This document shows, piece by piece, positions 1-64,000 of a stretch of DNA of 64,000 nt. The stretch comes from an uncultured delta proteobacterium (GTDB lineage Bacteria; Myxococcota; Myxococcia; Myxococcales; Anaeromyxobacteraceae), in assembly GCA_963845515.1 (NCBI GenBank), contig CAWJSR010000055.1, forward strand, positions 32,001 to 96,000, given 5' to 3'. Below the pieces are notes generated by a model. It did no database searches and had not been told where the DNA came from. It was given only the letters and a program-made list of their open reading frames with translations. How positions within the stretch are numbered: position 1 is the stretch's first letter; every line of letters starts with the position of its first letter. The position numbers were made by a program, and so were the translations under genes.

Positions 1-1272
1 GCCTCATACGTCCACGAAGAGATGGAGGAGACCTTCCCCTCGCTCGACCCGCACTGGCGCGACCGTGAAATCGTGGCGGCGTCCTTCCGCAACGGGATCG
101 GTCCCTTCATGGTCCTGGGCACGTTCAATGGCGACTGGAGCGACGGCTCGTGGATCGCCGACAACTTCGTTCAGCAGTTCCTCAACGTGCAGGCCACGGG
201 GAGGATCGCTGGTGACTGGAATGTCAACATCAGTGACGGGTACTCCAGGCGAACGCCGACCGCCACGGGGCTGGGCGCCTACGGTACGGAGACGAACGGC
301 TTTCGCGCCGCCATCGAGAGAACGGTCCTCGGGCTCGGGCGCTCCATCACCTACAGTTACATCCGCTCGGCCACCACCGCCTCCTCGGTCTCCGACGCGG
401 GGGAAAGCCAGGGGCTCGCGGCCCTCTACGACGTTCCGATCGACGGGAACAGGCTCTACGTGCGAACCACTGGCTCGCTCGACCACTCGGAGCTGACGTC
501 GACGACCGCGGCGGCGACGTCGACCGGCGAGACGTTGGGCGCCGACCTCTGGTGGCGTCGCAATCAGCCGGATTCGGGGCTAGACGTCCACGGCGGCCCG
601 ATCGTCGCGGCAGTCCAGAGCGATCCGGGCGGCTCCGGCGTTGGATATGGCGCCTCCGCGGGAGTAAGCTACACGCGCCAAGCCGCTCCGCTAGACCTCC
701 AGGCATCGTACGGGGCGAGCTACGGCAACGACGTCCGGGCCTCGCTCGGCTGGTCTTTTCGACAGGAGTTGCAGGGTGCCCTCTCGGGCGTCATCGGGAC
801 CGCCCGCTGGTCGGCGACGGCGACCGGATCCTTCGCCAGGTCGTCCAGCCCGGTATTCGGCGATGGCGCGAGCCGAAGCCTCGCCCTCACCGCCTCGCTT
901 CTCTACGAGACCTACTCCGTGTTCGGAAGCGCATCGGTCTCCGACGGAGCACCTTCCGGCGGGACGTTCTCCGGCGACGGCCTCTTCGTTCAGGCCCCCT
1001 ACGTATCCCACAACCGGGCTGTCCAGCTGGGCATCGCCGGCGCCGTATGGGAGGCGCTGAACGGCACGCTCCAGGCACGATATGTCGTATCAGATTCACC
1101 TGGCGCTCCCAGCCTCGACCTCATGGAGGCCGAGGCCGCGCTCTCCTACAGGTACGGCGGTCTGGACTTCCGGCTTCGCGACCGCCTCTCGTCCGCCGAA
1201 TCTCGCTATGGACGCGACGTGGTCAACATCGTCGAGCTTCGCCTCTCCCGCGCGCTCGGCAACAGCCGGTAG
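1..1272 (+). CDS. Outer-membrane beta-barrel protein, porin-cytochrome-type (5' truncated by window)
   Basis: Frame is open from base 1. Alternating amphipathic G/S/Y-rich beta-strands (e.g. GYGASAGVSYTRQ, LQASYGASYG, EAALSYRYGGLDFRL), ending in a strand-like VELRLSRAL. Lies directly upstream of NHL and cytochrome genes. Confidence 0.7.
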   Translation, partial: ASYVHEEMEETFPSLDPHWRDREIVAASFRNGIGPFMVLGTFNGDWSDGSWIADNFVQQFLNVQATGRIAGDWNVNISDGYSRRTPTATGLGAYGTETNGFRAAIERTVLGLGRSITYSYIRSATTASSVSDAGESQGLAALYDVPIDGNRLYVRTTGSLDHSELTSTTAAATSTGETLGADLWWRRNQPDSGLDVHGGPIVAAVQSDPGGSGVGYGASAGVSYTRQAAPLDLQASYGASYGNDVRASLGWSFRQELQGALSGVIGTARWSATATGSFARSSSPVFGDGASRSLALTASLLYETYSVFGSASVSDGAPSGGTFSGDGLFVQAPYVSHNRAVQLGIAGAVWEALNGTLQARYVVSDSPGAPSLDLMEAEAALSYRYGGLDFRLRDRLSSAESRYGRDVVNIVELRLSRALGNSR

Positions 1273-1279
1273 CGCGAAG

Positions 1280-2310
1280 ATGCGGGGTCGGGCTGCCATC
1301 ACGCTCTGCTGCCTCGCGGCGCTCCTCGCGGCGTGCGCACACCACGATGCCGGTGGCGAGAGAAGCTTCGCACCCGTTGCGGTCTCCTGGCCCCCGCCCC
1401 CCGCAAGCCCGCGTGCAAGCCTGCGAGGCATGATCCCGGACGGGGAGCCGACCCCACCCGTCCTGCCGTGGTGGCGGAGAGTGATCGACTGGATCGCGGG
1501 CGCCGAGGGCGGCCCGGCAGTCCTGCCGCCCGGAGCCCTCGTCCGCCCCTTCGGAGTCGCGGCGAACGCGCAGGGCGAGGTCTTCGTCGCCGACCCCGAC
1601 CTCGCACGGGTGACCCGATATGATCGGGCAGCGCGCCCAACCCTCATCGAGTGTCGAGAAGCGCGGTGGTCTGCGCCGATCGCCGTGGCGCTGGCGCCGG
1701 ATGGACCCTCTTCGTCGCCGATGCCGCCTCCGCCACGATCGTGAGGTGGGCGCCGGGAGGCTGCACGCTCCTGGGCTCAGGCTCGTTCGAGCGCCCCACC
1801 GGCCTCGCCGTCACCGCCGACCGGATCTGGGTGGTCGATCCCCCACGCCACCAGGTCATCGCGCTCTCGCACTCGGGCGCCGAGCTGGGCCGCTTCGGCG
1901 GACTGGGTGAAGGGAACGACGGCTTTCACTTCCCTACGGCGGTGGCGTTGGCTCCCGACGGGACCATCCTGGTCGTCGACGCCCTCAACTACCGTGTGGT
2001 GCGGCTAGCAGCCGATGGACGTTGGCTCGGCTCCTTCGGCGCCACCGGCGACGCTGGGGGGGCCTTCGCCCGCCCGAAGGCGGTGGCTACCGATGCAGGG
2101 GGCCGGATCTTCGTGAGCGATGCGCAACGCGGGGCCATACTCGCCTTCGACCCGTCCGGAACGTTCGAGTATGCGATCGGCGAGACGGGGCTGAACCCCG
2201 GCCAGTTTGCGCTGCCCGCCGGCCTCGCCGTCGTGGCGAACCGCCTCCTGGTCGCCGACAGCCAGAACCACAGGATCCAGCAGTTCGAGCTTCTCGGAGG
2301 ACCGCCATGA
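1280..2310 (+). CDS. NHL-repeat beta-propeller lipoprotein (apparent 1-bp frameshift near 1703)
   Basis: ATG at 1280 with lipobox LAAC and WPPPP motif. NHL repeats (RPFGVAA..VFVAD, RPTGLAV, FPTAVAL..LVVD, RPKAVATD..IFVSD, LPAGLAV..LLVADSQNHRIQ) are split between ORFs 1082..1744 and 1651..2310 and join at LAPDG/TLFVAD. Confidence 0.85.
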
Positions 2311-4061
2311 AGAAGTGCCTCTTTCTCGCTCTGCTCGCCGCAGGCTTCGCGCGCGCTGCCGGACCGGGCGGCGTGGTCGGCTCCAAGCACGACCTCTCGG
2401 TGACCGGCCCGGGGAGCCACCGCGCGACCTCGGAGCGGAGCCCATGCGTCTTCTGCCACGGAACCCACATGGCGGGGCCGGGGCTCGGCGATCGCCCCAC
2501 CGACGTTCAGCGGAGCTTCAAGCCGTACCAGAGCAGCACCATGTCCTCCCCGGTGGACGATCCATCTGGCGCGAGCCGGGTCTGTCTCTCCTGCCACGAC
2601 GGGACCATCGCGCTCGGCAAGACGTTGACGCAGAGCATCAAGATGGCAGGGGGAGACTTCCTCGCACCCGGCCAGCGCGGCTATATCGGGACCGATCTTC
2701 GCGGCAGCCACCCGGTCTCCTTCATGCCCAGGGACGCCCAGAAGACGCACGCCCCGCGGTCCGGGGATCGTGTCCGGCTCGACCGCTCCGGGCAGGTGCA
2801 ATGCACCTCCTGCCACGACCCCCACTCCGAGGCCGGTGGCGATCCGAAGCACCGGATGTTCCTCCTGAAGCCCCTGGACAACTCCGTGCTCTGCTCGACC
2901 TGCCATCCCTCTGTCGGGCTCGGCGCGATGTCGAGCCACGCCAGCTCCTCCCTCCCCATCCGCGCTCGCGACGGGAGCAGCACGAGCACGGGGGTGGCCG
3001 GCTGCGTCGCGTGCCACGAGGTGCACGGCGCGGACGTCCGCGGACGCCTGCTGAAGGCGGGCCCCACCGATGACGCGACGTGCCTCGCCTGCCATGACTC
3101 TGCGGCCGCTGGCGGGAACGTGGCTCGCGACCTCGAGAAGCCGTACGCCCACCTCTCCAAGGACGGAGGTGGCCACGACGCGGCCGAGGCACCCGGTGGT
3201 GGGAGGTCGGGCCGGAGCCTACCGGAGTCGAGCGCTGGCGCGCGCCGCCACGTGGCCTGCGTCGACTGCCACGACCCTCACACCTCCGCGAGGGGCGCCT
3301 CGGTTGCCCCGATCGCGGGTGGCGCTTACGGCAGGACCTGGGGTATCGGCCTCGATGGGCAGCAGGTCGCGCCCGCCCGGTTCGAATACGAGGTCTGCCT
3401 GAAGTGCCACGGCGACAGCCCCAATCGCCCCAACCGCGCCCAGGCACTCGGCATCAAGCGCGCGCGGCCGGACAGCAACCTTCGGCTGGTCTTCTCGCCG
3501 TCGGCCATCTCGTCCCACCCCGTGGCCGCCCCCGGGCGCAACCCCATGGTCCCGAGCCTCAGGGCGCCCTACTCGGTGGCGTCGTACGTCTACTGCACCG
3601 ACTGCCACGCCTCGAACGACTCCCCGACAGCGGGCGGTGCAGGGGCGCGGGGGCCGCACGGCTCGATCTACCCGTTCATGCTGGAGCGGGAGTACCGCAC
3701 GGCGGACTACACCGCCGAGAGCTCTGGGGCCTACGCCCTCTGCTACAAGTGCCACGATCGTGAAAGACTGCTCTCGGACGGTTCGCCGTTCACGCTGAGG
3801 ACGGGCCCCGAAGCTGCGCTCCACTGGCGCCACGTGGTGAAGAGGAGCGCCCCCTGCTCGGCGTGCCACTCGGCGCACGGAGTCTCCCGCGAGGCGGGGA
3901 CGGACGAAGGGAACCTCCACCTCATCTCATTCGATCTGTCCATCGTCCGACCCACGAAGGGGGACGCCGCGCGCTACACTTCGGCGGGTTCCGGCGGGGG
4001 GAGCTGCACCCTCACGTGCCACGACGTCCCGCACGCCGACGCAACGCACCGGTACCCGTAG
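2307..4061 (+). CDS. Multiheme c-type cytochrome, 11 CxxCH + 1 CxxxCH, with OmcE-like N-terminal tetraheme module
   Basis: ATG overlaps the upstream TGA (ATGA). Signal peptide MKKCLFLALLAAGFARA. Motifs CVFCH, CLSCH, CTSCH, CSTCH, CVACH, CLACH, CVDCH, CLKCH, CTDCH, CYKCH, CSACH, CTLTCH. Confidence 0.93.
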   Translation: MKKCLFLALLAAGFARAAGPGGVVGSKHDLSVTGPGSHRATSERSPCVFCHGTHMAGPGLGDRPTDVQRSFKPYQSSTMSSPVDDPSGASRVCLSCHDGTIALGKTLTQSIKMAGGDFLAPGQRGYIGTDLRGSHPVSFMPRDAQKTHAPRSGDRVRLDRSGQVQCTSCHDPHSEAGGDPKHRMFLLKPLDNSVLCSTCHPSVGLGAMSSHASSSLPIRARDGSSTSTGVAGCVACHEVHGADVRGRLLKAGPTDDATCLACHDSAAAGGNVARDLEKPYAHLSKDGGGHDAAEAPGGGRSGRSLPESSAGARRHVACVDCHDPHTSARGASVAPIAGGAYGRTWGIGLDGQQVAPARFEYEVCLKCHGDSPNRPNRAQALGIKRARPDSNLRLVFSPSAISSHPVAAPGRNPMVPSLRAPYSVASYVYCTDCHASNDSPTAGGAGARGPHGSIYPFMLEREYRTADYTAESSGAYALCYKCHDRERLLSDGSPFTLRTGPEAALHWRHVVKRSAPCSACHSAHGVSREAGTDEGNLHLISFDLSIVRPTKGDAARYTSAGSGGGSCTLTCHDVPHADATHRYP

Positions 4062-4104
4062 AGCCGACGCGCCGGAACACCTCTCGAGCCTCGAGGATTG
4101 CCCA

Positions 4105-5256
4105 ATGTACATGCCCTCTGCCCACCCCAACTCCAGGACACTCGTCGTCGCCGCGCTGCTGGCAGCCACCGCAGGGTGCGCCACCCGCCGTTCCGCTCTC
4201 GTCTGGCCAGAGCCGCCGGAGACGGCCCGGATCGAGCACATCAGGTCCTTCTCCTCCAACACCAACCTCGACCGCGGCTTCTGGGCGACGTTCATCGAGG
4301 CGCTCCTCCCCCGCAAGCGGTCCGCGGTGACCAAGAGCCCCCTGGGGCTGGCGCTCTCTCCCGACGAGCAGACCCTCTATGTCGCCTGTGGGGCGAAGGG
4401 CGGCGTCGTCGCGCTCGACCGGAAGTCCAGTACGCTGCGCAACTTCACGACCGACAGGGAGCACTTCCCCATGTTCGCGCACGGGGTGAAGGCGGACGCC
4501 GACGGGAACGTGTACGTCAGCGATCGCGCCGGCGCGGCGATCCTCGTCTTCGACGCGAAGGGAGGGTTCCTCCGCAAGATCACCTTCGAGGGGATGGCCG
4601 ATCCCTCGGCGCTCGCGATCGACCGGAAGGCGCAGATCCTGTACGCCATCGCAGGCGCCTCGACGAGACAGTACACCCACCGGATCGAGGTCTTCTCCCT
4701 CCGAGGGGAACACCTCCGCACCCTCGGCGGCAGCGGTGACCTCCCCGGGCTCTTCTACTTCCCGACGGACGTCCAGGTGTCGCCGGAAGGCAACCTCTAC
4801 GTGGTCGACATGCACAACAACCGCGTCCAGCTGCTGGACACGGAGGGGCGCCACCTGGCGACCTTCGGCAAGGAGGGGACCGGGCTTCCCGGCTACCTCG
4901 ACAAGGCGAAGGGGCTCTCCTGGGACTCCTTCGGGAACCTCTACGTCGCCGACTCGATGCAGGGGGTCCACATCTTCAACCCCAGGTATCAGGCGCTGAT
5001 GTGGTTCGGGGCCCCGCTGGTCGGCACCCCGGGCGCCATCGCGATCGACTCCCGTAACCGGATCTTCCTCGCCGACTTCAATAACAACTGCATCCACGAG
5101 TTCCAGTTGGTCAACACGCGACCCGAGGACAGCTTCGCCCCGCCGGAGAAGGAGGAGGCGAAGCCGGGTGAGGCGAAGCCGGAGTCGAAGGGCTCGTCCG
5201 GCAATGGGGAAGCCCCCACTTCCCCTCCCGCAACTGGCGCGCCCGCCGCCCAGTGA
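4105..5256 (+). CDS. NHL-repeat beta-propeller lipoprotein
   Basis: Lipobox TAGC, WPEPPE..RIEHI motif, NHL repeats (FYFPTDVQVSPEGNLYVVDMHNNRVQ, GNLYVAD, RIFLADFNNNCI), Pro/Glu/Lys-rich tail. Confidence 0.9.
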   Translation: MYMPSAHPNSRTLVVAALLAATAGCATRRSALVWPEPPETARIEHIRSFSSNTNLDRGFWATFIEALLPRKRSAVTKSPLGLALSPDEQTLYVACGAKGGVVALDRKSSTLRNFTTDREHFPMFAHGVKADADGNVYVSDRAGAAILVFDAKGGFLRKITFEGMADPSALAIDRKAQILYAIAGASTRQYTHRIEVFSLRGEHLRTLGGSGDLPGLFYFPTDVQVSPEGNLYVVDMHNNRVQLLDTEGRHLATFGKEGTGLPGYLDKAKGLSWDSFGNLYVADSMQGVHIFNPRYQALMWFGAPLVGTPGAIAIDSRNRIFLADFNNNCIHEFQLVNTRPEDSFAPPEKEEAKPGEAKPESKGSSGNGEAPTSPPATGAPAAQ

Positions 5257-5264
5257 CCTTGGGC

Positions 5265-5298
5265 TGGGCCAACTGCCCACGATGGGGCTTTTACCCCA
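5265..5298. promoter_or_regulatory. Tandem palindromic sites TGGGC-N5-GCCCA and TGGGG-N6-CCCCA; candidate enhancer (UAS) for a sigma54 activator
   Basis: Two inverted repeats 50-85 bp upstream of the -24/-12 element. A similar pair occurs at 38030-38065. Confidence 0.5.
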
Positions 5299-5348
5299 TC
5301 TAGGGCGACCGCGACGGCAATCATTTCCAGCGCTTAGCGCCTCCGGAG

Positions 5349-5365
5349 TAGGCACGACCGGTGCA
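5349..5365 (+). promoter_or_regulatory. Sigma54 (RpoN) -24/-12 promoter of the OmcE-like gene
   Basis: TAGGCACGACCGGTGCA has GG-N10-GC spacing and closely matches TGGCACG-N4-TTGC, about 60 bp upstream of the start codon. Confidence 0.7.
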
Positions 5366-5425
5366 GAGACCCACGCTGCCCAGACGAAGTTTGGGCAGAA
5401 CAAACCAGAAAGGGACATGACCAAT

Positions 5426-6004
5426 ATGAAGAAGATCCTCTTCGCCGCCGCGATCGCGCTCTTCGCGACCCAGGCCTCCGCCACGATCGTCGGTTCCAGC
5501 CACGACCTCACGCTCGCCAAGTGGTCCGCCACCAACGTTGCCGGCAAGTCGGTGTGCAGCTACTGCCACGCGGCGCACGTGTTCAACACCGGTAACATCG
5601 TCAACGACTACCTCTGGAACCGCTCCATCAACGCGGCCTCCACCGCGGGCGTGGGCGCTGAGTCCAAGACCTGCCTCTCCTGCCACGACGGCACGACGAG
5701 CATCATGGCCGTCAACAACGGCGTCAGCGGCGGCAGCACGCTCCTGACGGGCAACATGAACATCGGCGGGACCGACGCGGCCCTGCTGAACGACCACCCG
5801 GTCGGCCTCACCTACACGACCACGAACACCAGCGCTGGCCTCGCGGCGCTCGCCACCGCGAAGACCAACGGCGCCCGCTTCTTCGGCGCCGGCACGGATC
5901 AGGTCGAGTGCGCCTCCTGCCACGACCCGCACTACAAGGTGGCCGGCAGCTACAAGTTCACGTTCGCCGGCTTCGACTGCGCCGACTGCCACGCCGTCAA
6001 GTAG
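5426..6004 (+). CDS. omcE: OmcE-family tetraheme c-type cytochrome (nanowire-type subunit)
   Basis: RBS AAAGGGA, signal peptide MKKILFAAAIALFATQASA. Four CxxCH in the OmcE order and context as I recall it: IVGSSHDL, CSYCHAAH, LWNR, CLSCHDG, NDHPV, ECASCHDPH, terminal CADCH..K. Alternative start at 5417. Confidence 0.8.
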   Translation: MKKILFAAAIALFATQASATIVGSSHDLTLAKWSATNVAGKSVCSYCHAAHVFNTGNIVNDYLWNRSINAASTAGVGAESKTCLSCHDGTTSIMAVNNGVSGGSTLLTGNMNIGGTDAALLNDHPVGLTYTTTNTSAGLAALATAKTNGARFFGAGTDQVECASCHDPHYKVAGSYKFTFAGFDCADCHAVK

Positions 6005-6051
6005 GCTGTTGACGTGGTCCGCGAGCTGACTTAGTTCGCGGCTGCAGCTTG

Positions 6052-6086
6052 GGCGGGGACCTGAAAAGGTCCCCGCCTTTCCTTTT
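6052..6086 (+). terminator. Rho-independent terminator
   Basis: Perfect 11-bp stem GGCGGGGACCT-GAAA-AGGTCCCCGCC followed by TTTCCTTTT, right after the OmcE-like gene. Confidence 0.88.
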
Positions 6087-6122
6087 CCCCATCAGCGCCG
6101 ACGCGCGCCCCCTGCTGGAGTC

Positions 6123-7712
6123 ATGACCCGCCTACGCGCGCATTGGGCCCAACTCCTCATCGTCGTCGTCGGAGGGATCGCCTACTCCAACACGTTCGGC
6201 GTCCCGTTCCTGTTCGACGACAACGTCGTGCTGCTCGGCGAGCCAACGATCACGAACTTCGCCCCCAGCCCGCTCAGCCGGCGCTTCCTGGGGGACCTCT
6301 CCTTCGCCCTCTCCTGGCGCGTCTTCGGCGCGCATCCGGCCGGCCACCACGCCGTCAACCTGGTCATCCACGTCGTCAACGCCCTCCTCGTCTGGCAGAT
6401 CGCGCGGCTGGCGTGGAGGACGAGCCGGCTGAGCGCTTCCCCGATCGCGCGCAACGCAGACCGGGCCGCCCTCCTCGCTGCGCTGCTCTTCGTCTCACAT
6501 CCCATCCAGACCCAGGCCGTCACCTACGTCGTCCAGCGCTATGCGTCGCTGGCCGCGCTCTTCTTCCTCACCTCGGTCTGCGCGTACCTCAAGTGCCGGC
6601 TCGCCTCTCCCGGCCGGCCCGCGCGGGGCTGGTACGTCCTCTTCCTCGGCAGCGCGGCCGCCGCCTGCTGGACCAAGGAGAACGCCTTCACCCTGCCGCT
6701 CGCGATCGCCGCGGTCGAGTGGAGCCTCTTCGCCGCCCCCCTTCGGCGTCGCGCGGCCCTCCTCTCGCCCTTCCTGGTGGCCGCCGGCGCCGCGCTGGCC
6801 TTCGCCCTGGCCTCCGGGCTCACGCTGGCCCGGCTGGACCAGCTGGCCCGCGTCGACACGTCGATGGCCCGGAGCGACTACCTCCTGACCCAGCTCCGCG
6901 TCGTCGCGCGCTACCTCGGGCTCCTCGCCCTCCCGATCGGTCAGAATCTCGACCACGACGTCGCCATCTCGCGCTCGCTCGCCGAGCCGGCGGTCCTCCT
7001 CGCGCTCGCCCTCCACGCCCTCCTCGTCGGCGGCGCAGTCGCGGCGCTCCGCTGGGGATCCCGTCGCGACCCGGCGTGGCGCCTCGTCGGCTTCGGAGTG
7101 ACCTGGTTCTACGTCACACTGCTCGTCGAGTCGTCGATCATCCCGATCGTCGACCCGATGTACGAGCACCGTGTCTACCTGCCGTCGGTGGGGCTCTTCA
7201 TCGCGGTGGCGACCGCCCTCTGCGCGCTCCCGCCGCTGCAGCGGCGCAGGGGCTGGGCGGCGACCGCGGCGGCCCTCATAGCGCTCCTCACCGGCATGAC
7301 CTTTGCGCGCAACCGCGTGTGGCGTGACGACCTTTCGCTCTGGTCAGACGCGGCCTCGAAGTCGCCGCGAAAGGCGCGACCGCTCAACAACCTCGGCGCG
7401 GCTCGCTTCGCGCGCGGAGAGTTCGCGTCTGCGGCCGCCCTCTACGAGCGGGCCATTCAGGCGGAGCCTGGCTACACGAAGGCCTGGTTCAACCTCGGTG
7501 AAGTCCGCCAGCGGATGGGGGACTGCCAGGGGGCGATAGGCCCGTACGAGGCCTTCCTCCAGGTTCACCCTGCGTACCCCGACACCTACGGAAACCTGGC
7601 AGACTGCTACGACCTGCTGGGGCGCCCCGACAGGGCACGAGCGCTCCGCGCGGAGCTCGCGCGCCTCGAGGCTGAGCGGAGCGGACGCCCGCTCCCGACC
7701 TTCTACCGGTAG
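6123..7712 (+). CDS. TMTC-like GT-C protein glycosyltransferase with C-terminal TPRs
   Basis: FLFDD motif after TM1, H.VNL.IH..NA, HPIQTQAVTYVVQR, KENA, EHRVYLPS, RNRVWRDDLSLW, TPR repeats. Confidence 0.88.
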   Translation: MTRLRAHWAQLLIVVVGGIAYSNTFGVPFLFDDNVVLLGEPTITNFAPSPLSRRFLGDLSFALSWRVFGAHPAGHHAVNLVIHVVNALLVWQIARLAWRTSRLSASPIARNADRAALLAALLFVSHPIQTQAVTYVVQRYASLAALFFLTSVCAYLKCRLASPGRPARGWYVLFLGSAAAACWTKENAFTLPLAIAAVEWSLFAAPLRRRAALLSPFLVAAGAALAFALASGLTLARLDQLARVDTSMARSDYLLTQLRVVARYLGLLALPIGQNLDHDVAISRSLAEPAVLLALALHALLVGGAVAALRWGSRRDPAWRLVGFGVTWFYVTLLVESSIIPIVDPMYEHRVYLPSVGLFIAVATALCALPPLQRRRGWAATAAALIALLTGMTFARNRVWRDDLSLWSDAASKSPRKARPLNNLGAARFARGEFASAAALYERAIQAEPGYTKAWFNLGEVRQRMGDCQGAIGPYEAFLQVHPAYPDTYGNLADCYDLLGRPDRARALRAELARLEAERSGRPLPTFYR

Positions 7713-9387
7713 ACCGACCCCGTCCGGCGTAAGGGCCTGCCGGTGGAGCCGACTGCGCCCTGAAGCTCGCGCAGGCGTCGAAGCGCATAGTCCCGCTCGG
7801 AGAGGCGATCCGCGGCCTCGGCAAGGCGCGCATAGTAGGCGGAGGCCCCCTCGACATCGCCGCTCCTCGCGAGTAGATCCCCATCCCGCGCAGCGCCTCG
7901 ACGGCACCACCGTCCAACTGGAGCGCCAGCCGGAAGCTCGCCGCCGCCCTGTTGTCCTGGCCGAGCCCAGCCCTCGCCAACCCGATCAGCGCGTGGCCCC
8001 TCCCGCTGTAGGGGCTCATGGAGAGCGCCTTCTGCAGCGCCCCCACCGCCTCCGAGTGGCGCCCCGCCGCGACCAGCGCCGCGCCCAGGTTGAAGCGCAT
8101 GTGCGTCGCCGAAGGCTCGATCTCGCAGGCCCGCCGAAAGATGGCCACCGAGTCCGACCAGTGCGAAACCTGCGTGCGCGTCGCGGCCGTGAGCGCCAGG
8201 CACGCGGCCACGGCGACGGCGACGGATCCAGCCGCCGCAGCGCGCCCACGCGCACGCCCGGCGAGGTCGGCCGCGGCGTACGTCACCGCCACCGAGACCC
8301 CCATGAGCGGCACGTACGCAAAGCGGTCCGCCCAGGCCGGCCACATGCCCGCCTGGCTCAGCCCCAGGTAAGGGAGCAGCGCGACGAGGAACCAGGCGCA
8401 GCCGAAGGCGACGGAGGGGACGCGCCTCGCGCTGAACACCGCGGTGACGACGAGGGCGACGAGGACCGCCGCTCCCGCGATCGTCGGTCCCGGGCTGATC
8501 TGCGCGCGGTAGAGGTGGTAGGGACCGAGGCCGGCAGGCCAGAAGATGGCCTCGACGTAGGAGGGGAGCGCTGCGAGGGCGTTCGCCCCCAGCACGGCCA
8601 GCGAGGGGCGGAGCGCAGCAAGGCGGACCGCGGAGGCCATGACCAGCGCCGTACCCGCCAACGCCAGGAGGGCGAAGGGGACCTTCTCCCACATCAATGC
8701 CGCGGCACTCTGCCTGGGGAAGGGAGGGGGTTCCGGCAGCTCACCCCGGCCCGCTCCAAGGCGACCCAGCGGCCACGCGTCAAGGATCAGCAAGAGCGCT
8801 GGGAGCACCACCAGGCCGGGCTTCGCCAGGAGGCTCAGGGCCATGAGCAGGCAGGCGAGCGCGAGACGCCACCGGGCTGGCCTCGCAGCATGGGAGATGT
8901 AGGCGAGCACCGCGACCATGCCGATGGCCGTCGAGAGGACCGTCTTGAGCTCCGAAGCCCACGCCACCGCCTCCACCGTCAGGGGGTGGACCGCGAAGAG
9001 GCACGCGGCGGCCGCCGCGGTCCAGACCCTCCCCGTCGCCCTGCGGAGGATCAGGAGGAGCGTGATCGCCGTCACCGCGTGGAGCGCGACGCTCACGAGG
9101 TGGAAGCCCCATGGCTCGGGACCGAAGGCGGCACGGACGGCCATCAAGGCGAGCCACGTGAGCGGATGGAAGTAGGTCTCCGCCGCCTCGCGCGAGAAGG
9201 CCGCGCGGATCGAATCCCTGGTCAGCCCTCCCTGGACCATCCCGTTGTCGTAGATGTACGCGTCGTCGTCGAATCCGACGAAGTCGTTGGCGACCGCTCC
9301 CCCGTGCGCCACCGCCACCGCGAGCGCCACGAGCGCACTGGCGGCGAGAAGCTGCTTCCGGCCTGGGGAGCTCCCGGAATCCATCAT
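7703..9387 (-). CDS. TMTC-like GT-C glycosyltransferase with TPRs (frameshift near 7878)
   Basis: FVGFDDDAYI, YFHPLTWL, HPLTVEAVAWASE.K, ADRFAYVP, WSDS..IF. The TPR continues as DLLARSGDVEGASAYY in the frame ending at 7703. Confidence 0.85.
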
Positions 9388-11255
9388 TGTCCGCTCACTC
9401 CAAGGCCTCCAGTCACCCGATCGTAATCGGAGGCGCGCTCCCCGGAGGCCATCGCTCGGCGCCGCCCCTCGGCCAGCAGCTCCCTCGCCTCCGCGAGCCG
9501 CCCCTCGGTGGTGAGAAGTCGCGCGAGATTCACCGCCGCGTGCCAGTGCTTTCGGTCCCGGAGGAGCGCCTCCCGGAACATCCTCTCGGCGTCGCGGGGC
9601 CGCCCGACGCTCCGGTAGCAGTTGGCCAGCTGGTTGTAGCCGTCCGCCAGCCGGAGGCCGCTCGCAACGGCACGCTCGAACCAGGGCAGCGCCGCCGCGG
9701 CCCCATCCCTGGCCTTGGCCAGAAGCCCCATGTCGTAGAGCGCATCGGGCTCGGAAGGTGAGCGCTCGAGGGCTCGGCGGTAGTGCGCCTCCGCGCCCGC
9801 GAGGTCCCCTCTAGAATGCAGGATCACCCCGCGGTTCACGAGCGCCTTCGGATCCCAGGGGTTGCCGCTCAGCACCCAGTCATAGGCGGCCAGCGCCTCG
9901 TCAACGCGTCCCGCTCGCTCGTACACCTTGCCCAGATTGACGAGCGCCACGGCATTGCCCGGCGTGTTGCCTTCGCTGAGTGAGGCCGTGTGAAGGAAGA
10001 GTGACTCCGTGTCCTTCCAGAAGCCCACCTGCTCGCGTGTCTGCAGGGCGAGCCCAACGGTGATGACCGCGACCAGCGGTGCGACCGCCGCCCGCCGGCG
10101 CCCCGCCAGCGGGATCCACTCCGCCAGTCCCCACACCAGGGCGACGAGGAGCCCGATGACGGGCAGATAGACGAATCGATCGGCCGTCGCCGGCCAGAGA
10201 CCGCTGCGAATCAGGCCCGAAGCTGGCACCAGCATCCCGCAGAACCAGAGCCACCCCACGAGTGGAGCGGGCGCGCGACGCGCGTGGAGCGCCACCGCCC
10301 ACGTCGTCACCGCGAGCAACAGCAGCGCCCCGCCCCACGCCGACCAGTGGATGCTCCCCGGCTGCGGGTAGAAGACCCCCAGCCGTGCCGGCCAGAAGAG
10401 GCGGCCCAGGTACTGTGCATATCCCAGGATCGCCGTCTCGATCCGAAGGCCGAACGGCGTGGTCTCCGGATGTGTGCCGCTCGTTCGGCTGACGATCAGC
10501 GAGATCGCGGCGACGAGCGCGAAGAGAGGCGCCTTCTCGAGGAGAAGCCCGGCAGGAGACTGGCGCCGGACCGGCCAGTCCGCGCGCGCTGGAGCGGCCC
10601 ACCGCGTACGGCCCAGCGGCCAGACATCCAGCAGCAAGAACAGCGCCGGCAGCGGCGCCACCGACGCCTTCGCGCAGAAGCTCGCAGCCGTCAGCGCGAC
10701 CACCGCCGCCATGCGCCGCACTCCGGGCGCCCGCGCGTAGCCGGCATACGCCAGCAGCGCCCCCAACGCGAAGACGGCCGAGAGGACGTTCTTCCGCTCC
10801 ACCGCCCACGCGACCGACTCGACCTGGAGCGGGTGGATCGCGAAGATCAGCGCCACCACCGCGGAGCGCCAGCGAGCGCCGGTGGTTCGAAGGAGCAAGG
10901 CGTAGACGAGCAGCGCCGCCAGGACGTGCAGCGCCAGGTTGACGGCGTGCGTGGCCCGGGCGCTGACGCCGAAGAGCGCCACGTCGGCCATCAGCGAGAG
11001 CAGCGTCAGCGGCTGCCAGTAGCTCACGGCGTCGCCGCTCAACCCGAGCGCCCAGCGGACCCCCTCCCATGTGAAACCGTCCTGGACGACCTGGTTCTGC
11101 TCGATGTAGCCGGTGTCGTCGAAGTCGACGAACCCGTTGTCCAGCACCGCCCAGAAGGCGATGAGCGCGGTGAGCGCGATGGCCGCCGCGATCGCGACGT
11201 CGACGCGCGTCGGTCGCGCGCCGTCTCCCGAGCGTCCCGTGGGGCTGATCGTCAT
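9384..11255 (-). CDS. TMTC-like GT-C glycosyltransferase with TPRs
   Basis: FVDFDDTGYI, YWQPLTLLS, HPLQVESVAWAVERKNVLS, ADRFVYLP, FWKDTESLF, several TPRs. Confidence 0.9.
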   Translation of the reverse strand: MTISPTGRSGDGARPTRVDVAIAAAIALTALIAFWAVLDNGFVDFDDTGYIEQNQVVQDGFTWEGVRWALGLSGDAVSYWQPLTLLSLMADVALFGVSARATHAVNLALHVLAALLVYALLLRTTGARWRSAVVALIFAIHPLQVESVAWAVERKNVLSAVFALGALLAYAGYARAPGVRRMAAVVALTAASFCAKASVAPLPALFLLLDVWPLGRTRWAAPARADWPVRRQSPAGLLLEKAPLFALVAAISLIVSRTSGTHPETTPFGLRIETAILGYAQYLGRLFWPARLGVFYPQPGSIHWSAWGGALLLLAVTTWAVALHARRAPAPLVGWLWFCGMLVPASGLIRSGLWPATADRFVYLPVIGLLVALVWGLAEWIPLAGRRRAAVAPLVAVITVGLALQTREQVGFWKDTESLFLHTASLSEGNTPGNAVALVNLGKVYERAGRVDEALAAYDWVLSGNPWDPKALVNRGVILHSRGDLAGAEAHYRRALERSPSEPDALYDMGLLAKARDGAAAALPWFERAVASGLRLADGYNQLANCYRSVGRPRDAERMFREALLRDRKHWHAAVNLARLLTTEGRLAEARELLAEGRRRAMASGERASDYDRVTGGLGVSGQ

Positions 11256-11257
11256 GG

Positions 11258-12724
11258 CTACAGGAACTTGATGCGCCGGGCCGCGAAGAGGACCATCCGG
11301 AGGAGCAGGAGCCCGTGCCGGAAGCGCTGGATGTTGGTGGTCCCGTAGGTGCGCTCCCGGTACCTGATGGGCAGGTCGACTATGCGGAGGTTCTGGCGGG
11401 CCGCTCCGAAGATCAGGTCGAAGTCGCCGAAAGGATCGAACTCGCCGAAGTAGGCCCTGTTGGCCACGATTCGCTCGTAGTCCCGCTTCCAGAGCACCTT
11501 GGTGCCGCAGAGCGTGTCCTTCAGCGTCTGGCCGAGCAGCCAGGAGAAGGCGAGCCCGAAGAACTTGTTGGCGAGGAGGTTGAGGAACCTCATCGCCCGG
11601 TCCTCCATCGGGTAGACCAACCGGACTCCGTTGACGAACTCCCCGCGCCCCGACACCAACGCGTCGTAGAACCGTGGGAGATCCTCGGGCGGGACGGTGA
11701 GATCCGCGTCGAGGATCATCAGGACCTCGCCACGAGCCTCGGCAAACCCGAGCCTGACCGCGTCACCCTTCCCCTTACCCGTCTGGCGGAAGAGCCGCGC
11801 CCGGCACCCGGGGCGAGCCGCGATCTCCCGCTCGATGGTGACGAGCGTGGCATCCGTCGAGTGCCCCTCCACGAACACCAGATCCGTCCCGCCTCCCATC
11901 TCGGGGACCCGATCGAGGATCGCAGGGACGTTCCCGGCTTCATTGCGGGCGGGGACCACCACCGTCACCAGGGGCGCCCTCGGCCGATCCCCGCTCCCGG
12001 GCGCAACCCGGGCGACGACGAAGTTGGTCAGCGTCAGGAACCTGAACGGCCACAGCTTCGCGAGCCAGCGATTGGCCAGCGGCGCCAGGAGCGGAGTCCC
12101 CATGGGCCACAGGACGTCGCCGATCCGCCGGAAAGGCTCGAAGCCCGCGAGGCGCAGCAGGTTCTCGAGATCCTCCACGGCGAGCCAGTTCTGCCGAAGC
12201 AGCGGCTTCGCCAGACCCACCCGCCGCGCCGCGCGCAGCGGCAGCTCCCAGAGCCGGCTGTACGTGTTCAGGACGATCCGCGTCGAGGGCGTGCTGACGG
12301 CCCTGACCTTCTCCAGCACCTGCTGGACGTCCCAGAGATCGTTCACCAGGTCGGAGAGGATCACCACGTCGAAGGGCTCGTCCAGCGCGAGCTCGTGCGC
12401 GTCCTGCTTCACGAAGGTCAGGCGAGGAAACCGCGTTGCCGCCCGGGCGAGCATCTCCCCCGAGAAGTCGACGCCGACTCCACGGGAAGGCTCCAGCGCG
12501 GCGAGCAGCTCGCCTTCTCCGCACCCGATCTCCAGGACCCGCTGCCCGGGGGCGACGAGGTGGCGGAACATCGCCGTGACCCGCTGATGGTAGTAGCCGT
12601 CCATCCACGAGGCTCGACGCGCCACGCCGGCGACTCGATCCCAGTGGTCGACCCGCTCGGCGCGAAAAGTGTCGCCGTACGCCGAGGCGGCGGGCGACGC
12701 TCCGCCGGAGCCACGCTGTGTCAT
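11258..12724 (-). CDS. SAM methyltransferase fused to GT2 (polyprenol-phosphate glycosyltransferase/DPM1-like)
   Basis: N-terminal VLEIGCGEG SAM-binding motif. C-terminal VVVPARNE, GKGDAVRLGF, ILDADL (DxD), DTLCGTK. Confidence 0.9.
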   Translation of the reverse strand: MTQRGSGGASPAASAYGDTFRAERVDHWDRVAGVARRASWMDGYYHQRVTAMFRHLVAPGQRVLEIGCGEGELLAALEPSRGVGVDFSGEMLARAATRFPRLTFVKQDAHELALDEPFDVVILSDLVNDLWDVQQVLEKVRAVSTPSTRIVLNTYSRLWELPLRAARRVGLAKPLLRQNWLAVEDLENLLRLAGFEPFRRIGDVLWPMGTPLLAPLANRWLAKLWPFRFLTLTNFVVARVAPGSGDRPRAPLVTVVVPARNEAGNVPAILDRVPEMGGGTDLVFVEGHSTDATLVTIEREIAARPGCRARLFRQTGKGKGDAVRLGFAEARGEVLMILDADLTVPPEDLPRFYDALVSGRGEFVNGVRLVYPMEDRAMRFLNLLANKFFGLAFSWLLGQTLKDTLCGTKVLWKRDYERIVANRAYFGEFDPFGDFDLIFGAARQNLRIVDLPIRYRERTYGTTNIQRFRHGLLLLRMVLFAARRIKFL

Positions 12725-12731
12725 GTACGCT

Positions 12732-13460
12732 TCACCCTTCCCGGCGAGCTTCGATCATCAGGGAGCCGCCGATCTCGCGCACCACGGGGACCTTCTCCAG
12801 GAGATCGGACAGCGCCTCCACGCCAGCCGCCAACCAGGAAGGCGTAGCGGGGTGGAGGAAGTCGAAGGGTTCCACCCGCAACGGCGTGAACCCGGCCTTG
12901 CGCAGCTCAGCGGCGAGCGGCCAGCGAAGGAACGCCGACTCGTCCGGGGAGTCGCCCGCCCATCGCTTCAGGATGGGGATGTTCTTCTGGAGAAGGATGA
13001 TGGGGTTGGCCATGTTCGGCTCGGAGAAGAGGATCTTCCCTCCCGGCCGGAGGACACGGCGGAACTCGGCGAGGGCCTCCCGGAGCACGAGGTGGTGCAG
13101 CACCGAGATCCCCACCACGACGTCGAACGCGCCCTCCCTGATCCCTGCGGAGTACGCGTTCTGGACCGAGAACCGCACACCGGGGTGCCCCTCTACCCGC
13201 GCCCTGGCCTTCCTCAAGAGGTCTGGAGAGATGTCGATCGCCGTCAAGTCCACTCCGGCCACCGCGAGCGCCTCGGTGAGGAGGCCGGTGCCGCACCCGA
13301 TCTCCAGGACTCTCGCCCCCGGCGGCAGCGCCTGTCGGATGAAGTCCACGCGCCGCTTCCAGCGCCGGACCCCGGCCGCACCCGACCAGTTCCAGATCTC
13401 CTCCGCTCGCCCGGCGATGCGCCGCCCGTGCGCCATCTCGTTTGCAAGTCGATTTCCCAT
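12732..13460 (-). CDS. Class I SAM-dependent methyltransferase
   Basis: ATG at 13460 (MGNRLANE). VLEIGCGTG, AIDISPDLL, FDVVVGISVLHHL, RVLRPGG. Confidence 0.88.
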   Translation of the reverse strand: MGNRLANEMAHGRRIAGRAEEIWNWSGAAGVRRWKRRVDFIRQALPPGARVLEIGCGTGLLTEALAVAGVDLTAIDISPDLLRKARARVEGHPGVRFSVQNAYSAGIREGAFDVVVGISVLHHLVLREALAEFRRVLRPGGKILFSEPNMANPIILLQKNIPILKRWAGDSPDESAFLRWPLAAELRKAGFTPLRVEPFDFLHPATPSWLAAGVEALSDLLEKVPVVREIGGSLMIEARREG

Positions 13461-13551
13461 CGAAGTCCGATTGTGCCAGCAGGCTTGCCCGGGTGCGAGC
13501 GGCAAATCGCCTCTTGCAGAGCGGCGCTCAGCGGATTCCAGCGGGACCTGC

Positions 13552-15168
13552 TCACTCCAGGAGGGCGCGAACGTATTCTCGCGCGCGCTGCTGATCCGCC
13601 GGCACCGCACCGAGGAACGCCTGGTACATCTCCCTCGCTTCGAGGAGCCGACCGCGCGCCCGGAGGCTCTCGGCGAGCAGGAACATCGCCTCGAAGTTGG
13701 TCCCGTCCTGGCGAATCGCCTCGCGATACTGCTGCTCAGCCCCAAGGGCATCCCCGTCGTGCTGCAGGAAGCCGGCGAGCGCCACGCGCGCCCGGGCGTT
13801 CCATGGCTGGAGGCGTATCGCCGCTTCGATCTCCGCACGTGCCTCCGCAAAACGCCCCGCCCGCATGAGCGTGTCGCCGAGGTTGAAGCGCATCTCGCCG
13901 CTCCCTGGCTCCACCTCCACCGCGCGCCGATAGAGGGAAAGGCTGTCATTCCAGTGCCGCCCCTGGAGCACGCTGGCTGCACCCAGCCCAGCCACGAGCA
14001 GGCAGGAAGCGCCGACCGCGGCGCCCCTCAACCTTCCCTCTGCCGGGATCAGCTCCGCTGCAAGAAAGACCAGGCCGAAGACGACCCCCGCGAATGCGAC
14101 GTAGACGAAGCGGTCGGCGCGACTCGGCCATAGTCCGCTTTGCCAGAGGCCGAGGTGCGGCAACAGCGCGACGCCGAACCAGGCACATCCAGCCAGCACG
14201 CTCGGATGTCTCCGCGCCAGGAGGAACGCCGCGGCGGTGACCAGCAACAGCGCCGCGACTCCCGCTGCCACCTTCGCCATGGGAACCGACGCTGGGAAGG
14301 GGTGAAACACTGCGTGACCGAACGGCCAGAAGAGGTCGCCGAGATAGGCGGGAAGGGACGCGATCGCGTTCTGGATCCTCACGCCGAGCGGCGCCGAGGC
14401 CGCGATGTTCGCGGTGATGCCCCTCGCCGAGAACAGGACGAGTGCAGTCATGCCCACGGAGAGGGCCAACATCGGCAACTTCTCGATCGTGAGGCCCTTC
14501 AACGACCGCAGGCGCCCCGCCAACCCGTCGCCTTCGAGCCGGCTCAATGGCCACGCATCCATGACGAGGAGCAACCCCGGCAGCACGACCCACGACGCCT
14601 TGGCCGCCATCGCCGCCACGAAGAGCGCGGCCAGCGCCACCTTCTGCTTGCTCGACGGCCGGCCCCGTGCGGCCACGTAGAGGAGGACCGCGCCGAACCC
14701 GAAGGCCGCCGACAGGACCGTCTTGCGCTCCGTCACCCAGGAGACCGACTCCAGCGTGACGGGGTGCGCAGCGAAGATCGCGGCCGCGATCAGCGACGGC
14801 CAGGGCCGCGCAGTGGCCAGGCGAAGGAGGGAGTAGAGCAGGACCACCACGACGGCATGCAGCAGCACGTTGACGAGGTGAAACCCCCAGGGGGCAGCGC
14901 CGAGGACCTCCCTGTCCAGCATGAGCGAGAGCCAGGTGATCGGGTGGAAGTAGGTGTTCCCGTGGTCGCTCTGGAAGGCCCATGCCACGCCTTTCGCCGA
15001 GAGACCTCCCTGGACGTGCTGGTTCTCGTAGACGTACACGTTGTCGTCGAAGGAGACGAAATCCCGGGTCACGGCCGCGCCGTGAACGATTCCCACGATC
15101 GCAACGAGGAGCGCCACGCGACCGACTTCGCCGACCCGCTCCGGCAATGCCCTCATCTCGAAGTCCAC
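13552..15168 (-). CDS. TMTC-like GT-C glycosyltransferase with TPRs
   Basis: FVSFDDNVYV, YFHPITWLS, HPVTLESVSWVTERKTVLS, ADRFVYV, WNDSLSLY, TPRs. Start may be the ATG at 15156. Confidence 0.9.
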   Translation of the reverse strand: MDFEMRALPERVGEVGRVALLVAIVGIVHGAAVTRDFVSFDDNVYVYENQHVQGGLSAKGVAWAFQSDHGNTYFHPITWLSLMLDREVLGAAPWGFHLVNVLLHAVVVVLLYSLLRLATARPWPSLIAAAIFAAHPVTLESVSWVTERKTVLSAAFGFGAVLLYVAARGRPSSKQKVALAALFVAAMAAKASWVVLPGLLLVMDAWPLSRLEGDGLAGRLRSLKGLTIEKLPMLALSVGMTALVLFSARGITANIAASAPLGVRIQNAIASLPAYLGDLFWPFGHAVFHPFPASVPMAKVAAGVAALLLVTAAAFLLARRHPSVLAGCAWFGVALLPHLGLWQSGLWPSRADRFVYVAFAGVVFGLVFLAAELIPAEGRLRGAAVGASCLLVAGLGAASVLQGRHWNDSLSLYRRAVEVEPGSGEMRFNLGDTLMRAGRFAEARAEIEAAIRLQPWNARARVALAGFLQHDGDALGAEQQYREAIRQDGTNFEAMFLLAESLRARGRLLEAREMYQAFLGAVPADQQRAREYVRALLE

Positions 15169-15302
15169 CCCTCTAGAGGTAATCGCGCGCCACGCGCGCC
15201 TCGCGATCTTACCACGCCCGCCCCCTCCCCCCGTCGCACGGGCGCGCGCGCACGCCTTCGTGGCCCGGGACCTCGGCGGCTGGCGCTATACTCGCGCGGC
15301 CC

Positions 15303-16436
15303 ATGTCGACCGGCCCGTCCACGAACCTCCCCACTGGCATGGCGCCTCGCACGCTCCCGCTTCTGCTTGCGGCAACCCTCGGCGCATGGCCGCTGGGGTC
15401 CGACGCCATGCCCCTCCATCCCGTGCCGCTCGACGCGATCGTCCCGCAGATGGAGACTGACGGCCCACTTCGGCTCGCGCCCGCGGGGCTGCAGCTCGAC
15501 ATCGATCGCAGGCAGACGCTCACCCTTCCGCTGCGCGGACTCGACCTGCTCGAACTGGACGTTCGCTCCGAGGGCTACTTCACGCTGGTCTGGTCCGACG
15601 ACGGCCCGCCCGACACCGGGCGTTGGCCTCAGCCACCGCACTACCAGCGGCTTCCTCCGGGGATCTCGACCGTCCGCATCCCGATGCTCGTCGGAGGGGC
15701 AGCACTGGCTGGGGGCCGCCCTGTCCTGATGGTCGACGGCACCGGTCGCCTGACCATCACGGCCGTGCGCGCCTCGCCCCTGGCGCCGGCCCCGAGTGAC
15801 GCAAAGCGGCAATCCGATCTCGCCACGCTCCTCTTCCCGGAAACCATCTGGCACACCACGGTCAATCGCCTCACTCCTCCCCAGCTTTCCGCCGACCCGC
15901 CGCGATGGTTCGCCGATCGCGCGGCGCTCCTCGGCGCCGTCGCAGCCGTCGTGGCAGGCGGGCTTGCGTGGCGCCGTGGTGGCGCTCCCCGCGCTGCGGC
16001 GAAGGGACTCGTCGCGGGCTGCCTGGTCGCCAGCGCGCTCTCCGACGGTCTGCTGCTCGTCCGCCTCCTGCCGGCCTTCCGCCTGGCGCCGCCACCGCGG
16101 GTCGAGGAGAGGATCCGGGACAACTACTACTTCGACGCCGAGTTCGGCGCCCTTGCCGCCCTCGCACGCTCCACACTCAGGCCCACCGAACGCGTCGGGA
16201 CGATCGCGGCCGCCGACGACTGGTTCACCCGGCAGACCCTCTGCTTCAACCTCGCGCCACGCCCGTGCGTGAAGGTCGAGGGGGCCGGCCCGCGGTTTCC
16301 CGACCTCGCCGGCGTCAGGCGCCTCAGCCTGGACGAGCTCGACGCCGTCGTCGTCTCGGGTGACGCCGTGGCGCCAGCAGGCTTCGTGCCTGTTGCCCGC
16401 GTGAGCCCGTACGCCTTCGTGGCACGCCGACCATGA
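15303..16436 (+). CDS. Hypothetical membrane protein (exported N-domain plus about 2 TM helices)
   Basis: Protein-like composition and hydrophobic segments. Stop overlaps the next ATG (ATGA). Start could be 15339. Confidence 0.6.
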   Translation: MSTGPSTNLPTGMAPRTLPLLLAATLGAWPLGSDAMPLHPVPLDAIVPQMETDGPLRLAPAGLQLDIDRRQTLTLPLRGLDLLELDVRSEGYFTLVWSDDGPPDTGRWPQPPHYQRLPPGISTVRIPMLVGGAALAGGRPVLMVDGTGRLTITAVRASPLAPAPSDAKRQSDLATLLFPETIWHTTVNRLTPPQLSADPPRWFADRAALLGAVAAVVAGGLAWRRGGAPRAAAKGLVAGCLVASALSDGLLLVRLLPAFRLAPPPRVEERIRDNYYFDAEFGALAALARSTLRPTERVGTIAAADDWFTRQTLCFNLAPRPCVKVEGAGPRFPDLAGVRRLSLDELDAVVVSGDAVAPAGFVPVARVSPYAFVARRP

Positions 16437-17791
16437 GCTACCTCGTCGCGCTGCTGCTCCTATCGCTGTCGGGTGTGTCCTTGCTCCGGTTGGCCCGGCT
16501 CGGCACCGGCACCTGGTTGGTGGACGGCCCGCTCGGCTGGCTGCTCGGCTGCGGGTGGTTCTCCCTGACCGCGATGCTGCTCCGTTTCCTCCTCGGGATT
16601 CCACATGGACGCGTAGTGGCACTCGCGATCGCCACCGCACCGATCGCGCTCTGGATCGGGCATCGCTCGCTGGCTCGGCAGCGGCCCGGCCCGAGCCCGA
16701 CACCGGCGGCGCTCCGATTCCCCCGGCCCACCTGGCTCTTCGGCCCGCTCGCCGCCTACGTGCTGCTGGTCCTCGTCGCCGTCCTCCTGCACGGCGCCAA
16801 CACTCCGACCCACACCGACGACGCCGTGCGCGTCCGGGCCCTGACACCCATCCTGGCCTTCGACGATGAATGGAGCGCGCCCGCGCGGTCGCTCCTCATG
16901 ATGGCCGGCCCGGTCACCACCTTCGTCCCATCCCTCGGCTGGAGCGTCTCGGGAACGCTCGATCACTTCCACGTCAACTACTTCGTGGGAACGTCGCTCG
17001 CAGCCTTCCTCCTGCTAGCCGTCGGACTGGCCAGCATCCGCGGCGCACCGGAGCGAGGCTGGGCCCAGTCCTTCGCCACCCTCTCCATTCCACTCTTCGT
17101 CTACCACTGCACCTCCACGTACTCCGATGCCGTGCTCGCGCTCTTCGTCGCGGCCGGTGCACTCTTTGCGATGGAATATGGCCGCGGAGGCGACCTCTCC
17201 GACGCGATCCGCGCCGGCCTGATCTGGGCTGCAGCCACGATGGTGAAGCGTGAGGGAGAGGTGGTCGCCGGCTCGATGCTCCTGCTTCTCCTCCTCCAGG
17301 TCGGATGGCGCGCTCGCAACGGCAACTGGCGGCACCTCGGCCGGGCCCTCGCCTTCCTGGCTCCACCGGTCGTTCTCTTCGCGGCCGGGAAGGTCGCAGC
17401 GGTCGGGCTGGCAGAGGCCTTCCCCATCCTCTCCGTCCTGGCGAATGCCCCGTCCCTGGATTCGGCTGGCGCGCCTGGCCCGGCGGTGGCGGAGGGAATT
17501 TGCGCAGCCGCAGCCAGCGAATTCGGCTTCGCTCTCCTTCGATCCTGGAACGCCGGGATGGTCTTCTGGCTGTTGCCCTTCGCCGTGATACTCCGGCCCC
17601 GCCTGCTGCGATGCCCTGCGTTCTCCTGGTCCCTCGTCACCGTCACCGTGCTCCTCGGCGAGACGGCCTACGTGTCCATCGTCGCCTTTCCGGAGTTCAC
17701 GATCGACCAGACCACGGTCCACCGCGCCCTCCTCGTCCCGGCCCTCGCGGCGGCCTGCTGGATCGCGGCGGTCGCAACCGAGCCCGCTTAG
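16433..17791 (+). CDS. Polytopic membrane protein, possibly GT-C fold
   Basis: Many TM helices, an acidic TDD pair in an early loop, YSD.VLA and VKREG motifs typical of GT-C-like proteins. Confidence 0.6.
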   Translation: MSYLVALLLLSLSGVSLLRLARLGTGTWLVDGPLGWLLGCGWFSLTAMLLRFLLGIPHGRVVALAIATAPIALWIGHRSLARQRPGPSPTPAALRFPRPTWLFGPLAAYVLLVLVAVLLHGANTPTHTDDAVRVRALTPILAFDDEWSAPARSLLMMAGPVTTFVPSLGWSVSGTLDHFHVNYFVGTSLAAFLLLAVGLASIRGAPERGWAQSFATLSIPLFVYHCTSTYSDAVLALFVAAGALFAMEYGRGGDLSDAIRAGLIWAAATMVKREGEVVAGSMLLLLLLQVGWRARNGNWRHLGRALAFLAPPVVLFAAGKVAAVGLAEAFPILSVLANAPSLDSAGAPGPAVAEGICAAAASEFGFALLRSWNAGMVFWLLPFAVILRPRLLRCPAFSWSLVTVTVLLGETAYVSIVAFPEFTIDQTTVHRALLVPALAAACWIAAVATEPA

Positions 17792-17834
17792 AGACGTTCA
17801 GGCCGCCGACTGAATGGCGCCGCTCGGTCGTTGG

Positions 17835-18269
17835 TCAGTGGCGCTTGTGGCACTCCAGACATACGGTCGAGTACTTCGCCCTGAACCCGAACTTCTGCGC
17901 CTTCACATCGTGTGGGTCATGACACGTGTGGCAGATGATCCTCCCCCCCTCCTCGACGGGCAGGGTCGCTGGAGGCGGATCCTGGATCTTGCCGACGTGC
18001 GTCATCGTCGTCCCTGGGTGGCACTCGTGACAGAGGTCGGGCTCCTTCGCGCGCAGCTTGCCGGCCTGTGACACGTGGCAGCGCTGGCAGAGCGGCGCGC
18101 CCTTGTAGTCGTGGGCGTTCTTCCACTCCTTGACGTCCGCCTCCGGCTGGACGGTCCAGGGAGCCTTCGGCGGCGGTGACGGGCGGCGCGCGATCTTCGG
18201 CCCGCCACAGCCGCCGAGCGACACGGCGACTACGGCGGCCAGAGCCAGGGAGAGGGGTGCAGGGCGCAT
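17835..18269 (-). CDS. Small tetraheme c-type cytochrome lipoprotein
   Basis: MRPAPLSLALAAVVAVSLGGC lipobox. CQRCH, CHECH, CHTCHDPH, CLECH. Confidence 0.88.
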   Translation of the reverse strand: MRPAPLSLALAAVVAVSLGGCGGPKIARRPSPPPKAPWTVQPEADVKEWKNAHDYKGAPLCQRCHVSQAGKLRAKEPDLCHECHPGTTMTHVGKIQDPPPATLPVEEGGRIICHTCHDPHDVKAQKFGFRAKYSTVCLECHKRH

Positions 18270-18307
18270 GGTCGGGAATTTACCATGACGCGCACCTCTC
18301 GACCGAC

Positions 18308-19144
18308 TCAGAACACGGGCGCGTCCGGCACCGTGAAGACGTGCATCGAGCCCTGCAGGACCGTCCCCACGCCGAAGTAGGCGATGACCACGAGCAGCAC
18401 CGCGAACATGGCGAACCAGGCGAAGCGCTGGTCGCGCCAGCCATAGGTGACGCGGAGGTGGATCAGGACGCCATACGCGAGCCACGCCAGGAGGTTCCAC
18501 GTCTCGAGGGGATCCCACGACCAGTACGCGCCCCACAGATCCTTCGCCCAGATCGCCCCCGAGGCGATCATGACCGCGCACGTGATGAACCCGAACACCA
18601 CGTACCGGTAGGCCACGCGGTCCAGCTCCTCGAGGGACGGCAGCCGCTCCGCTGCGGGCAGGCGGCCCGCCCTTCGCAGCAGGTAGGCCAGCGAGGCACC
18701 GCTCGCCACCGAGAAGGCGGCGTACGCGAGGAACGCGAAGAAGACGTGCACGTAGAGCCACACGCTCCGCAGCGACGGCGCCATCGGGCCACCGGCGGTG
18801 TTCTGCGTGACGCTCCACCCGAGGATCACGAGCGCGAGGGCGAGGGCACCGATCCCGACGGACCTGAACAGCTTCCAGGCCGCAGGCGCGGCGAAGGCGA
18901 ACACGACTATGGACCAGGCTCCAGTGGAGGCGTTCTCGTACGGCGTCGCGATTGGCGCGTGCCCGGTCTCGACCCAGCGCGCCAGCAAGGCCGCGGTGTG
19001 CGCCGCGAGCCCCGTGCCGGCCGCGATCCGCCCGAAGAGCGCCAGCCGGTCGCGCTGGAAGACGAGCGCCGCCAGCGGCAGGACGAGCCCCGCGGCGTAG
19101 GTGACGAAGACGATCGCCAGCAAGCTGGCTTCAAGGCGTGACAT
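18308..19144 (-). CDS. resC: Cytochrome c biogenesis system II heme lyase ResC/CcsA
   Basis: WWD domain GAIWAKDLWGAYWSWDPLETW, conserved His in WLYVHV and LIHLR, PYEN motif. Confidence 0.93.
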   Translation of the reverse strand: MSRLEASLLAIVFVTYAAGLVLPLAALVFQRDRLALFGRIAAGTGLAAHTAALLARWVETGHAPIATPYENASTGAWSIVVFAFAAPAAWKLFRSVGIGALALALVILGWSVTQNTAGGPMAPSLRSVWLYVHVFFAFLAYAAFSVASGASLAYLLRRAGRLPAAERLPSLEELDRVAYRYVVFGFITCAVMIASGAIWAKDLWGAYWSWDPLETWNLLAWLAYGVLIHLRVTYGWRDQRFAWFAMFAVLLVVIAYFGVGTVLQGSMHVFTVPDAPVF

Positions 19145-20576
19145 CTCTCTCCCCTTCCCCACGGAGGAAGCCGCTCCCCTCGAGGTACCGGCACAGATCA
19201 CCGACGACCTCGGACTGATCCCCTCTACCCCCCGCGTCCGAGGCGGCCGCGACGAACAGCCTCTGCCCAGCCGAATCGACCGCCAGCGCGATCTCGCGCC
19301 GATAGAGCCAGAGGCGGGTGACCAGCCCGGCGATCCCCGAGAGGAACCCCGCCCACAGGAGGCCACCGCCGCGCTCGCGGGTCACCTGGAACTCCCCGGC
19401 GAGCCTCACCTCTGGCACACGCAGGAGGAAGGTCTTTCCGGGATCCGAGAGCGCTCCCCCTGGACCGACCAGCCCGGACACGGGCGGCTGCCCCGCCCGG
19501 CGAGCCGTCACCTCCAGCCCGTTCGGCATCGCGGCAGCGATCCCCTCCTGCGTCGCAGACCGCGCCAGTCCGACGCCACGCTCCTCGCTCCGTGCCCGCC
19601 GGGCCAGGCGCACCTCGACCTCGAGGCCGCACCCGTCGAGCCGGGCTCGATTGGCGCCGTCCGGCGTCCGGCGGAGCTTCACGAACGCCCCGTCGACCGC
19701 CCCGTCCGACGTCTCGCAGACGAACAGTGGGGCCGGCCTGGCGTCCATGATCAGGATGGAGACCGCTCCGCGGACGATCGGCTCGTTGATGGAGACACGC
19801 GTGGGGAGCGGCTCGCCCCCGACCATGACGTCGGCGGAGAGGCCGAGCGGGTTGTCCCCCGAACGCGCGGCGTGCACCGCCAGCACGCGAAAGGTGACCT
19901 CCGGGTATCGCGGCCCGATGCGGGGCAGGACGGGCGGCGAGGGATACGGGCCCTTCGCGTCGAACTCCTCCCCCTCCGCCACGAGGGCGAGCCCTGAGAA
20001 GCTGGTCAGGTCGAGCACGATCCCGGCCGCGAGGAGCAGCGCGAGCGAGCCGTGGAAGAGCAGGAACCCCAGCGGGGCAAGGCGGAAGCGGACGCCGCGA
20101 GCCGTGAGGGGCGCGGCGCTCCAGACGGCGTAGCCCCGCGCCTCGAGGAAGCCCACCGCGGCCCCGTGCGCGTCCGGCCCCTTCACGTCCAGGGTGACCG
20201 TCCCGGAGCGCCGGGCGAGGATCTCCGGGACCGTGGAGATCCCCTCGTCGAGCCGTGTCCTGCGGACGAGCCTGGGGATCCGATCGGCGAGCACCGCCGT
20301 GAGCGAGAGCAGGAACAGGACGAGGATCGACACCATCACCGGCGAGCGGAGCACGTCGGTCGCGCCCAGCGCCTCGAGCACCGCGACCGTGCGTGGCCGG
20401 GTCGTCCTCCAAGCCTCGTAGAGGGTCGGCTCGAAGGTCGCGCGCTGGGGAACCAGCAGCGACGCCAGGTAGAGCACGCCGAGCGAGGTCAGGATGAAGA
20501 TGATGGTGGCCCTGCCCCTCAGGGCCTCGGCCAGGTGCCGGACCCACCTGCCGAGGGCGGTCAGAGCGCGAGCCAA
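19131..20576 (-). CDS. resB: Cytochrome c biogenesis protein ResB/CcsB
   Basis: LASLLVPQ, LGATDVLRSP, LGFLLFHGSLALLLAAG, F.G..LVAEGE, C-terminal TM. Overlaps resC. Start (TTG 20576) is approximate. Confidence 0.82.
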   Translation of the reverse strand: MARALTALGRWVRHLAEALRGRATIIFILTSLGVLYLASLLVPQRATFEPTLYEAWRTTRPRTVAVLEALGATDVLRSPVMVSILVLFLLSLTAVLADRIPRLVRRTRLDEGISTVPEILARRSGTVTLDVKGPDAHGAAVGFLEARGYAVWSAAPLTARGVRFRLAPLGFLLFHGSLALLLAAGIVLDLTSFSGLALVAEGEEFDAKGPYPSPPVLPRIGPRYPEVTFRVLAVHAARSGDNPLGLSADVMVGGEPLPTRVSINEPIVRGAVSILIMDARPAPLFVCETSDGAVDGAFVKLRRTPDGANRARLDGCGLEVEVRLARRARSEERGVGLARSATQEGIAAAMPNGLEVTARRAGQPPVSGLVGPGGALSDPGKTFLLRVPEVRLAGEFQVTRERGGGLLWAGFLSGIAGLVTRLWLYRREIALAVDSAGQRLFVAAASDAGGRGDQSEVVGDLCRYLEGSGFLRGEGERDVTP

Positions 20577-22180
20577 GACCTGCCCCGGACCAGGTTCCGC
20601 GCCATCGCGAACTCGAGCCACGGATCGTCGTCGCGATTCAGCCGAGGCGGTGGCCCGCCGGCGAGGACCTCCCTGACGCCGCGCGCGTCGAGCACCTGCT
20701 CGATCGGTGCGGCGGTGCTCCAGAGCGGCTCGTCCAGCGCCGAGAGCCGTGCGAGCAGCCCGGAGTCGTCGAACGGCTTGCCGGAGCCGATGAGCACGAG
20801 ATCGTCGTTGGACTTCACCCGCCAGACCGAAAGCTCGGGGAAGGACCTGGCCGCCGTCGCGAGGAGCGCGCGGCGCTCCTCGTCGTCCAGCAGGTACCCC
20901 GGGACCCAGGCGACCAGGAGCCCCGCTGGCCGGAGCCGCTGCCTGGCGAGCCCGAAGAACTCGCTCGTGAAGAGGCTCCCGGAGGTGGCGTCCACCGGGA
21001 AGGACGGGCCCGAGACGATGGCGTCGTAGGGGCCGGACCGCTCCGAGAGCAGACGGCGACCGTCCCCCCGGACCAGGTAACGCTGCAGGTCGGAGCGGAA
21101 ATACAGGTTCACCGCCTCGATCACGTCGGGGTTGATCTCGGCGCACTCCACCGACGCGGTCCGGTAGAGATCCAGCAGCAGGACGAGGGTCCGGCCGGTC
21201 CCCAACCCGATCGCGAAGATGTCCTCCTGATCGCCGCGGATCGCGCCCGGCAGCAGGGCCAGGAGATGCTGCGTCGTCCGCTCGGTGCTCCGGCTGGCCC
21301 CCTCGATCCTCCCGTCGACCACGAGCACGCGCATCCCCGCCTCGTCCTCGAGGACCTGGACCCGGCCGTGCGGCGACCAGCGATCGAAGATCGCGGTCAT
21401 CGCTCCGAGGCGCGGCCCGAGGTTGGCGTCCTCCAGCGCCCTCCCGGCGAGGTGGTAGCCGACCGGCGTGCGCGGGGGCTGGAGCAGGAACGCCACGCCG
21501 GCGGCGAGGAGCAGCACTGCGGCGACCCCTCGCGCGGAGAGGCGCTGCCCGGCGGCCACCAGCACGAGCACACCGGCGACGACGTTGGCGGACGACGCCG
21601 CCAGCAGCGTCCCCCAGATCCCGGCGGCCGGCAGGAGCGCGAAGCCAGCCAGCGCGCTCCCGGCGATCGATCCCATGAGGTTCGCCGCGTAGGCGCCCCC
21701 GACCGCGTGCGCGACGCGCTCCGGCTCCGTGGAGGCCACGAGCTTCGCGACCAGCGGAAACGTGATCCCCATCAGCACCGTCGGCGCCAGCACCGCTGGC
21801 AGGCAGAGCACGACGTCCAGCGCGAAGTAGGCCACCGGCTGGAGCTGGAAGCGCTGGAACGTCCAGAGGTGCACGGCCGGAAGGGCCCGCATCCCCACGA
21901 CCGAGAGCACGGCGGTGACCGCGACCCCGAGCTCGCACAGGGCGACGGTCCGGGCCGCGTTCTTGAGCCGATCGCCGATCCGCGCCCCGATCCATCCCCC
22001 CAGCGCCAGCCCGGCCATGAGCGCGGTGAGCATGCCCGAGACGGCGTAGACGGAGGAGCCGAGGACGAGCTGGAGATAACGGGTCCAGACGACCTCGTCG
22101 GCGAGCGTCGCGGCCCCGGAGAACCCGTAGGCTATGAAGATCAACCTCTCTCGCGTGAGACTGCGACCGGGCTGGCTCAT
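20561..22180 (-). CDS. Membrane-fused spermidine-synthase-like SAM-binding protein
   Basis: N-terminal TM domain FSGAATLADEVVWTRYL..VLGSSVY, PTVLMGITFPL, YAANLMGS. C-terminal IGLGTG, EINPDV, GDGR, YDAIVS.PS, LFTSEFF, NRDDDPWLEF. Confidence 0.85.
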   Translation of the reverse strand: MSQPGRSLTRERLIFIAYGFSGAATLADEVVWTRYLQLVLGSSVYAVSGMLTALMAGLALGGWIGARIGDRLKNAARTVALCELGVAVTAVLSVVGMRALPAVHLWTFQRFQLQPVAYFALDVVLCLPAVLAPTVLMGITFPLVAKLVASTEPERVAHAVGGAYAANLMGSIAGSALAGFALLPAAGIWGTLLAASSANVVAGVLVLVAAGQRLSARGVAAVLLLAAGVAFLLQPPRTPVGYHLAGRALEDANLGPRLGAMTAIFDRWSPHGRVQVLEDEAGMRVLVVDGRIEGASRSTERTTQHLLALLPGAIRGDQEDIFAIGLGTGRTLVLLLDLYRTASVECAEINPDVIEAVNLYFRSDLQRYLVRGDGRRLLSERSGPYDAIVSGPSFPVDATSGSLFTSEFFGLARQRLRPAGLLVAWVPGYLLDDEERRALLATAARSFPELSVWRVKSNDDLVLIGSGKPFDDSGLLARLSALDEPLWSTAAPIEQVLDARGVREVLAGGPPPRLNRDDDPWLEFAMARNLVRGRSWLAL

Positions 22181-23343
22181 CCGGGCCACCGCTCGGCGAT
22201 CGCCGCGCCCGCGCTCGCCGGCCAGACCGTCAGCGACCCTCCCCCGTCCTCGCGGTACCAGTAGGGCCTCGGCCGGAAGAACGCCCCGAGGACCAGCGCT
22301 AGCACGGCCGCGGCCATCGACCAGAGAGTCATGGCGCGGAAGGTGCGGTGGGCGACTCCCATTCGCAGGTAGGGGCGCAGCTCCCATGCGATCACGGCGT
22401 ACCCGTCCTGCCCCTCGACGACCCGTCGCGGCGCGAGCTCAGCCTCGAGGACGACCTTCCCATCGACAACGAGCCTCGCGTGCGGCTTCCCTTCGACGCC
22501 TTCGGCCCAGGGCCAGTCGGCCACCCGGACCTCCAGCGCGGAGCCATCGGCTCCGACCGTCGCCGGAACGTCCCCGCACGCGACCCCGGGGAGGAGCGGC
22601 ACCGGCCCGTCGAAGAGCCTGCCCATCTCCTGCTGCAGGACCGTGAGATGGATCCCCGGGCCGAAGCCCATGACGAAGAGGTCCATCCCCGCCACCGCCA
22701 CCCGCTCGTGCGCCGAGGCAGCCCGCTCGACGAGCGCGGTCCCGCGCGAGTCGACGACCTTGAGATCGAACAGCCGGTCGGGCGTCCCGGGCCGAACCTC
22801 GTTCACGGCCACGCCGAACTTCAGGTCGCCGGGATCAGCGAACACGCCGAGATCGAGCGACTCGAACGTCGCCCGCCGGTCGAGATCGATCGCCGACATG
22901 GCGTACTGGAGCCACGTCCCTTCGATGTGAAGCCCGACGTTGAGCAACCCGGAGAGCAGGGCGCAGGTGACTGCCCCCCAGCTCACGGCCGGGACCCACG
23001 CGCGCCAGCGCTCCACATACCCGGCGCCCTCGCCGTCCGCCCTCCGAAGCGCGCGCTGGAGCACCACCTCGGACGGCCCCTTCGCGAGCTGAACCCCCTC
23101 TCCAGCAGGTCTTCGACCCGGCGCCGGACCGCGAAGCGCGTTCGCCATCCAGCGCGCCGAGCTCCAGGCGGCGCCGAGGAAGGCCACCGTCGCGGTGGCC
23201 GCGAGGATCTCAGGGAGGATTGGGAGGCCGCCCGCGATCCGCAACGCCAAGCAGGAGCGCGAACAAGGCCGTGGCGGCCCAGCCGAGCCACCCCGGCCGA
23301 GCGGTCGCGAGATCACGGAACGACATCGTGCGCACGATACCAC
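22177..23343 (-). CDS. Divergent ResB-like membrane protein (true start uncertain, probably about 23230)
   Basis: TM, TM, periplasmic beta-rich domain, C-terminal TM + RPRPYW, matching the ResB C-terminal layout. Stop overlaps the next ATG. Confidence 0.5.
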   Translation of the reverse strand: MVSCARCRSVISRPLGRGGSAGPPRPCSRSCLALRIAGGLPILPEILAATATVAFLGAAWSSARWMANALRGPAPGRRPAGEGVQLAKGPSEVVLQRALRRADGEGAGYVERWRAWVPAVSWGAVTCALLSGLLNVGLHIEGTWLQYAMSAIDLDRRATFESLDLGVFADPGDLKFGVAVNEVRPGTPDRLFDLKVVDSRGTALVERAASAHERVAVAGMDLFVMGFGPGIHLTVLQQEMGRLFDGPVPLLPGVACGDVPATVGADGSALEVRVADWPWAEGVEGKPHARLVVDGKVVLEAELAPRRVVEGQDGYAVIAWELRPYLRMGVAHRTFRAMTLWSMAAAVLALVLGAFFRPRPYWYREDGGGSLTVWPASAGAAIAERWPG

Positions 23344-23380
23344 GGCCGGCCCCGATGCTCCGGGGCCGGCCCATGGAGCT

Positions 23381-26300
23381 CTAGTAGTTCAGCGGACGTG
23401 ATGCCGCGCCATCGGTCGTCGGGAACGTGTTGGTCGTGCCGCGTCCGTGCTGCCCACACGAGCCGAGCGAGACGGCCGGGTCGGGCGCGTTGCCGATCGT
23501 GTAGCACTTGTACGTACGCGCGACGCCGGTGCGCGGTCGCCCACCTCGCCTTGTCCTGCCCCGGCTGGCCGGTGTCGGCCGCAGTGTTCGTGTCGATCGG
23601 GTTGTACTCGCTCTGCGACGATCCGTTCATGAACCGCCACGCCTTGCGCGTGGTCGCGAGGTTGGCGAACGGAATGGCCTCACCCGAGCCGTGGATGCCG
23701 CCGTAGGTCGTGCCGCCGTGGCAGTGGATGCACCCGAGCCCGAACAGGGTGCCCTTCGACGCGTTCCTCGTCCCCGAGTCGTACGGCGGGCCGAAGACCT
23801 CGGTCAGATCGCCGGCGTTCTCCGGACCGTGAACGCCGCCTGCGCCCTTGTTGACGTACTTCGTCTTCGGGTGGCACCGGTAGCACACGGCGTTGCCGAG
23901 GCCGAACGACCCCAGCGCGTCGTTGGTGTCCGAGGTGGCGCAGCCGTTCGCGGCCGCGCCATCGCAGGCCCGCAGCAGGTACTCCGCGTTGACCCCGCCG
24001 TGAGCATTCAAGGTGGAGCGGTGGCAGTCGGAGCAGTACATCTTCGACGTGTCGTCGCAGACCGCGTCCGCGCAGGCCGCCTGCGTCGTGAAGGTGTGCG
24101 TGTTCTTGATCGAGTAGGCCGGCGCCGCCGTCGTGTACCGGCTCTGATTGAAGAAGACCAGCGCGTGGTACGAGAACTTCGTCCACGTGGCCGTGTCACC
24201 CGCGCCGCCCGCGGCGCTCGGGTACGAGCCCAACGGATCGAACTGCGACTTGACGTTCACGACCGTCCCGCGCGTCGCCCCGCCCAGCGAGGCGGTCGCG
24301 CCGCGCAGGTTCGAGTCGCTCGCGCTCTTCACCAGCGATCCCTGGCCGAAGGGCCTCACCGTCCCGGCAGTACGAACCGCCCGAGGGCGTCGCGGCGTGC
24401 CACGCCGTGTCGGCCGGGTTCATGTTGTACGTGTAGAGGGCGCCGTTCACGTCGTGGCAGGAGAGGCAGAACTTGTCCAGGTTCGCCTTCTCCGTCGCGT
24501 CGATGCCGCCCACCACGCGATCGATGTAGTAGATCGTCCCGGCCGGATCCACGCCGGCGCCGTTCCAGTTGGCCGCCGAGTCGGCGTCCAGCAACTTCAC
24601 CGAGCTGATCCCAGCCTGGTTGTGGAGCGCGGTGGTCGTCACCTTCGTCCCGTCCGCGGACATCTTCCCCTCGGCGTGGCAGACGATGCAGTCCCACGCC
24701 TCCACCGACTCCGTGGTCGGCGTGGCCCCGACCACGTGGTGGCTGCGCCCCTTGAAGTCGCCGCCCACACCCGAGGCCGCCGTCACCTGCCGCCGCCTCG
24801 GCGTCGTCGTCGGCTGCCCCTTGTTGTGGCAACCCACGCAGTCGCCGCCCGTGGCATCCGCGCGACCCCGTTGAGGTGGAGCGCCTTGTTCACCGTCGTG
24901 TTCGTGTAGCCGACGTGGCAATCGACGCACGTGCTGCCGTAGTGGCCGCTCGCCGTCGAGGAGTCGAAGTGGCAAGTCCCGCAGGCCGCCTGCGACGCCC
25001 CTCCGGTCCAGCTCGGAACCTTGTTCGTCCCGCCGCTGCTCCCCGCGCCGTGGCAGTACGTGCTCGTGCACGTCGTCCCGGTCCAGCCGGGCGACAGCCC
25101 GCCCGTCTTGGTGAGCGTGTCGAACGCCACCTGCTTCGTCCCCTCGTGCGACGACCCGAGGTGGCACTCGTTGCAGGAGATCGCGCTGGCCCGCAGGTTG
25201 ATCTGGTTCACGTGCGCGATGTGCGCCCCGACCGCGCGCGTCGTCGTCGCCGTCTCGCCCGCCATGCCCACCGGCGGTGAGGACTCCAGGTTCGCGTCCG
25301 CTCCCGCCACCGGCGTACGGGCAGGCCCCGTGTTGCCGTGGCAGCTCTTGCACGACAGCGTCTCGCCCCACGCCGGGGTCGCGACGCCATGGCAGCTGAC
25401 GTTGCTGCACCTCTTCGTCGCCGTGTCGTAGTTCGAGGTGCCACCGTTCGTGTCGTACGTCGCCAGGATCGCCACGTCGATGAAGCCGTCCGTGTGCTTC
25501 GACCCGAGCACCTGCGTCGCGGTGCCGTCCACCATGTTCGCGTGACAGTAGGTGCAGCTCGCCGCCACCGTCAGCACGTGCTTCTGGTGGCTGTTCGAGT
25601 TCACCAGGTTCGCGCCTCCGTTCGCGTAGTTCGGCTCACCAAACTGCGACGTGAACGCCCCGCCGCTCACCGCGCCGTGGCACCCCTTGCAGTCCAGCGT
25701 CGCGACCTGGCCCCACACCACCGGCTTGTAGTCGTACGCCGTCGCGGATCCCGTCGTCAGCGGCCGGCCCGACGAGTGACAGTAGTTCGACGTGCAGTTG
25801 GGCGAGGCGTACGCCTGGCTCGTCTTCGCGTTCCGCGTCGCGAAGCCGACGTCCCTCGACCCGTTCACGTGCAGCGTAGCGTTCGAGACAGTCGTGTTCG
25901 CGCTCACCACGGTGTTGTGGCAGTCGACGCACCCGTAGTTGGCGCCGAGCACCGCCGCGTTGTTCACGTGCTCGTCGTGCGACGCCGTCGCGATCGCGGC
26001 CACGGCCGTGGCACTGCGTGCACGTCCCTGCCGCGTACGCCGCGTCCGTCCACTTGGGCTGGGTGTAGGTCGGAGAGGCCGTCCCGCTCGAGTGGCAGTA
26101 GACGGTCGAGCAGGTGTTCGTCCCGCCGGCGTAGGAGCCCAGCGCGTTCGGCGCGTTGAACCCGACGTCCTGCTTGTCGCCGTCCACGTGCTGCGACTCG
26201 ATCACCGTCGAGTCGGTGTTGATCGACGGCGTGTGACACCGCAGGCAGATGTACGCGTAGCTCGGGCTCGAATTGATGTGCTTCGCGTGCGTCGCCGACA

Positions 26301-29300
26301 TCGCCGTCGCCGCGTCCTTGCCGCCGTGGCACGCCGTGCACGCCAGCGCGGACTGCGCAGCCCACGTCGGCGCCGGCGTCTGGTACGCGATCGGCCGCGC
26401 GAGCGGCAGATCCACCGGATCCCCGTTCGAGTGGCAGTAGGTCGCGCACGTTCCAGTCGGTCGTCTTGTAGACGAGCCCGGTCGTCAGCGTGGTGTCGTT
26501 CTGGCCGTCGCCCGAGCGTGTACGGCGTCGCGCCGCTCGTCCAGTCGAAGCGCGACGTTCACCGCGAACGGGGTCGTCGCCGTCCCGCCCACGCTGTCGT
26601 TGTAGTGGTTCGCCGCCACCGTCGAGTGGCACTTCCCGCAGTTGTACCCGTACTGGGTCGTCGTCGAGGCCGGCGTGGTCGACGCCGTAAGCCGCCGCCG
26701 CCTCCGCTGCGCCCACGTGGAGTGCGTGCTCACCGCTCGTCGTGCGGGTTCACGTAGTGGCAGTCGTTGCACCCCGTCAGCTCCTTGAAGGCGGTGGTGG
26801 TGGTGGCCGCGTTGTGAGGGTGGCACTTCGTGCACTGCGCCCCCTGCATGTGCGTGCTGGTGGTGCCGGCCAGGTAGTACTTAATCTTCGCCGTGTCGGT
26901 GTGACACACCTGGCACACGCCGTTCAGCCCGTCCGTCGTGTTGTTGTCGACGTAGTCCGCGGGTCGAAGACGTCGTCCGCCAGGTTCAAGTTCGGAGTTG
27001 AACAGCACCACGTCTGGTCGTGAACTCGGTGGCGTCGGGGAGGCCCCACCCGTTCGCGTCGATGATGTCGTGGGAGCGTGATCGGCTGCTCGTGGATCAT
27101 GTACGCGAGCACCTGATGCTCGGAGTCGGTGTTGAAGTCGCCGTGCGGATCGTGGCAGTCCCAGCAGAACTCGCCGCCGGAGTGGTTCGCCCCGTGGTCG
27201 GCCGCGTAGTGCGTCGCGGTCACGCGCGCGGTGGTGCGTCGCCTTCTTCAGCAGGAGGGGACCCGTCGAGTCCGGGTCGAACCCGCTCGCCGGCGTCAGC
27301 CCCGGCACGCCGTCAGCCGCGTGGCAGACGAGGCAGTTACCGTTCTTCCCCCACGTGACGTCCACGCTGGTGTTGACGAGCCGGAACGGGTTGGTGGCGT
27401 CGGCGTGCGGCGCCTTCTGGCCGCCCGAGTACCGCGGCATCTTCGGCGTGTGGCAGTAGAAGCAGCCCTCGTTGGCCATCTGGCCGTCGTAAGTCATCCC
27501 CGGGACCCCGGTGTTGCCCGACATGCCGGTGGCCGTGAACCCGGTCGTCCGTCCGTGCCCGTAGGTGCTGTACTCCGTCGGCGTGATGACCGACTTCTGG
27601 CTGCCCGACGAGGAAGATGTAGTCGTCCGTCGTCGGCTGTGCGCGACGTGACAGTCGCGTGCAAGGCCCCTCGACGATGGTCCCACCCCAGGTCGACGGC
27701 GCCGCAGGCGGCGTGTGGCACGACACGTTGGTGCAGATCGGCGGCTGTGTCGCCCCGCTCCGCGGCATGTAGCTGATGCTCGACGTAGGTCGGGGAGAAG
27801 GCGATGTCCGCCACCTGGTTGAGGTGCTCCCGTTGTTCAGGATCGTGGTGCCGGTCGCGTCCACCGTGTCGTAGTGGCAGTCGACGCACGCCGCCTGGCT
27901 ACCCACGTGCGGGTTGTGGCTGTTCGCGGTGATCGAGGTCGAGCCACCGTTGACGTAGTTCGGTTCGCTCGCCTTCACAGTCCAGCCATAGCCGGTGTCG
28001 GCCGGCTGGTAGCTGCCGTGGCAGCTCGCACACCCGGTCAGCGGGGTCGTCCAGGGCTTCGGGAAGTACTTCGGCACCGTCGCCCCGACGTACTTCGAGC
28101 CCGCCGAGTGGCAGTAGGTCGTGCACCCGCCAGCCCCGCCCGAGACGTAGCTCAGCCCGGCGTCGACGTCCGCCGCCGCGTTCACGTGCTTGGCGATCGT
28201 CGTGATGGTCGGGGTCCCGTCCGTCGTCCCCGCGTGGCACGTCTGGCAGCCGAAGGTCGTCGCGTAGACCGACGCCTGGTTGGTGTGGGCGCCGTGCGCG
28301 TTGTTCACCATCGTCGTCGCGTAGCCGTGGCAGGACGCGCAGGTCGAGGTTCCGTTCCAGGCGGTGGACGGCCCGGACACATACCCGTCGGCGCCGTTCC
28401 GATCCGCGCCGTTCGAGTGGCAGTAGGTGTTGGAGCAGGTGTAGGCGACGCCGTTGTAGCCGCCGCCCGAGTTGTTGGGGCCGGTCGCGTCGAACCCGAC
28501 GTCGCGCGACCCGTCCACGTGCTGGCCGCCGCCGGCGACGATCGCGTTGCTGGCGCTCGTCACGGTGTTCACGTGGCAGCGGACGCAGGTGTAGGCGTAG
28601 GTCGAGACGTGCTTCTCGTGCTTGGCGGAGAGCCCCGTGCCGCTGAAGACGGCGGTCTCGTGGCAGCTCGTGCACGTCATGTTCGCGGCGGTCGCCCACG
28701 TGATCAGGTTCTTCGTCGCCAGCGTCCCGCCCAGCGGCTTCCCGTTCGAGTGGCAGTAGTTGCTGCTGCAGTTCGGGCTCGCCCACTGGGGAGCCACCAC
28801 CGGCGAGATCGCGCCCGTCCCCGTCGCCAGGTTGCTCCACCCCATCGCCACGCTGTTGTTCGCGTGCGCGCGGTCGTTCGCCACCGGCTTCGTGTGGCAG
28901 TTGTTGCAGTCGAGCGGCGCGACCATGTTCGTCGCCCCCTCGTCACGCACGTGCGCGTCGTGCGCACCCACCTGCACCACGGTGGCCGACGAGTTCCCCG
29001 CCGCGTCCACGCCCGTCCCGTTGTACCCGGGCGCCGCCGCGAAGTTCGTCGGACCCTGCGCCGTCCCAAGCGCCGCCAGCACGCCGTGGCATGCAGTGCA
29101 GCCGTTGTTCGGCTTGTCCGTGCCGCCGACGGTACCGCCGTTCACGTGGTAGGTCTTCGCCGTCCCGGACAGCCCACCCGTCGAGTATCCCGTCCCGTGG
29201 CAGTTCGCGCAGGCCGTGTTGGACGGGTGGACCACCGCTGGCGAGCCCGACGTCGCGGGAGAGGCCCCGTGGCACTGCGTGCAGGCAGCGGCCGCGTTGA

Positions 29301-32300
29301 AGTTCGTGATCCCCGTCGCGCTCCACTGCGCTACGACCGTCTCTCCGGCCAGCGTCGCGCCGTGACAGTAGTTGACGCACGTCGGCGTCCCTTCCCACGC
29401 CGTCGAGTAGGCGTTGGTCCCCGCGAGCGGCGTCGGCGTCACCCCACCCGTCGTGGCCAGCCCATTCCACGCTGCGTCACGCGTGCCGTTGTGCTGCACC
29501 GTCGAAGGGTGGCACTCCGCGCACGCCAGGCCGTTGGTCCGGTAGGTGTCGCTGTCCACGTGCTGTGAGGTGCGCTCCGACGCGCTGGCTGGTGCTCGAG
29601 TCCGGCGTCATCCACCGGCGGTGCGCCCTTGAGGTTCGCGTCCACGGTCCCCACGATCGACTTCACGCGGGTCGCAGAGCCGTGGCAGTCGCCGCAGGCG
29701 AGCGTCGCGCCCCACTGCGCGTTCTTGTTGCCGTGGCAGCTGATGGCGGAGCAGGTCTCACTCGCCTCGTCGTAGGTGAAGGTGATCCCAGGCCCCGCAG
29801 AGACGTCTCGCGTGTTGTCCAGGTGCTGCAGCCCGTCGGTGATCAGCGCCCCCGAGGTCTGGACAGTCGTCGCGTGGCAGTTCACGCACTCCGTCTTCGC
29901 CGTCGCCAGCACCGAGCTCAGGTGCTTGTCGTGGCTGTTCCGCGTCTTCACGTTCCCGGTGTTGTTCGCGTAGTTCGGCTCGCCGTACACCGCGTTGAAC
30001 GCCGACGGCGTATCCGACCCGTGGCACGCGAGGCAGTTGTCCGTGATCGCGCTGCCCCACGTGGCCGTCTTGTAGTCGGCGGCGACGAGCGGCGGCTCAG
30101 TCCCGTTCGAGTGGCAGTAGTTCGTCCCGCACGCGCCGCCGCTCCAGCTCGCCGCGTCCACGTCCTTCTGCCCGTCCACGTGGTTCGCGAAGCCGGTCGT
30201 CGCGTCGATCGCCCCGTCCGCGGCACCGATCGTCGCGTCGTGGCACGTCACGCACCCCAGGTTGGTGCCCAGGTAGGCCGCGGCGTTCACGTGACCCGTG
30301 TGCGAGCCCGTCGCCAGCTTGTACGTCGCCGACGAGTTGCCGCCGTGGCAGTTGTCGCAGTCCGCGTCCGTCGTCCCCGTGCTCCAGCTCATCGCCGTCG
30401 GGTTCGTCGTCGCCCCGAACGCCGGTCCCACCGTCGTCGTCCCGTTCGAGTGGCAGTACGTGGACGTGCACCCGTACCCCGGGGTCCCGGCGTAGACGCC
30501 GCCCTGCTGGTTCACCGTGTCCGCCGGGAACGCCACCGCCGAGAAGTCCACTTCCTTCGTCCGGTTGACGTGGTTCCCGACCGTCGCGATGCTGATCGAC
30601 GAGTCGTCCGTCATCGTCGGCGCGTGACACTCGTCGCACGTGTACGTGTAGCCCGTCAGGTGCTTCGAGTGCTTCGCCGACAGGTTCGTCCCGCCGAACG
30701 CAGACACCGCGTGGCAGCTCCCGCACGTCATGTCCGCCGCGCTCGTCCACGAGAAGGCAGGCGCCAGCAGCGTCCCTCCCAGCGGCGTCGCGTTCGAGTG
30801 GCAGTACACCGTGCTGCAGTTGGGCGACGCCTCGAACGCCGCCCCGAACGCCGCCGGGTTCGGCACCATCGTCGACCCGTTCGTCGCCAGCGCGCCCCAG
30901 CCGATCCCCACCGCCGCGTCGGCGTGCGTCGTGGTCCCGTCCGTCGGCTTCGTCCCGTGGCAGTTCGAGCAGTCCAGCGCCGCGACGCTGTTCTTGCTCC
31001 CAGCCGGCCGCACGTGCGCGTCGTGCGCACCCACGCTCGGAACCGAGACCAGGGCGGACCCGTTCGTGTCCACGCCGGTCCCGTTGTAGCCAGGCGCCGC
31101 CGTCATCGACGTGTTCGGCACCGCCGCAGCGGCCACCCCGGCCAGCACGCCGTGGCAAGCCGTGCACCCGTTGTTCGGCTTGTCCGTCCCGGCCACCGTG
31201 CTCTGGTTGACGTGCGTGTCCTTCGCTTCGACCGTGATCCCGCTCGTCACGTAGCCCGCGCCATGGCAGGCCACGCAGTTGGTGTTCTGCGGGTGGTCAC
31301 CAGCGCCAGCGTCCACCGCCGCAGGCACGCCGTGGCACGTGCCGCACGCCACCTCGCCCACTCCGGCCGTCCACGTCGGCGCCCGGTCGCTCCCGCCCAT
31401 CTCCGTCCCGCCAGGCGCGTGGCAGTACGTGTTCGAGCACGTCGCCCCGTCCCAGGTCGGCGTCTTCGTCCCGCCGTTCGTCGCGACGGTCCCCCACGCC
31501 ACCTGCTTCGTCCTGTTGTGCGTCCAGCCGTTGTGACACTCCGCGCACGCCAGCGCGTTCTGCCTCAGCCGGATCTGGTTCGCGTGCGCGATGTGCGCTC
31601 CCACCGCCCGCGTCGTCGTCAGCGTCTCGTTGCCGAGCCCTTCGGGCGGCGAAGCCTCCAGGTTCACGTCCGCGCCGGCCACCGGCGTGCGCGCCGCCCC
31701 GGTGTTGCCGTGGCACCCGTTGCAGGCGAGGGTCGCGCCCCACTGCGCGTTTCCGCCGCCGTGGCAGTTGATGCTGGTGCAGGTCTCGCTCGCCTCGTCG
31801 TAGGTGAAGGTGATCCCCGACCCCGCAGAGACGTTGCGGCCGTTCTTCAGGTGGTCCCCGCCGCCTGCGACCAGCGCGCCCGAGACCTGGACCGTCGTCG
31901 GATGGCAGCTCACGCAGTCCGCCGCCGCCGCCACGTGCTTATCGTGGCTGTTCCGCGTGTCGGGATCGCTCGTGTTGTTGGTGTACCAGGGGGCGCCGGC
32001 GATCCCGCCGGCCTCACGTCCGTGGCACTCCTTGCAGTTGTCGGTGCTGTCTGCCCCACCCCAGGTGACCGACACGTACCCCGGCGTCTCCGTCCCGTCC
32101 GAGTGGCAGTAGTTCGCCGCGCAGGAGTTCCCTGCGAACGTCGTGGTGCCCGTGTCGACCGCACCATCCACGTGCTTCGTCTTGTCTGTGATCACGCCGT
32201 TGGAGGCGTCGACGATCGCATGGCACGTCAGGCAGTTGTACGTGGTGTTCTTGTAGGCGGTCGCGTCGGCGACGTGCAGCGCGTGCGACCCGCTCGACAA

Positions 32301-34203
32301 GGTGGTGGCGTCGTCGTGGCAGCCCACGCAACCGAACGTGGCCACCGCAGAGAACGACGGCGCCGGCACGGTGCCCGGCGTCGCGGGGGTCGGGTTGTGG
32401 CAGTAGGTGCTGGTGCAGGTCGGGTAGCTCCAGGTCGGGGCGCGCGCGCCTCCGTCCGACGCGATCGTGCCGAACACGACCTGCGCCTCCTCGGTGCCGG
32501 CGGTCGCAGCGTGCGCGTTCGGGATGGGGTGGCACTCCGCGCAGCCCATGGGCGAGGCGACGGTGGTCGCGTCGTTCACGTGGGTCTGGTGGACGCCCAC
32601 GCCGCGGACGGAGACGGCGTCGGAGGTCGTGCCGCCGTAGGACTTGGGCGGGGCCAGCTTCGCGTCGGCGCTGGCGCCGGTGACGAGCACCCGCGAGACG
32701 TTGCCGTGACAGTCGGTGCAGGCCGTCCCCTGGGAGATCCCGTCGATGTGCGTGATCTTCGCCGACGCGGAGAGGGGGACGGTGTAGCCGGGGTGGCAGA
32801 GCACGCAGCCGGTCGGCGTGGAGAGCGGGTGCGCGGCGCCGGAGTGGAGGAGCGTCGGCGGGCTGCCGTGGCAGCTGCCGCAGGTGAGCGTCGCGGGGGT
32901 GTTCCACTTGACGGTGAGCTTGGTGGCGGGCGAGCCGTCGGCCATCGTCGCGCCGTGGCAGTAGTTGGTGCAGGTCGGGTTGCTCACCCAGCCCGCGGTC
33001 GTGACGCCGGCCGCGGGCGAGACCGTCGCACCGTCGGCCCTGGTGATCGTCCCCCAGTTCAGGTCGATGTCGTTGTCCCCGTGGCCGTAGTTCAGGTGGC
33101 ACTCGGCGCAGGTCAGCGCGTCCCGCCGGTAGGTGTCCGCGTTGACGTGATCGAGGTGGACACCGCCGTTCAGGACCTTGGGGGCGGTCGTCGTCGGCGC
33201 GGTGGGAGGCGAGTAGGTCAGGTATGCGTCCGTCGCCCCGGAGATGGCGGAGGCGCGGCCGCCCGCGGCACCGTGGCAACCGGCGCAGTCGACGTTGAAG
33301 CCCTTCTTGTGCGAGTGGCAGGCGGCGCAGTTCTTCGAGCTCGTTCCCGCTGTGGGAGGTGAGCGTGCCGTTGCTGCGGAAGACTGCGGTCCGCGTGTGG
33401 CAAACCTGGCACGGGCCGCTGCCGTCACCGTTTGCGAAGGAGGCCGCGGAAGGGTACCCGACGCCGCCGTTGGAGACGTATCCACGGCGGGTGGAGAAGC
33501 GGACCTGGGCCGGCGGGAGTGCCTGGTACACGTTCGGCGGGTCGATCTGGGTCGCGATGAGGGAGGCGTTGGTGGTGTCGTGGGGCTGGTGGCAGGTGCG
33601 GCAGCCGGCGTACCAGGAGCCGTACTTCTCGGGACCCGTCGCTTCCGAGGAGTGGGACTGGTGGGCGTGGCAGTCGCTGCAGAGCTGGCCGCCGTTGTCA
33701 CGGACCAGCAGCTTGCCGTCGCCCCGCTTCTGGTTGCCCCCAATCCCCGCGTAGTTCGTCGTTACCGCGACCGGCCCCGACCAGACCACGTCGAGCGCCG
33801 TGCCGTTCGTCCCCGACGCCTGGAGCGTGTAACTCTGGCCGGAGGTGAGCTGACTCGTCGTCAGCCTTCCTTCCCAGATCCCCGAGTCGGTCGCCGTACC
33901 GTACTTGAGGTTCTGAGTCAGTGGGATCGAGCCGGTGCCCGCCCCCTGCCACTCGAGCGTCACCGCGCCGATGGCCTGCGTCGCCCCGCCGGCCGTCTTC
34001 GGGCTGAAGACGCGCACTTGCACGCGCAGGGGTAGCGTGATCGCCCCGGGGCCCGGGTTCACGATCCCGATGACCACCTTCCGGTTGTTCGCGGTCGGGT
34101 CGCCCTCCGGGTGAACCGCGGCGGCAGCGATCCCCGCGGCCAATGCCATGATCCCCAGGGCGGCGAAGCGCGCGAAGATGCGAACGTTCTTGCGGGAGCT
34201 CAT
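23381..34203 (-). CDS. Giant secreted multiheme c-type cytochrome (about 3600 aa, about 80 heme motifs, Geobacter-type CxxxxCH...CxxCH repeats); at least a dozen apparent frameshifts
   Basis: Start MSSRKNVRIF.. with signal peptide. Continuous heme-motif repeats run through ORF fragments 32014..34236, 29439..33743, 27337..29559, 26730..27686, 26924..27223, 26485..26835, 25636..26415, 24783..26003, 24196..25410 and 23313..24359, ending ..SRPLNY-TAG at 23381. Hand count about 62 CxxCH + about 19 CX3-4CH. Confidence 0.82.
29070..31830 (-). repeat. About 2.05-kb internal super-repeat of the giant cytochrome (offsets 2028-2067 bp)
   Basis: ITFTYDEASETC at about 31790 and 29763. GTDKPNNGCTACHGVLA..AAPGYNGTGVD..VGAHDAHVR at about 31141 and 29074. 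Similarity is visible at the DNA level. Confidence 0.75.
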
Positions 34204-34245
34204 CGACTCTCTCTCCTCAAACCTTGTCGTCGGCACTGGCTGTCG

Positions 34246-35406
34246 CTACCGCGCGTCCCTGCTGAGGGAGTTCGAATCGGCGTTGTGGACGCGATGGCAT
34301 GTCGTGCACCGCACGAGCCCGCCATCCAGGACGAGATCGTTGGTGGCGTTCCGCTGCCCGTCTTCGGCGTCGCTCGCAGAGGTCCCCAGCTTACCCTCGA
34401 GGTCGGTGGTCGCCGTCCCATCCGCGTCGAGCACCGTCCCACGGTCGGAGTTCAACCCGTTCGCGTTCAGCCCGACGTTGACGGGGTGGCTGAACTTCCG
34501 GACCCCGTTCGGTCGGTAGTAGCGATCGTCGCCTCGCGCGCGGACATGGTTCATCACGCGCTCCTTGTGGCAACTGAAGCAGATGTCGTCGTTGACGTTC
34601 GTGACCCTGAGGAACGGATAGCCGACGTAGAAGTCCCAGAGGTCGCCGACCGCGGCTCCAGCCGTCCACTTCACCTTGATCCCTGCGATGTCCAGGTCGA
34701 CGTCAGTGTTGTTGACGTACTTCTTCCCTTGGCCTCCTGACGTACCGGGAATCCAGGCGGTGCCGTTCCAGTTGAGCCAGCTCTCCGCGTTCCAGCCGTA
34801 GTCGTGGGACAGGATGAAATACCCCTCCCCCCTTGCCACGTCGACACTCTGGATCTGCAGCCGGAAGCCCTCGGCGTTCGATCCGGGAGCTGCCGTCAGC
34901 GTCAACGTTGCGCTGCCGGAGCCGGACGTCGCGGCCTGGCCAACGCCAACCGGAATCGAGGTATGCATTGACCCGGGCTTGAGTCCAGCCGGCGCATCGT
35001 GCGCGTTGTGACAGACCACGCACTGGAGGTTGCCGGCGCTCCATACATAGTCGTCGGCGAATCCTCCGACGATCTGCGCGCCGTGCGCCGGGCTGGCCCC
35101 CGGCTTGCTCCAGCTGTGGCTGGTGCCGGTCGTCCCCGGAACCGCCTCGTCCGTGGCCGGGACCCACGGCGCGCCGAAAGCCTGCCCGGACTGGTTGTGG
35201 CAGTCGAGGCAGGCAGTGCTGAGGGTGTACGTGGTCTCCGTGCGTACCGCGAGGCTATGGCAGAAGTAGCACGCCTGCTCGCCATTCGCGGTCTTGTCGT
35301 GGGGAGGGAAGAGCCGCTCCGGAGTCACCAGTGAGTGAGCCACCGCCGGCGCAAGGAGAGCGACCAGCACCGCGCCTATCGCCGTGCCTACCAGGAAGCT
35401 GCGCAT
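34246..35406 (-). CDS. Pentaheme c-type cytochrome with inserted beta-rich domain (paralog of 61049..62143)
   Basis: Signal peptide. CYFCH, CLDCH, CVVCH, CFSCH, CTTCH. FSHPVN. C-terminal HNADSNSL. Confidence 0.9.
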   Translation of the reverse strand: MRSFLVGTAIGAVLVALLAPAVAHSLVTPERLFPPHDKTANGEQACYFCHSLAVRTETTYTLSTACLDCHNQSGQAFGAPWVPATDEAVPGTTGTSHSWSKPGASPAHGAQIVGGFADDYVWSAGNLQCVVCHNAHDAPAGLKPGSMHTSIPVGVGQAATSGSGSATLTLTAAPGSNAEGFRLQIQSVDVARGEGYFILSHDYGWNAESWLNWNGTAWIPGTSGGQGKKYVNNTDVDLDIAGIKVKWTAGAAVGDLWDFYVGYPFLRVTNVNDDICFSCHKERVMNHVRARGDDRYYRPNGVRKFSHPVNVGLNANGLNSDRGTVLDADGTATTDLEGKLGTSASDAEDGQRNATNDLVLDGGLVRCTTCHRVHNADSNSLSRDAR

Positions 35407-35408
35407 CC

Positions 35409-37895
35409 CTATTCCTCCGCCTCGTCGCCCACCACGGCGACGCTCACCCGGGCCGGTGCGCTCCGCACCAGACCGTCATCCACCTCGAGCTCGAACTCGT
35501 ACGTCCCCGCCGACTTCGGTCTGAAGGTCGCCACCGACGTCCCCTCGATTACCGTCCACGGCCCACCCACCTGCGCCCACCGGTACCCCTTCGCTCCGGT
35601 CGACCCCCGCGCGTCCAGGGAGACCCGCGCCCCCGTCACCACCGTTGCGGGCCCGCTCACCTTCGCGAACGGGATCGGCTTCCCGTCCTTCCTCGCCTCC
35701 ACTCGGACCCGCATCGGCGCACCCACCCCAGCACCGTCCTTCACCGTCAGCTCGAACTCGTACGACCCAGGCTCGAACAGGTACGCCGTCGCCATCGCGC
35801 GATCCGCCGACCCGACCCCGGTCGCCGGCCCCGACACCTGCCGCCACGCGTACTCCGCGCTCCCGCTAGACGACGTGCTACCCGCGCCGTCCAGCGTCGC
35901 CTCCGTCCCCACCGCAGCCACGGCAGGGGCCTTCGCCACCGCCACCGGCAGCGCGCCGTCAGCCGCCGCCACGTAGACCTCCACTCGACCGGGCGGCGAC
36001 TGGATCCCGGCCTTGGTGACGGTGACCTCGAAGGTGTAGCGACCGGCCTCGCTCGCCTCGAAGCTGGCGGCGGCGAGTCCGTCGCCAACGACTGGAACCT
36101 GGGGACCGGCCACCTGGCGCCAGGAGTAACCCGCGGCGCCGGCGACGATGCTAGCCGTCGCGTCGAGCGCTATCCGCCCTCCTACCTTCCCGACCACCGG
36201 CGTCGCGACCACCGCGACCGGCACCTTCTGCTTCCCCACCACCACGACGCTCGACTCAACCGCGTCGCCGAGCTTCGACGGGTCCGTGACCGTTGCCCTG
36301 AAGTCGTGGGTCCCTGGAGCCGAGAACGTCGCCGTCAGCGCGCTCGTGGTCTCCCCGCCCGTCACGACAGGGCCGGTGAGCTGCTCCCAAGCGTGCGCCA
36401 GCGGGTCGCCGTTGGCGTCATCGGACCGCCCCGCATCGAGCGTGACCGCCGCGCCGCCCTCGACCACCTGCACCCTCGTCGCGACCGCCATGGGCGAGAC
36501 GTTGACGACGTTCGCCGTGACCTCGATGGGATCCGACTTCACCCCGCCGCACGTCGCCACGACGGTGAAGTGGTACGCACCCTTGCGCGCCGGGAAGGTC
36601 GGCGCGAACCCCTCCGCCTTCCTCAACGCGACCGTCCTCTCGTCCTCCGGCGCCTGGGTCCACTGAGCAGTGCACTTCGACGGGTCGGGGATCTCCGTCA
36701 CCGTCGCCGACAGCCTCACCAGGCCGGGTACGAACTCCGTCGCCCCGCTCGCCACCAGGACCGGCCTGACGTTCGGCGGACGCAACGGATCCGTTCCGTT
36801 CGCCACCTCCACCGCGTCCGACTCGCCGTCCCCGTCCGTGTCGACGTTCCCTGGTGCGGTCCCGAGCGCGTACTCCTCCAGGTTCACCAGCCCGTCCCCG
36901 TCCAGATCCTTCAGCGCGTCCTGCGCGCTCGTCGAGTCGAGCCCCACCTGACCCTCCCAGGCGTCGTTCATCCCATCGCAGTCGCCGTCCCCAACGCACT
37001 CCGGCAGCGGCCTCCCGTCCCCGAAACGATCGATCCGACTCGCGAGGAGGTTCGCGACCAGCAGGTCGCCGTTCTCCATGACCGCCATCCCCGCAGGCTG
37101 CTCCAGCGTCCCGACGCCCGTCTGGGAGAGGCCGATCGTCTGCACTCGCGTGTCATCCGGGGCCACGACCTCGACCTTGTTGAGATTGAGATCCGCGACG
37201 AAGAGCTGACCGCCCGAGCCGACCAGCAGCGCCCCCGTCAGCTTCGCCGGGCCGACTCCGCTCGCGCCGATCACCTTCACGCGAGCTCCGCTCACCGGAT
37301 CCAGCCCGAAGATCATCCCCCCCGGGCTCTCGTGATCCTGAGCCACCCAGATGACTCCCGACGAGGCGTCCACCGCCACGTCCACCAGCCTGAACAACCC
37401 GCCCGTCCCCGATGGCCTGAACTCCGACACCAGCGAACCATCCACCGCGCGCGACTGGACCACCCCGGAGCTGAAGACGGACCAGACAACGCCTCGCGCT
37501 GCGTCCCAGGACATCCCCGTAGGACTGACGCCCAGCCCCAGATGCACCTTCCCCCCGAGCACCTTCCCGTTCCGTTCGTCCAGCACGACGAATTCAACGC
37601 GGTCGTTCACCGCGTAGATCTTCCCGCCCCCGGCCGTCACCGCCCTCACGCCGTTCAGGAGCGTCGCGACGAAGTCACCCCGCTTCGTCAGCAGGTTCAG
37701 CTGCCCCTTCGCGTCGATCACCACGAACTGCCCGCTGGAGGTAGCCGCCATGCGCCGAGGCCCGAAGATCTGCGCGCCGACGCTCCCCTGCAGAGTCGGG
37801 ACACCGACGGCACCGTCCGAAGCAGTGGCCTGGCCACACGTGAGGAGAACACACACCGGCAGCAGGATCGCGCGTCCGAGCGTTCCGGAGGTCAT
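35409..37895 (-). CDS. Secreted NHL-propeller + TSP3-like Ca-binding + PKD/K319L-type Ig-repeat protein
   Basis: Signal peptide, NHL repeats, DGDGLVNLEEYALGT..DTDGDG repeats, repeated VTLDA..S...Y.W.QV.GP...G.Y.FEL.V.D modules. Confidence 0.88.
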   Translation of the reverse strand: MTSGTLGRAILLPVCVLLTCGQATASDGAVGVPTLQGSVGAQIFGPRRMAATSSGQFVVIDAKGQLNLLTKRGDFVATLLNGVRAVTAGGGKIYAVNDRVEFVVLDERNGKVLGGKVHLGLGVSPTGMSWDAARGVVWSVFSSGVVQSRAVDGSLVSEFRPSGTGGLFRLVDVAVDASSGVIWVAQDHESPGGMIFGLDPVSGARVKVIGASGVGPAKLTGALLVGSGGQLFVADLNLNKVEVVAPDDTRVQTIGLSQTGVGTLEQPAGMAVMENGDLLVANLLASRIDRFGDGRPLPECVGDGDCDGMNDAWEGQVGLDSTSAQDALKDLDGDGLVNLEEYALGTAPGNVDTDGDGESDAVEVANGTDPLRPPNVRPVLVASGATEFVPGLVRLSATVTEIPDPSKCTAQWTQAPEDERTVALRKAEGFAPTFPARKGAYHFTVVATCGGVKSDPIEVTANVVNVSPMAVATRVQVVEGGAAVTLDAGRSDDANGDPLAHAWEQLTGPVVTGGETTSALTATFSAPGTHDFRATVTDPSKLGDAVESSVVVVGKQKVPVAVVATPVVGKVGGRIALDATASIVAGAAGYSWRQVAGPQVPVVGDGLAAASFEASEAGRYTFEVTVTKAGIQSPPGRVEVYVAAADGALPVAVAKAPAVAAVGTEATLDGAGSTSSSGSAEYAWRQVSGPATGVGSADRAMATAYLFEPGSYEFELTVKDGAGVGAPMRVRVEARKDGKPIPFAKVSGPATVVTGARVSLDARGSTGAKGYRWAQVGGPWTVIEGTSVATFRPKSAGTYEFELEVDDGLVRSAPARVSVAVVGDEAEE

Positions 37896-37909
37896 GGGGA
37901 GGCGCAGGA

Positions 37910-37925
37910 TGCAAGACCCGATCCC
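37910..37925 (-). promoter_or_regulatory. Possible sigma54 promoter for cassette 23381-37895
   Basis: Minus strand GGGATCGGGTCTTGCA (GG-N10-GC, TTGCA). An alternative CGGCAGCGGTTTTTGC at 37926-37941 has one base too many. Confidence 0.4.
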
Positions 37926-38029
37926 GCAAAAACCGCTGCCGTTTCAAGTAGATTGGCAGTGCTAACGAGACGTTTGCGGCTTTGGAGCCGGTCCCGCGAC
38001 CGCGAGCTTCACTGAAGGTACAGGCAAGT

Positions 38030-38065
38030 TGGTGAAATCCCCCATGACGCCGGAGAAATGCCCCA
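38030..38065. promoter_or_regulatory. Tandem TGGTG-AAATC-CCCCA / CGGAG-AAATG-CCCCA sites (21-bp period); candidate activator binding sites
   Basis: Two imperfect TGGGG-N5-CCCCA palindromes two helical turns apart, resembling the sites at 5265-5298. Confidence 0.5.
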
Positions 38066-38194
38066 CCCAACGCGTCAGCGTGCTCCGTCAGGGTTATCCT
38101 TCAGGCGCCGCCGTAGGCCCTGCACCCACCGCTGCGCCAACCCCCGGCCCCCTCTGCCCGCTTCTTCTCGCGCAGCGCCGGAGCGCCATCCCTC

Positions 38195-39709
38195 TCACTT
38201 CGGGGATCCGACCTCTGCGAGCATCCTGCGGACCGACTCGGGCAGCTGGCCTCCGCCGGCCCCGTGCTGCATCTTCGGCATCCTGGTGCCGAGGTGGCCA
38301 AAGTACTTACCGTAGGACTTCATCATCTCTTCGAAGGCGCTCAGCATGTAGCGCCGCTTGAAGCCCTCGGGGAGCGCCAGGACCTCCGGGAGCTTCTTCG
38401 CGTAGAAGGTCATGTAGCAGCGCCCAAGCGCGACCGAGACGTCCTCCAGGCTCATCGCGTAGGGCTCGATGATCGGCGTCGCGAGGTTGTACCTGGAGTA
38501 GTCGTGGACGCGCACCCGATCCTTCAGCTGCTCGTAGATCGGCGTGAACGGCATCGGCGTCAGCACCGGGAAGACGGCGACGTCAGGGTTCAGCCGGATC
38601 GCCACCTCGATGGTCCTGTCGATCGACTCCTGGGTCTCCGTCGGGTGACCGATCATGAAGGACGCCTCGGTGATGAGGTCGTTCTCCCGGGCGAGCTGGA
38701 GCGCCTTCGCGTTGGTGCTGACGCTGGTCCCCTTGTTGAGGCTCACCAGCAGCTCGTCGGTGCTCCCCTCCGCCCCGAGGTAGAGGTGGACGATCCCCGC
38801 CTCCCGGTACTTGTGGAGGATGTCGGCGTCCCGGACGATGTCCTCGACCCGCGTCTCCATGAGCAGCATGACGCCCAGCTTCGTCTCGATCAGCAGATCG
38901 AGCAGCCGCTCCCAGCGCGCCCGGTCGCTCGTCGGATACGGGTCGATCATCGTGATCGCCTCGACGCCGTACTTCTCCACGAGCAACCGCATCTCGGCGA
39001 CCGAGTCCTCCGGGCTCCGCGCGCGCCAGTCGCCGCGCCAGAAGGCCCGGTGGCTGCAGAAGGAGCAGCCCATCATGCAGCCGCGCGACGTGAGGACCGA
39101 GGCCATCCGGCCATAGGGCGCGATGTGGTACCGGTAGAGGCTCCAGTCGAGCAGGTGCCAGGCCGGCTTCAGCGCGTCGAGGTCGGCGAGGTGCTGGCGC
39201 AGCTCGGTGGCCACCACGTCGCCGCCGCGCCGGAACGCGAGCCCCTTCACGCCCTCGAACCGTTCCCCCGGCAGGGCGTCCAGGAGCTCGGCGAGGGTCT
39301 CCTCCGCCTCGCCACGGAGGACGAAGTCCACGCGCTGGTCCCGATCCCGGAGCAGTTCCTCGTGCCTGAAGGTCGGGAACGGCCCGCCCATGATCGTCCG
39401 GATGGCGGGGTCCACGTCCTTCGCTATCCCCAGGGCCCGCAGCGCGTTGGGGACGATGGCCGTGCTGATGGCGCCGGTCACCGGGAGGTAGTCCCAGGCG
39501 ACCACCACGTCCGGCCTGACCCGCTCGACCTCGGCCCGGATCGACTCGAAGGTCCCGCCCTCCATGTTCATCGCGTCGAAGATCCGGGCCTCGTGGCCCG
39601 CCGCCTCCGCCGCCCCGGCGAGATAGGCGATCTGGAGTGGCGGCCAGCTGCCGATCGCTTCCACGCCCCAGTAGTTGTAAGGCGGGACGACGAACAGGAT
39701 CTTGCTCAC
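38195..39709 (-). CDS. Cobalamin-dependent radical SAM enzyme, BchE-like
   Basis: GTG start (SKILFVVPPY). B12-binding domain (WPPLQIAYLAGA, MGGPFPTF, RGEAE). RGCMMGCSFC. ETRVEDIVRDADIL..YREAG, TPMPFTP, DYSRYNLATPI, GFKRRYML. Confidence 0.9.
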   Translation of the reverse strand: MSKILFVVPPYNYWGVEAIGSWPPLQIAYLAGAAEAAGHEARIFDAMNMEGGTFESIRAEVERVRPDVVVAWDYLPVTGAISTAIVPNALRALGIAKDVDPAIRTIMGGPFPTFRHEELLRDRDQRVDFVLRGEAEETLAELLDALPGERFEGVKGLAFRRGGDVVATELRQHLADLDALKPAWHLLDWSLYRYHIAPYGRMASVLTSRGCMMGCSFCSHRAFWRGDWRARSPEDSVAEMRLLVEKYGVEAITMIDPYPTSDRARWERLLDLLIETKLGVMLLMETRVEDIVRDADILHKYREAGIVHLYLGAEGSTDELLVSLNKGTSVSTNAKALQLARENDLITEASFMIGHPTETQESIDRTIEVAIRLNPDVAVFPVLTPMPFTPIYEQLKDRVRVHDYSRYNLATPIIEPYAMSLEDVSVALGRCYMTFYAKKLPEVLALPEGFKRRYMLSAFEEMMKSYGKYFGHLGTRMPKMQHGAGGGQLPESVRRMLAEVGSPK

Positions 39710-39895
39710 GGAACGGACCTCATGCTCGAACCGGAATGCCCTGGGCAGCGTGCGGCAGAATACCACCGCTCGGCACACACCGCCGAGTCGGGCCCGGACG
39801 AATCCCAAGGGTTACGTGGGCCTGCGCATGTGGACCCGACGAGGCCGGATTCGGCCACGCCGGGCTGCTCTCGCGGCCCTTCCGACCCCGTCAGC

Positions 39896-41305
39896 TCACG
39901 CGGCGCCTTCGCTCCGCTCGTACGCCCCACGTGCCACCACGTCCCCCGGGTAGGCGACGTAGAGCGGCCCCCAGGACGGGTTCCTGTCGTGCATGGTCTT
40001 GAGCCCCGCCAGCATCCGCTGCATGAGCCGTCCGACGTCCGCCTCCGCCTGGAGGGCCTCGGTCACGGCTGCCGCGACGACGTGGGCGGCGTAGATCCCC
40101 GGCCCGTACCTCGCCGGGAGAGGCTTCGCCGACCGGAGGGGCTCCCGCAGCGCCATGACGATCTCCTCGTCCCCGTCGCGCCAGTCCTGGATCTCGCCGA
40201 GCGCGTGGTGCTCCAGCGCGGCCAGCTTCTCCCCGACGATGGTCTTCGCCACGACGGCTGCCGACCGCTTCGCCACCGTGACCGTCACGGGCGTGCTGCC
40301 GAGCCTCACCTGGCCGAGATCGCGGTCGGTCTCGTGCTCGAGGAGCGCTGCCCACCTCGCGGCCCCGTCGAAGGAGAGCAGTCGAACCGTCTCCGCACCG
40401 AGCCAGCCGCGGAGGATGTCCGCGGGGTGCGGGTCGTCCTTGGAGCCCACGTTCCTGAGCTGTGCCCTCCCCCGGTGCGCGCCGTTCAGCGCCCTGAAGT
40501 AGCCGATCAACCCGACCGCCGCGGCCGGCCCCATGTTCAGGATCCCCAGGACGTCCGACGCCGACTCGTCCAGCCGGGCCGCCCAGTAGTCCGCGATGAC
40601 CACCCCTAGCTTCGCGGCCGTGAGCCTCTCGCGGACCGCGCGCACCAGCTCGTCGTGGAGGCCGTCGTCGGCTGCGAGGATGTCGTGGCCGGCCGTCTCG
40701 TGCGCGAGCGCCGACCAGGCGAGCAGCCCTTCGCGCGCGTTGGCCGTTGGGAGGCTGACGATCGGCGCCTTCACCTCGAAGGAGGCGGTCGCGGTGACCG
40801 GCCAGGTGTACGGCCCCGCGTCGGCGTCGCCCCAGCGGACGAGCGGCGGGAGGACGCCGCGGTCGGGCGCCTTCACGCCGCGTCGATCCTCTGCGGAGAG
40901 GAAGCCGTCGTAGAGGTCGCTCACGACCTCCTGGAAGCCGTCGGTCGCGAGCTCACGGTAGCCCTCCCCGTTCTGCAGGATGCACTGCGCGATGTCGAAC
41001 ATGAGCCGCGCCGTCCCCTCGCGATCCGGATCCTCGCCGAGCACCTGCTCGAAGCCGCTGACGCCGAGGCCGTCGAGCGTCCGGACGAAGGGCTCGTGCA
41101 CCGACTTCAGGTAGAGCGGCGGCACCTTCCTGCGGGCCGCGTCGAGGCGCGCGCGGAGCGTCACGAAGTCCGAGGGGTCGGGGGGACCGTTCTCACGCGA
41201 GAGCGCTGCGGAGCGGGCGTCCTCGATGCATGCGGGGAGGTTGTCGAGCGCCGGCTGGACGACAGGCCGCGGCTGCTTCGTTCGAGCTGCTGGCTTCGAT
41301 GGCAT
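39896..41305 (-). CDS. Hypothetical protein with HExxGH metallopeptidase-like motif
   Basis: ALAHETAGHDIL followed by DESASDVLG and DPHP..LR. No signal peptide. Confidence 0.6.
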   Translation of the reverse strand: MPSKPAARTKQPRPVVQPALDNLPACIEDARSAALSRENGPPDPSDFVTLRARLDAARRKVPPLYLKSVHEPFVRTLDGLGVSGFEQVLGEDPDREGTARLMFDIAQCILQNGEGYRELATDGFQEVVSDLYDGFLSAEDRRGVKAPDRGVLPPLVRWGDADAGPYTWPVTATASFEVKAPIVSLPTANAREGLLAWSALAHETAGHDILAADDGLHDELVRAVRERLTAAKLGVVIADYWAARLDESASDVLGILNMGPAAAVGLIGYFRALNGAHRGRAQLRNVGSKDDPHPADILRGWLGAETVRLLSFDGAARWAALLEHETDRDLGQVRLGSTPVTVTVAKRSAAVVAKTIVGEKLAALEHHALGEIQDWRDGDEEIVMALREPLRSAKPLPARYGPGIYAAHVVAAAVTEALQAEADVGRLMQRMLAGLKTMHDRNPSWGPLYVAYPGDVVARGAYERSEGAA

Positions 41306-41415
41306 GCGTGAGCTCCCTCACTCCGAGTGGGCTCCGTGATGCCATACATTCACTCATCGTCCACCAACCCTCTAGGGGCGTGCGGCGCGCCAGCCCCGTG
41401 CTACGGTGCCATCGC

Positions 41416-41769
41416 ATGAAGGAGAAGCTCACCATCCTCAACGCCTTCGTCCACGACGTGGCGACCGGGACGTGGATCGGGACGCTGGTGCTCCTGACGA
41501 TCCTCCATCAGGAGACCCGGAAGCCGGCCTGGTTCCTCGCCGGCCCGCTGGTCCCCGGGCTCGAACGGAAGTTCCTCGTCCTCACCTGGGTGAGCCTCGG
41601 CCTCATCGTGGCGACGGGCGTCGTCAGGATGGTGACGTGGAAGGTCTTCGGCTGGACCGGCGACATGGAGCGCGACCGGATCCAGCTCCTGAAGATCAAG
41701 CACGCGCTGCTGGGGATCGTCTTCGCAGCGGGGACCGTCTGGCAGGTCCTGCTGGTCTACGGCTCATAG
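41416..41769 (+). CDS. Small 3-TM membrane protein (CopD/DUF4149-like)
   Basis: HDVATGTWIG, ATGVVR and LKIKH motifs with three hydrophobic helices. Confidence 0.65.
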   Translation: MKEKLTILNAFVHDVATGTWIGTLVLLTILHQETRKPAWFLAGPLVPGLERKFLVLTWVSLGLIVATGVVRMVTWKVFGWTGDMERDRIQLLKIKHALLGIVFAAGTVWQVLLVYGS

Positions 41770-41927
41770 AACGTTCGGCAAGCGCCCGCTTGCCCGACTC
41801 CCGGTCGACTGCCCGATCCGCAGGCTCCCGATCTTCATGGCCGTTTTGACCCTCGCGGAGTCCGGGTGTTAGGGGAAATCCCGTACACCGGCTCGCGGCG
41901 GTCGCGGTCGCGAAGGAGAAGATCCAG

Positions 41928-43421
41928 ATGACGACGCCCTCACCCGCTGACGCCCTCGCAGTCGCGGAGCGCAGGCAGCTCACCGAGGAGATCCTCGGCT
42001 TCATCGAGGCGGGCGTCGACGTCGAGCGTGCCCGACTTCAACGCGCTACGCGCTCCGCCTGTTCGCGCTGCAGTACGGGACCAACGCGATCTTCCGCGAG
42101 TTCTGCGACGCGAAGAAGGTGCGGCCGTGGCGGACGTCGACGCGCTGGCAGGACGTCCCGATGGTCTACAACGACGTCTTCAAGACCCACCTCGTCGCCT
42201 CCTTCCCGCTCGAGCAGTCGGTGATGGGCTGCCTCACCGGCGGCACGACCAGCCTCACGCAGCGCGGGCGGATCTTCCGCGACGAGGACGGCAAGCGGCT
42301 CGTCTTCGCGGCCAACCGGATGATGACCGGCTCCTACCTGTTCCCGGACTTCGAGGAGGGGAGGCGCTGCCGGATCCTGATCCTCGCGCCCGAGCCCCGA
42401 GCTGGCGCCGTCGATGGGGATGGCCATCGGGATGGACCAGACGCGGCGGGCCTTCGGGACGCCGGACAGCCAGTTCCTGCTCGGGAAGTCCGGCATCGAC
42501 GTCGACGGCGCTGCTCAAGGCGCTGCGCGAGTCCGAGGCGAGCGGCGTCCCGGTCGCGCTCATCGGCGCGACCGTCGGCGTACGTCTACTTCTTCCAGGC
42601 CTGCCGCCGGAAGAAGATGGCGTTCCAGCTGCCGCCCGGCAGCCGCATCTGCGACGGCGGCGGCTACCGCGGCCGCTTCGGCGTGGTGACCCGCGACGAC
42701 TACTACGCCATGGTCGAGGAGATCCTCGGCATCCCGGAGACCCACTGCGTCAACGTGCTCGGCGAGGCGGAGACGGCGACCAACCTCTTCGACGACTCGC
42801 TGCGCCGCCACGTGAAGGGGCTGCCGCCGCGCAAGCGGACCCGGCCCGGTGCCGCCCTGGTCGCGCGTGCTCGCGATGAGCATCGACACGCTGAAGCCGC
42901 TCCCCGACGGCGAGGTCGGGCTGCTCGCGCACTGGGACCTGGCGAACGTCCCGACGGTGCTGGCCGTCATCACCGACAACCTCGGCTACACCACCGACGG
43001 CGGACGCGGCTGCGAGATGGTGGGGCGCGCCAAGCTCGAGAACGGCAAGGTCTCGCCGCTCCCCGACGAGAAGCCCATCGGCGCGATGGGCGACTCGGCG
43101 ATCTTCCGGATGCTCGAGACCTACGTGAACTTCTCGATCGACCTGAAGATGCGGATCGGCGAAGGACCCGAAGGTCGGCGCCGAGCATCCGCGAGGAGAT
43201 CGAGGCGCGCCCGGGCTCGCGTCGCCTCCTGCCCGCAGGTGGTGGACGAGATCCTGGTCTCGCAGGCCGACGAGGAGGCCGCGAGGCTGCGCGACGCGTC
43301 GCTCGAGGCCTTCAAGGACCAGACCGACCGGCCGCTGGAGTGGTTCAGGGCGCAGGCGGAGAAGCAGGCGCTGACGGACCATCCGGCGGGCCTGCAGTCG
43401 GAGAAGGCGGTCGAGGAGTGA
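41928..43421 (+). CDS. LuxE-like acyl-protein synthetase / adenylate-forming ligase (several frameshifts)
   Basis: RBS AAGGAG. Motifs across frames: ALRLFALQY..N..FREFC, WQDVPMV..DVFK, TGGTT, LPPGSRICDGGGYRGR, NVLGEAE, PPWSRV, GLLAHWDLANV..VLAVITDNLG, GRA. Confidence 0.75.
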
Positions 43422-43464
43422 CGGGCCGGTCGGCCTCACGCGCTCTCCTGCTCCCGCTCCACCC

Positions 43465-43896
43465 TCACCCGACCAGCGGATTGCGCCAGCGGAGACCGGG
43501 GAAGCGCGCGAAGTCGGCGTCGTTCGAGTGGACCTCGCACTGGTGCTCGATCGCGAGGGCCGCGAGGTGAGCGTCCGTCGTGAGGTTCCCCGCCACGCCC
43601 ACGTCCCTGAGCAGACGACCTAGCACCTCCAGGTGCCGGGCTCCCGGATCCAGCGCCTCCACGTTCGCCCGGTCGAACCATGACTGGACGTGCGCCACGG
43701 CCCGCGCGGGCGCGAGGGGTGTCGAGAGGACCGCCGGGTGGGTCATGAGCCGGATGAAGCCGCAGGTCACCGCCCATGGCAGGCCTACGCCCTCCGAGCC
43801 GCTGAGCAGCCCCTCCCACCAGCGCCGCGCGGCGTCGTGATCGCGCGCGTCCCGGTTGTAGGCATAGACGAGCAGGTTGACGTCGGGGACGATCAC
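43465..43896 (-). CDS. vapC: PIN-domain toxin (VapC family)
   Basis: IVPDVNLLVYA, TDAHLAALAIEH, SNDADFARFPGLRWRNPL. Confidence 0.92.
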   Translation of the reverse strand: MIVPDVNLLVYAYNRDARDHDAARRWWEGLLSGSEGVGLPWAVTCGFIRLMTHPAVLSTPLAPARAVAHVQSWFDRANVEALDPGARHLEVLGRLLRDVGVAGNLTTDAHLAALAIEHQCEVHSNDADFARFPGLRWRNPLVG

Positions 43897-44159
43897 CTGG
43901 GGGAGCCGGCCTTCCGGGAGAACTCCTCCGCCTCGAGCTGATCTGCGAGTTGGTTTAGCCTCCCCTGGTCGACGCCGGGGCGGAACCCGCCCGAGTGCGG
44001 CTCGACGACGAAGGGGCTCTGGGCCGCTGCCTTCTCCTGCGCCGCCAACCCGCGGCGCAGGACCTCGTCGAGCGTCGCCTTGAACGAGCGGCGTTTCAGG
44101 TGCGCCAGCTTCTTCAGCTTGGCCGCGACGTCGGCGTCGAGGGTGACCGTCGTCCGCAT
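43893..44159 (-). CDS. vapB: Ribbon-helix-helix antitoxin (VapB-like)
   Basis: MRTTVTLDADVAAKLK...LRRGL. Overlaps the toxin start. Confidence 0.88.
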   Translation of the reverse strand: MRTTVTLDADVAAKLKKLAHLKRRSFKATLDEVLRRGLAAQEKAAAQSPFVVEPHSGGFRPGVDQGRLNQLADQLEAEEFSRKAGSPR

Positions 44160-44190
44160 GAAGGCATCATGATGCGCACCAGTCATGCTG

Positions 44191-45570
44191 TCAAGGTGAC
44201 GCCGACGGTGGCCCCTGCGCGAAGGGGCTCGCGCCGCTCAGCGGGAGCGCGCGCGCCTGCGCTGCCTCCCACTCCGCGCGCGCCTTGCCGTAGGCCACCT
44301 TCATCGGGAGCTGCGCCATCAGCGAGAACAGGTGCGTCTTCGGAAAGCCCGGCCCACGGGATGGCGCGCAGACGGTCGACGATGCGCCGGGCGCTGAAGA
44401 TCTCGCTGACGAGCTGGTGGTATTCGCGCTCGCGCCGCTCCGGGGTCGCCTCTGGGTCCGGGTGCTCGAACACGGCCCTGACGCCCGTGTAGGCCTCCCA
44501 CCCGAGCCCGGGGATCAGGTAGGGCCGGTATTCCTCGTAGAGCTCCGTGCCCGGTAGCGGCGTGGCCAGCACGGGGTGGATGCCGACGCGGAGCTCGTCC
44601 GCCAGCTCCAGGGTCCGCTTGAACGCCTCGAGCCCGTCCTCACGCGCGCCGAGCATCGTGAAGAGGACGACCTCGATCCCCTCGCCCCTGGATGCGCTTC
44701 ACCGCCTCGACGCGGTCCTTCCCCTGCTTCCCCTCCGCGCGGAAGCCCGCGAGCGTCTCCGCCGAGTCGGTCTCCCACCCGGCCCAGACCGAGTAGAGCC
44801 CGCTGCGGCGCGCGGCCTTCAGCACGCGCTCCCCCTCGGGTCCCTGGACGCTGCGCAGATCGCCGAAGCCGTACCAGGAGCGGCGCCTTCCCGCGGCGAT
44901 GGCGTCGAAGAGCGCGATGGCGCGGTCCGGATCGGCGCCCCAGATGTTGTCGTCGCCGTTGAACCAGATCGAGCCCGCCCGCGCCTCGATCTCCGCGGCG
45001 ACCTCGTCCACCGGCCGGTAGCGGATCTCGCTCCCGAAGAAGCGGCTGACCGTGCAGAACGAGCAGCTGGTACGGGCAGCCGCGCATCGTGAAGAACGCG
45101 CGGAAGTGGTACTGGCCGCGGAGCTTCGCGTCGATCGGCGTCGGGAGTCCGGCGAGCGGGAGCCGGACGCCGTCGTAGCGCGGCGCGGAGCCGCCCCGCC
45201 GACGCGTCGCGCAGCACCTCGCCCCAGACCGACTCGGCCTCGCCCACGACCACCGCGTCGGCGTGCAGCGCCGCCTCGTCCGGGAGCGCCGTCGCGTGGA
45301 TGCCGCCGAGCACCACCCGGATCCCACGCGCCCGGCAGCCGTCGGCGAACCGGTAGACCCACGGCGCCGTCGAGGTCCAGACGCTCATGCCGACGAGGTC
45401 GCCGCGGACGTCGTCCGGCGTGAAGCGGCGCCTGGTTCGCGTCCACGAGCTGGAGCTCGCGTCTCGGGCCGTTCGCGAAGCGTGAGCGCGCCGAGGTACT
45501 CCAGGATCGGCGGAACCATCGGCACGCGCCCGGAGAAGGGGAACTCGGGAGAGATCAGCGTGACCTTCAT
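44191..45570 (-). CDS. B12-binding radical SAM protein (several frameshifts)
   Basis: MKVTLISP..PPILEYL, VVLGGIHATALPDEA..HADAVVVGEAE, RGCPY.CSFC, GDDNIW, PLPGTELY. Paralog of 49763..51122. End is approximate. Confidence 0.82.
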
Positions 45571-47876
45571 CCGTGCTCCAGTCCGCCGGGAGTCGCCCGC
45601 CTGCGCCGCACGAACGCGATCCAGCCCGCCAGCACCCCGAGCCCGAGCGCCGACGCCCACTGGCCGGCCCGCACCTCCGGGGGACGGTAGCGCATCTCAA
45701 GCACGTGGCGGCCCGCCGGCCACCGCACCGCCCGGACCAGCACGTCGGCTGGGAAGATCGGCACGCTCCAGCCGTCGATGGTGGCCTCCCACCCCGGCCA
45801 CCAGGCGTCCGCGATCACGAGCGTCGCGGGTGCGTCCGCCTCGGCCTCGACCCGGAGCGACTCGAGCCCGCGCTCGATCGAGAGCACGCGCCCCGACGCG
45901 GCGTCGAACCGGCTCGAAGCCTCCACCACTACCGCCTCGCTCTGCGCGACGAAGGCGTCGACCGTCTCGAGGAGGGCGGCCTGCTCGTCCCTGACGACGC
46001 GAACCACGGGGGGAAAGCTCGCCCACTCCCGGTGGGGCACTGACCATATCTCCTTGCCCGCGGCGGAGCCGACGCGCGTGGCCCCGCTCGTCGCGATGGC
46101 ATAGGAGGCGTGCTGCTCGGCCGAGAGAGGCCGATCCACCACCACGTGCGTCCCTGCGTAGCGCCTCGACGCCGCCGGCCACTGGGCTCCGAAGGCGTTC
46201 CGCAGGCGCGCCAACCGCCCGGGGGTCAGGGCCTCGTAGTCGCTGAGCGTGTCGAGCCGAGAGCGGACGTTGGAGGCAGGGTACCCGAGCGCCGCGTTGT
46301 CGCGCCCCGCCTGATCGGACCAATCCAAACCGGGATCCGTGGAGATCGGGTCCCTGGTGAATGGCGTCACGATCCGGGGACCCGGAGCCTTCGCGTCCAG
46401 CGCCGGGCCAGGCGAGCGGAGGCGCGCAGCCGGATCGCCCGAGCGGAGCGCCATCGGCGAGGCCGCCGCCACGGCGCCCCAGGCCAGGACGGCCAGTGCG
46501 GTCCTTCCCCGAGCGGCGCCGAACCGACCTCGAAGAAGGAGCCAGCCCCCCAGCGCAGCCACCGCACCCAGCACGTGCCAAGCGCCGCGCAGCACGCGCG
46601 CCTCTGCTAAGACCGCCACGTCCGGTGCTAGCCCTGAGGCTACCAGGAAGCAGACTCCAATGGACGCGAGCCCCAGCGACACGGCCGCGCCGAAGACCCG
46701 CCACCCCGCGACCCGCTGCTCGACGACCGCATCGAACCCGATCCCCGCGAGCACCGCCAGGACGAGCGTCAGGGGGCCGACCAACTTCTCCGAGTAACGG
46801 AAAGCGCTCCAGATCGGCACCCACCGGAGCAAGGCATCCGCACCGAGCGCCGGCCCCAGCGCAAGCCAGAGGAGCACGAGGCAGAGCGCCGCCAGGACCC
46901 TGCCTCGCCGCCCTTCACGAGCGCCGGCGATCGCGAGCACCACCGGCAAGAGGCCGACGAACACGCTCGCGGCGAACGGCGCCGGGTTGATGCCTGCCGG
47001 CCAGCGGCCCGGACCGGCGAGCCCCTCGTACACGCGGTCCAGCATGGGGTCAGAGCCGCGGAGGAGCCCCGGCACGATCAGCTCCGGGATGCGCCACGGC
47101 TCGAAGGCCCATACCTTCGGTGTCCGGATCCACGCCTCTGCAGCGCGGATGGTCCGGGGGAGATTGGCGGCCGACGGGAGGAGTTGAACGCCGGCAACGA
47201 GCAGGCCGACGGTCCCCGCGGCGACGGCGCGCATCGAGCCGCGCCAGCCGCCTGCCTCCCAGGCGAGCGCGAACGCCAGGACGCAGCCGACTATCAACGA
47301 TTGAGCGTCGCCAGAGAAGGCGAGCACGACCACGCCGCCGACACCGAAGGCGAGCATGGATGGTCGGTGATCGACCGCGACGCGGCGCAGCCCGGCCAGG
47401 CAGAACGGCAAGCTCCCTGCCCCGGCGAGGAAGACGAGGTTGTCGGCCATCGACAGCACGAACCCCGAGGTCGCGAACGCGACGGCGGCGACGGCCGCGC
47501 CGGCGCGAGAGGCCCCCAGATCGCGCGCCAGCAGTGCGGCACCGAGGCCGGCGCAGGTCACGTACCCCCCGATGAGGACGTCTGCGCTCCGGCCCGTCCT
47601 CAGCCACGCCGTGAGGATCGAGACGGGGTGCAGGACGCCATGGATGGCGTCAGCGAGGAACGGCATCCCGGCGCCCATGAACGGGTTCCAAAGGGGCAGG
47701 CGAAAGGCGCGAAGCGCCTCGTCTACGATCCAGCGCTGAGGCGCGTAGAGGGTCTGCGTGTCGAACCAGACGAGCGTTCGACCGGCCAGCCAGTGGACGG
47801 CCAGCGGCGCCAGCACGGCGCAGGCAACTAGTGCCGGGAATGTCACCCGGATGATCCGAACGCGCACGCGCTCCAT
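45567..47876 (-). CDS. YfhO-family GT-C membrane glycosyltransferase
   Basis: LPLWNPFMGAGMPFLAD, FATSGF, AGVQLLP, FRYSEK, C-terminal LVIADAWWPGWEATIDG...GRHVLEMRYRP. Confidence 0.88.
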   Translation of the reverse strand: MERVRVRIIRVTFPALVACAVLAPLAVHWLAGRTLVWFDTQTLYAPQRWIVDEALRAFRLPLWNPFMGAGMPFLADAIHGVLHPVSILTAWLRTGRSADVLIGGYVTCAGLGAALLARDLGASRAGAAVAAVAFATSGFVLSMADNLVFLAGAGSLPFCLAGLRRVAVDHRPSMLAFGVGGVVVLAFSGDAQSLIVGCVLAFALAWEAGGWRGSMRAVAAGTVGLLVAGVQLLPSAANLPRTIRAAEAWIRTPKVWAFEPWRIPELIVPGLLRGSDPMLDRVYEGLAGPGRWPAGINPAPFAASVFVGLLPVVLAIAGAREGRRGRVLAALCLVLLWLALGPALGADALLRWVPIWSAFRYSEKLVGPLTLVLAVLAGIGFDAVVEQRVAGWRVFGAAVSLGLASIGVCFLVASGLAPDVAVLAEARVLRGAWHVLGAVAALGGWLLLRGRFGAARGRTALAVLAWGAVAAASPMALRSGDPAARLRSPGPALDAKAPGPRIVTPFTRDPISTDPGLDWSDQAGRDNAALGYPASNVRSRLDTLSDYEALTPGRLARLRNAFGAQWPAASRRYAGTHVVVDRPLSAEQHASYAIATSGATRVGSAAGKEIWSVPHREWASFPPVVRVVRDEQAALLETVDAFVAQSEAVVVEASSRFDAASGRVLSIERGLESLRVEAEADAPATLVIADAWWPGWEATIDGWSVPIFPADVLVRAVRWPAGRHVLEMRYRPPEVRAGQWASALGLGVLAGWIAFVRRRRATPGGLEHG

Positions 47877-47922
47877 GTCTCGCCACGATGGCCCGCGTCG
47901 ACGGCGGGCTGGAAGAGTTGAG

Positions 47923-48408
47923 CTACCGTGTGCCGGGGGGCGGCCTCGAGAACCCCCCGTCCACGTCGCGCAGCGCGACGCTACGTCGCCTGTTCACCAG
48001 CCCGTACTTCTCCGTCACCAGCGCGTCGCCGTCCACCCAGCAGGTGCCGTAGTTGGACTCCGCGACGTCGACGGCGACCGGCCTCCCGCGCCCGTCCCTG
48101 ATCACGGCCTCGACGAGCGCCATGTGCGCGCGCGACGCGAAGACCGCCAGGTCGCCCACCCGGACCTCGTCCGGCTGGATCCTCGTCGCCTGTGCCGCGC
48201 GCCCCTTCCCCAGGCGTCGTTCGACGTAGTCGGTGCAGAACCCGCCGCTCCGGAGCCAGCACCTCGTGTCGCCGACCGTGCAGCCCACCCGCTTCACCAC
48301 CTGGTTGACCACGCGGTTGGAGCAGACGGGGAGGTCCCCCGCGCTCCGCGCGTGCCCGCCGGATGCGGCTGTAGCGAGCGTCAGCGCCAGGGTCCAGGCT
48401 GCGCTCAT
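47923..48408 (-). CDS. Secreted CHAP-domain (Cys/His peptidoglycan amidase-like) protein
   Basis: Signal peptide. GGFCTDYV (catalytic Cys), VGDLAVF, HMALVEAV (His), ESNYG. Confidence 0.75.
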   Translation of the reverse strand: MSAAWTLALTLATAASGGHARSAGDLPVCSNRVVNQVVKRVGCTVGDTRCWLRSGGFCTDYVERRLGKGRAAQATRIQPDEVRVGDLAVFASRAHMALVEAVIRDGRGRPVAVDVAESNYGTCWVDGDALVTEKYGLVNRRRSVALRDVDGGFSRPPPGTR

Positions 48409-49766
48409 GGCGCCTCGACCTTCCACGCGAGCTGCGGACCGTCCTTCACGCCGTAGGCCAGCCTGCCATCGTCCGCGAACCGCACCGGGAACACCTGCTC
48501 GTACTGGGCGTGCTCTCTGACGGTCCTCGCGTCCGTGTCGGCGACCACGACGAACCGCTTCCCGTCCTTCCGCGCGCGATAGGCGACGAAGCGCCCGTCG
48601 GGGCTGAACTGCGGCGACACCACGCGATCGTACGGAGGCCCTGCCTTCCCGTTCACGACGACGAACCAGGTCGCGCCACTCCGCGCGGCATGGGCGTTCG
48701 AGCGCCCGTCGGCGCTGTAGGTCAGACCTTCGGCCTCCTCATATCCGGCCTCGGTCTGCGCGGCCTCCGCGAAGAACTGCCGGAAGGCCGTCCCACCACC
48801 GGAGACGGCGAGCGCGCCCACCGCCTGGCCGCCGGGGCGGACGACGAGCGGGCCAGCGAGGTCGACAGAGAGCGGCTCCTCACGACCGTCCAGCACGACG
48901 AGGCGAGTCCCGGACCGCTCGGCGGTGTAGGCGACGCCGCGGCCGTCGGGTCCGAAGGCGAGGCCGTCCGCGGAGTCCACCGGCTGGCCCCGCGTGACCG
49001 CCCCGGGCGTGTCGAGGGCGGCGACGACCACGCGCCGCCGCGAGCCGCTGGCGGCGATGGCGGCCACCCTGGAGCGGCCAGGATCGAAGGTCACCTGGTA
49101 CACGGCTGGATCGACGACCGTCCGCGTCTTGAAGGCGAGGTCGCTGACGACGAGCCGGCCCGCCTCGTCCCGTTCGTCTACGTCCTCGACGAAGGCGAGC
49201 CTCGACGAGTCGGCGCTGAATCCATAGGTCCTCGCGTAGTGCGTCCGCGTCCCAGCGTTGGGCTTGCCGTCCAGCACGAGGTGCCACCGCTCCCCCTGCA
49301 TGGCCTGGTAGAGGACATGGGCGCCGTCCGGGCTGAACACCGGAAGCCTGACCGTGCTGAAGGCCGGTCCCTCCACGCCGTCCACGACCACGCGCCACTT
49401 CCCGTCGGCGAGCGCCCCGTAGGCGCAGCGCCGCCCGTCGGCGCTGAGGATCACGTCCCCCACGACCTCGTACCACTTGCCCGCGCGGCCGTTGTGGACG
49501 ACCTGCAGCTTGCCCTCCCGCTCCGAGACGAAGGCGACGCCCCCACCCCTCTCGCCGAAGATGAACTCGAGGAACCCGGCCGGCGAATTGGGGTGCGGGC
49601 CGCGCGCGGGCAGCGGGATCGACGGCGGCGCCGCGTCGGCGGGGATCGCCGCGAGGATCGTCGTCGCGTCTGACGCGGCGCTGGCCAGGGGAGGCGGAAC
49701 GGACTCCTTGCGGCAGCCCGCGACCGAGAGCAAGAGGCAGAGGGAGGCGGCGAGGGGCTTCGTCAT
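48405..49766 (-). CDS. Beta-propeller (TolB/WD40-like) lipoprotein
   Basis: ATG at 49766 with lipobox VAGC. Repeats VVVDG..GP.Y..V..P.FSPDG..VAY.A. Confidence 0.8.
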   Translation of the reverse strand: MTKPLAASLCLLLSVAGCRKESVPPPLASAASDATTILAAIPADAAPPSIPLPARGPHPNSPAGFLEFIFGERGGGVAFVSEREGKLQVVHNGRAGKWYEVVGDVILSADGRRCAYGALADGKWRVVVDGVEGPAFSTVRLPVFSPDGAHVLYQAMQGERWHLVLDGKPNAGTRTHYARTYGFSADSSRLAFVEDVDERDEAGRLVVSDLAFKTRTVVDPAVYQVTFDPGRSRVAAIAASGSRRRVVVAALDTPGAVTRGQPVDSADGLAFGPDGRGVAYTAERSGTRLVVLDGREEPLSVDLAGPLVVRPGGQAVGALAVSGGGTAFRQFFAEAAQTEAGYEEAEGLTYSADGRSNAHAARSGATWFVVVNGKAGPPYDRVVSPQFSPDGRFVAYRARKDGKRFVVVADTDARTVREHAQYEQVFPVRFADDGRLAYGVKDGPQLAWKVEAP

Positions 49767-51122
49767 AGGGGACGATCGACGCGGAGGTGCTGCTTCTCGT
49801 GCACGCCGCGCTGGTTCGCCTTCCACTTCTCGAAGGCGATCGTCATCCCCTTGCGGACCGGGAGCTGGTTCGTGAGCGAGAGGATGTGGGCGTAGGGGAA
49901 GCCGCGACACCGGGACGTCGAGCATGTGCTTGAGGACGCGGCCGAGGCTCAGGAGCTCGAGCGACGTCTCGTAGAAGCGTCCGCTCGCGCACCTCGGGCG
50001 TCATGGCCGGGTCCGGGTGCTCGAAGAGCGCGTAGGCGCCGGTGTAGTACTCCCAGCCGAGGTCCTTGTAGATGTACGGCTCGTACTGCTGGCGCAGCTC
50101 GGTGCCGGGGTACGGGACGACGAGCGACGGGTGCATGCTGACGCCCAGCCGGTCGGCGACGTCGACGGCGCGCTGGTAGTCGTCGAGCGAGTCGGCGCGC
50201 GAGCCGAGCATGAAGAAGAGCGAGACGTCGATCCCGTGGTCCTTGAGCGTCTTGACGGCCCGCTCGCGGTCCACGCCCACCTTGCGGTCGGCGCCGTAGG
50301 CCGCGAGCGCCCCCTCGCCGATCGACTCCCACCCCACCCAGACGGTGAGCATCCCGCACTCGCGCGCCGCGTTCAGCATGCGCGAGCCCGTCGGGCGAGA
50401 GGACGGGCGCGAGGCTGCCGAAGCCCATCCACTTCTTCCTGCTCCCGCGGAGCGCGGTGAAGAGCTCGATGGCCCGGTCGATGCTTGCCGAGCCACCAGA
50501 TGTTCTCGTCGCCGTTGATGTACATGCTGCCCGGGATGGCGTCGACGTCGCGGACCACGTCGTCGATCGGCCGCATCCGGATCTTCGAGCCGAAGTACCT
50601 TGTTCACCGAGCAGAAGGAGCACTGGTACGGGCAGCCGCGGGCGGTGTTGACGATGCGGAAGTCGTGGCCGTGCTTCAGCATGCCGTAGAGCGGCGTCGG
50701 CAGGTCGTCGAGCGGCAGCCTGCTCGCCCCGGTAGAAGGGCTGGAGCGCGCCCGGCGCGGAAGTCCTTCAGCACCTGCGGCCAGACCGACTCGGCCTCGC
50801 CGATCACCACCGCGTCGGCGTGCTGCTTCGCCTCCTCGGGCAGTGCCGAGGCGTGCATGCCGCCGACGACCACCTTGATGCCGCGCGCGCGCAGCCCGTC
50901 CGCGATCCGGTAGCCGGGCACGGCCGTCGGCGTCAGCAGGCTGATCGCCGGCGAGGTCGCACTGGAGCGTGTCGAAGACGTCCGGCGTGGCGCTCGCGCT
51001 GTAGAGCTCGATCTCGATGGACGGATCGGCCTTGCGCGTGAGCGCCGCGAGGTACTCCAGGATGGGAGGGGCGACGGCGTCCAGCCGAATGGCAGCGGCG
51101 GCTTGATGATGCAGAGCTTCAA
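49763..51122 (-). CDS. B12-binding radical SAM protein (several frameshifts)
   Basis: MKLCIIKPP..PPILEYLAALT, VVVGGMHASALPEEA, RGCPYQCSFC, GDENIW, PYPGTEL. Reconstructed stop overlaps the next ATG. Confidence 0.82.
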
Positions 51123-51155
51123 GGTGCGTCCAGTCTCCCCTCCCCTGCGCGCCCG

Positions 51156-51984
51156 CTAGTGCTCGATCCGGAAGCCGGAGTGGAACGTCTCCACGCTGAA
51201 CGGAATGCCCCAGTAGCTGACGATCATGACCGCGACGGCCACGAGCGAATATATGGCCAGCCGCCGACCGCGCCACCCGAACGTGATGCGCAGGTGCAGG
51301 TAGATGCCGTAGATCAGCCAGGAGATGAGCGACCAGACCTCAACGGGATCCCAGTTCCAGAAACGTTCCCTTGACCGTGTTCGGCCCAGAAGGCACCTGA
51401 GACGATCATCACGCCGTACATCGTGAAGCCCGCCACCACGAACCGGTAGCTCAGGTCGTCGAGCGCCACCGGCGCCGGCAGCATGTCGTAGAGGCCACCC
51501 TGCCCCCTCTCCTTGAGCAGGTACAGGAGCCCCAGCCCGGCGGCGATGAGCACCGAGCTGAAGCCGGCGCTCGCGCCCACGATGTGCACCCAGAGCCACC
51601 CGCTCTGCAGCGCCGGGACCAGCTCCGCCGCGGGTGCGGTCCGGATGCGTCCCCGCCCACCCGATCAGCACGAACGCCACGGGCATGACCAGCACGCCCA
51701 GCGGTCGGACCTTCGTCGTGGAGCCCTGCACCAGCAGGTAGAGCAGCACCGAGACCCCGACGCCGAGCGAGAGCGACTCGGCGATGGTGATGAACGGCGT
51801 CGCCCCGCCGACCCCCCAGCGAACGGCGATGCTCGCCACGTGGGGCACGAACCCCGCCCCGGCGGCGATCAGCCCGCCCAGCAGCAGCCTCTCGCCCCTT
51901 CGCGATGAACCCGAAGACGTAGGCGAACGCGCTCAGTCCGTATAGCCCCACCGCGCACCAGAACAGCACTTGCTCGGTCCTCAT
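51156..51984 (-). CDS. resC: Second ResC/CcsA heme lyase (frameshifted)
   Basis: WLWVHIV, LDDLSYRFV, SGAFWA...FWNWDPVEVWSLISWLIYGIYLHLR. Confidence 0.88.
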
Positions 51985-52026
51985 CTGCCTCTCCCCGCGC
52001 GCCCTCCGCCGGCGGCGCGCCTCCAG

Positions 52027-53162
52027 TCAGTGGGTCTGCTCCGCGCGCCTTCGCGCCGCTCCCTGCCTCACCCGCCCGGCGAAGGTGAGGACCATCCCGG
52101 CCAGCCCGGTACAGAGGCTCGTCAGGACGACGTTCACGCCGGGATCGTATCGAACGCTCATGCCGACCCAGTAGTGAGCCTCACTCGGCGACAGCGAAAA
52201 CTCTCCCGCGTCGAACGTCCCGCCGACGGTCACCTTGCCAGCCTGCGCGGCGCCAGCCGTCCCGTCGGCGCCGATCGGCCGAACCTGGAGTCCGACATCG
52301 CCTGTCCGATCCGTCACGGCGTTCGGCCGGTAGGTCAGCAGCAACTCCGCGCGGGGGTGCTCGGGCGGCGGCGGGAACGGAAAGGACGACGGCTCTGTCG
52401 CCGACCCCGTCGCGTAGAGATAGCCGCCGTCCGGCTGCTTCAGGCTCTGGAGCGGGCACGTAGGCTCCGTACTCTACCTTGCCGTCCCCGTCCTTGAGCA
52501 GCACCAGGAGCGAGTAGCCCTCCTTCGAGGGGAAGTAGCGCACCCCGTCGAAGTCGAGGTGGCGGGTCGACGTAGATCGTGCCTTGCGCCCGCCGCTCGC
52601 CGTCCTCCACGGGAGCTCGTACGCAGCGCGCTTGTCCTGGCCGTCGACCCTGTAGCCTCGGTGCATTGCCTTCAGTGTCGTCTCGCCCCGCAGGCGGCTG
52701 AAGTGGAAGAAGCGACCGTACTCGACGAGGTCGTAGCTCTCCGGGTTGCCATTGGGCAGCGTCTCTCCCTCCGTGAGGCGCATCGTCCCCTTGAAGTGGA
52801 AGAGGCCGTCGTAGACAACGCCCGCGAGCAGCGCGAGGAAGCTCACGTGGAACAGGATCATCCCGACGGAGAGGAGCGTCAGCTTCCGCTTCCAGATCCG
52901 GCTGAAGAAGGCGGCGCCCGAGCTGAGCGCGAGCAGCACGAGCAGGGCGTTGAACCAGAGCGTCGAGAAGATCAACTGCCCATGCCCGGGCGCCCCGGTA
53001 GACGGTTACGCCGACGACGCAGCACGCCAGGACCCCGACCAGCAAGGCGATCGCCAGCCTCGGGGAGACGAGGAAGGCGTAGGCGCGTCCGACGACCCTC
53101 TGCGCGCGATGCTCAGCAGGCTCGACCGGGGCGGGCGTTTCGGGCGTCGGCTCGCTTGCCAT
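52027..53162 (-). CDS. resB: Second ResB-like cytochrome c biogenesis protein (frameshifted)
   Basis: FLVSPRLAIALL, IFSTLWFNALLVLL, GMILFHVSFLALLAG, FKGTMRLTEGE, VRYDPG + C-terminal TM. Confidence 0.82.
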
Positions 53163-53175
53163 GGAGCAGCGCGGG

Positions 53176-56100
53176 CTAGTAGACACCGCCGACGGTATAA
53201 CCCCCCATCGAGCCGCAATTGCTGGCCGCCTGCGTGGTCGGGTTGGAGCAGCCGGGGCTGTAGACCACCGTAGCACCGCCAACGACGGCGCTCTTCGGGC
53301 TGTGCTGACCGATCACGTAGGTATTGCGGATGAAGGCGTAAGGGCGGGTATTGACCGTAACCGGGGTGCCGGTGGCAGTGCCCAGCCACCGGGTCTTCCG
53401 GGTGCCGACGTTGCCACCTGCAGGCAGGGCGTCGAAGCCGTGGACGTCCTCTGCGCGCAGCGGCCGGACTTGCGTGGTGCCCACCGTCCCGCTCCAGAAG
53501 CCGCCGTGGCACATGCTGCACCCGTTCTTCAGCGCGTTGGTCATGCCGCTGTTGCCGCTGTTACTGAACGCCGAGCCCGCGCCGTGGTTCGAGGCGGACA
53601 ACGTGTCGTACTGGGCGTGGCACTTGATGCAGAGCGTGGCCGACTGGGTGCTCGGGTTACTGGCGCCCGACCCGAAGGCGGTGCCGCGGATCGTATCGGT
53701 GCCGCCGTGCGCGGTGATCGTCTTCGTGATGATGCCACTGTCCGTGGGAAGCGCGTGGCAGTCCCAGCAGGACATGAGGTAGCCCCAGCTCGTGTTGTTT
53801 CCTGTGGTCTTGGTCATGTTCCACGGAACCGCCATCCGGGTGTTGGCGGCGTACGAGTTGTTCTGCTTGCCCATGATCGGATGGTACGACGAGTTCGACG
53901 TTGCGAAGGAAGCCGCGACGTTGGTGACGCAGCCGTCGATCGGGTTCTGGACCTGCCACCACGCCGGGCTCGAGGCCGGGGCGTTGTTCAGGTTCCCCGA
54001 CTGCAGGCTCCGGTAGAAGATGCCGCCAACCGTGACCCAGTCGCCAGACGGGTACGTCGTGGTGGCAGCGTACGCTGCAGCCGCCGTCCAGTAGGTCGGG
54101 CTCGACGCCGGCGGCTTGTTCAGGTTGGCGGTGAGGTTCGTCGCCTCGTAGTAGGCGCCGGTCACGTTGACCCACATTCCATAACTATAGGTCACTGTCG
54201 CCGACCAGGCAGGCGGGGCGCCCAGGCACGCAGTGAGGGCGGCCGAAGCCAGGTACCCATTCCCGGCGATCGTCGTCCCGAACGGCTTCCACGGCGCGGC
54301 GTTCGGCATCAGCGACGTCGGCACCTGGGCGAGCGGGCTCAGCGCGCCGTCGGAGTCGTGGCACTTGAGGCACTGATTGGCCTGGATGGCCGCGAGCGCC
54401 GCGAAGGAGGGGTCCGCCTCGAACCTGACTGCGAGGTCGCGGCTGAAGCCGCCGAAGCCGGTCACCGTGGAGCCCGTGCTCGTGAAGGCGCCGGGCGTAC
54501 CGGCGAAGGTCACGCCCTGGATCTCCGTCCCCAGATCCGGATCGCGCAGGTTCAGGTACCCGTTGCCATGGAGCGACGAAGGCGTCGCGTCCGCCGGACT
54601 GTTCGCCTCCATGTGGCAGACGGCGCAGTCCGCGTTCGAGACCGTCCTGTTGGCAGGCGTCGCGTTCGTGGACGCCTTGTGCGACCAGGTCTGCCTGAAC
54701 TCGGTGACGACGTCGCGCCGGCTCCGAGTCCCCGCGAGCGGCCCCTTCGTGATCGTCTGCGTCGTCGCGTGGCAGCCGGTGCACTCGCCGCCGAAGCCGG
54801 TCGCGTGGGTGTGGCAGCTGATGCAGTACGGAACCGTCGTGCTGCCCGAGTTGTGAACGCTCGACACGGGGGCGGCGCCGCCCACGCCGTCGGTGTCGTC
54901 GTAGCCGAGCCGGTTCCAGTACTTGGTCCAGGCCGTGCCAGCGAGCAGCGTGTCGTTCGTCGCCGCGTGGCAGGCCTGGCAGACGCCCACGCGCTGCGTA
55001 CCGGTTCCGGCCCCCTCCACCGCCTTGCCGACCGCCGGCGGGCTGGCCGCCTCGGAGTTGTAGGTGACGGCGCGCGTCACGCCGGCCGCGCCCACATACC
55101 CGTAGGTGCCGTCCGAGACCGCCGTGACGGACTTGCCCAACATGGCGACGTTGTTGGTCGTGTTGTTTGGGCGATCGCCATGCGGATCGTGGCAGTCCCA
55201 GCAGAACTTGCCGCCCAGCGTGTCGATGGTGTGCTTCCCGCCCCCGTGGACGCTGGGCGACTTCAGGGTGGCGACCTTCTTCGCATAGGCGGTGACTGCG
55301 CCGTCGGGATCGACGCCGTTCGCGGTCGCGCTGTGGCAGTTGAGGCAGGTCGCGTTGGCGAGCTCGGTCGTCGACGTGTCGTACGGAGCCGAGACGCCGA
55401 TCGCGTTCGTGACGCCCCGCAGCCGGAACGGGTTGGTCGGCGTGTAGTGGCTGGCGTCGGAGTCGTGGCAGAACATGCACTCCGACGTGCCCGCCGTCGG
55501 CGTCGTCAGGAAGTTGGCCGCCGGGTTCCCGGTGACGTCGTACGTGAGCGACGCCTTGCCGTGGCCGGAGTAGGTCCACTCCGTCGTGTTGATCGTCGCG
55601 GCGACGCCGTTGTTCCAGAAGTTGGCGCCGAGGTCGTCCACCTCCACCCCGGTCGTGCCGTGGCAGCTCGAGCAGGTCTGGGCCGGGCCGCCCCAGACGA
55701 CCGCGGTCGCGTTGTTGCCGTGGCAGGTGATCCCGGCGCAGGTGGCGGAAGCGGGCGCCGCCGTGCCGGCCACGTACGCGAAGTTGGAGCCCCTGAGCCC
55801 CGTTGCGATCGACGCTTCGATCGACCCGTTGGTGTGGCTGGAGCCCACGATGGCCGTACCCGCCGCGTCCACGAGGCCGCTGTGGCACTTGGCGCAGTCG
55901 GTCGACGCCCCGACGTGCTTGGCGTGGCTGTTGGAGGCCGCGTTGTTGATGCCGCCGTTCGCGTAGTCTGGCGCGCCGGTCGTGTTGCCCACGCCGGTGC
56001 CGTGACAGCCGTTGCACTTGTTCAGCCAGGCCGCGGAGTTCCAGGCGGCGGACACGAAGGTCGCGGTGCGCTGGCCGGAAGAGTGGCAGTAGGTCGTGAC

Positions 56101-59100
56101 ACAGCTCGGGGACACGTACGTCTGGGTGGTCACCCGAGCTCCCCGCGGCGCGATGGAGACGTCCTTCACGCCGTTGACGTGGTTGGCGAGGCCGCCAGCC
56201 GAAATCGGCGAGTCGGTCGCGGCCGCCACGGTGTTCTGGTGGCAGGCGCCGCAGACGTAGTTCGTCCCGATCACCGACGCGTTGGCCACGTGGTTCATGT
56301 GGGCCGGGGAGCCCTGGAAGCTGGAGCCGGCCGCGACGCCGATGGTGGGCGGGGCCGTGGAGGTGAAGCCGTGGCAGGTCTGGCAGGTAGTCGCGGAGGC
56401 CGAGTTCCAGGCGATCGCCGCGCTGGCTGTCGCGCTGAAGGGCGATGCGGTGGCGACGCCGCCCGAGTGGCAGTAGGTGCTCGTACACGTGTAGCCCGGG
56501 GAGCCCGCGTAGGCGCCGCCCGACTGGTCGATCGTCGCGGCGATCGCGGTCGTCGAGAAGTCGACGTCCTTGACGGCATCGACGTGCTTTCCGACCGTGC
56601 CGATGGTGCCGGACGAGTTGTTCGCCATCGTCGGGGCATGGCACTCGTCGCACGTGTAGGAGTAGTTCCCGACGGTCCCGGCGACGTGCTTCTGGTGGCG
56701 CGTCGAGAGCCCCGTCCCACCGAAGACGGCGGTCTGGTGGCAGGTGGTGCAGCCCATCGGCGTCGTCGTGCTGGTCCACGAGATCGTCGACTGCGTCTGG
56801 ACGGTCCCGCCGAGCGGGGCGGCGTTGGAGTGGCAGTAGTTGGTGCAGGTCCCCGCCGTGTAGGACGGCGTCACGCCCGCGATGGCCGTCCAGCTCCAGG
56901 CGAGCGCCCCGTCCGCGTGAGTGATGGTGCCGTCCACGGGGATGGCGTGACACTGGGCGCACTTGCCCGACATGAATAGGCCCGCGTTCACGTGCTTGAT
57001 GTGCGCGCCGACGCCGACGAAGGTCCGCGCCGTGTTCCCCTTGCCGTCGACGGCGGTCGCGTCGAAGCCGGGGGCCGCGGCCGGGTCGGTGTTGAGCGCG
57101 ACGGGCGTGGTGCCCGCGGGCTGGATGACGCCGTGGCACGCGCGGCAGCCGGTCCCGTGCTGGACCGTGCCGTCGATGTGCGTGCCGATAGCAGGCGAGG
57201 TGAGCCCCGTCGTCGCGTAGCCGGCGCCGTGGCAGTTGGCGCAGGCGGCGTTCTGCGGGTGGTGGGCGTTCGTCAGGTTCGGCATCGCCACCGGGCCGGT
57301 CGCCTGGCCGTGGCAGCTCGAGCAGGTGGTCGCCTGGGCCGTGGCCCAGTTCCAGGCGAGGCCGCGGCCGCCTCCCGCGAGGCCATCGCCGTGGCACCAG
57401 TTGGTGCAGTTCGCGCTGGCGTGGGTGGGGGCCGTGCCCGTCCAGGTGCTCGCCAGGTTGCCTGCGAGCGGGACCATGCTCGCGTCCAGCATCGTGCCCT
57501 TGGCGATCGCGCTGTACCCGATCTGGACCGTCGGGGTCGTCTGGTGCGAGGCGCCCGTGTGGCAGTCGTTGCAGAGCAGCGGCGCGCTCCGGTAGGTCGC
57601 GAGGGTCACGTGCTTCAGGTGCTCGCCGCCGTTCGTGACGAAGACATTTGGCACCGGGTTGGGGGCGGCGCTGACGATGGGAGGCGCGGCCTGGAACTTG
57701 GAGTCGGCGCCGGCGGCGGCCGTGCGGGTCTCGGTGGCGTCACCGTGGCAGGCCGTGCAGCTCGCCCCGAGCCCCTTCGTGTGCTTGTGACAGGCGCCGC
57801 AGTTCCCGGTGCCGTGGGTCTCGGCGGCCGGGATGCCGTCCGCCTGGTACACGGCCGTCCGCGTGTGGCAGACCTCGCAGACGCCGGTGTTGCCGGCGCC
57901 GGTGCCGGGCTGGGCAAACGAGTTGGCCACGAAGCCGTTCTTGTTCAAGAAGGTGACGGTCTGCGGAGTGGTCGGACCGGTCAGCTCGGGCGGCTTGATC
58001 TGGGTCTTGACGAGGGCAAGGTTGGTCGTCGTGTGGGGCGTGTGGCAGTCGCGACAGGTGGCCGCCCACGAGCCGTACTTGCTCCCGGTGCTCTCGGACG
58101 AGTGGGTCATCACGCCGGCGTGGCAGTCGGAGCAGAGCTGGCTAGAGTTGTCGCGCACGAGCAGGTTGCCATCGCCCCTCGCCGTGGAGATCTTGACGGT
58201 GAGCGTCCCAGAGTAGACCGGGCCGCCGCCGATGGAGTTGGAGGCGTACGCCCGCAGGGTGACGGTGCTGCCGGCGGCATAGGCGCCGGCGGGGATGGTG
58301 TGCATCCAGACGCCGGACGTGCCCGCCGCCGGGCCGTAGTTGGCGCTCTTCGCCGTCGCGTTGAGCAGGATCCCCGCTCCGCCGTTGATGGTCAGGTAGA
58401 CCGTCTCCGCCGGGCTGAAGACCCCGCCGCCGGTGGGGCTGAACGCCCGGATCTGGACCTTCGCCGGCAGCGTGAGGACCGCGCCGTTCATGGGGTTGAT
58501 GATCGAGACGACCGGCCGGACGCTGTCGGGCGTGGGGTCGCCGTCGCCGATGAATGAGGACGGCACGTAGGGGCCGGCCGAGGCGGAGGCGATCGAGTTG
58601 TTGAGGCTCGCGTCGCGGGCGAAGGCGACGAAGTAGTAGCTCGAACCGGACGTCAGACCGCCGGCGGTGCATGCCTTGGCGCCCGGCGGGGCGAGGCACG
58701 CCACGAAGGACGTTCCGATGGTCTGCGAAGGTCCCGCCGCGTTGTAGTCGGTCCCCTCCACGGGCTTGTCCGTCGGCGCCGAACCGATCTTGCCGAGCAC
58801 CACCACCTCACCGCCCGTCGTGAAGTCGGCGTCCGACGGCTCCGCCGTCCATGCAAGTGAAACCTGGCTGTTGCCGGCCGTGCCCGAGAGCCCCGTCGGC
58901 GCACCGGTCGAGAGGTTGTCGATGGTCCTGGCCGCGCTGACGGTGTCGGTGCCGCTCAGCGTGTAGCCCGTCGCGGCGACCGCCGTGATCCGGCCGGTGA
59001 CCGCCACCTGCGTGCCGGGCGGCACCGCCATGGCGGCGTGCGTCTTCGGCGTCACGCAGACCCACAGGTTCGACGCGGTCGTGCTGAGCGTGAGCCCGGT

Positions 59101-60936
59101 GAAGGTCGTGAAGCTCGGAGCGTCCGAGGCGGGGTTGGTGATCGTGGAGTACGGGGTCGTCTGGGTGCAGGCGCTCGTGTTCTCGAGCGTGAGCGTCCCG
59201 ATCAGCGCCGCGGAGCCCGCCGGCATCGTCACGGTGATGCTGCTCGGCGTGACCGTACCGGTGTTAGTCACGAGCGTGAACGCGTCCAACGCGACCTCGG
59301 CGCCGCCCGGGGCGAGCGTCGTCACCGCCTCTCCGGTGGAGGCGTTGGCGAGGGTGATCTGTCCCGAGATCGCAGGGGTGATCGGCCCGACCGTGGCCGA
59401 CGGCACCGAGCTGTTGAGCCGCGAGTCCCTCGCGAACGCCTCGAAGTAGTACGCGGTCCCGTTGGTCAGGCCGGTGGCGGTGCAGGTCCTGGCTCCAGGC
59501 GCGGCGAGACACGCGACGAACGAGGTGCCGATCGTCTGCCCTACCGTGTTGTAGTCGGTCCCCTCGGCCGGAACGTCCACCGGTGCCGCGGTCGCCCTGC
59601 CAAGCACGACCACTTCGCCGCCCGCGGTGAAGTCCGCGTCGGCCGGCTCACCGGTCCAGCTCACGACCACCTGCCCACTGCCTGCCGTGCCGGAGAGCCC
59701 CGTGGGCGCCCCTGGCGACAGGTTGTCGATCGTCCTGGCGGCGCTGACGGTGTCGGTGCCGCTCATCGTGTAGCCCGTCGCGGCGACCGCCGTGATCTGG
59801 CCGGTGACCGCCACCTGCGTGCCGGGCGGCACCGCCATGGCGGGGTGCGTCTTCGGCGTCACGCAGACCCACAGGTTGGACGCGGTCGTGCCGAGCGTGA
59901 GGCCGGTGAACGTCGTGAAGCTCGGAGCGTCCGAGGCCGGGTTGGTGATCGTGGAGTACGGGGTCGCCTGGGTGCAGGCGCTCGTGTTCTCGAGCGTGAG
60001 CGTCCCGATCAGCGCCGCGGAGCCCGCCGGCATCGTCACGGTGATGCTGCTCGGCGTGACCGTGCCCGCGCTGGTCGCCAGCGTGAAGGCATCGAGAGCC
60101 ACCTCGGCTCCGCCCGGGGGGAGCGTCGTCGCCGCCTCGCCCGTCGTCGCGTTGGCGAGGTTGAGGGTGTTGGAGGGGGCCAGGGTCTCGGTGACGGTGA
60201 TCGTGCTCTGGGTGGTGGTGCTGTTGTTGATGTAGATGCGAGCTTGATCCCCCAGAGCATTCGGCCGAACCCAGGCCTCCAGCACCAACCGATGACCTGC
60301 GGCGACGGCGCCACCGGTCCCAGTCCACGACCCGATCGCGGTTCGCGTCTGGGTCGTAGGTAGGGCCACGGCGGCAGACGTGAACAGCACGACCCCGTTG
60401 CCCGCAGCACCGGCCGGATCGAAGTCGACGAGCTTGAACTGGATCTGGTCGGTGGTCGCCGTTCCCCGAACGTAGATGTTGGCCGATGGAGCGGTGATCG
60501 TCTGCGCCGAAGCGTAATTCGACGGCAGATAGATCCTGGCGAACTGCGTCCAGGTCAGAGCCGGGTCGGTGCTCAGGCTCCGGAAGTTCGCAGCGTTGGC
60601 GGCCTGGGCTGCCGTCTGGAGAAGGGTTCGGTGGTTGTTCGCGCCGCCGGTCAGCGCGGTGGCGGGAACGTTCGTGGATCCTTCGTTGGTGCTGATGAGG
60701 GTGCCCGTGTCCTGCCAGAGGTTGTAGGTCACGGTCGCCGCCCCCGCCCTCGCCGCGCCCAGCGCGAGCACCGCGACCCCCACCGCTCCCAGCCACCGCG
60801 CAGCTCGGCCCCCGGCGCCCGCCTCCGACGATCGGCGCCCGGCGTGCCGGCCGCGAGTCCGCGCCAGGTCGTCCCCTGAACGGGGAGAGGAGTCACCGAC
60901 CGTGGTGTGGAATACGCCCATCGCAGCCTCCGACAA
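53176..60936 (-). CDS. Giant secreted multiheme cytochrome (about 2580 aa; 28 CxxCH + 5 CX3-4CH) with N-terminal Ig/FN3 repeats and inserted CBM5/12 modules
   Basis: Intact ORF. Signal peptide ending ARAGA (ATG 60921 is the likely start). About 900-aa heme-free Thr-rich N-terminus with FN3 signatures (PTGLSGTAG..V..SW, TGLTNGTAYYF). 33 heme motifs by hand count. Confidence 0.93.
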   Translation of the reverse strand: MSEAAMGVFHTTVGDSSPRSGDDLARTRGRHAGRRSSEAGAGGRAARWLGAVGVAVLALGAARAGAATVTYNLWQDTGTLISTNEGSTNVPATALTGGANNHRTLLQTAAQAANAANFRSLSTDPALTWTQFARIYLPSNYASAQTITAPSANIYVRGTATTDQIQFKLVDFDPAGAAGNGVVLFTSAAVALPTTQTRTAIGSWTGTGGAVAAGHRLVLEAWVRPNALGDQARIYINNSTTTQSTITVTETLAPSNTLNLANATTGEAATTLPPGGAEVALDAFTLATSAGTVTPSSITVTMPAGSAALIGTLTLENTSACTQATPYSTITNPASDAPSFTTFTGLTLGTTASNLWVCVTPKTHPAMAVPPGTQVAVTGQITAVAATGYTMSGTDTVSAARTIDNLSPGAPTGLSGTAGSGQVVVSWTGEPADADFTAGGEVVVLGRATAAPVDVPAEGTDYNTVGQTIGTSFVACLAAPGARTCTATGLTNGTAYYFEAFARDSRLNSSVPSATVGPITPAISGQITLANASTGEAVTTLAPGGAEVALDAFTLVTNTGTVTPSSITVTMPAGSAALIGTLTLENTSACTQTTPYSTITNPASDAPSFTTFTGLTLSTTASNLWVCVTPKTHAAMAVPPGTQVAVTGRITAVAATGYTLSGTDTVSAARTIDNLSTGAPTGLSGTAGNSQVSLAWTAEPSDADFTTGGEVVVLGKIGSAPTDKPVEGTDYNAAGPSQTIGTSFVACLAPPGAKACTAGGLTSGSSYYFVAFARDASLNNSIASASAGPYVPSSFIGDGDPTPDSVRPVVSIINPMNGAVLTLPAKVQIRAFSPTGGGVFSPAETVYLTINGGAGILLNATAKSANYGPAAGTSGVWMHTIPAGAYAAGSTVTLRAYASNSIGGGPVYSGTLTVKISTARGDGNLLVRDNSSQLCSDCHAGVMTHSSESTGSKYGSWAATCRDCHTPHTTTNLALVKTQIKPPELTGPTTPQTVTFLNKNGFVANSFAQPGTGAGNTGVCEVCHTRTAVYQADGIPAAETHGTGNCGACHKHTKGLGASCTACHGDATETRTAAAGADSKFQAAPPIVSAAPNPVPNVFVTNGGEHLKHVTLATYRSAPLLCNDCHTGASHQTTPTVQIGYSAIAKGTMLDASMVPLAGNLASTWTGTAPTHASANCTNWCHGDGLAGGGRGLAWNWATAQATTCSSCHGQATGPVAMPNLTNAHHPQNAACANCHGAGYATTGLTSPAIGTHIDGTVQHGTGCRACHGVIQPAGTTPVALNTDPAAAPGFDATAVDGKGNTARTFVGVGAHIKHVNAGLFMSGKCAQCHAIPVDGTITHADGALAWSWTAIAGVTPSYTAGTCTNYCHSNAAPLGGTVQTQSTISWTSTTTPMGCTTCHQTAVFGGTGLSTRHQKHVAGTVGNYSYTCDECHAPTMANNSSGTIGTVGKHVDAVKDVDFSTTAIAATIDQSGGAYAGSPGYTCTSTYCHSGGVATASPFSATASAAIAWNSASATTCQTCHGFTSTAPPTIGVAAGSSFQGSPAHMNHVANASVIGTNYVCGACHQNTVAAATDSPISAGGLANHVNGVKDVSIAPRGARVTTQTYVSPSCVTTYCHSSGQRTATFVSAAWNSAAWLNKCNGCHGTGVGNTTGAPDYANGGINNAASNSHAKHVGASTDCAKCHSGLVDAAGTAIVGSSHTNGSIEASIATGLRGSNFAYVAGTAAPASATCAGITCHGNNATAVVWGGPAQTCSSCHGTTGVEVDDLGANFWNNGVAATINTTEWTYSGHGKASLTYDVTGNPAANFLTTPTAGTSECMFCHDSDASHYTPTNPFRLRGVTNAIGVSAPYDTSTTELANATCLNCHSATANGVDPDGAVTAYAKKVATLKSPSVHGGGKHTIDTLGGKFCWDCHDPHGDRPNNTTNNVAMLGKSVTAVSDGTYGYVGAAGVTRAVTYNSEAASPPAVGKAVEGAGTGTQRVGVCQACHAATNDTLLAGTAWTKYWNRLGYDDTDGVGGAAPVSSVHNSGSTTVPYCISCHTHATGFGGECTGCHATTQTITKGPLAGTRSRRDVVTEFRQTWSHKASTNATPANRTVSNADCAVCHMEANSPADATPSSLHGNGYLNLRDPDLGTEIQGVTFAGTPGAFTSTGSTVTGFGGFSRDLAVRFEADPSFAALAAIQANQCLKCHDSDGALSPLAQVPTSLMPNAAPWKPFGTTIAGNGYLASAALTACLGAPPAWSATVTYSYGMWVNVTGAYYEATNLTANLNKPPASSPTYWTAAAAYAATTTYPSGDWVTVGGIFYRSLQSGNLNNAPASSPAWWQVQNPIDGCVTNVAASFATSNSSYHPIMGKQNNSYAANTRMAVPWNMTKTTGNNTSWGYLMSCWDCHALPTDSGIITKTITAHGGTDTIRGTAFGSGASNPSTQSATLCIKCHAQYDTLSASNHGAGSAFSNSGNSGMTNALKNGCSMCHGGFWSGTVGTTQVRPLRAEDVHGFDALPAGGNVGTRKTRWLGTATGTPVTVNTRPYAFIRNTYVIGQHSPKSAVVGGATVVYSPGCSNPTTQAASNCGSMGGYTVGGVY
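58554..60167 (-). repeat. Tandem duplication of 807 bp (269 aa; Ig-like + FN3)
   Basis: 58934-59282 is nearly identical to 59741-60089 (VTPSSITVTMPAGSAALIGTLTLENTSACTQ...NLWVCVTPKTH..VSAARTIDNLS). Confidence 0.92.
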
Positions 60937-60955
60937 GACCTGAGAGTGAAAATCG

Positions 60956-61004
60956 CCGAAGAAATGACCGTGGCCGCCCTCGGGCGGCCACGGGATTCGT
61001 CGGC
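60956..61004 (-). terminator. Strong intergenic hairpin; possible terminator/attenuator or processing site
   Basis: Perfect inverted repeat CCGTGGCCGCCC-TC-GGGCGGCCACGG (60968-60993) with extendable flanks, followed on the minus strand by TCATTTCTT. Confidence 0.55.
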
Positions 61005-61048
61005 AGGTCTGGTGGAGGTGCGCTTGCGGGCGCGCTACGCCGATCGGG

Positions 61049-62143
61049 CTACCGGACGTCGTTGGTCAGCGAGTTGGAGTCGGCGTTGTGTGGAGCGTGG
61101 CAGGTGGTGCAGCCGACCTTCCCTTCGACCAGCGAAAGCTTGTTGGAGGGAAACTGTTCGGTCGCCTCACCCTGCGCCGAGCCGTCGGCGTCGAGAGGAT
61201 CCGCCGCGTCGTAACCCTTGCCGTTCTCTCCGAGCGCCTGGTTCACGGGGTGGCTGAAGTAATTCGTTCCGTCGGCCGGGTAGGAGCCGTTACCGCCCTC
61301 GACGGTCGTGTGATTCATGTTCCGGTCCGCGTGGCAGTCCAGGCACATCGCGTCGCCGACGTTCGAGACACGCAGGTTTGGATAGGAGACGAAGAACTGC
61401 CAGGTGGCGCCGACGCTCGGAGTGGAGGTCATCCTCACCAGGACGTTCTCATCTTGAGGGAGCGGCCTGTCGTTGGCCGGCGTGTTCCCTACGGTGAACG
61501 ATATCGTCGTCCACGTAGGCGTAGCCATCCAGAAGTCGTCCGAGACCCTGAGTGAACCAGCCCCCATGACCTCCAGCTGATAGGTCTTCATGAGCGGGAA
61601 GTCCAACGCGTAGAGTGACGTGACCGTCAGGCCCCCCGTTTCCGGCGGGTTCATCGGTGCCTGCTGCACACCCACCGGATAGGAGGAGAACGCCGACTGC
61701 GGCGCGAACGTGTCCTGAATCCGCATGCCCGTCGCATCCTTCTTCCCGTGGACGTCGTGGCAGACGGAACACTGGAGGTTTCCGGAGTCGAGATACGATG
61801 CCATCTCCGGGTTCGTCGGAGCGTTGACACCCGGCGAGCCGCTCCACTTGTGGTGAATGCCGGCCGAGCCCGGAACCGCCTGGGATCCCGTCGACGACCA
61901 GTCGGGTTTGAAGAAGTTGTTTTCGGCCCTCAGAACGCCGTCGTGGCAGGTGAGGCAGGCTTCGTTATTGGTGGGCCAATTTGTGAACGTCCCTCCCACC
62001 GGAACGTGGAGCCTATGGCAGGTCTGGCAATCAGCGGGACTTCCGGAGAAGGATCCGTCGTGCGGCGCGTCGAGCGCGGCCGACGGACCGGCCCAGCAGA
62101 GAACCGTTACCGCCGCCAGGACGAGGAGCTTGAGGGTGCGCAT
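61049..62143 (-). CDS. Pentaheme c-type cytochrome with inserted beta-rich domain (paralog of 34246..35406)
   Basis: Signal peptide MRTLKLLVLAAV. CQTCH, CLTCH, CSVCH, CLDCH, CTTCH. FSHPVN. HNADSNSL. Confidence 0.9.
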   Translation of the reverse strand: MRTLKLLVLAAVTVLCWAGPSAALDAPHDGSFSGSPADCQTCHRLHVPVGGTFTNWPTNNEACLTCHDGVLRAENNFFKPDWSSTGSQAVPGSAGIHHKWSGSPGVNAPTNPEMASYLDSGNLQCSVCHDVHGKKDATGMRIQDTFAPQSAFSSYPVGVQQAPMNPPETGGLTVTSLYALDFPLMKTYQLEVMGAGSLRVSDDFWMATPTWTTISFTVGNTPANDRPLPQDENVLVRMTSTPSVGATWQFFVSYPNLRVSNVGDAMCLDCHADRNMNHTTVEGGNGSYPADGTNYFSHPVNQALGENGKGYDAADPLDADGSAQGEATEQFPSNKLSLVEGKVGCTTCHAPHNADSNSLTNDVR

Positions 62144-62160
62144 GTCAGTTCCCTTTGGCA

Positions 62161-64000
62161 CTACTGAACGGAGACCGTGACGGCGTACGGCGCGCTGCGG
62201 ACCGACCCGTCGTCGACGACCAGCTCGAACCGGTAGGTGCCGGCGGCCGGCGCCCGGAAGACCGCTGCGGCGCTGGCGCCGTCGAGGGCCACCCAGGGAC
62301 CGGCTACCTGTGTCCAGCGGTAACGAGTGCACCCCGTGCTGGCGCGGCCGTCGAGGATGACCAGCTCACCCACCAGAGCATCGGTCGGCGCAGTAGCGGA
62401 CGCGACGGGGAGCACCTTGCCGGGTGCAACCACGTCGAGCCGGACGATCGCGGGAGCGCCGACTGCACCGCTGCCGTCCGTGACGGTCAGCTCGAAGGCG
62501 AACGCGCCGGTGGCGAACGGAACGACCGTGGGGGTGGCGGAGTCGGCACCCGAGAGACCGGCCGCCGGCCCTGCGACCTGGCGCCATTGGTACGTGAGCG
62601 CGGAGCCGGTGCTGGCGGAGCCGTCGAGCGTGAGGGCGGTGTTGACCGTGCCGGTCGCCGGGCCCGACGCGACCGCGGCGGGCGGTGTCGCGCTCGCCGC
62701 GAGGACTGCCACCCGGGCTGGCGGCGAGCGGAGCGCGCCGTTCCAGGCGGTGACCTCGAAGACGTAGACTCCGGGAGCAGGCGGGGTGAACGACGGAGCC
62801 GCGACGCCCGGAAGCTCGGTCGTGCCGTCGACGTGCAGCCAGGAGAAGGTGACGCCCTGCGGCAGGCTCGCGCTCGCGTCGAGCGTCACGGGGACGCCGA
62901 CCGTGGCGGTCACGACGGGGCTGGCGACGATGACCGTCGGCAGCTGATCGTCAACCACGACGACGCCGAGGGTCTCGACGCCGGCGAGGCCGGCCGGGTC
63001 GATGGCGGTCAACTGGAAGGCGTAGTAGCCGGCAGCGCTGGGCCGGACCGTGAGGCTCGGGCCGCGCGCCACGACGGAGGTGGCAGGCCCGGCGACCTGC
63101 TCCCAGGCGTAGGTGAGCGCGTCGCCGTTGGCGTCACTCGAGAACGAGCCGGAGAGCGTCACGGTGCGCCCCGGCGAGGTGACGACGTCGGCCCCCGCGT
63201 CGGCGACCGGAGCGACGTTGAGCACCTTGACCTCGGCGACCGCTGGGGCGCTGGAGGCGGTCCCACACCTCGCGATCCCCTCGAAGCGATACGTGCCGGC
63301 CTTGCGGGCTATGAACGACGGCGTGAAGGTCGTGGCGTTGCGGAGCGTGACCGCGGTGCCGGAGAGCTGGCGCCAGGCGGCGACGCAGGTCCCCGTGCCG
63401 GTGCCGGTCGCGCTGATGGTGGCGAGCCCCGGGGGAACCTCGACCGGGCCGCCGACCACGCACTGCGGGCGGTGATCGCCGCCGTCCATCGGGTTGAAGC
63501 CGGCCAGCTTCTCGGCGCGGTCGTCGTAGCCATCGCCGTCGGTGTCGGCCTTGGTCGGATCGGTGCCGAGCGCGTACTCCTCGATGTTGTTCAGGCCATC
63601 CCCGTCTGGATCGGACAGCGCATCGCTCGCGTCGTTCGGGTCGAGGCGGTGCGCCAGCTCCCAGGCGTCGGGGAGCCCGTCGCAGTCTGCGTCGCCCGCG
63701 CAGGTCGGGAGAGCGGCACCCGTCCCGAAGCGGTCCACCCGGTTGAAGAAGGAGTTGCAGACTGCGAGGTCGCCGTTGGCCATGAACGCGAGGCCGCGCG
63801 GCTGCAGCAGGTAGCTGTCCACGTCCCCCGCGCTACCGATGGTTCCCACCGGCACCCCGGTGGAAGTGATCACCTGGACGGTGGAGGCGTACGCGTCGCT
63901 CACGAAGACCCGCCCGCCGGGGCCGACGGCAAGGCCGCCGGTGTCGACCACCTGACCAAGCGCGCTTCCGGACGTAAGCATCGAGCGGAGCCAGGTCGCC
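62161..64000 (-). CDS. NHL + TSP3-like + PKD/K319L Ig-repeat surface protein (5' truncated; paralog of 35409..37895)
   Basis: QPRGLAFMANGDL..RVDRFG.G..LP.C.GD.DCDG, DPDGDGLNNIEEYALGTDP..DTDGDG, NVAPVADAG PKD repeats, C-terminal VDDGSVRSAP. Confidence 0.88.
   Translation of the reverse strand, partial: ATWLRSMLTSGSALGQVVDTGGLAVGPGGRVFVSDAYASTVQVITSTGVPVGTIGSAGDVDSYLLQPRGLAFMANGDLAVCNSFFNRVDRFGTGAALPTCAGDADCDGLPDAWELAHRLDPNDASDALSDPDGDGLNNIEEYALGTDPTKADTDGDGYDDRAEKLAGFNPMDGGDHRPQCVVGGPVEVPPGLATISATGTGTGTCVAAWRQLSGTAVTLRNATTFTPSFIARKAGTYRFEGIARCGTASSAPAVAEVKVLNVAPVADAGADVVTSPGRTVTLSGSFSSDANGDALTYAWEQVAGPATSVVARGPSLTVRPSAAGYYAFQLTAIDPAGLAGVETLGVVVVDDQLPTVIVASPVVTATVGVPVTLDASASLPQGVTFSWLHVDGTTELPGVAAPSFTPPAPGVYVFEVTAWNGALRSPPARVAVLAASATPPAAVASGPATGTVNTALTLDGSASTGSALTYQWRQVAGPAAGLSGADSATPTVVPFATGAFAFELTVTDGSGAVGAPAIVRLDVVAPGKVLPVASATAPTDALVGELVILDGRASTGCTRYRWTQVAGPWVALDGASAAAVFRAPAAGTYRFELVVDDGSVRSAPYAVTVSVQ

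What the first reader, a model, noticed from the sequence alone, without database searches (positions are those of the whole stretch)
17835..64000. Duplicated giant-cytochrome assembly cassette with dedicated maturation and tailoring enzymes
Seen: the order PKD/NHL surface protein -> pentaheme cytochrome -> giant multiheme cytochrome -> ResB(-like) -> ResC occurs twice (64000->51156 and 37895->18308). Genes usually found in small-molecule tailoring sit inside or between the copies: three B12 radical SAMs, a LuxE-like ligase, a spermidine-synthase-like SAM enzyme, YfhO and CHAP. Several are translationally coupled by ATGA overlaps. Known: Geobacteraceae carry large CxxxxCH/CxxCH cytochromes in clusters with NHL and Res genes, but I know of no defined function for the tailoring genes. 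Inference: a self-contained system that builds, exports and chemically modifies very long single-chain heme wires.
Basis: partly seen in the sequence, partly recalled or inferred. Interest (0 to 1): 0.88.

Follow-up and report, generated by a model that had tools for sequence, protein, structure and literature searches.

The report
Special cofactor site on giant cytochromes
These giant electron-wire cytochromes end in an odd cysteine site that lacks the usual histidine and travel, across five bacterial phyla, with an altered heme-attaching enzyme and a relative of a chlorophyll-making enzyme, which hints at an undescribed modified heme at the tip of the wire.

Summary
The window has two cassettes (NHL/PKD protein, pentaheme, giant CxxxxCH cytochrome of 33 and about 80 heme motifs, ResB, ResC), and a third lies upstream. 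They are old paralogs (35-45% identical), not a fresh duplication. The many frameshifts are probably assembly errors. The cluster type is known: Geobacter cluster 3, tabulated in 2009 with rSAM, acyl-protein synthetase and spermidine-synthase-like genes.

Most 'tailoring' genes (CHAP, YfhO, SpdSyn-like, LuxE-like) are sporadic or unspecific. A tight triad emerged instead:
(1) a B12 radical SAM enzyme closest to BchE;
(2) a ResC clade whose WWD lysine, essential in C. jejuni CcsBA, is replaced by a hydrophobic residue;
(3) a C-terminal cytochrome domain ending in a His-less C-Xn-C, sometimes a single Cys.
The three co-occur in the same 50 of 121 Coriobacteriia and track each other in Anaeromyxobacteraceae; 0 of 66 Lys-type ResC loci lie near the site or the enzyme. 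Exceptions exist and kin are not independent.

Best reading: a dedicated maturation branch attaches a modified tetrapyrrole at the wire tip (link about 0.85, chemistry about 0.45, untested). Ten literature searches did not find it; this scan had noted only the BchE-like gene.

The parts
62161..64000 (-). NHL/TSP3/PKD surface protein 1 (5' part beyond the window; open frame 1115 aa)
   Evidence: Pfam PF22352, PF18884, PF01436; L001
61049..62143 (-). Pentaheme cytochrome 1
   Evidence: PF09699; 35% identical to pentaheme 2
53176..60921 (-). Giant cytochrome 1, about 2580 aa, 33 heme motifs, N-terminal Fn3/Ig-like region, C-terminal triheme domain
   Evidence: TIGR01904
53215..53250 (-). His-less terminal C-X10-C site of giant 1 (followed by Gly-Ser-Met)
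52027..53162 (-). ResB/CcsB 1 (frameshifted in assembly)
   Evidence: PF05140; intact ortholog in G001
51156..51984 (-). ResC/CcsA 1, Lys-less WWD (Val at the Lys position, 51359-51339); frameshifted
   Evidence: TIGR03144 below cut-off
49800..51122 (-). Short B12 radical SAM 1 (frameshifted; ends approximate)
48405..49766 (-). PD40/TmcD-like beta-propeller lipoprotein
   Evidence: also beside giant cytochromes in G019 and G106
47923..48408 (-). CHAP-like small protein; not conserved in any other locus held
45567..47876 (-). YfhO-like GT-C membrane protein (four paralogs elsewhere in the genome)
44250..45570 (-). Short B12 radical SAM 2 (frameshifted; end approximate)
43465..44186 (-). vapBC toxin-antitoxin pair, an insertion relative to G001
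   Evidence: TIGR00028
41928..43421 (+). LuxE-like acyl-protein synthetase/ANL enzyme (frameshifted)
   Evidence: intact ortholog L143 hits PF04443 1e-14 and PDB 7xc6 LuxE 1.5e-10
41416..41769 (+). Small three-helix membrane protein; frequent neighbour of the BchE-like gene (position of GSU2889/Gmet_0596)
   Evidence: no Pfam/NCBIfam hit; homologs in G001, G003, G005, G007, G010, G012, G015, G018, G138 and Coriobacteriia
39896..41305 (-). Hypothetical protein, also in G001 and G016 clusters
38195..39709 (-). BchE-like cobalamin-dependent radical SAM enzyme (core of the triad)
   Evidence: TIGR02026 371 bits, cut-off 481
35409..37895 (-). NHL/TSP3/PKD surface protein 2
34246..35406 (-). Pentaheme cytochrome 2
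   Evidence: no PDB sequence hit
23381..34203 (-). Giant cytochrome 2, about 3600 aa, about 80 heme motifs, split by frameshifts
23456..23506 (-). His-less terminal C-X15-C site of giant 2 (His three residues later), read in the frame after the last frameshift
22177..23326 (-). ResB-like membrane protein (no family hit; start uncertain)
   Evidence: homolog beside ResB/ResC in G007
20561..22180 (-). Fused membrane/spermidine-synthase-like SAM enzyme with GLGTG motif
   Evidence: NF037959 over cut-off
19131..20450 (-). ResB/CcsB 2 (start approximate)
   Evidence: PF05140 1.6e-20
18308..19141 (-). ResC/CcsA 2, Lys-less WWD (Leu at the Lys position, 18523-18503); the three CcsA-side histidines are kept
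17835..18269 (-). Tetraheme lipoprotein cytochrome

Best explanation
The locus is an Anaeromyxobacteraceae version of the Geobacter OmcA/H/G-OmcN cluster: secreted single-chain multiheme wires with surface NHL/PKD and pentaheme partners (shown by sequence; wire shape from published models). Its conserved core is a dedicated maturation branch. Step 1 (inferred): the cytoplasmic B12 radical SAM enzyme, nearest to BchE, converts heme or a porphyrin precursor into a modified tetrapyrrole that diffuses to every cassette. Step 2 (inferred): a Lys-less CcsBA exports it and attaches it to the His-less C-Xn-C (or single Cys) at the cytochrome's C-terminus. Step 3 (inferred): housekeeping CcsBA or System I loads the ordinary CxxCH sites. 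The terminal cofactor would be the wire's exit or catalytic site. Shown here: the three features and their co-occurrence (functional link about 0.85). Not shown: any cofactor or chemistry. LuxE-like, short rSAM and SpdSyn-like enzymes are optional extras; CHAP, YfhO and vapBC are passengers or general envelope genes.
For: ResC: 45 of 45 WxWDxxE motif rows (42 distinct) in loci gathered around BchE-like genes or cytochromes lack the Lys; the genome's own housekeeping ResC has WDPKE. The Lys-less and Lys-type groups are split by a 100/97 branch. That Lys lines the proposed first-Cys pocket (K842; PMC10663686, passages), and K988C leaves under 5% activity in C. jejuni CcsBA (PMC11322641, passages). 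Terminal site: of the 150 best library representatives, 129 are His-less CXnC, 9 single Cys, 10 CXnCH, 2 other; n runs 1-38; 6 of the 9 single-Cys proteins have no other free Cys, so no internal disulfide is possible there. Co-occurrence: Coriobacteriia, the same 50 of 121 genomes have the enzyme and the Lys-less pattern, and the domain is in those 50 plus one weak hit; 5 of 5 checked also have System I. Own family: 13 of 13 genomes with the close enzyme have Lys-less ResC, 1 of 11 others do, with within-genus contrasts in three genera. Metagenome ResC loci with the position left free: 0 of 66 Lys-type versus 5 of 10 V/L/I-type (4 of 4 at 6 kb or longer) lie by the site or the enzyme. Tetrapyrrole link: true BchE is the best named relative (34-37% versus 23-32%) and groups with the family (SH-aLRT 96); family members sit directly before hemA in 3 genomes and after hemC in 1; a single detected copy sits far from several cassettes in G007 and G015.
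Against: No biochemical data. CcmF naturally has Val at this position and attaches ordinary heme, so loss of Lys does not itself imply a changed heme. Exceptions: G165 and G100 have His-less multi-Cys termini without the enzyme family or a Lys-less ResC; G006, G014 and G022 have a diverged family member with neither partner; G318 has the enzyme only, and G317 and G319 showed no terminal domain; 3 of 11 enzyme-positive Desulfobacterota showed only canonical termini; G132 has a Met-type ResC inside the Lys clade without the enzyme. The 50 Coriobacteriia are probably one lineage, so they are far fewer than 50 independent events. 48 of 80 enzyme loci have no cytochrome of 4 or more hemes within the flanks. 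The BchE grouping is an unresolved three-way fork with one unrelated long branch, from a quick tree of 46 rows. The profile behind the 129-of-150 count was built from mostly His-less seeds.
Confidence: 0.45

Rival explanations
1. Ordinary heme b is attached at the His-less site by the dedicated Lys-less CcsBA, as with dedicated lyases for CXXCK or CX15CH. The BchE-like enzyme does something else for the same proteins, such as C-methylating a residue of the apo-cytochrome or boosting heme supply.
For: Dedicated CcsBAs for odd motifs are known (PMC10663686, passages). The Lys lies in the first-Cys pocket, which fits the variable n of 1-38 without any new chemistry. Foldseek's closest structures include the protein methylase MgmA and other methylases. 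Diverged family members sit beside hemA without the partners.
Against: It does not explain why the enzyme tracks this site rather than heme load: heme-rich complete genomes G008 and G024 lack it. The enzyme has no obvious export signal and acts in trans on many cassettes. Foldseek identities are only 14-22% and no BchE structure was among the listed hits.
Confidence: 0.25
2. The terminal C-Xn-C is a degenerate heme site that became a disulfide staple. The Lys-less ResC is just a high-throughput paralog for long cytochromes, and the enzyme co-occurs because the genes move together as a mobile block.
For: Spacing is highly variable and the later His could simply be the distal ligand of the previous heme. 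Loss of a heme site to a disulfide is known in type II SoxA (recalled, no call). The 2009 paper proposes dedicated pairs for efficient expression (PMC2700814, section 12). G165 and G100 have such termini without the other two parts.
Against: Six single-Cys proteins have no partner Cys. n=1 occurs in 13 of 129. The enzyme persists unlinked from the cassettes in G007, G015, G045 and G316, which argues against mere hitch-hiking. Lys-type ResC near 5-heme-or-larger cytochromes never had the site (0 of 9 such loci).
Confidence: 0.15
3. One reading: all the tailoring genes (three rSAMs, LuxE-like, SpdSyn-like, YfhO, CHAP) act together to modify the wire chemically, for example by acylation, aminopropylation and glycosylation.
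For: The G. metallireducens cluster also holds an acyl-protein synthetase, a spermidine-synthase-related protein, rSAMs and glycosyltransferases (PMC2700814 Table S5). Short rSAMs recur in 8 of 20 triad-linked regions examined and 0 of 4 control regions; LuxE-like genes in 4 of 20.
Against: Among 80 enzyme loci: LuxE 5, short rSAM 1-2, SpdSyn 0-1, YfhO 0, CHAP 0. SpdSyn-like is in 2 of 4 control clusters. Its motif is GLGTG rather than the aminopropyltransferase GGGDG (motif seen; the canonical form is recalled).
Confidence: 0.1

Closest known systems
Geobacter cytochrome c biogenesis gene cluster 3 (Gmet_0571-0601; GSU2880-2899, omcA/H/G/N), PMC2700814 Table S5
   Same: Giant multiheme cytochromes, NHL protein, several ResB/ResC pairs, radical SAM (GSU2888/Gmet_0597), acyl-protein synthetase (GSU2893), small hypothetical (GSU2889), spermidine-synthase-related gene. 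Locus G138 has the Gmet_0592-0601 order and heme counts, with the enzyme and a Lys-less ResC.
   Different: Here: three cassettes, PKD/TSP3 fusion on the NHL protein, an approximately 80-heme cytochrome, LuxE-like gene inverted. The passages and table read give no function for the enzyme and do not mention the Lys loss or the His-less site.
Dedicated System II synthases for odd motifs (Wolinella CXXCK and CX15CH CcsBAs), PMC10663686
   Same: An extra CcsBA encoded with, and presumably specific to, a non-canonical attachment motif.
   Different: Those are described as keeping the conserved features. Here a WWD pocket residue is changed, the motif has no proximal ligand after the second Cys, spacing is free, and a radical SAM enzyme is tied in.
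BchE, anaerobic Mg-protoporphyrin IX monomethyl ester cyclase (TIGR02026)
   Same: B12-binding plus radical SAM architecture, 34-37% identity over 94% of the length, same supported clade.
   Different: Below the family cut-off (371 versus 481 bits); no BchH Mg-chelatase found in the 88%-complete genome; neighbours are cytochrome maturation and hem genes.
NHL-associated multiheme cytochromes ending in CX3CH (GSU2203-like hits)
   Same: Homologous C-terminal triheme domain.
   Different: They keep a canonical terminal CX3CH and occur with or without the enzyme.
Predicted single-chain nanowire cytochromes OmcA/OmcH/OmcG, PMC11492766
   Same: Long extracellular multiheme chains; maturation flagged as a challenge.
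   Different: No mention of radical SAM enzymes in the main text (0 occurrences).

Membership tests
CxxxxCH/CxxCH domain cytochromes (TIGR01904/PF09698) | Repeats scoring over the curated cut-off | tested here: met
Geobacter cluster-3-type locus | Giant multiheme cytochromes with own ResB/ResC pairs and NHL protein | tested here: met
Geobacter cluster-3-type locus | Radical SAM, small membrane hypothetical and acyl-protein synthetase beside ResC | tested here: met
   All present in the window (order differs). Orthology inferred through G138, which shares the published order; GSU proteins themselves were not aligned.
BchE (TIGR02026 equivalog) | Score over cut-off 481 | tested here: not met
   371 bits
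BchE (TIGR02026 equivalog) | Chlorophyll pathway (Mg-chelatase BchH) in the genome | tested here: not met
   0 matches; genome 88% complete
BchE (TIGR02026 equivalog) | Ring E formation on Mg-protoporphyrin monomethyl ester | not testable with these tools
   needs assay
Class B (cobalamin-dependent) radical SAM | B12-binding domain plus CxxxCxxC radical SAM domain and matching fold | tested here: met
Canonical System II CcsA | WWD domain and conserved histidines | tested here: met
   ResC2 aligns to 7s9y with the three CcsA-side His kept
Canonical System II CcsA | WWD Lys (WDxKE) | tested here: not met
   Leu and Val in the window copies; TIGR03144 178.5 versus cut-off 187.6
LuxE acyl-protein synthetase (NF052244) | Score over cut-off and lux operon context | tested here: not met
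   50.5 versus 550 bits; PF04443 passed, so a LuxE-like fold only
Spermidine synthase SpeE (TIGR00417) | Score over cut-off | tested here: not met
   36 versus 250 bits; passes only fused MFS/SpdSyn NF037959
Polymerising nanowire cytochromes (OmcS/OmcE/OmcZ) | Sequence similarity of the pentaheme to solved filaments | tested here: not met
   no PDB hit at E<=0.01; fold not tested

The most novel reading that the evidence does not exclude
A non-photosynthetic sister of the chlorophyll ring-E cyclase makes a new iron tetrapyrrole (for example with a cyclised or oxidised propionate), and a specialised CcsBA branch installs it at a His-less C-terminal cysteine site of extracellular cytochrome wires in at least five phyla, including Geobacter. 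That would be a new biological cofactor, a new branch of cytochrome c maturation, and a living hint of what BchE chemistry did before chlorophyll.
Probability: 0.3. Interest if true: 0.93.

Novelty: new variant of a known kind. Interest (0 to 1): 0.78.

Why it matters
The purpose of the extra ResB/ResC pairs and of the BchE-annotated gene in Geobacter was left open in 2009 (PMC2700814). The triad turns that into a one-peptide experiment in a genetically tractable, harmless organism. If a modified heme caps these wires, it bears on how electrons leave giant cytochromes for minerals, electrodes or partner cells. Motif-based heme counts would miss this site in a large family: 1739 representatives at E<=1e-10 match the domain profile, a number that includes canonical relatives. 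It would also explain a widespread misannotated 'BchE' in non-phototrophs.

Tried and rejected
Rfam scan of the window: no hits, so no riboswitch was found. AlphaFold of the terminal domain failed (mean pLDDT 40), so no fold search was run on it and disulfide versus cofactor geometry was not resolved. PDB sequence search with the domain profile gave only generic multiheme hits; the Atlas search gave generic, low-recognition hits., and the 'DUFmem' script reference, used a wrong frame for the small membrane gene; those results are discarded and were redone. First idea that the WWD Lys binds a heme propionate: dropped, since the cited review places it in the first-Cys pocket. Idea that N890 is also specifically lost: dropped, since the housekeeping ResC lacks it too. 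Idea that the enzyme or Lys-less ResC is needed for CX4CH motifs: rejected. Recent tandem duplication: rejected. Pseudogenisation of the island: unlikely but not excluded (the best run may be the source sample; 5 of 28 other genes also show frame changes). No RNA holder was listed, so nothing can be said on expression. Literature searches found no paper linking these features; the library lacks most subscription journals and bioRxiv supplements, so prior description is not excluded. Passages of PMC13194489, PMC9686372 and bioRxiv 10.64898/2026.05.27.727921 held nothing on the triad. Complex prediction was not used. In one search only about 10 candidates per genome were scored, so some positives may be missed; pattern hit G087 was not inspected.
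Full report
SETTING. The window is G000:C55:32001-96000 of an 88%-complete, 70% GC genome. Its nearest BchE-like hits come from Anaeromyxobacteraceae, which I take as its family (inference).

OBSERVATION. Both cassettes are present as described. Giant 1 is one 2580-aa frame with 33 heme motifs. Giant 2 runs 34203-23381 with 80 motifs over shifting frames. A third cassette (BchE-like, giant, ResC, ResB) and more short rSAM, SpdSyn-like and GT-C genes lie upstream. Copies are 35-45% identical. Against a same-genus genome at 86% nucleotide identity, the window has many single-base insertions. Short-read contigs lack seven of them (12 of 57 rows shown), and G001 carries cassette 1 intact. The breaks are therefore probably assembly errors, although some laid contigs may be from a sister strain.

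WHAT WAS KNOWN. PMC2700814 (section 12 and Table S5 read whole) lists the Geobacter cluster with giant cytochromes, NHL protein, several ResB/ResC pairs, radical SAM, acyl-protein synthetase and spermidine-synthase-related genes. It suggests each pair is dedicated to nearby cytochromes and says their purposes remain to be determined. PMC11492766 (passages) predicts OmcA/H/G to be long single-chain wires. So the cluster type is known and the accessory functions are not.

TESTING THE TAILORING IDEA. CxxxxCH cytochromes occur in 24 of 24 family genomes. The close BchE-like gene occurs in 13 of 24 and LuxE-like in 3 of 24. Around the 80 best BchE-like loci in GTDB (Myxococcota, Coriobacteriia, Acidobacteriota, Pseudomonadota, Desulfobacterota) I found cytochromes of 4 or more hemes in 32, ResC in 26, ResB in 21, a small membrane protein in 13, LuxE in 5, short rSAM in 1-2, SpdSyn in 0-1, YfhO and CHAP in 0. 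In 151 genomes of Geobacter's phylum, 11 had the enzyme and 10 of these 11 had ResC or a multiheme cytochrome in the flanks. The enzyme-ResC link is the conserved one; the rest is optional.

FEATURE 1, A LYS-LESS ResC. All 45 WxWDxxE motif rows in those loci (42 distinct) lack the canonical Lys; the genome's housekeeping ResC has WDPKE. Five enzyme-negative family genomes showed only WDPKE or WDPQQ types among the motifs read. A tree of 52 rows separates the two groups at 100/97, with one Met-type exception inside the Lys clade. The Lys is K842 of the proposed first-Cys pocket (PMC10663686, passages), and K988C nearly abolishes C. jejuni synthase activity (PMC11322641, passages). Caution: CcmF has Val here naturally.

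FEATURE 2, A HIS-LESS TERMINAL SITE. Cytochromes beside the enzyme share a C-terminal triheme domain ending in C-Xn-C with no His after the second Cys. All three giants of this genome have it. Related domains ending in CX3CH occur with and without the enzyme. Of the 150 best library representatives, 129 are His-less, 9 have one Cys, 10 are canonical and 2 unclassified. n ranges 1-38, and a His follows 3-5 residues later in 112 of 129; the profile was seeded mostly with His-less rows. Six of the nine single-Cys proteins have no other free Cys.

FEATURE 3, THE ENZYME. It has a class B radical SAM fold. Its best NCBIfam hit is BchE (371 bits, next 132, cut-off 481), and its best named plasmid relatives are true BchE. 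In a quick tree the family and true BchE share a clade at SH-aLRT 96, in an open fork with one other long branch. No BchH was found. Members lie directly before hemA in three genomes and after hemC in one. BchE acts on a tetrapyrrole propionate (PMC5972617, passages).

CO-OCCURRENCE. Coriobacteriia: enzyme in 50 of 121, Lys-less pattern in the identical 50, domain in those 50 plus one weak hit; 29 of 30 inspected termini are clearly His-less; 5 of 5 checked also carry System I. These 50 are probably one lineage. Own family: Lys-less ResC in 13 of 13 enzyme-positive and 1 of 11 other genomes (the one is 84% complete); no domain hit in the 10 genomes lacking Lys-less ResC; His-less or single-Cys termini seen in 11 of the 14 that have it. 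Metagenomes, Lys position left free: 66 Lys, 2 Arg, 2 Thr, 10 V/L/I loci. None of the Lys, Arg or Thr loci, but 5 of 10 V/L/I loci (4 of 4 at 6 kb or longer), lie by the site or the enzyme. Two Gammaproteobacteria have all three parts on separate contigs.

EXCEPTIONS. G165 and G100 have His-less termini without the other parts. G006, G014 and G022 have a diverged enzyme alone. G318 has the enzyme only; G317 and G319 showed no domain; G048, G064 and G169 showed only canonical termini. Many of these are draft genomes, but not all exceptions can be assumed to be gaps.

MECHANISM. Shown: the three features and their linkage. Inferred: the site carries something that a canonical CcsBA cannot install, because it offers no proximal His and a variable or absent first Cys, and the changed pocket accommodates this. 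Further inferred: the cytoplasmic BchE sister supplies a diffusible modified tetrapyrrole, since a single detected gene accompanies several distant cassettes that each keep their own ResC.

VERDICT. A real, known cluster type that contains an apparently undescribed, directly testable maturation branch (not found in ten searches of an open-access library). New variant of a known kind; interest 0.78.

Noticed in passing
L002:3073-16921 and 17116-18622 (G000:C55 about 117000-132600): Third cassette upstream of the window: second BchE-like gene (frameshifted), giant cytochrome with His-less C-X11-C end, Lys-less ResC, ResB.
   Followed up: partly
window 1-17800: Further NHL proteins and multiheme cytochromes on the + strand, then four TPR-bearing GT-C membrane proteins, a methyltransferase and a methyltransferase-GT2 fusion: a likely surface glycosylation block beside the cytochromes.
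   Followed up: no
window 43465-44186; G000:C55:135334-135759: vapBC pair inserted between rSAM2 and the LuxE-like gene; an 85%-identical PIN gene lies at the far end of the island.
   Followed up: partly
L001:9144-19034: Fic-domain gene, carbamoyltransferase, GDSL-like protein and DUF6311 between cassettes 1 and 3.
   Followed up: no
L148-L151, L114: Geobacter-type genomes carry two BchE-like paralogs about 4 kb apart around a rhodanese gene and a two-component system.
   Followed up: no
L261, L265 (G165, G100): 11-heme cytochromes with Cys-rich His-less C-termini but no triad enzyme or Lys-less ResC: possibly a separate variant.
   Followed up: partly
L377, L379, L376 (G006, G018, G022): A fast-evolving subclade of the BchE-like family sits before hemA or beside multiheme genes without its partners.
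   Followed up: partly
L516, L522, L525-L527 (Coriobacteriia): Monoderm Coriobacteriia carry System I (CcmF, CcmC) together with several System II-type Lys-less ResCs; cytochrome frames of up to about 5000 aa occur.
   Followed up: partly
L154:6060-8893 (G106): Cobalt uptake genes (CbiM, ABC) lie next to the BchE-like gene, fitting cobalamin dependence.
   Followed up: no
L040:7250-7999, L042, L002, L392: An unnamed secreted protein with a G(L/V)xGR motif recurs beside these cassettes; no Pfam hit.
   Followed up: no
L292, L299, L314, L316, L317: A further ResC-like clade with WDPQQ/WDPKQ motifs occurs in Anaeromyxobacteraceae regardless of the triad.
   Followed up: no

What the first reader, a model, noticed from the sequence alone, without database searches (positions are those of the whole stretch)
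38195..39709. BchE-like B12 radical SAM enzyme with no photosynthesis genes nearby: candidate heme-modifying enzyme
Seen: beyond the generic B12/rSAM motifs, the protein carries along its length motifs I recall from BchE, the anaerobic Mg-protoporphyrin monomethyl ester cyclase: G.E..G.WPP..AYLAGA, CSFCS...FWR, TRV.DI.RD...L..YR.AG..H..LG.E, TP.PFTP, D.S.YN..TPI..P.AM, GF.RRY.L. It lies immediately upstream of, and co-oriented with, the roughly 80-heme cassette. No bch/puf genes occur in the window. Known: BchE acts on a tetrapyrrole propionate side chain. Inference: this paralog may modify heme or heme c, tuning redox potential or stability of the wire.
Basis: partly seen in the sequence, partly recalled or inferred. 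Interest (0 to 1): 0.82.

Follow-up and report, generated by a model that had tools for sequence, protein, structure and literature searches.

The report
BchE-like enzyme tied to cytochrome maturation
This gene encodes a vitamin-B12-dependent radical enzyme related to, but distinct from, the chlorophyll ring-closing enzyme BchE, and in many non-photosynthetic metal-respiring bacteria its relatives sit beside the machinery that attaches haem to large multihaem cytochromes, so it may be an unrecognised step in making those cytochromes.

Summary
Window 38195-39709 (minus strand) encodes a 504-aa B12-binding radical SAM protein. Its only strong family match is BchE (TIGR02026: 371 bits, full length, below the 481-bit cut-off). 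It is not BchE. In the tree it falls in a separate, well-supported clade, and the 88%-complete genome shows no reaction centre, BchH, BchL or BchM.

Its family is 56-74% identical across Acidobacteriota, Myxococcota, Actinomycetota and Pseudomonadota. This family and its sister clade (Geobacter, Thermincola, Nitrospirota) are repeatedly encoded beside System II cytochrome c synthase genes and related partners:
- CcsA in 30 of 80 and 49 of 80 loci.
- ResB.
- A 10-15-haem cytochrome family.
- A LuxE-type adenylating enzyme, fused to the radical SAM protein in Thermincola.
- A small CopD-like membrane protein.

A third BchE-like clade shows none of these in 80 loci. The window itself holds every part of this set.

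No substrate, haem modification or redox tuning is shown. Eight paper searches found no description of this association.

The parts
38195..39709 (-). BchE-like cobalamin-dependent radical SAM protein, 504 aa, GTG start (the finding)
   Evidence: CMMGCSFC = CX3CX2C at residues 211-218. AF2 model pLDDT 91.2. A public-run contig is identical over 38473-39092.
39896..41305 (-). 469-aa ORF of no known family, upstream and co-oriented; not part of the conserved module
   Evidence: GC3 0.93. No Pfam family. Atlas gives only 'hypothetical protein' clusters and weak peptidase leads. It clusters with no ORF from the other 80 loci.
41416..41769 (+). Small membrane protein ('c59' family), divergent from the finding; CopD-like lead
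   Evidence: Custom HMM 179 bits. Alignment invariants are N..F.HD, TG..R and KH. 12 of 23 members weakly match Pfam CopD, best E 8.9e-5. Atlas CopD lead scores 0.78.
42044..43570 (+). LuxE/PaaK-type acyl-adenylate-forming enzyme; reading frame broken near 42840 and probably near 43158
   Evidence: tblastn with LuxE-like proteins of L075 and L068 gives two pieces in frames 2 and 3. Custom HMM 564 bits. Contigs of all 4 laid runs lack one base at 43158.
35409..37895 (-). PKD / NHL / TSP3-repeat protein between the finding and the cytochromes
   Evidence: Pfam K319L-like_PKD 1e-35, PKD_4, NHL.
34246..35406 (-). Cytochrome c with 5 CxxCH
29439..33743 (-). Cytochrome c with 24 CxxCH and 9 Cx3-4CH
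   Evidence: Cytochrome_C7 8.2e-42, GSu_C4xC__C2xCH 5.7e-23.
27337..29607 (-). Cytochrome c with 11 CxxCH and 5 Cx3-4CH (stop-to-stop frame)
24783..26201 (-). Cytochrome c with 7 CxxCH and 3 Cx3-4CH (stop-to-stop frame)
23313..24359 (-). Cytochrome c with 3 CxxCH
19131..20650 (-). ResB (CcsB)-like System II cytochrome c biogenesis protein; start approximate
   Evidence: tblastn with the L023 ResB hits 19743-20573. Custom ResB HMM 55 bits, positions 21-469 of 503. Sequence read.
18308..19366 (-). CcsA (ResC)-like cytochrome c synthase subunit of the radical-SAM-associated type
   Evidence: Pfam Cytochrom_C_asm 1.9e-37. Custom CcsA HMM 261.7 bits. Placed in the large clade of radical-SAM-associated CcsAs, apart from three other own-genome copies.
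17835..18300 (-). Small lipoprotein-like cytochrome with 4 CxxCH after CcsA (approximate)
   Evidence: Read from the translation (CQRCH, CHECH, CHTCH, CLECH; signal ending in GGCGG). Not searched further.

Best explanation
The gene encodes a cobalamin-dependent (class B) radical SAM enzyme of a distinct subfamily related to BchE. It is not the bacteriochlorophyll cyclase itself.

It is an accessory part of a mobile gene module, found in several phyla, that makes particular multihaem cytochromes c. The module contains:
- a dedicated System II synthase (ResB/CcsA);
- cytochromes with 10-15 haems;
- often a LuxE-type carboxylate-adenylating enzyme;
- often a small CopD-like membrane protein.

Most likely mechanism (inferred, not shown): in the cytoplasm the enzyme performs BchE-type radical chemistry, abstracting a hydrogen next to the ring on a propionate or another side chain of haem or a late tetrapyrrole. 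Where the LuxE-like enzyme is present, it would first activate the carboxylate, as the methyl ester does for BchE's substrate. The module's own CcsBA would then export the product and attach it to its client cytochromes.

Shown: family placement, domain integrity and the conserved gene neighbourhood. Inferred: the substrate, the chemistry and the order of steps.
For: (1) Similarity to BchE runs along the whole length, including the region after the radical SAM core (model positions 1-470 of 497; 371 bits against 132 for the next family). The motifs are shared with genuine BchE.

(2) Tree of 48 rows. The family forms a clade (13 rows, SH-aLRT 100). It is sister to a second clade (joint clade of 24 rows, 98). 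Together they are sister to the clade holding true BchE (32 rows, 99).

(3) Neighbours within 8 kb, found with custom HMMs:
- Own family, 80 loci: CcsA 30, ResB 28, cytochrome with at least 4 haems 31, LuxE 10, c59 15; any of CcsA/ResB/cytochrome 40.
- Sister clade, 80 loci: CcsA 49, ResB 33, cytochrome 31, LuxE 26, c59 32; any cytochrome-related 55.
- Third BchE-like clade, 80 loci, 1.17 Mb: 0 for every one of these.

(4) CcsA typically ends within tens of bases of the radical SAM gene and is co-oriented (median -36 nt). All 10 of 10 Acidobacteriota loci have CcsA, ResB and c13 beside the radical SAM gene, and 9 of the 10 also have the 13-haem cytochrome upstream, giving cytochrome-ResB-c13-CcsA-radical SAM.

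(5) Gene fusion. Thermincola potens and T. ferriacetica encode one 975-1005-aa protein with B12-binding, Radical_SAM and LuxE domains. Three further fused ORFs occur in L089, L092 and L093.

(6) In a genome where LuxE lies away from the radical SAM gene, LuxE itself sits beside c59, c13 and CcsA.

(7) The window's own contig holds the arrangement twice. One is this gene followed by the cytochromes, ResB and CcsA. The other is a second, frame-broken copy at contig C55 131063-132691, followed by 25-, 8- and 5-haem ORFs, CcsA and ResB.

(8) The genome has a standard HemN (543.8 bits, over cut-off) next to ferrochelatase, so the enzyme is not needed for ordinary haem b synthesis.

(9) The catalytic motifs are intact and the model is confident (pLDDT 91.2, pTM 0.90). 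Its fold matches class B radical SAM enzymes AprD4, TsrM, CysS, MgmA, TokK and OxsB.
Against: - No experiment or structure identifies the substrate, and the fold search cannot discriminate substrates.
- BchE is only 36% identical in the alignment (38% over matched stretches), and the clades between are uncharacterised.
- 40 of 80 loci of the gene's own family show no cytochrome-related neighbour. That includes 9 of 11 Myxococcota loci, 23 of 45 Actinomycetota loci and 7 of 8 Gammaproteobacteria loci.
- Two Geothrix genomes and one Anaeromyxobacteraceae genome have no LuxE-like gene at E 1e-10, so LuxE cannot be an obligatory partner.
- In the window the LuxE-like frame is broken, and ResB/CcsA lie about 17-20 kb away rather than adjacent.
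- LuxE-family enzymes are known for fatty acids, and one relative (P0124) is fused to a lipid-binding-type SRPBCC domain. This would fit a non-tetrapyrrole hydrophobic acid.
- The control clade comes from different, mostly cytochrome-poor taxa, so it is not matched for taxon.
- The loci are not phylogenetically independent.
- The HMMs were built from own-family loci, so own-family counts are partly by construction.
- From memory, unchecked: published structures of multihaem cytochromes have not reported modified haem c.
Confidence: 0.4

Rival explanations
1. The enzyme, with the LuxE-like adenylating enzyme, acts on a non-tetrapyrrole hydrophobic carboxylic acid. This could be a fatty acid, membrane lipid or quinone-pathway intermediate that the electron-transfer apparatus needs. 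It would be co-located with cytochrome genes because they are used together, not because it touches haem.
For: LuxE-family match (Pfam PF04443; NCBIfam long-chain-fatty-acid--protein ligase LuxE 71.8 bits, far below the 550 cut-off). A relative is fused to Polyketide_cyc2/SRPBCC. Gammaproteobacterial loci have c59-LuxE-radical SAM-NnrU with no CcsA (0 of 8). Many class B radical SAM enzymes modify lipids (abstracts listed).
Against: Tight, often overlapping adjacency to CcsA across phyla. Whole-length similarity is to BchE, not to the hopanoid or lipid B12 enzymes (371 bits against 128 for HpnR and 93.5 for the lipid-ladder family). Geothrix has the cytochrome-ResB-CcsA-radical SAM operon but no LuxE.
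Confidence: 0.2
2. The enzyme modifies a protein rather than a cofactor, for example by methylation or cross-linking. The target would be the unfolded apocytochrome before Sec export, or a component of the maturation system.
For: Class B radical SAM enzymes include protein and peptide modifiers, and this protein gives weak matches to them: ApyD 132.5 bits, RiPP C-methyltransferase 95.4, MCR glutamine methylase 92.5. MgmA is among the structural neighbours. A specific cytochrome family (MHC882-like) co-occurs in 21 of 80 and 25 of 80 loci.
Against: These matches are far weaker than the BchE match. No small precursor peptide or RiPP recognition element was seen. The alignment of 17 client-type cytochromes shows only canonical CxxCH motifs and no obvious conserved extra target site. 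The LuxE partner is not explained.
Confidence: 0.12
3. There is no functional link. The gene merely travels in mobile islands rich in cytochrome genes, and its role is unrelated to them.
For: Distribution is patchy. In the window's order, 3 of 60 other genomes hold an orthologue of at least 67% identity and 4 of 60 a 40-44% relative. In four loci listed (L018, L020, L053, L029) the gene's GC is below the locus average. Half of own-family loci have unrelated neighbours such as PBP1, FemAB-like, NlpC/P60 and EamA.
Against: The same partners recur in six or more phyla, in two sister clades, with conserved order and near-zero intergenic distance, and with a gene fusion. There were 0 of 80 in the control clade.
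Confidence: 0.1
4. It is a housekeeping enzyme or chaperone of anaerobic haem b supply. It would replace an oxygen-dependent step, or deliver haem to CcsBA as HemW does for other proteins.
For: Radical SAM enzymes act on tetrapyrrole propionates in anaerobic haem synthesis (abstract of PMC10114771, listed). It sits next to the haem exporter/synthase. No HemJ was found in the genome.
Against: A bona fide HemN and a ferrochelatase are present. The gene was not found in most relatives searched, which argues against a housekeeping role. Intact cluster and B12 motifs suggest catalysis rather than mere carriage.
Confidence: 0.07
5. [quoted passage not shown]
For: Best family match is BchE, and one source's automatic name for homologues is 'anaerobic magnesium-protoporphyrin IX monomethyl ester cyclase'.
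Against: The score is below the curated cut-off (371 against 481). It lies outside the BchE clade. No Photo_RC or BchH match, and no BchL or BchM match over the cut-off. The carriers are non-phototrophs.
Confidence: 0.01

Closest known systems
BchE (TIGR02026), anaerobic Mg-protoporphyrin IX monomethyl ester oxidative cyclase
   Same: N-terminal B12-binding domain, radical SAM core with CX3CX2C, and a similar C-terminal region. The match is full-length (model 1-470 of 497), and the WPP..YLAGA, CSFCS...FWR, TRV.DI.RD...YR.AG, TP.PF, DYS.YN..TPI and FKRRY motifs are shared. BchE's in-vitro reaction is a six-electron oxidation at C13(1) followed by ring closure, as read in the abstract and found passages of PMC13598231.
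   Different: 36% identity to P0135 and P0137 in the alignment (38% over matched stretches). 371 bits against a 481 cut-off. A separate clade. An extra 8-residue insert (YLPVTGAI) in the B12 domain. No bacteriochlorophyll genes in the genome. Neighbours are cytochrome c maturation genes instead of bch genes.
Sister clade of uncharacterised BchE-like proteins (Thermincola, Geobacteraceae, Nitrospirota, Bacillota, Ignavibacteria)
   Same: 39-47% identity. Same neighbours: CcsA, ResB, c59, LuxE and MHC882-type cytochromes. Occurs in non-phototrophic anaerobes rich in multihaem cytochromes.
   Different: A distinct clade. More often linked or fused to LuxE (26 of 80 against 10 of 80). Lacks the B12-domain insert.
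Other cobalamin-dependent radical SAM enzymes with solved structures (AprD4, TsrM, CysS, MgmA, TokK, OxsB)
   Same: Overall fold: Foldseek probability 1.00, TM-score normalised to the query 0.62-0.69.
   Different: 14-22% identity, with different substrates (aminoglycoside, tryptophan, carbapenam, protein glutamine). They say nothing about this enzyme's substrate.
Radical SAM enzymes acting on tetrapyrrole propionates (HemN/CgdH, AhbD, NirJ)
   Same: It may work like them, with radical attack at a propionate side chain of a tetrapyrrole under anoxia. The concept comes from the abstract of PMC10114771. HemN (1olt) is a distant fold match (rank 43).
   Different: Those enzymes have no B12 domain and belong to a different radical SAM class. 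The genome has its own HemN.
Dedicated System II cytochrome c synthase paralogues for special haem sites (Wolinella NrfI / CcsA1); recalled from memory, not checked here
   Same: The idea of an extra CcsA/ResB pair encoded with its client cytochrome. The module's CcsA scores below the equivalog cut-off (154.5 against 187.6 bits) and groups apart from three other CcsA copies of the same genome.
   Different: Those systems are not known to include a radical SAM or adenylating enzyme. The client cytochromes here show only canonical CxxCH motifs.

Membership tests
BchE (TIGR02026 equivalog) | Score at or above the curated whole-protein cut-off (481.35 bits) | tested here: not met
   371.1 bits. 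Family members P0010, P0112 and P0104 score 365-403 bits, while true BchE representatives score 761 and 770.
BchE (TIGR02026 equivalog) | Placement inside the clade of proteins that pass the BchE model | tested here: not met
   P0135 and P0137 form their own clade (SH-aLRT 100) inside a different branch. The target family (13 rows, 100) groups with another uncharacterised clade (98). This was a quick IQ-TREE search with midpoint root and only two true BchE rows.
BchE (TIGR02026 equivalog) | Occurs with the bacteriochlorophyll pathway (Mg-chelatase BchH, BchM, DPOR, reaction centre) | tested here: not met
   no match over any cut-off in a genome 88.46% complete. The named carriers are non-phototrophs.
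BchE (TIGR02026 equivalog) | Converts Mg-protoporphyrin IX monomethyl ester to protochlorophyllide | not testable with these tools
   Needs an enzyme assay of the kind described in PMC13598231.
Cobalamin-dependent (class B) radical SAM enzymes | N-terminal B12-binding Rossmann domain followed by a radical SAM TIM-barrel core | tested here: met
   Pfam PF02310 and PF04055. AF2 model pLDDT 91.2. Fold matches to TsrM, TokK, OxsB, CysS and MgmA.
Cobalamin-dependent (class B) radical SAM enzymes | CX3CX2C motif for the [4Fe-4S] cluster | tested here: met
   C211, C215 and C218 (CMMGCSFC), invariant in 11 of 11 aligned sequences.
Cobalamin-dependent (class B) radical SAM enzymes | Actually binds and uses cobalamin | not testable with these tools
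   AprD4, the best structural match, is annotated as a diol dehydratase. Whether this protein uses B12 needs biochemistry.
Unnamed clade: BchE-like proteins associated with cytochrome c maturation (this family plus its sister clade) | Monophyly apart from BchE and other B12 radical SAM enzymes | tested here: met
   Joint clade of 24 rows, SH-aLRT 98.
Unnamed clade: BchE-like proteins associated with cytochrome c maturation (this family plus its sister clade) | Encoded with CcsA/ResB, multihaem cytochromes, LuxE-like and c59 genes | tested here: met
   In the window, c59 lies 1.7 kb and LuxE-like 2.3 kb upstream on the other strand. Cytochromes begin 2.8 kb downstream, and ResB/CcsA lie 17.5-19.9 kb downstream on the same strand. 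This is looser than the typical adjacent arrangement, and the LuxE frame is broken.

The most novel reading that the evidence does not exclude
This family and its sister clade make a previously unknown modified haem. For example, a propionate could be oxidised, desaturated or cyclised in the manner of BchE after activation by the LuxE-like enzyme. A dedicated CcsBA would then export this haem and attach it covalently to a particular family of 10-15-haem cytochromes in metal-respiring bacteria of at least six phyla. That would be a new tetrapyrrole cofactor and a new branch of cytochrome c biogenesis.
Probability: 0.22. Interest if true: 0.92.

Novelty: new variant of a known kind. Interest (0 to 1): 0.74.

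Why it matters
Cytochrome c biogenesis (Systems I-III) is generally described as attaching unmodified haem b. Multihaem cytochromes drive extracellular electron transfer, metal cycling and bioelectrochemical systems.

A conserved radical SAM and adenylating-enzyme pair wired to a dedicated haem-attachment system would mean one of two things. Either a missing maturation step or a new haem derivative exists for an important class of cytochromes, or an unknown accessory molecule is needed for electron transfer.

It also corrects an automatic annotation. [quoted passage not shown]

Carriers named in the records include Geothrix fermentans DSM 14018, several other named Geothrix strains, Thermincola potens JR, Geomonas limicola, Geotalea sp. 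SG265 and Dechloromonas sp. ARDL1. That they are cultured isolates is my reading of the record titles. If so, the idea can be tested directly.

Tried and rejected
- **Complex prediction.** The Motiliproteus (L075) radical SAM protein was folded with its LuxE-like neighbour. Verdict 'no answer' (score 0.00, controls not run). This is not evidence either way.
- **Expression.** No RNA holder was listed for window 38195-43600, so nothing can be said about expression.
- **Frameshifts.** Logan contigs of four runs were laid on 38195-53400. The aim was to tell whether the frameshifts in LuxE, the two other B12 radical SAM genes, CcsA and ResB are real. Contigs lacked one base at 43158 and 49907 (4 of 4 runs) and at 45068 and 45182 (3 of 4). 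However, the contigs covering those parts differ from the window by several percent, so they may come from relatives. Unresolved.
- **Fold search** against the PDB. It returned only generic class B radical SAM folds. The 46 rows shown include no BchE structure, so there is no substrate information.
- **Sequence search of the PDB** with the neighbouring 13-haem cytochrome family: 0 hits.
- **NCBIfam** on module parts: no specific family for ResB, c13 or c59.
- **Earlier-findings index**: empty for this genome.
- **Paper searches** (and passages read). No paper was found linking a BchE-like or B12 radical SAM enzyme with CcsA/ResB, LuxE or multihaem cytochromes. The library holds open-access papers and bioRxiv only.
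- **Ideas considered and dropped.** (a) The target could be the genome's coproporphyrinogen oxidase; dropped because HemN is present. (b) A non-canonical haem-binding motif in the client cytochromes could explain the dedicated CcsA; none was seen.
- **First clustering of neighbours** by all-against-all BLAST. It lumped high-GC antisense ORFs into one large component (component 0), which was ignored. The HMM-based counts replace it.
Full report
**What is there.** The finding's coordinates hold a real gene on the minus strand. The open frame runs 38195-39808. The GTG at 39709 gives VSKILFVVPPY, matching the MSKVLFVVPPY start of homologues, and is preceded by GAGG at an 8-nt spacing. The product has 504 residues.

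Pfam finds a B12-binding domain (residues 20-143) and a Radical_SAM domain (206-368). The cluster motif CMMGCSFC (C211/C215/C218) is invariant in the 11-sequence alignment. An AlphaFold2 model built on 59 sequences is confident (pLDDT 91.2, pTM 0.90). It matches the solved class B radical SAM enzymes AprD4, TsrM, CysS, MgmA, TokK and OxsB at TM-score 0.62-0.69. A public-run contig is identical to the window over 38473-39092.

**Is it BchE-like?** Yes. NCBIfam's BchE model (TIGR02026) matches at 371.1 bits, E 9.4e-111, over model positions 1-470 of 497. The next family reaches 132.5 bits. They align with the same motifs in two proteins that pass the BchE cut-off (P0135 at 761 bits, P0137 at 770 bits).

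**Is it BchE?** No.
- The score is below the curated cut-off of 481.35.
- In a 48-row maximum-likelihood tree (quick search, SH-aLRT supports) the target groups with 12 orthologues (support 100). That family is sister to a second uncharacterised clade of 11 rows (joint support 98). Only this pair together is sister to the branch holding true BchE (32 rows, 99).
- The genome (4.74 Mb, 58 contigs, 88.46% complete) gives no match to the reaction-centre family and none to BchH. It gives only sub-threshold matches to BchL (230.7 against 345.15 bits) and BchM (54.7 against 158.9).

**Who carries it.** The word-indexed protein search lists 120 best homologues at 65-95% identity. Named ones come from Geothrix, Holophagaceae, Anaeromyxobacteraceae, Coriobacteriia and other Actinomycetota. 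One source's automatic name for many is 'anaerobic magnesium-protoporphyrin IX monomethyl ester cyclase'.

In one-genome-per-species contigs, 345 stretches encode a relative. The best 80 (56-74% identity) come from Acidobacteriota (10), Myxococcota (11), Actinomycetota or so labelled (45), Betaproteobacteria (5), Gammaproteobacteria (8) and one unlabelled record. I grouped these from the record titles.

The window's own RpoB is 88% identical to that of an Anaeromyxobacteraceae genome, against 69% for Geotalea and about 52-61% for Geothrix. So the organism is a relative of Anaeromyxobacter.

Within its order the gene is patchy. Among 60 other genomes, 3 have an orthologue of at least 67% identity and 4 have a 40-44% relative. 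The gene is highly conserved but sporadically distributed, which looks like an accessory, transferable function.

**Neighbours: the main result.** I clustered ORFs from the 80 loci and the window and annotated the recurrent clusters. The commonest neighbours were:
- CcsA (Pfam Cytochrom_C_asm);
- ResB;
- an ~880-aa cytochrome with 11-13 CxxCH;
- a LuxE-family acyl-adenylate-forming enzyme;
- two small proteins without a family: 'c13', a lipoprotein-like protein, and 'c59', a roughly 115-aa membrane protein.

I then built HMMs from these clusters and counted within 8 kb of the gene.

| Set | Loci | CcsA | ResB | Cytochrome ORF (4+ CxxCH) | MHC882-type cytochrome | LuxE | c59 | Any of CcsA/ResB/cytochrome |
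|---|---|---|---|---|---|---|---|---|
| Own family | 80 | 30 | 28 | 31 | 21 | 10 | 15 | 40 |
| Sister clade | 80 | 49 | 33 | 31 | 25 | 26 | 32 | 55 |
| Third BchE-like clade (control) | 80 | 0 | 0 | 0 | 0 | 0 | 0 | 0 |

By group within the own family, CcsA is present in Acidobacteriota 10 of 10, Actinomycetota 17 of 45, Betaproteobacteria 3 of 5, Gammaproteobacteria 0 of 8 and Myxococcota 0 of 11. The Gammaproteobacteria have LuxE in 5 of 8 and NnrU in 5 of 8.

In the first clustering, CcsA typically ends about 36 nt before the radical SAM gene on the same strand. All ten Acidobacteriota loci have CcsA, ResB and c13, and nine of the ten also carry the 13-haem cytochrome upstream, giving cytochrome-ResB-c13-CcsA-radical SAM.

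The sister clade was fetched independently, with an alignment of its representatives. It comes from Thermincola, other Bacillota, Geobacter/Geobacteraceae/Desulfuromonadales, Nitrospirota, Ignavibacteria/Bacteroidota and gammaproteobacterial MAGs.

The control clade sits next to true BchE in the tree and comes from cyanobacteria, Chlorobiaceae, Flavobacteriia, Planctomycetota, Chloroflexota and methanogens. Its 80 loci total 1.17 Mb.

Caveats:
- The HMMs derive from own-family loci.
- The loci are related to each other.
- Many contigs are short, so the counts are lower bounds.
- The control taxa are not matched for cytochrome richness.

**Fusions and split modules.** The sister-clade representative P0126 and its cluster mate P0275 come from Thermincola ferriacetica and T. 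potens. They are single 975-1005-aa proteins carrying B12-binding, Radical_SAM and LuxE domains. ORFs of 1004, 1057 and 966 aa in L089, L092 and L093 carry both anchors too. Another representative (P0124) is fused to a Polyketide_cyc2/SRPBCC domain.

The LuxE-like proteins form a tight orthologous family (custom-HMM scores of 750-850 bits from Actinomycetota to Geobacter), yet they match NCBIfam's true LuxE only weakly (71.8 against a 550-bit cut-off).

LuxE is not universal. Of five genomes whose radical SAM locus lacks it, two encode it elsewhere and three do not at E 1e-10 (two Geothrix and one Anaeromyxobacteraceae). In one of the two genomes that do, LuxE lies beside c59, c13 and CcsA. 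In the other it lies beside a 4-haem ORF.

The c59 family has invariant N..F.HD, TG..R and KH positions. It gives weak matches to CopD (12 of 23 members, best E 8.9e-5), DUF4149 (5 of 23) and cytochrome b561 (2 of 23), with a CopD lead in the Atlas at 0.78. These are leads only.

**The window's own locus.** All parts of the module are present, but spread out.

On the plus strand, diverging from the gene:
- c59 (41416-41769);
- a LuxE-like gene (about 42044-43570), whose frame breaks near 42840 and probably near 43158.

On the minus strand, in order:
- a 469-aa ORF of no family (39896-41305);
- the radical SAM gene;
- a PKD/NHL protein (35409-37895);
- five cytochrome ORFs with 50 CxxCH and 17 Cx3-4CH;
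- two membrane proteins;
- ResB (about 19131-20650);
- CcsA (18308-19366);
- a 4-haem lipoprotein-like ORF.

No sigma-70-like promoter or intrinsic terminator was found between 37700 and 42200, which says little in a 70% GC genome.

About 60 kb further along the same contig the pattern repeats. A second copy of the family is 71% identical over its C-terminal half, with its frame broken. It is followed by 25-, 8- and 5-haem ORFs, CcsA and ResB.

In a FastTree of 87 CcsA sequences, the two CcsAs of these cassettes fall in the large clade of radical-SAM-associated CcsAs. Three other CcsA copies of the genome fall in a separate clade (support 98; long branches, so this is a weak result).

The genome as a whole has 52 ORFs with at least 4 CxxCH, and these hold 507 motifs in all.

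**What it most likely does.** The shown facts are:
- a catalytically intact class B radical SAM enzyme;
- a nearest characterised relative that attacks the C13 propionate methyl ester of a metalloporphyrin (PMC13598231, abstract and passages);
- genes that sit, in many phyla, directly beside the membrane complex that exports haem and attaches it to CxxCH;
- frequent pairing or fusion with an enzyme family that adenylates carboxylic acids.

The simplest reading that uses all four is that the enzyme acts on a carboxyl-bearing side chain of haem, or of a late tetrapyrrole, in the cytoplasm. Where LuxE is present it would play the activating role that methyl esterification plays for BchE. A dedicated CcsBA would then handle the product for its client cytochromes.

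Ordinary haem synthesis is covered by a bona fide HemN and a ferrochelatase, which argues against a housekeeping role. I put 0.40 on this reading. The looser claim, that the gene is functionally tied to multihaem cytochrome maturation or function, I would put near 0.7.

The main rivals are:
- a hydrophobic non-tetrapyrrole acid as substrate (0.20; fits LuxE and the SRPBCC fusion);
- modification of the apocytochrome or another protein (0.12);
- mere hitch-hiking in cytochrome islands (0.10);
- haem supply or chaperoning (0.07);
- true BchE (0.01).

**Novelty.** Eight full-text searches gave nothing on a BchE-like or B12 radical SAM enzyme associated with CcsA/ResB, LuxE or multihaem cytochromes (passages read). 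The library covers open-access PMC and bioRxiv only. No curated NCBIfam or Pfam model is specific for this family. I therefore file it as a new variant of a known kind: a new functional subfamily of BchE-like cobalamin radical SAM enzymes. If a new haem derivative is confirmed, it would be categorically new.

Noticed in passing
window 44183-45700 (-) and 49843-51276 (-): Two further B12-binding radical SAM genes of a different family. They were not matched by the target at E 1e-2 and are similar to each other. Each is readable only across two or three frames. The second follows ResB and CcsA, which are themselves frame-broken (51156-53282), downstream of the 28-haem giant. That gives the order cytochrome-ResB-CcsA-B12 radical SAM with a different radical SAM family.
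   Followed up: partly
window 43158, 45068, 45182, 49907 and others: Contigs of 3 or 4 of the 4 public runs laid lack one base at these places relative to the window. Some of the frameshifts may therefore be assembly errors rather than pseudogenes. However, the contigs over these parts differ from the window by several percent and may belong to relatives.
   Followed up: partly
G000 contig C55 117073-132691 (outside the window; locus L252): A second cassette: a frame-broken copy of the same radical SAM family, then 25-, 8- and 5-haem ORFs, CcsA and ResB, all on the minus strand.
   Followed up: partly
window about 1911-4061 (+), 5168-6004 (+), with 1651-2310 and 4105-5256: An 11-CxxCH cytochrome (custom MHC882 HMM 222 bits; 25% identical to the Dechloromonas cytochrome next to its radical SAM gene) and a smaller cytochrome, flanked by NHL-repeat-like proteins. 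My GC3 filter missed these, so they are not in the 78-motif count.
   Followed up: partly
window 53176-60936 (-): A 2586-aa protein with 28 CxxCH and 5 Cx3-4CH. Its N-terminal half is repetitive and haem-free, with two near-identical ~230-residue repeats.
   Followed up: no
window 43465-44237 (-): Two small overlapping ORFs (143 aa and about 114 aa) that look to me like a PIN-domain toxin with a ribbon-helix-helix antitoxin, judged from their sequences. Pfam gave no hit for the 114-aa ORF and the other was not scanned.
   Followed up: no
window 20561-22387 (-): A 608-aa protein with many predicted membrane helices and a C-terminal spermidine-synthase-like methyltransferase domain (Pfam E 6.8e-5), lying between the cytochromes and ResB. 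A similar small methyltransferase lies near the gene in locus L071.
   Followed up: no
loci L018, L020, L053, L029 (gene versus neighbours): The radical SAM gene's G+C is 4-9 points below that of most neighbouring genes in these high-GC genomes, for example 0.70 against 0.74-0.77 in L018. This fits either strong amino-acid constraint or recent transfer.
   Followed up: no
loci L075, L080, L081, L082 and one further gammaproteobacterial locus: In 5 of 8 gammaproteobacterial loci an NnrU-family membrane protein follows the radical SAM gene (c59-LuxE-radical SAM-NnrU), with no CcsA nearby.
   Followed up: no
locus L043 (Coriobacteriia MAG): Two copies of the family flank one CcsA gene. One copy sits on a very long branch (3.94) in the tree.
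   Followed up: no
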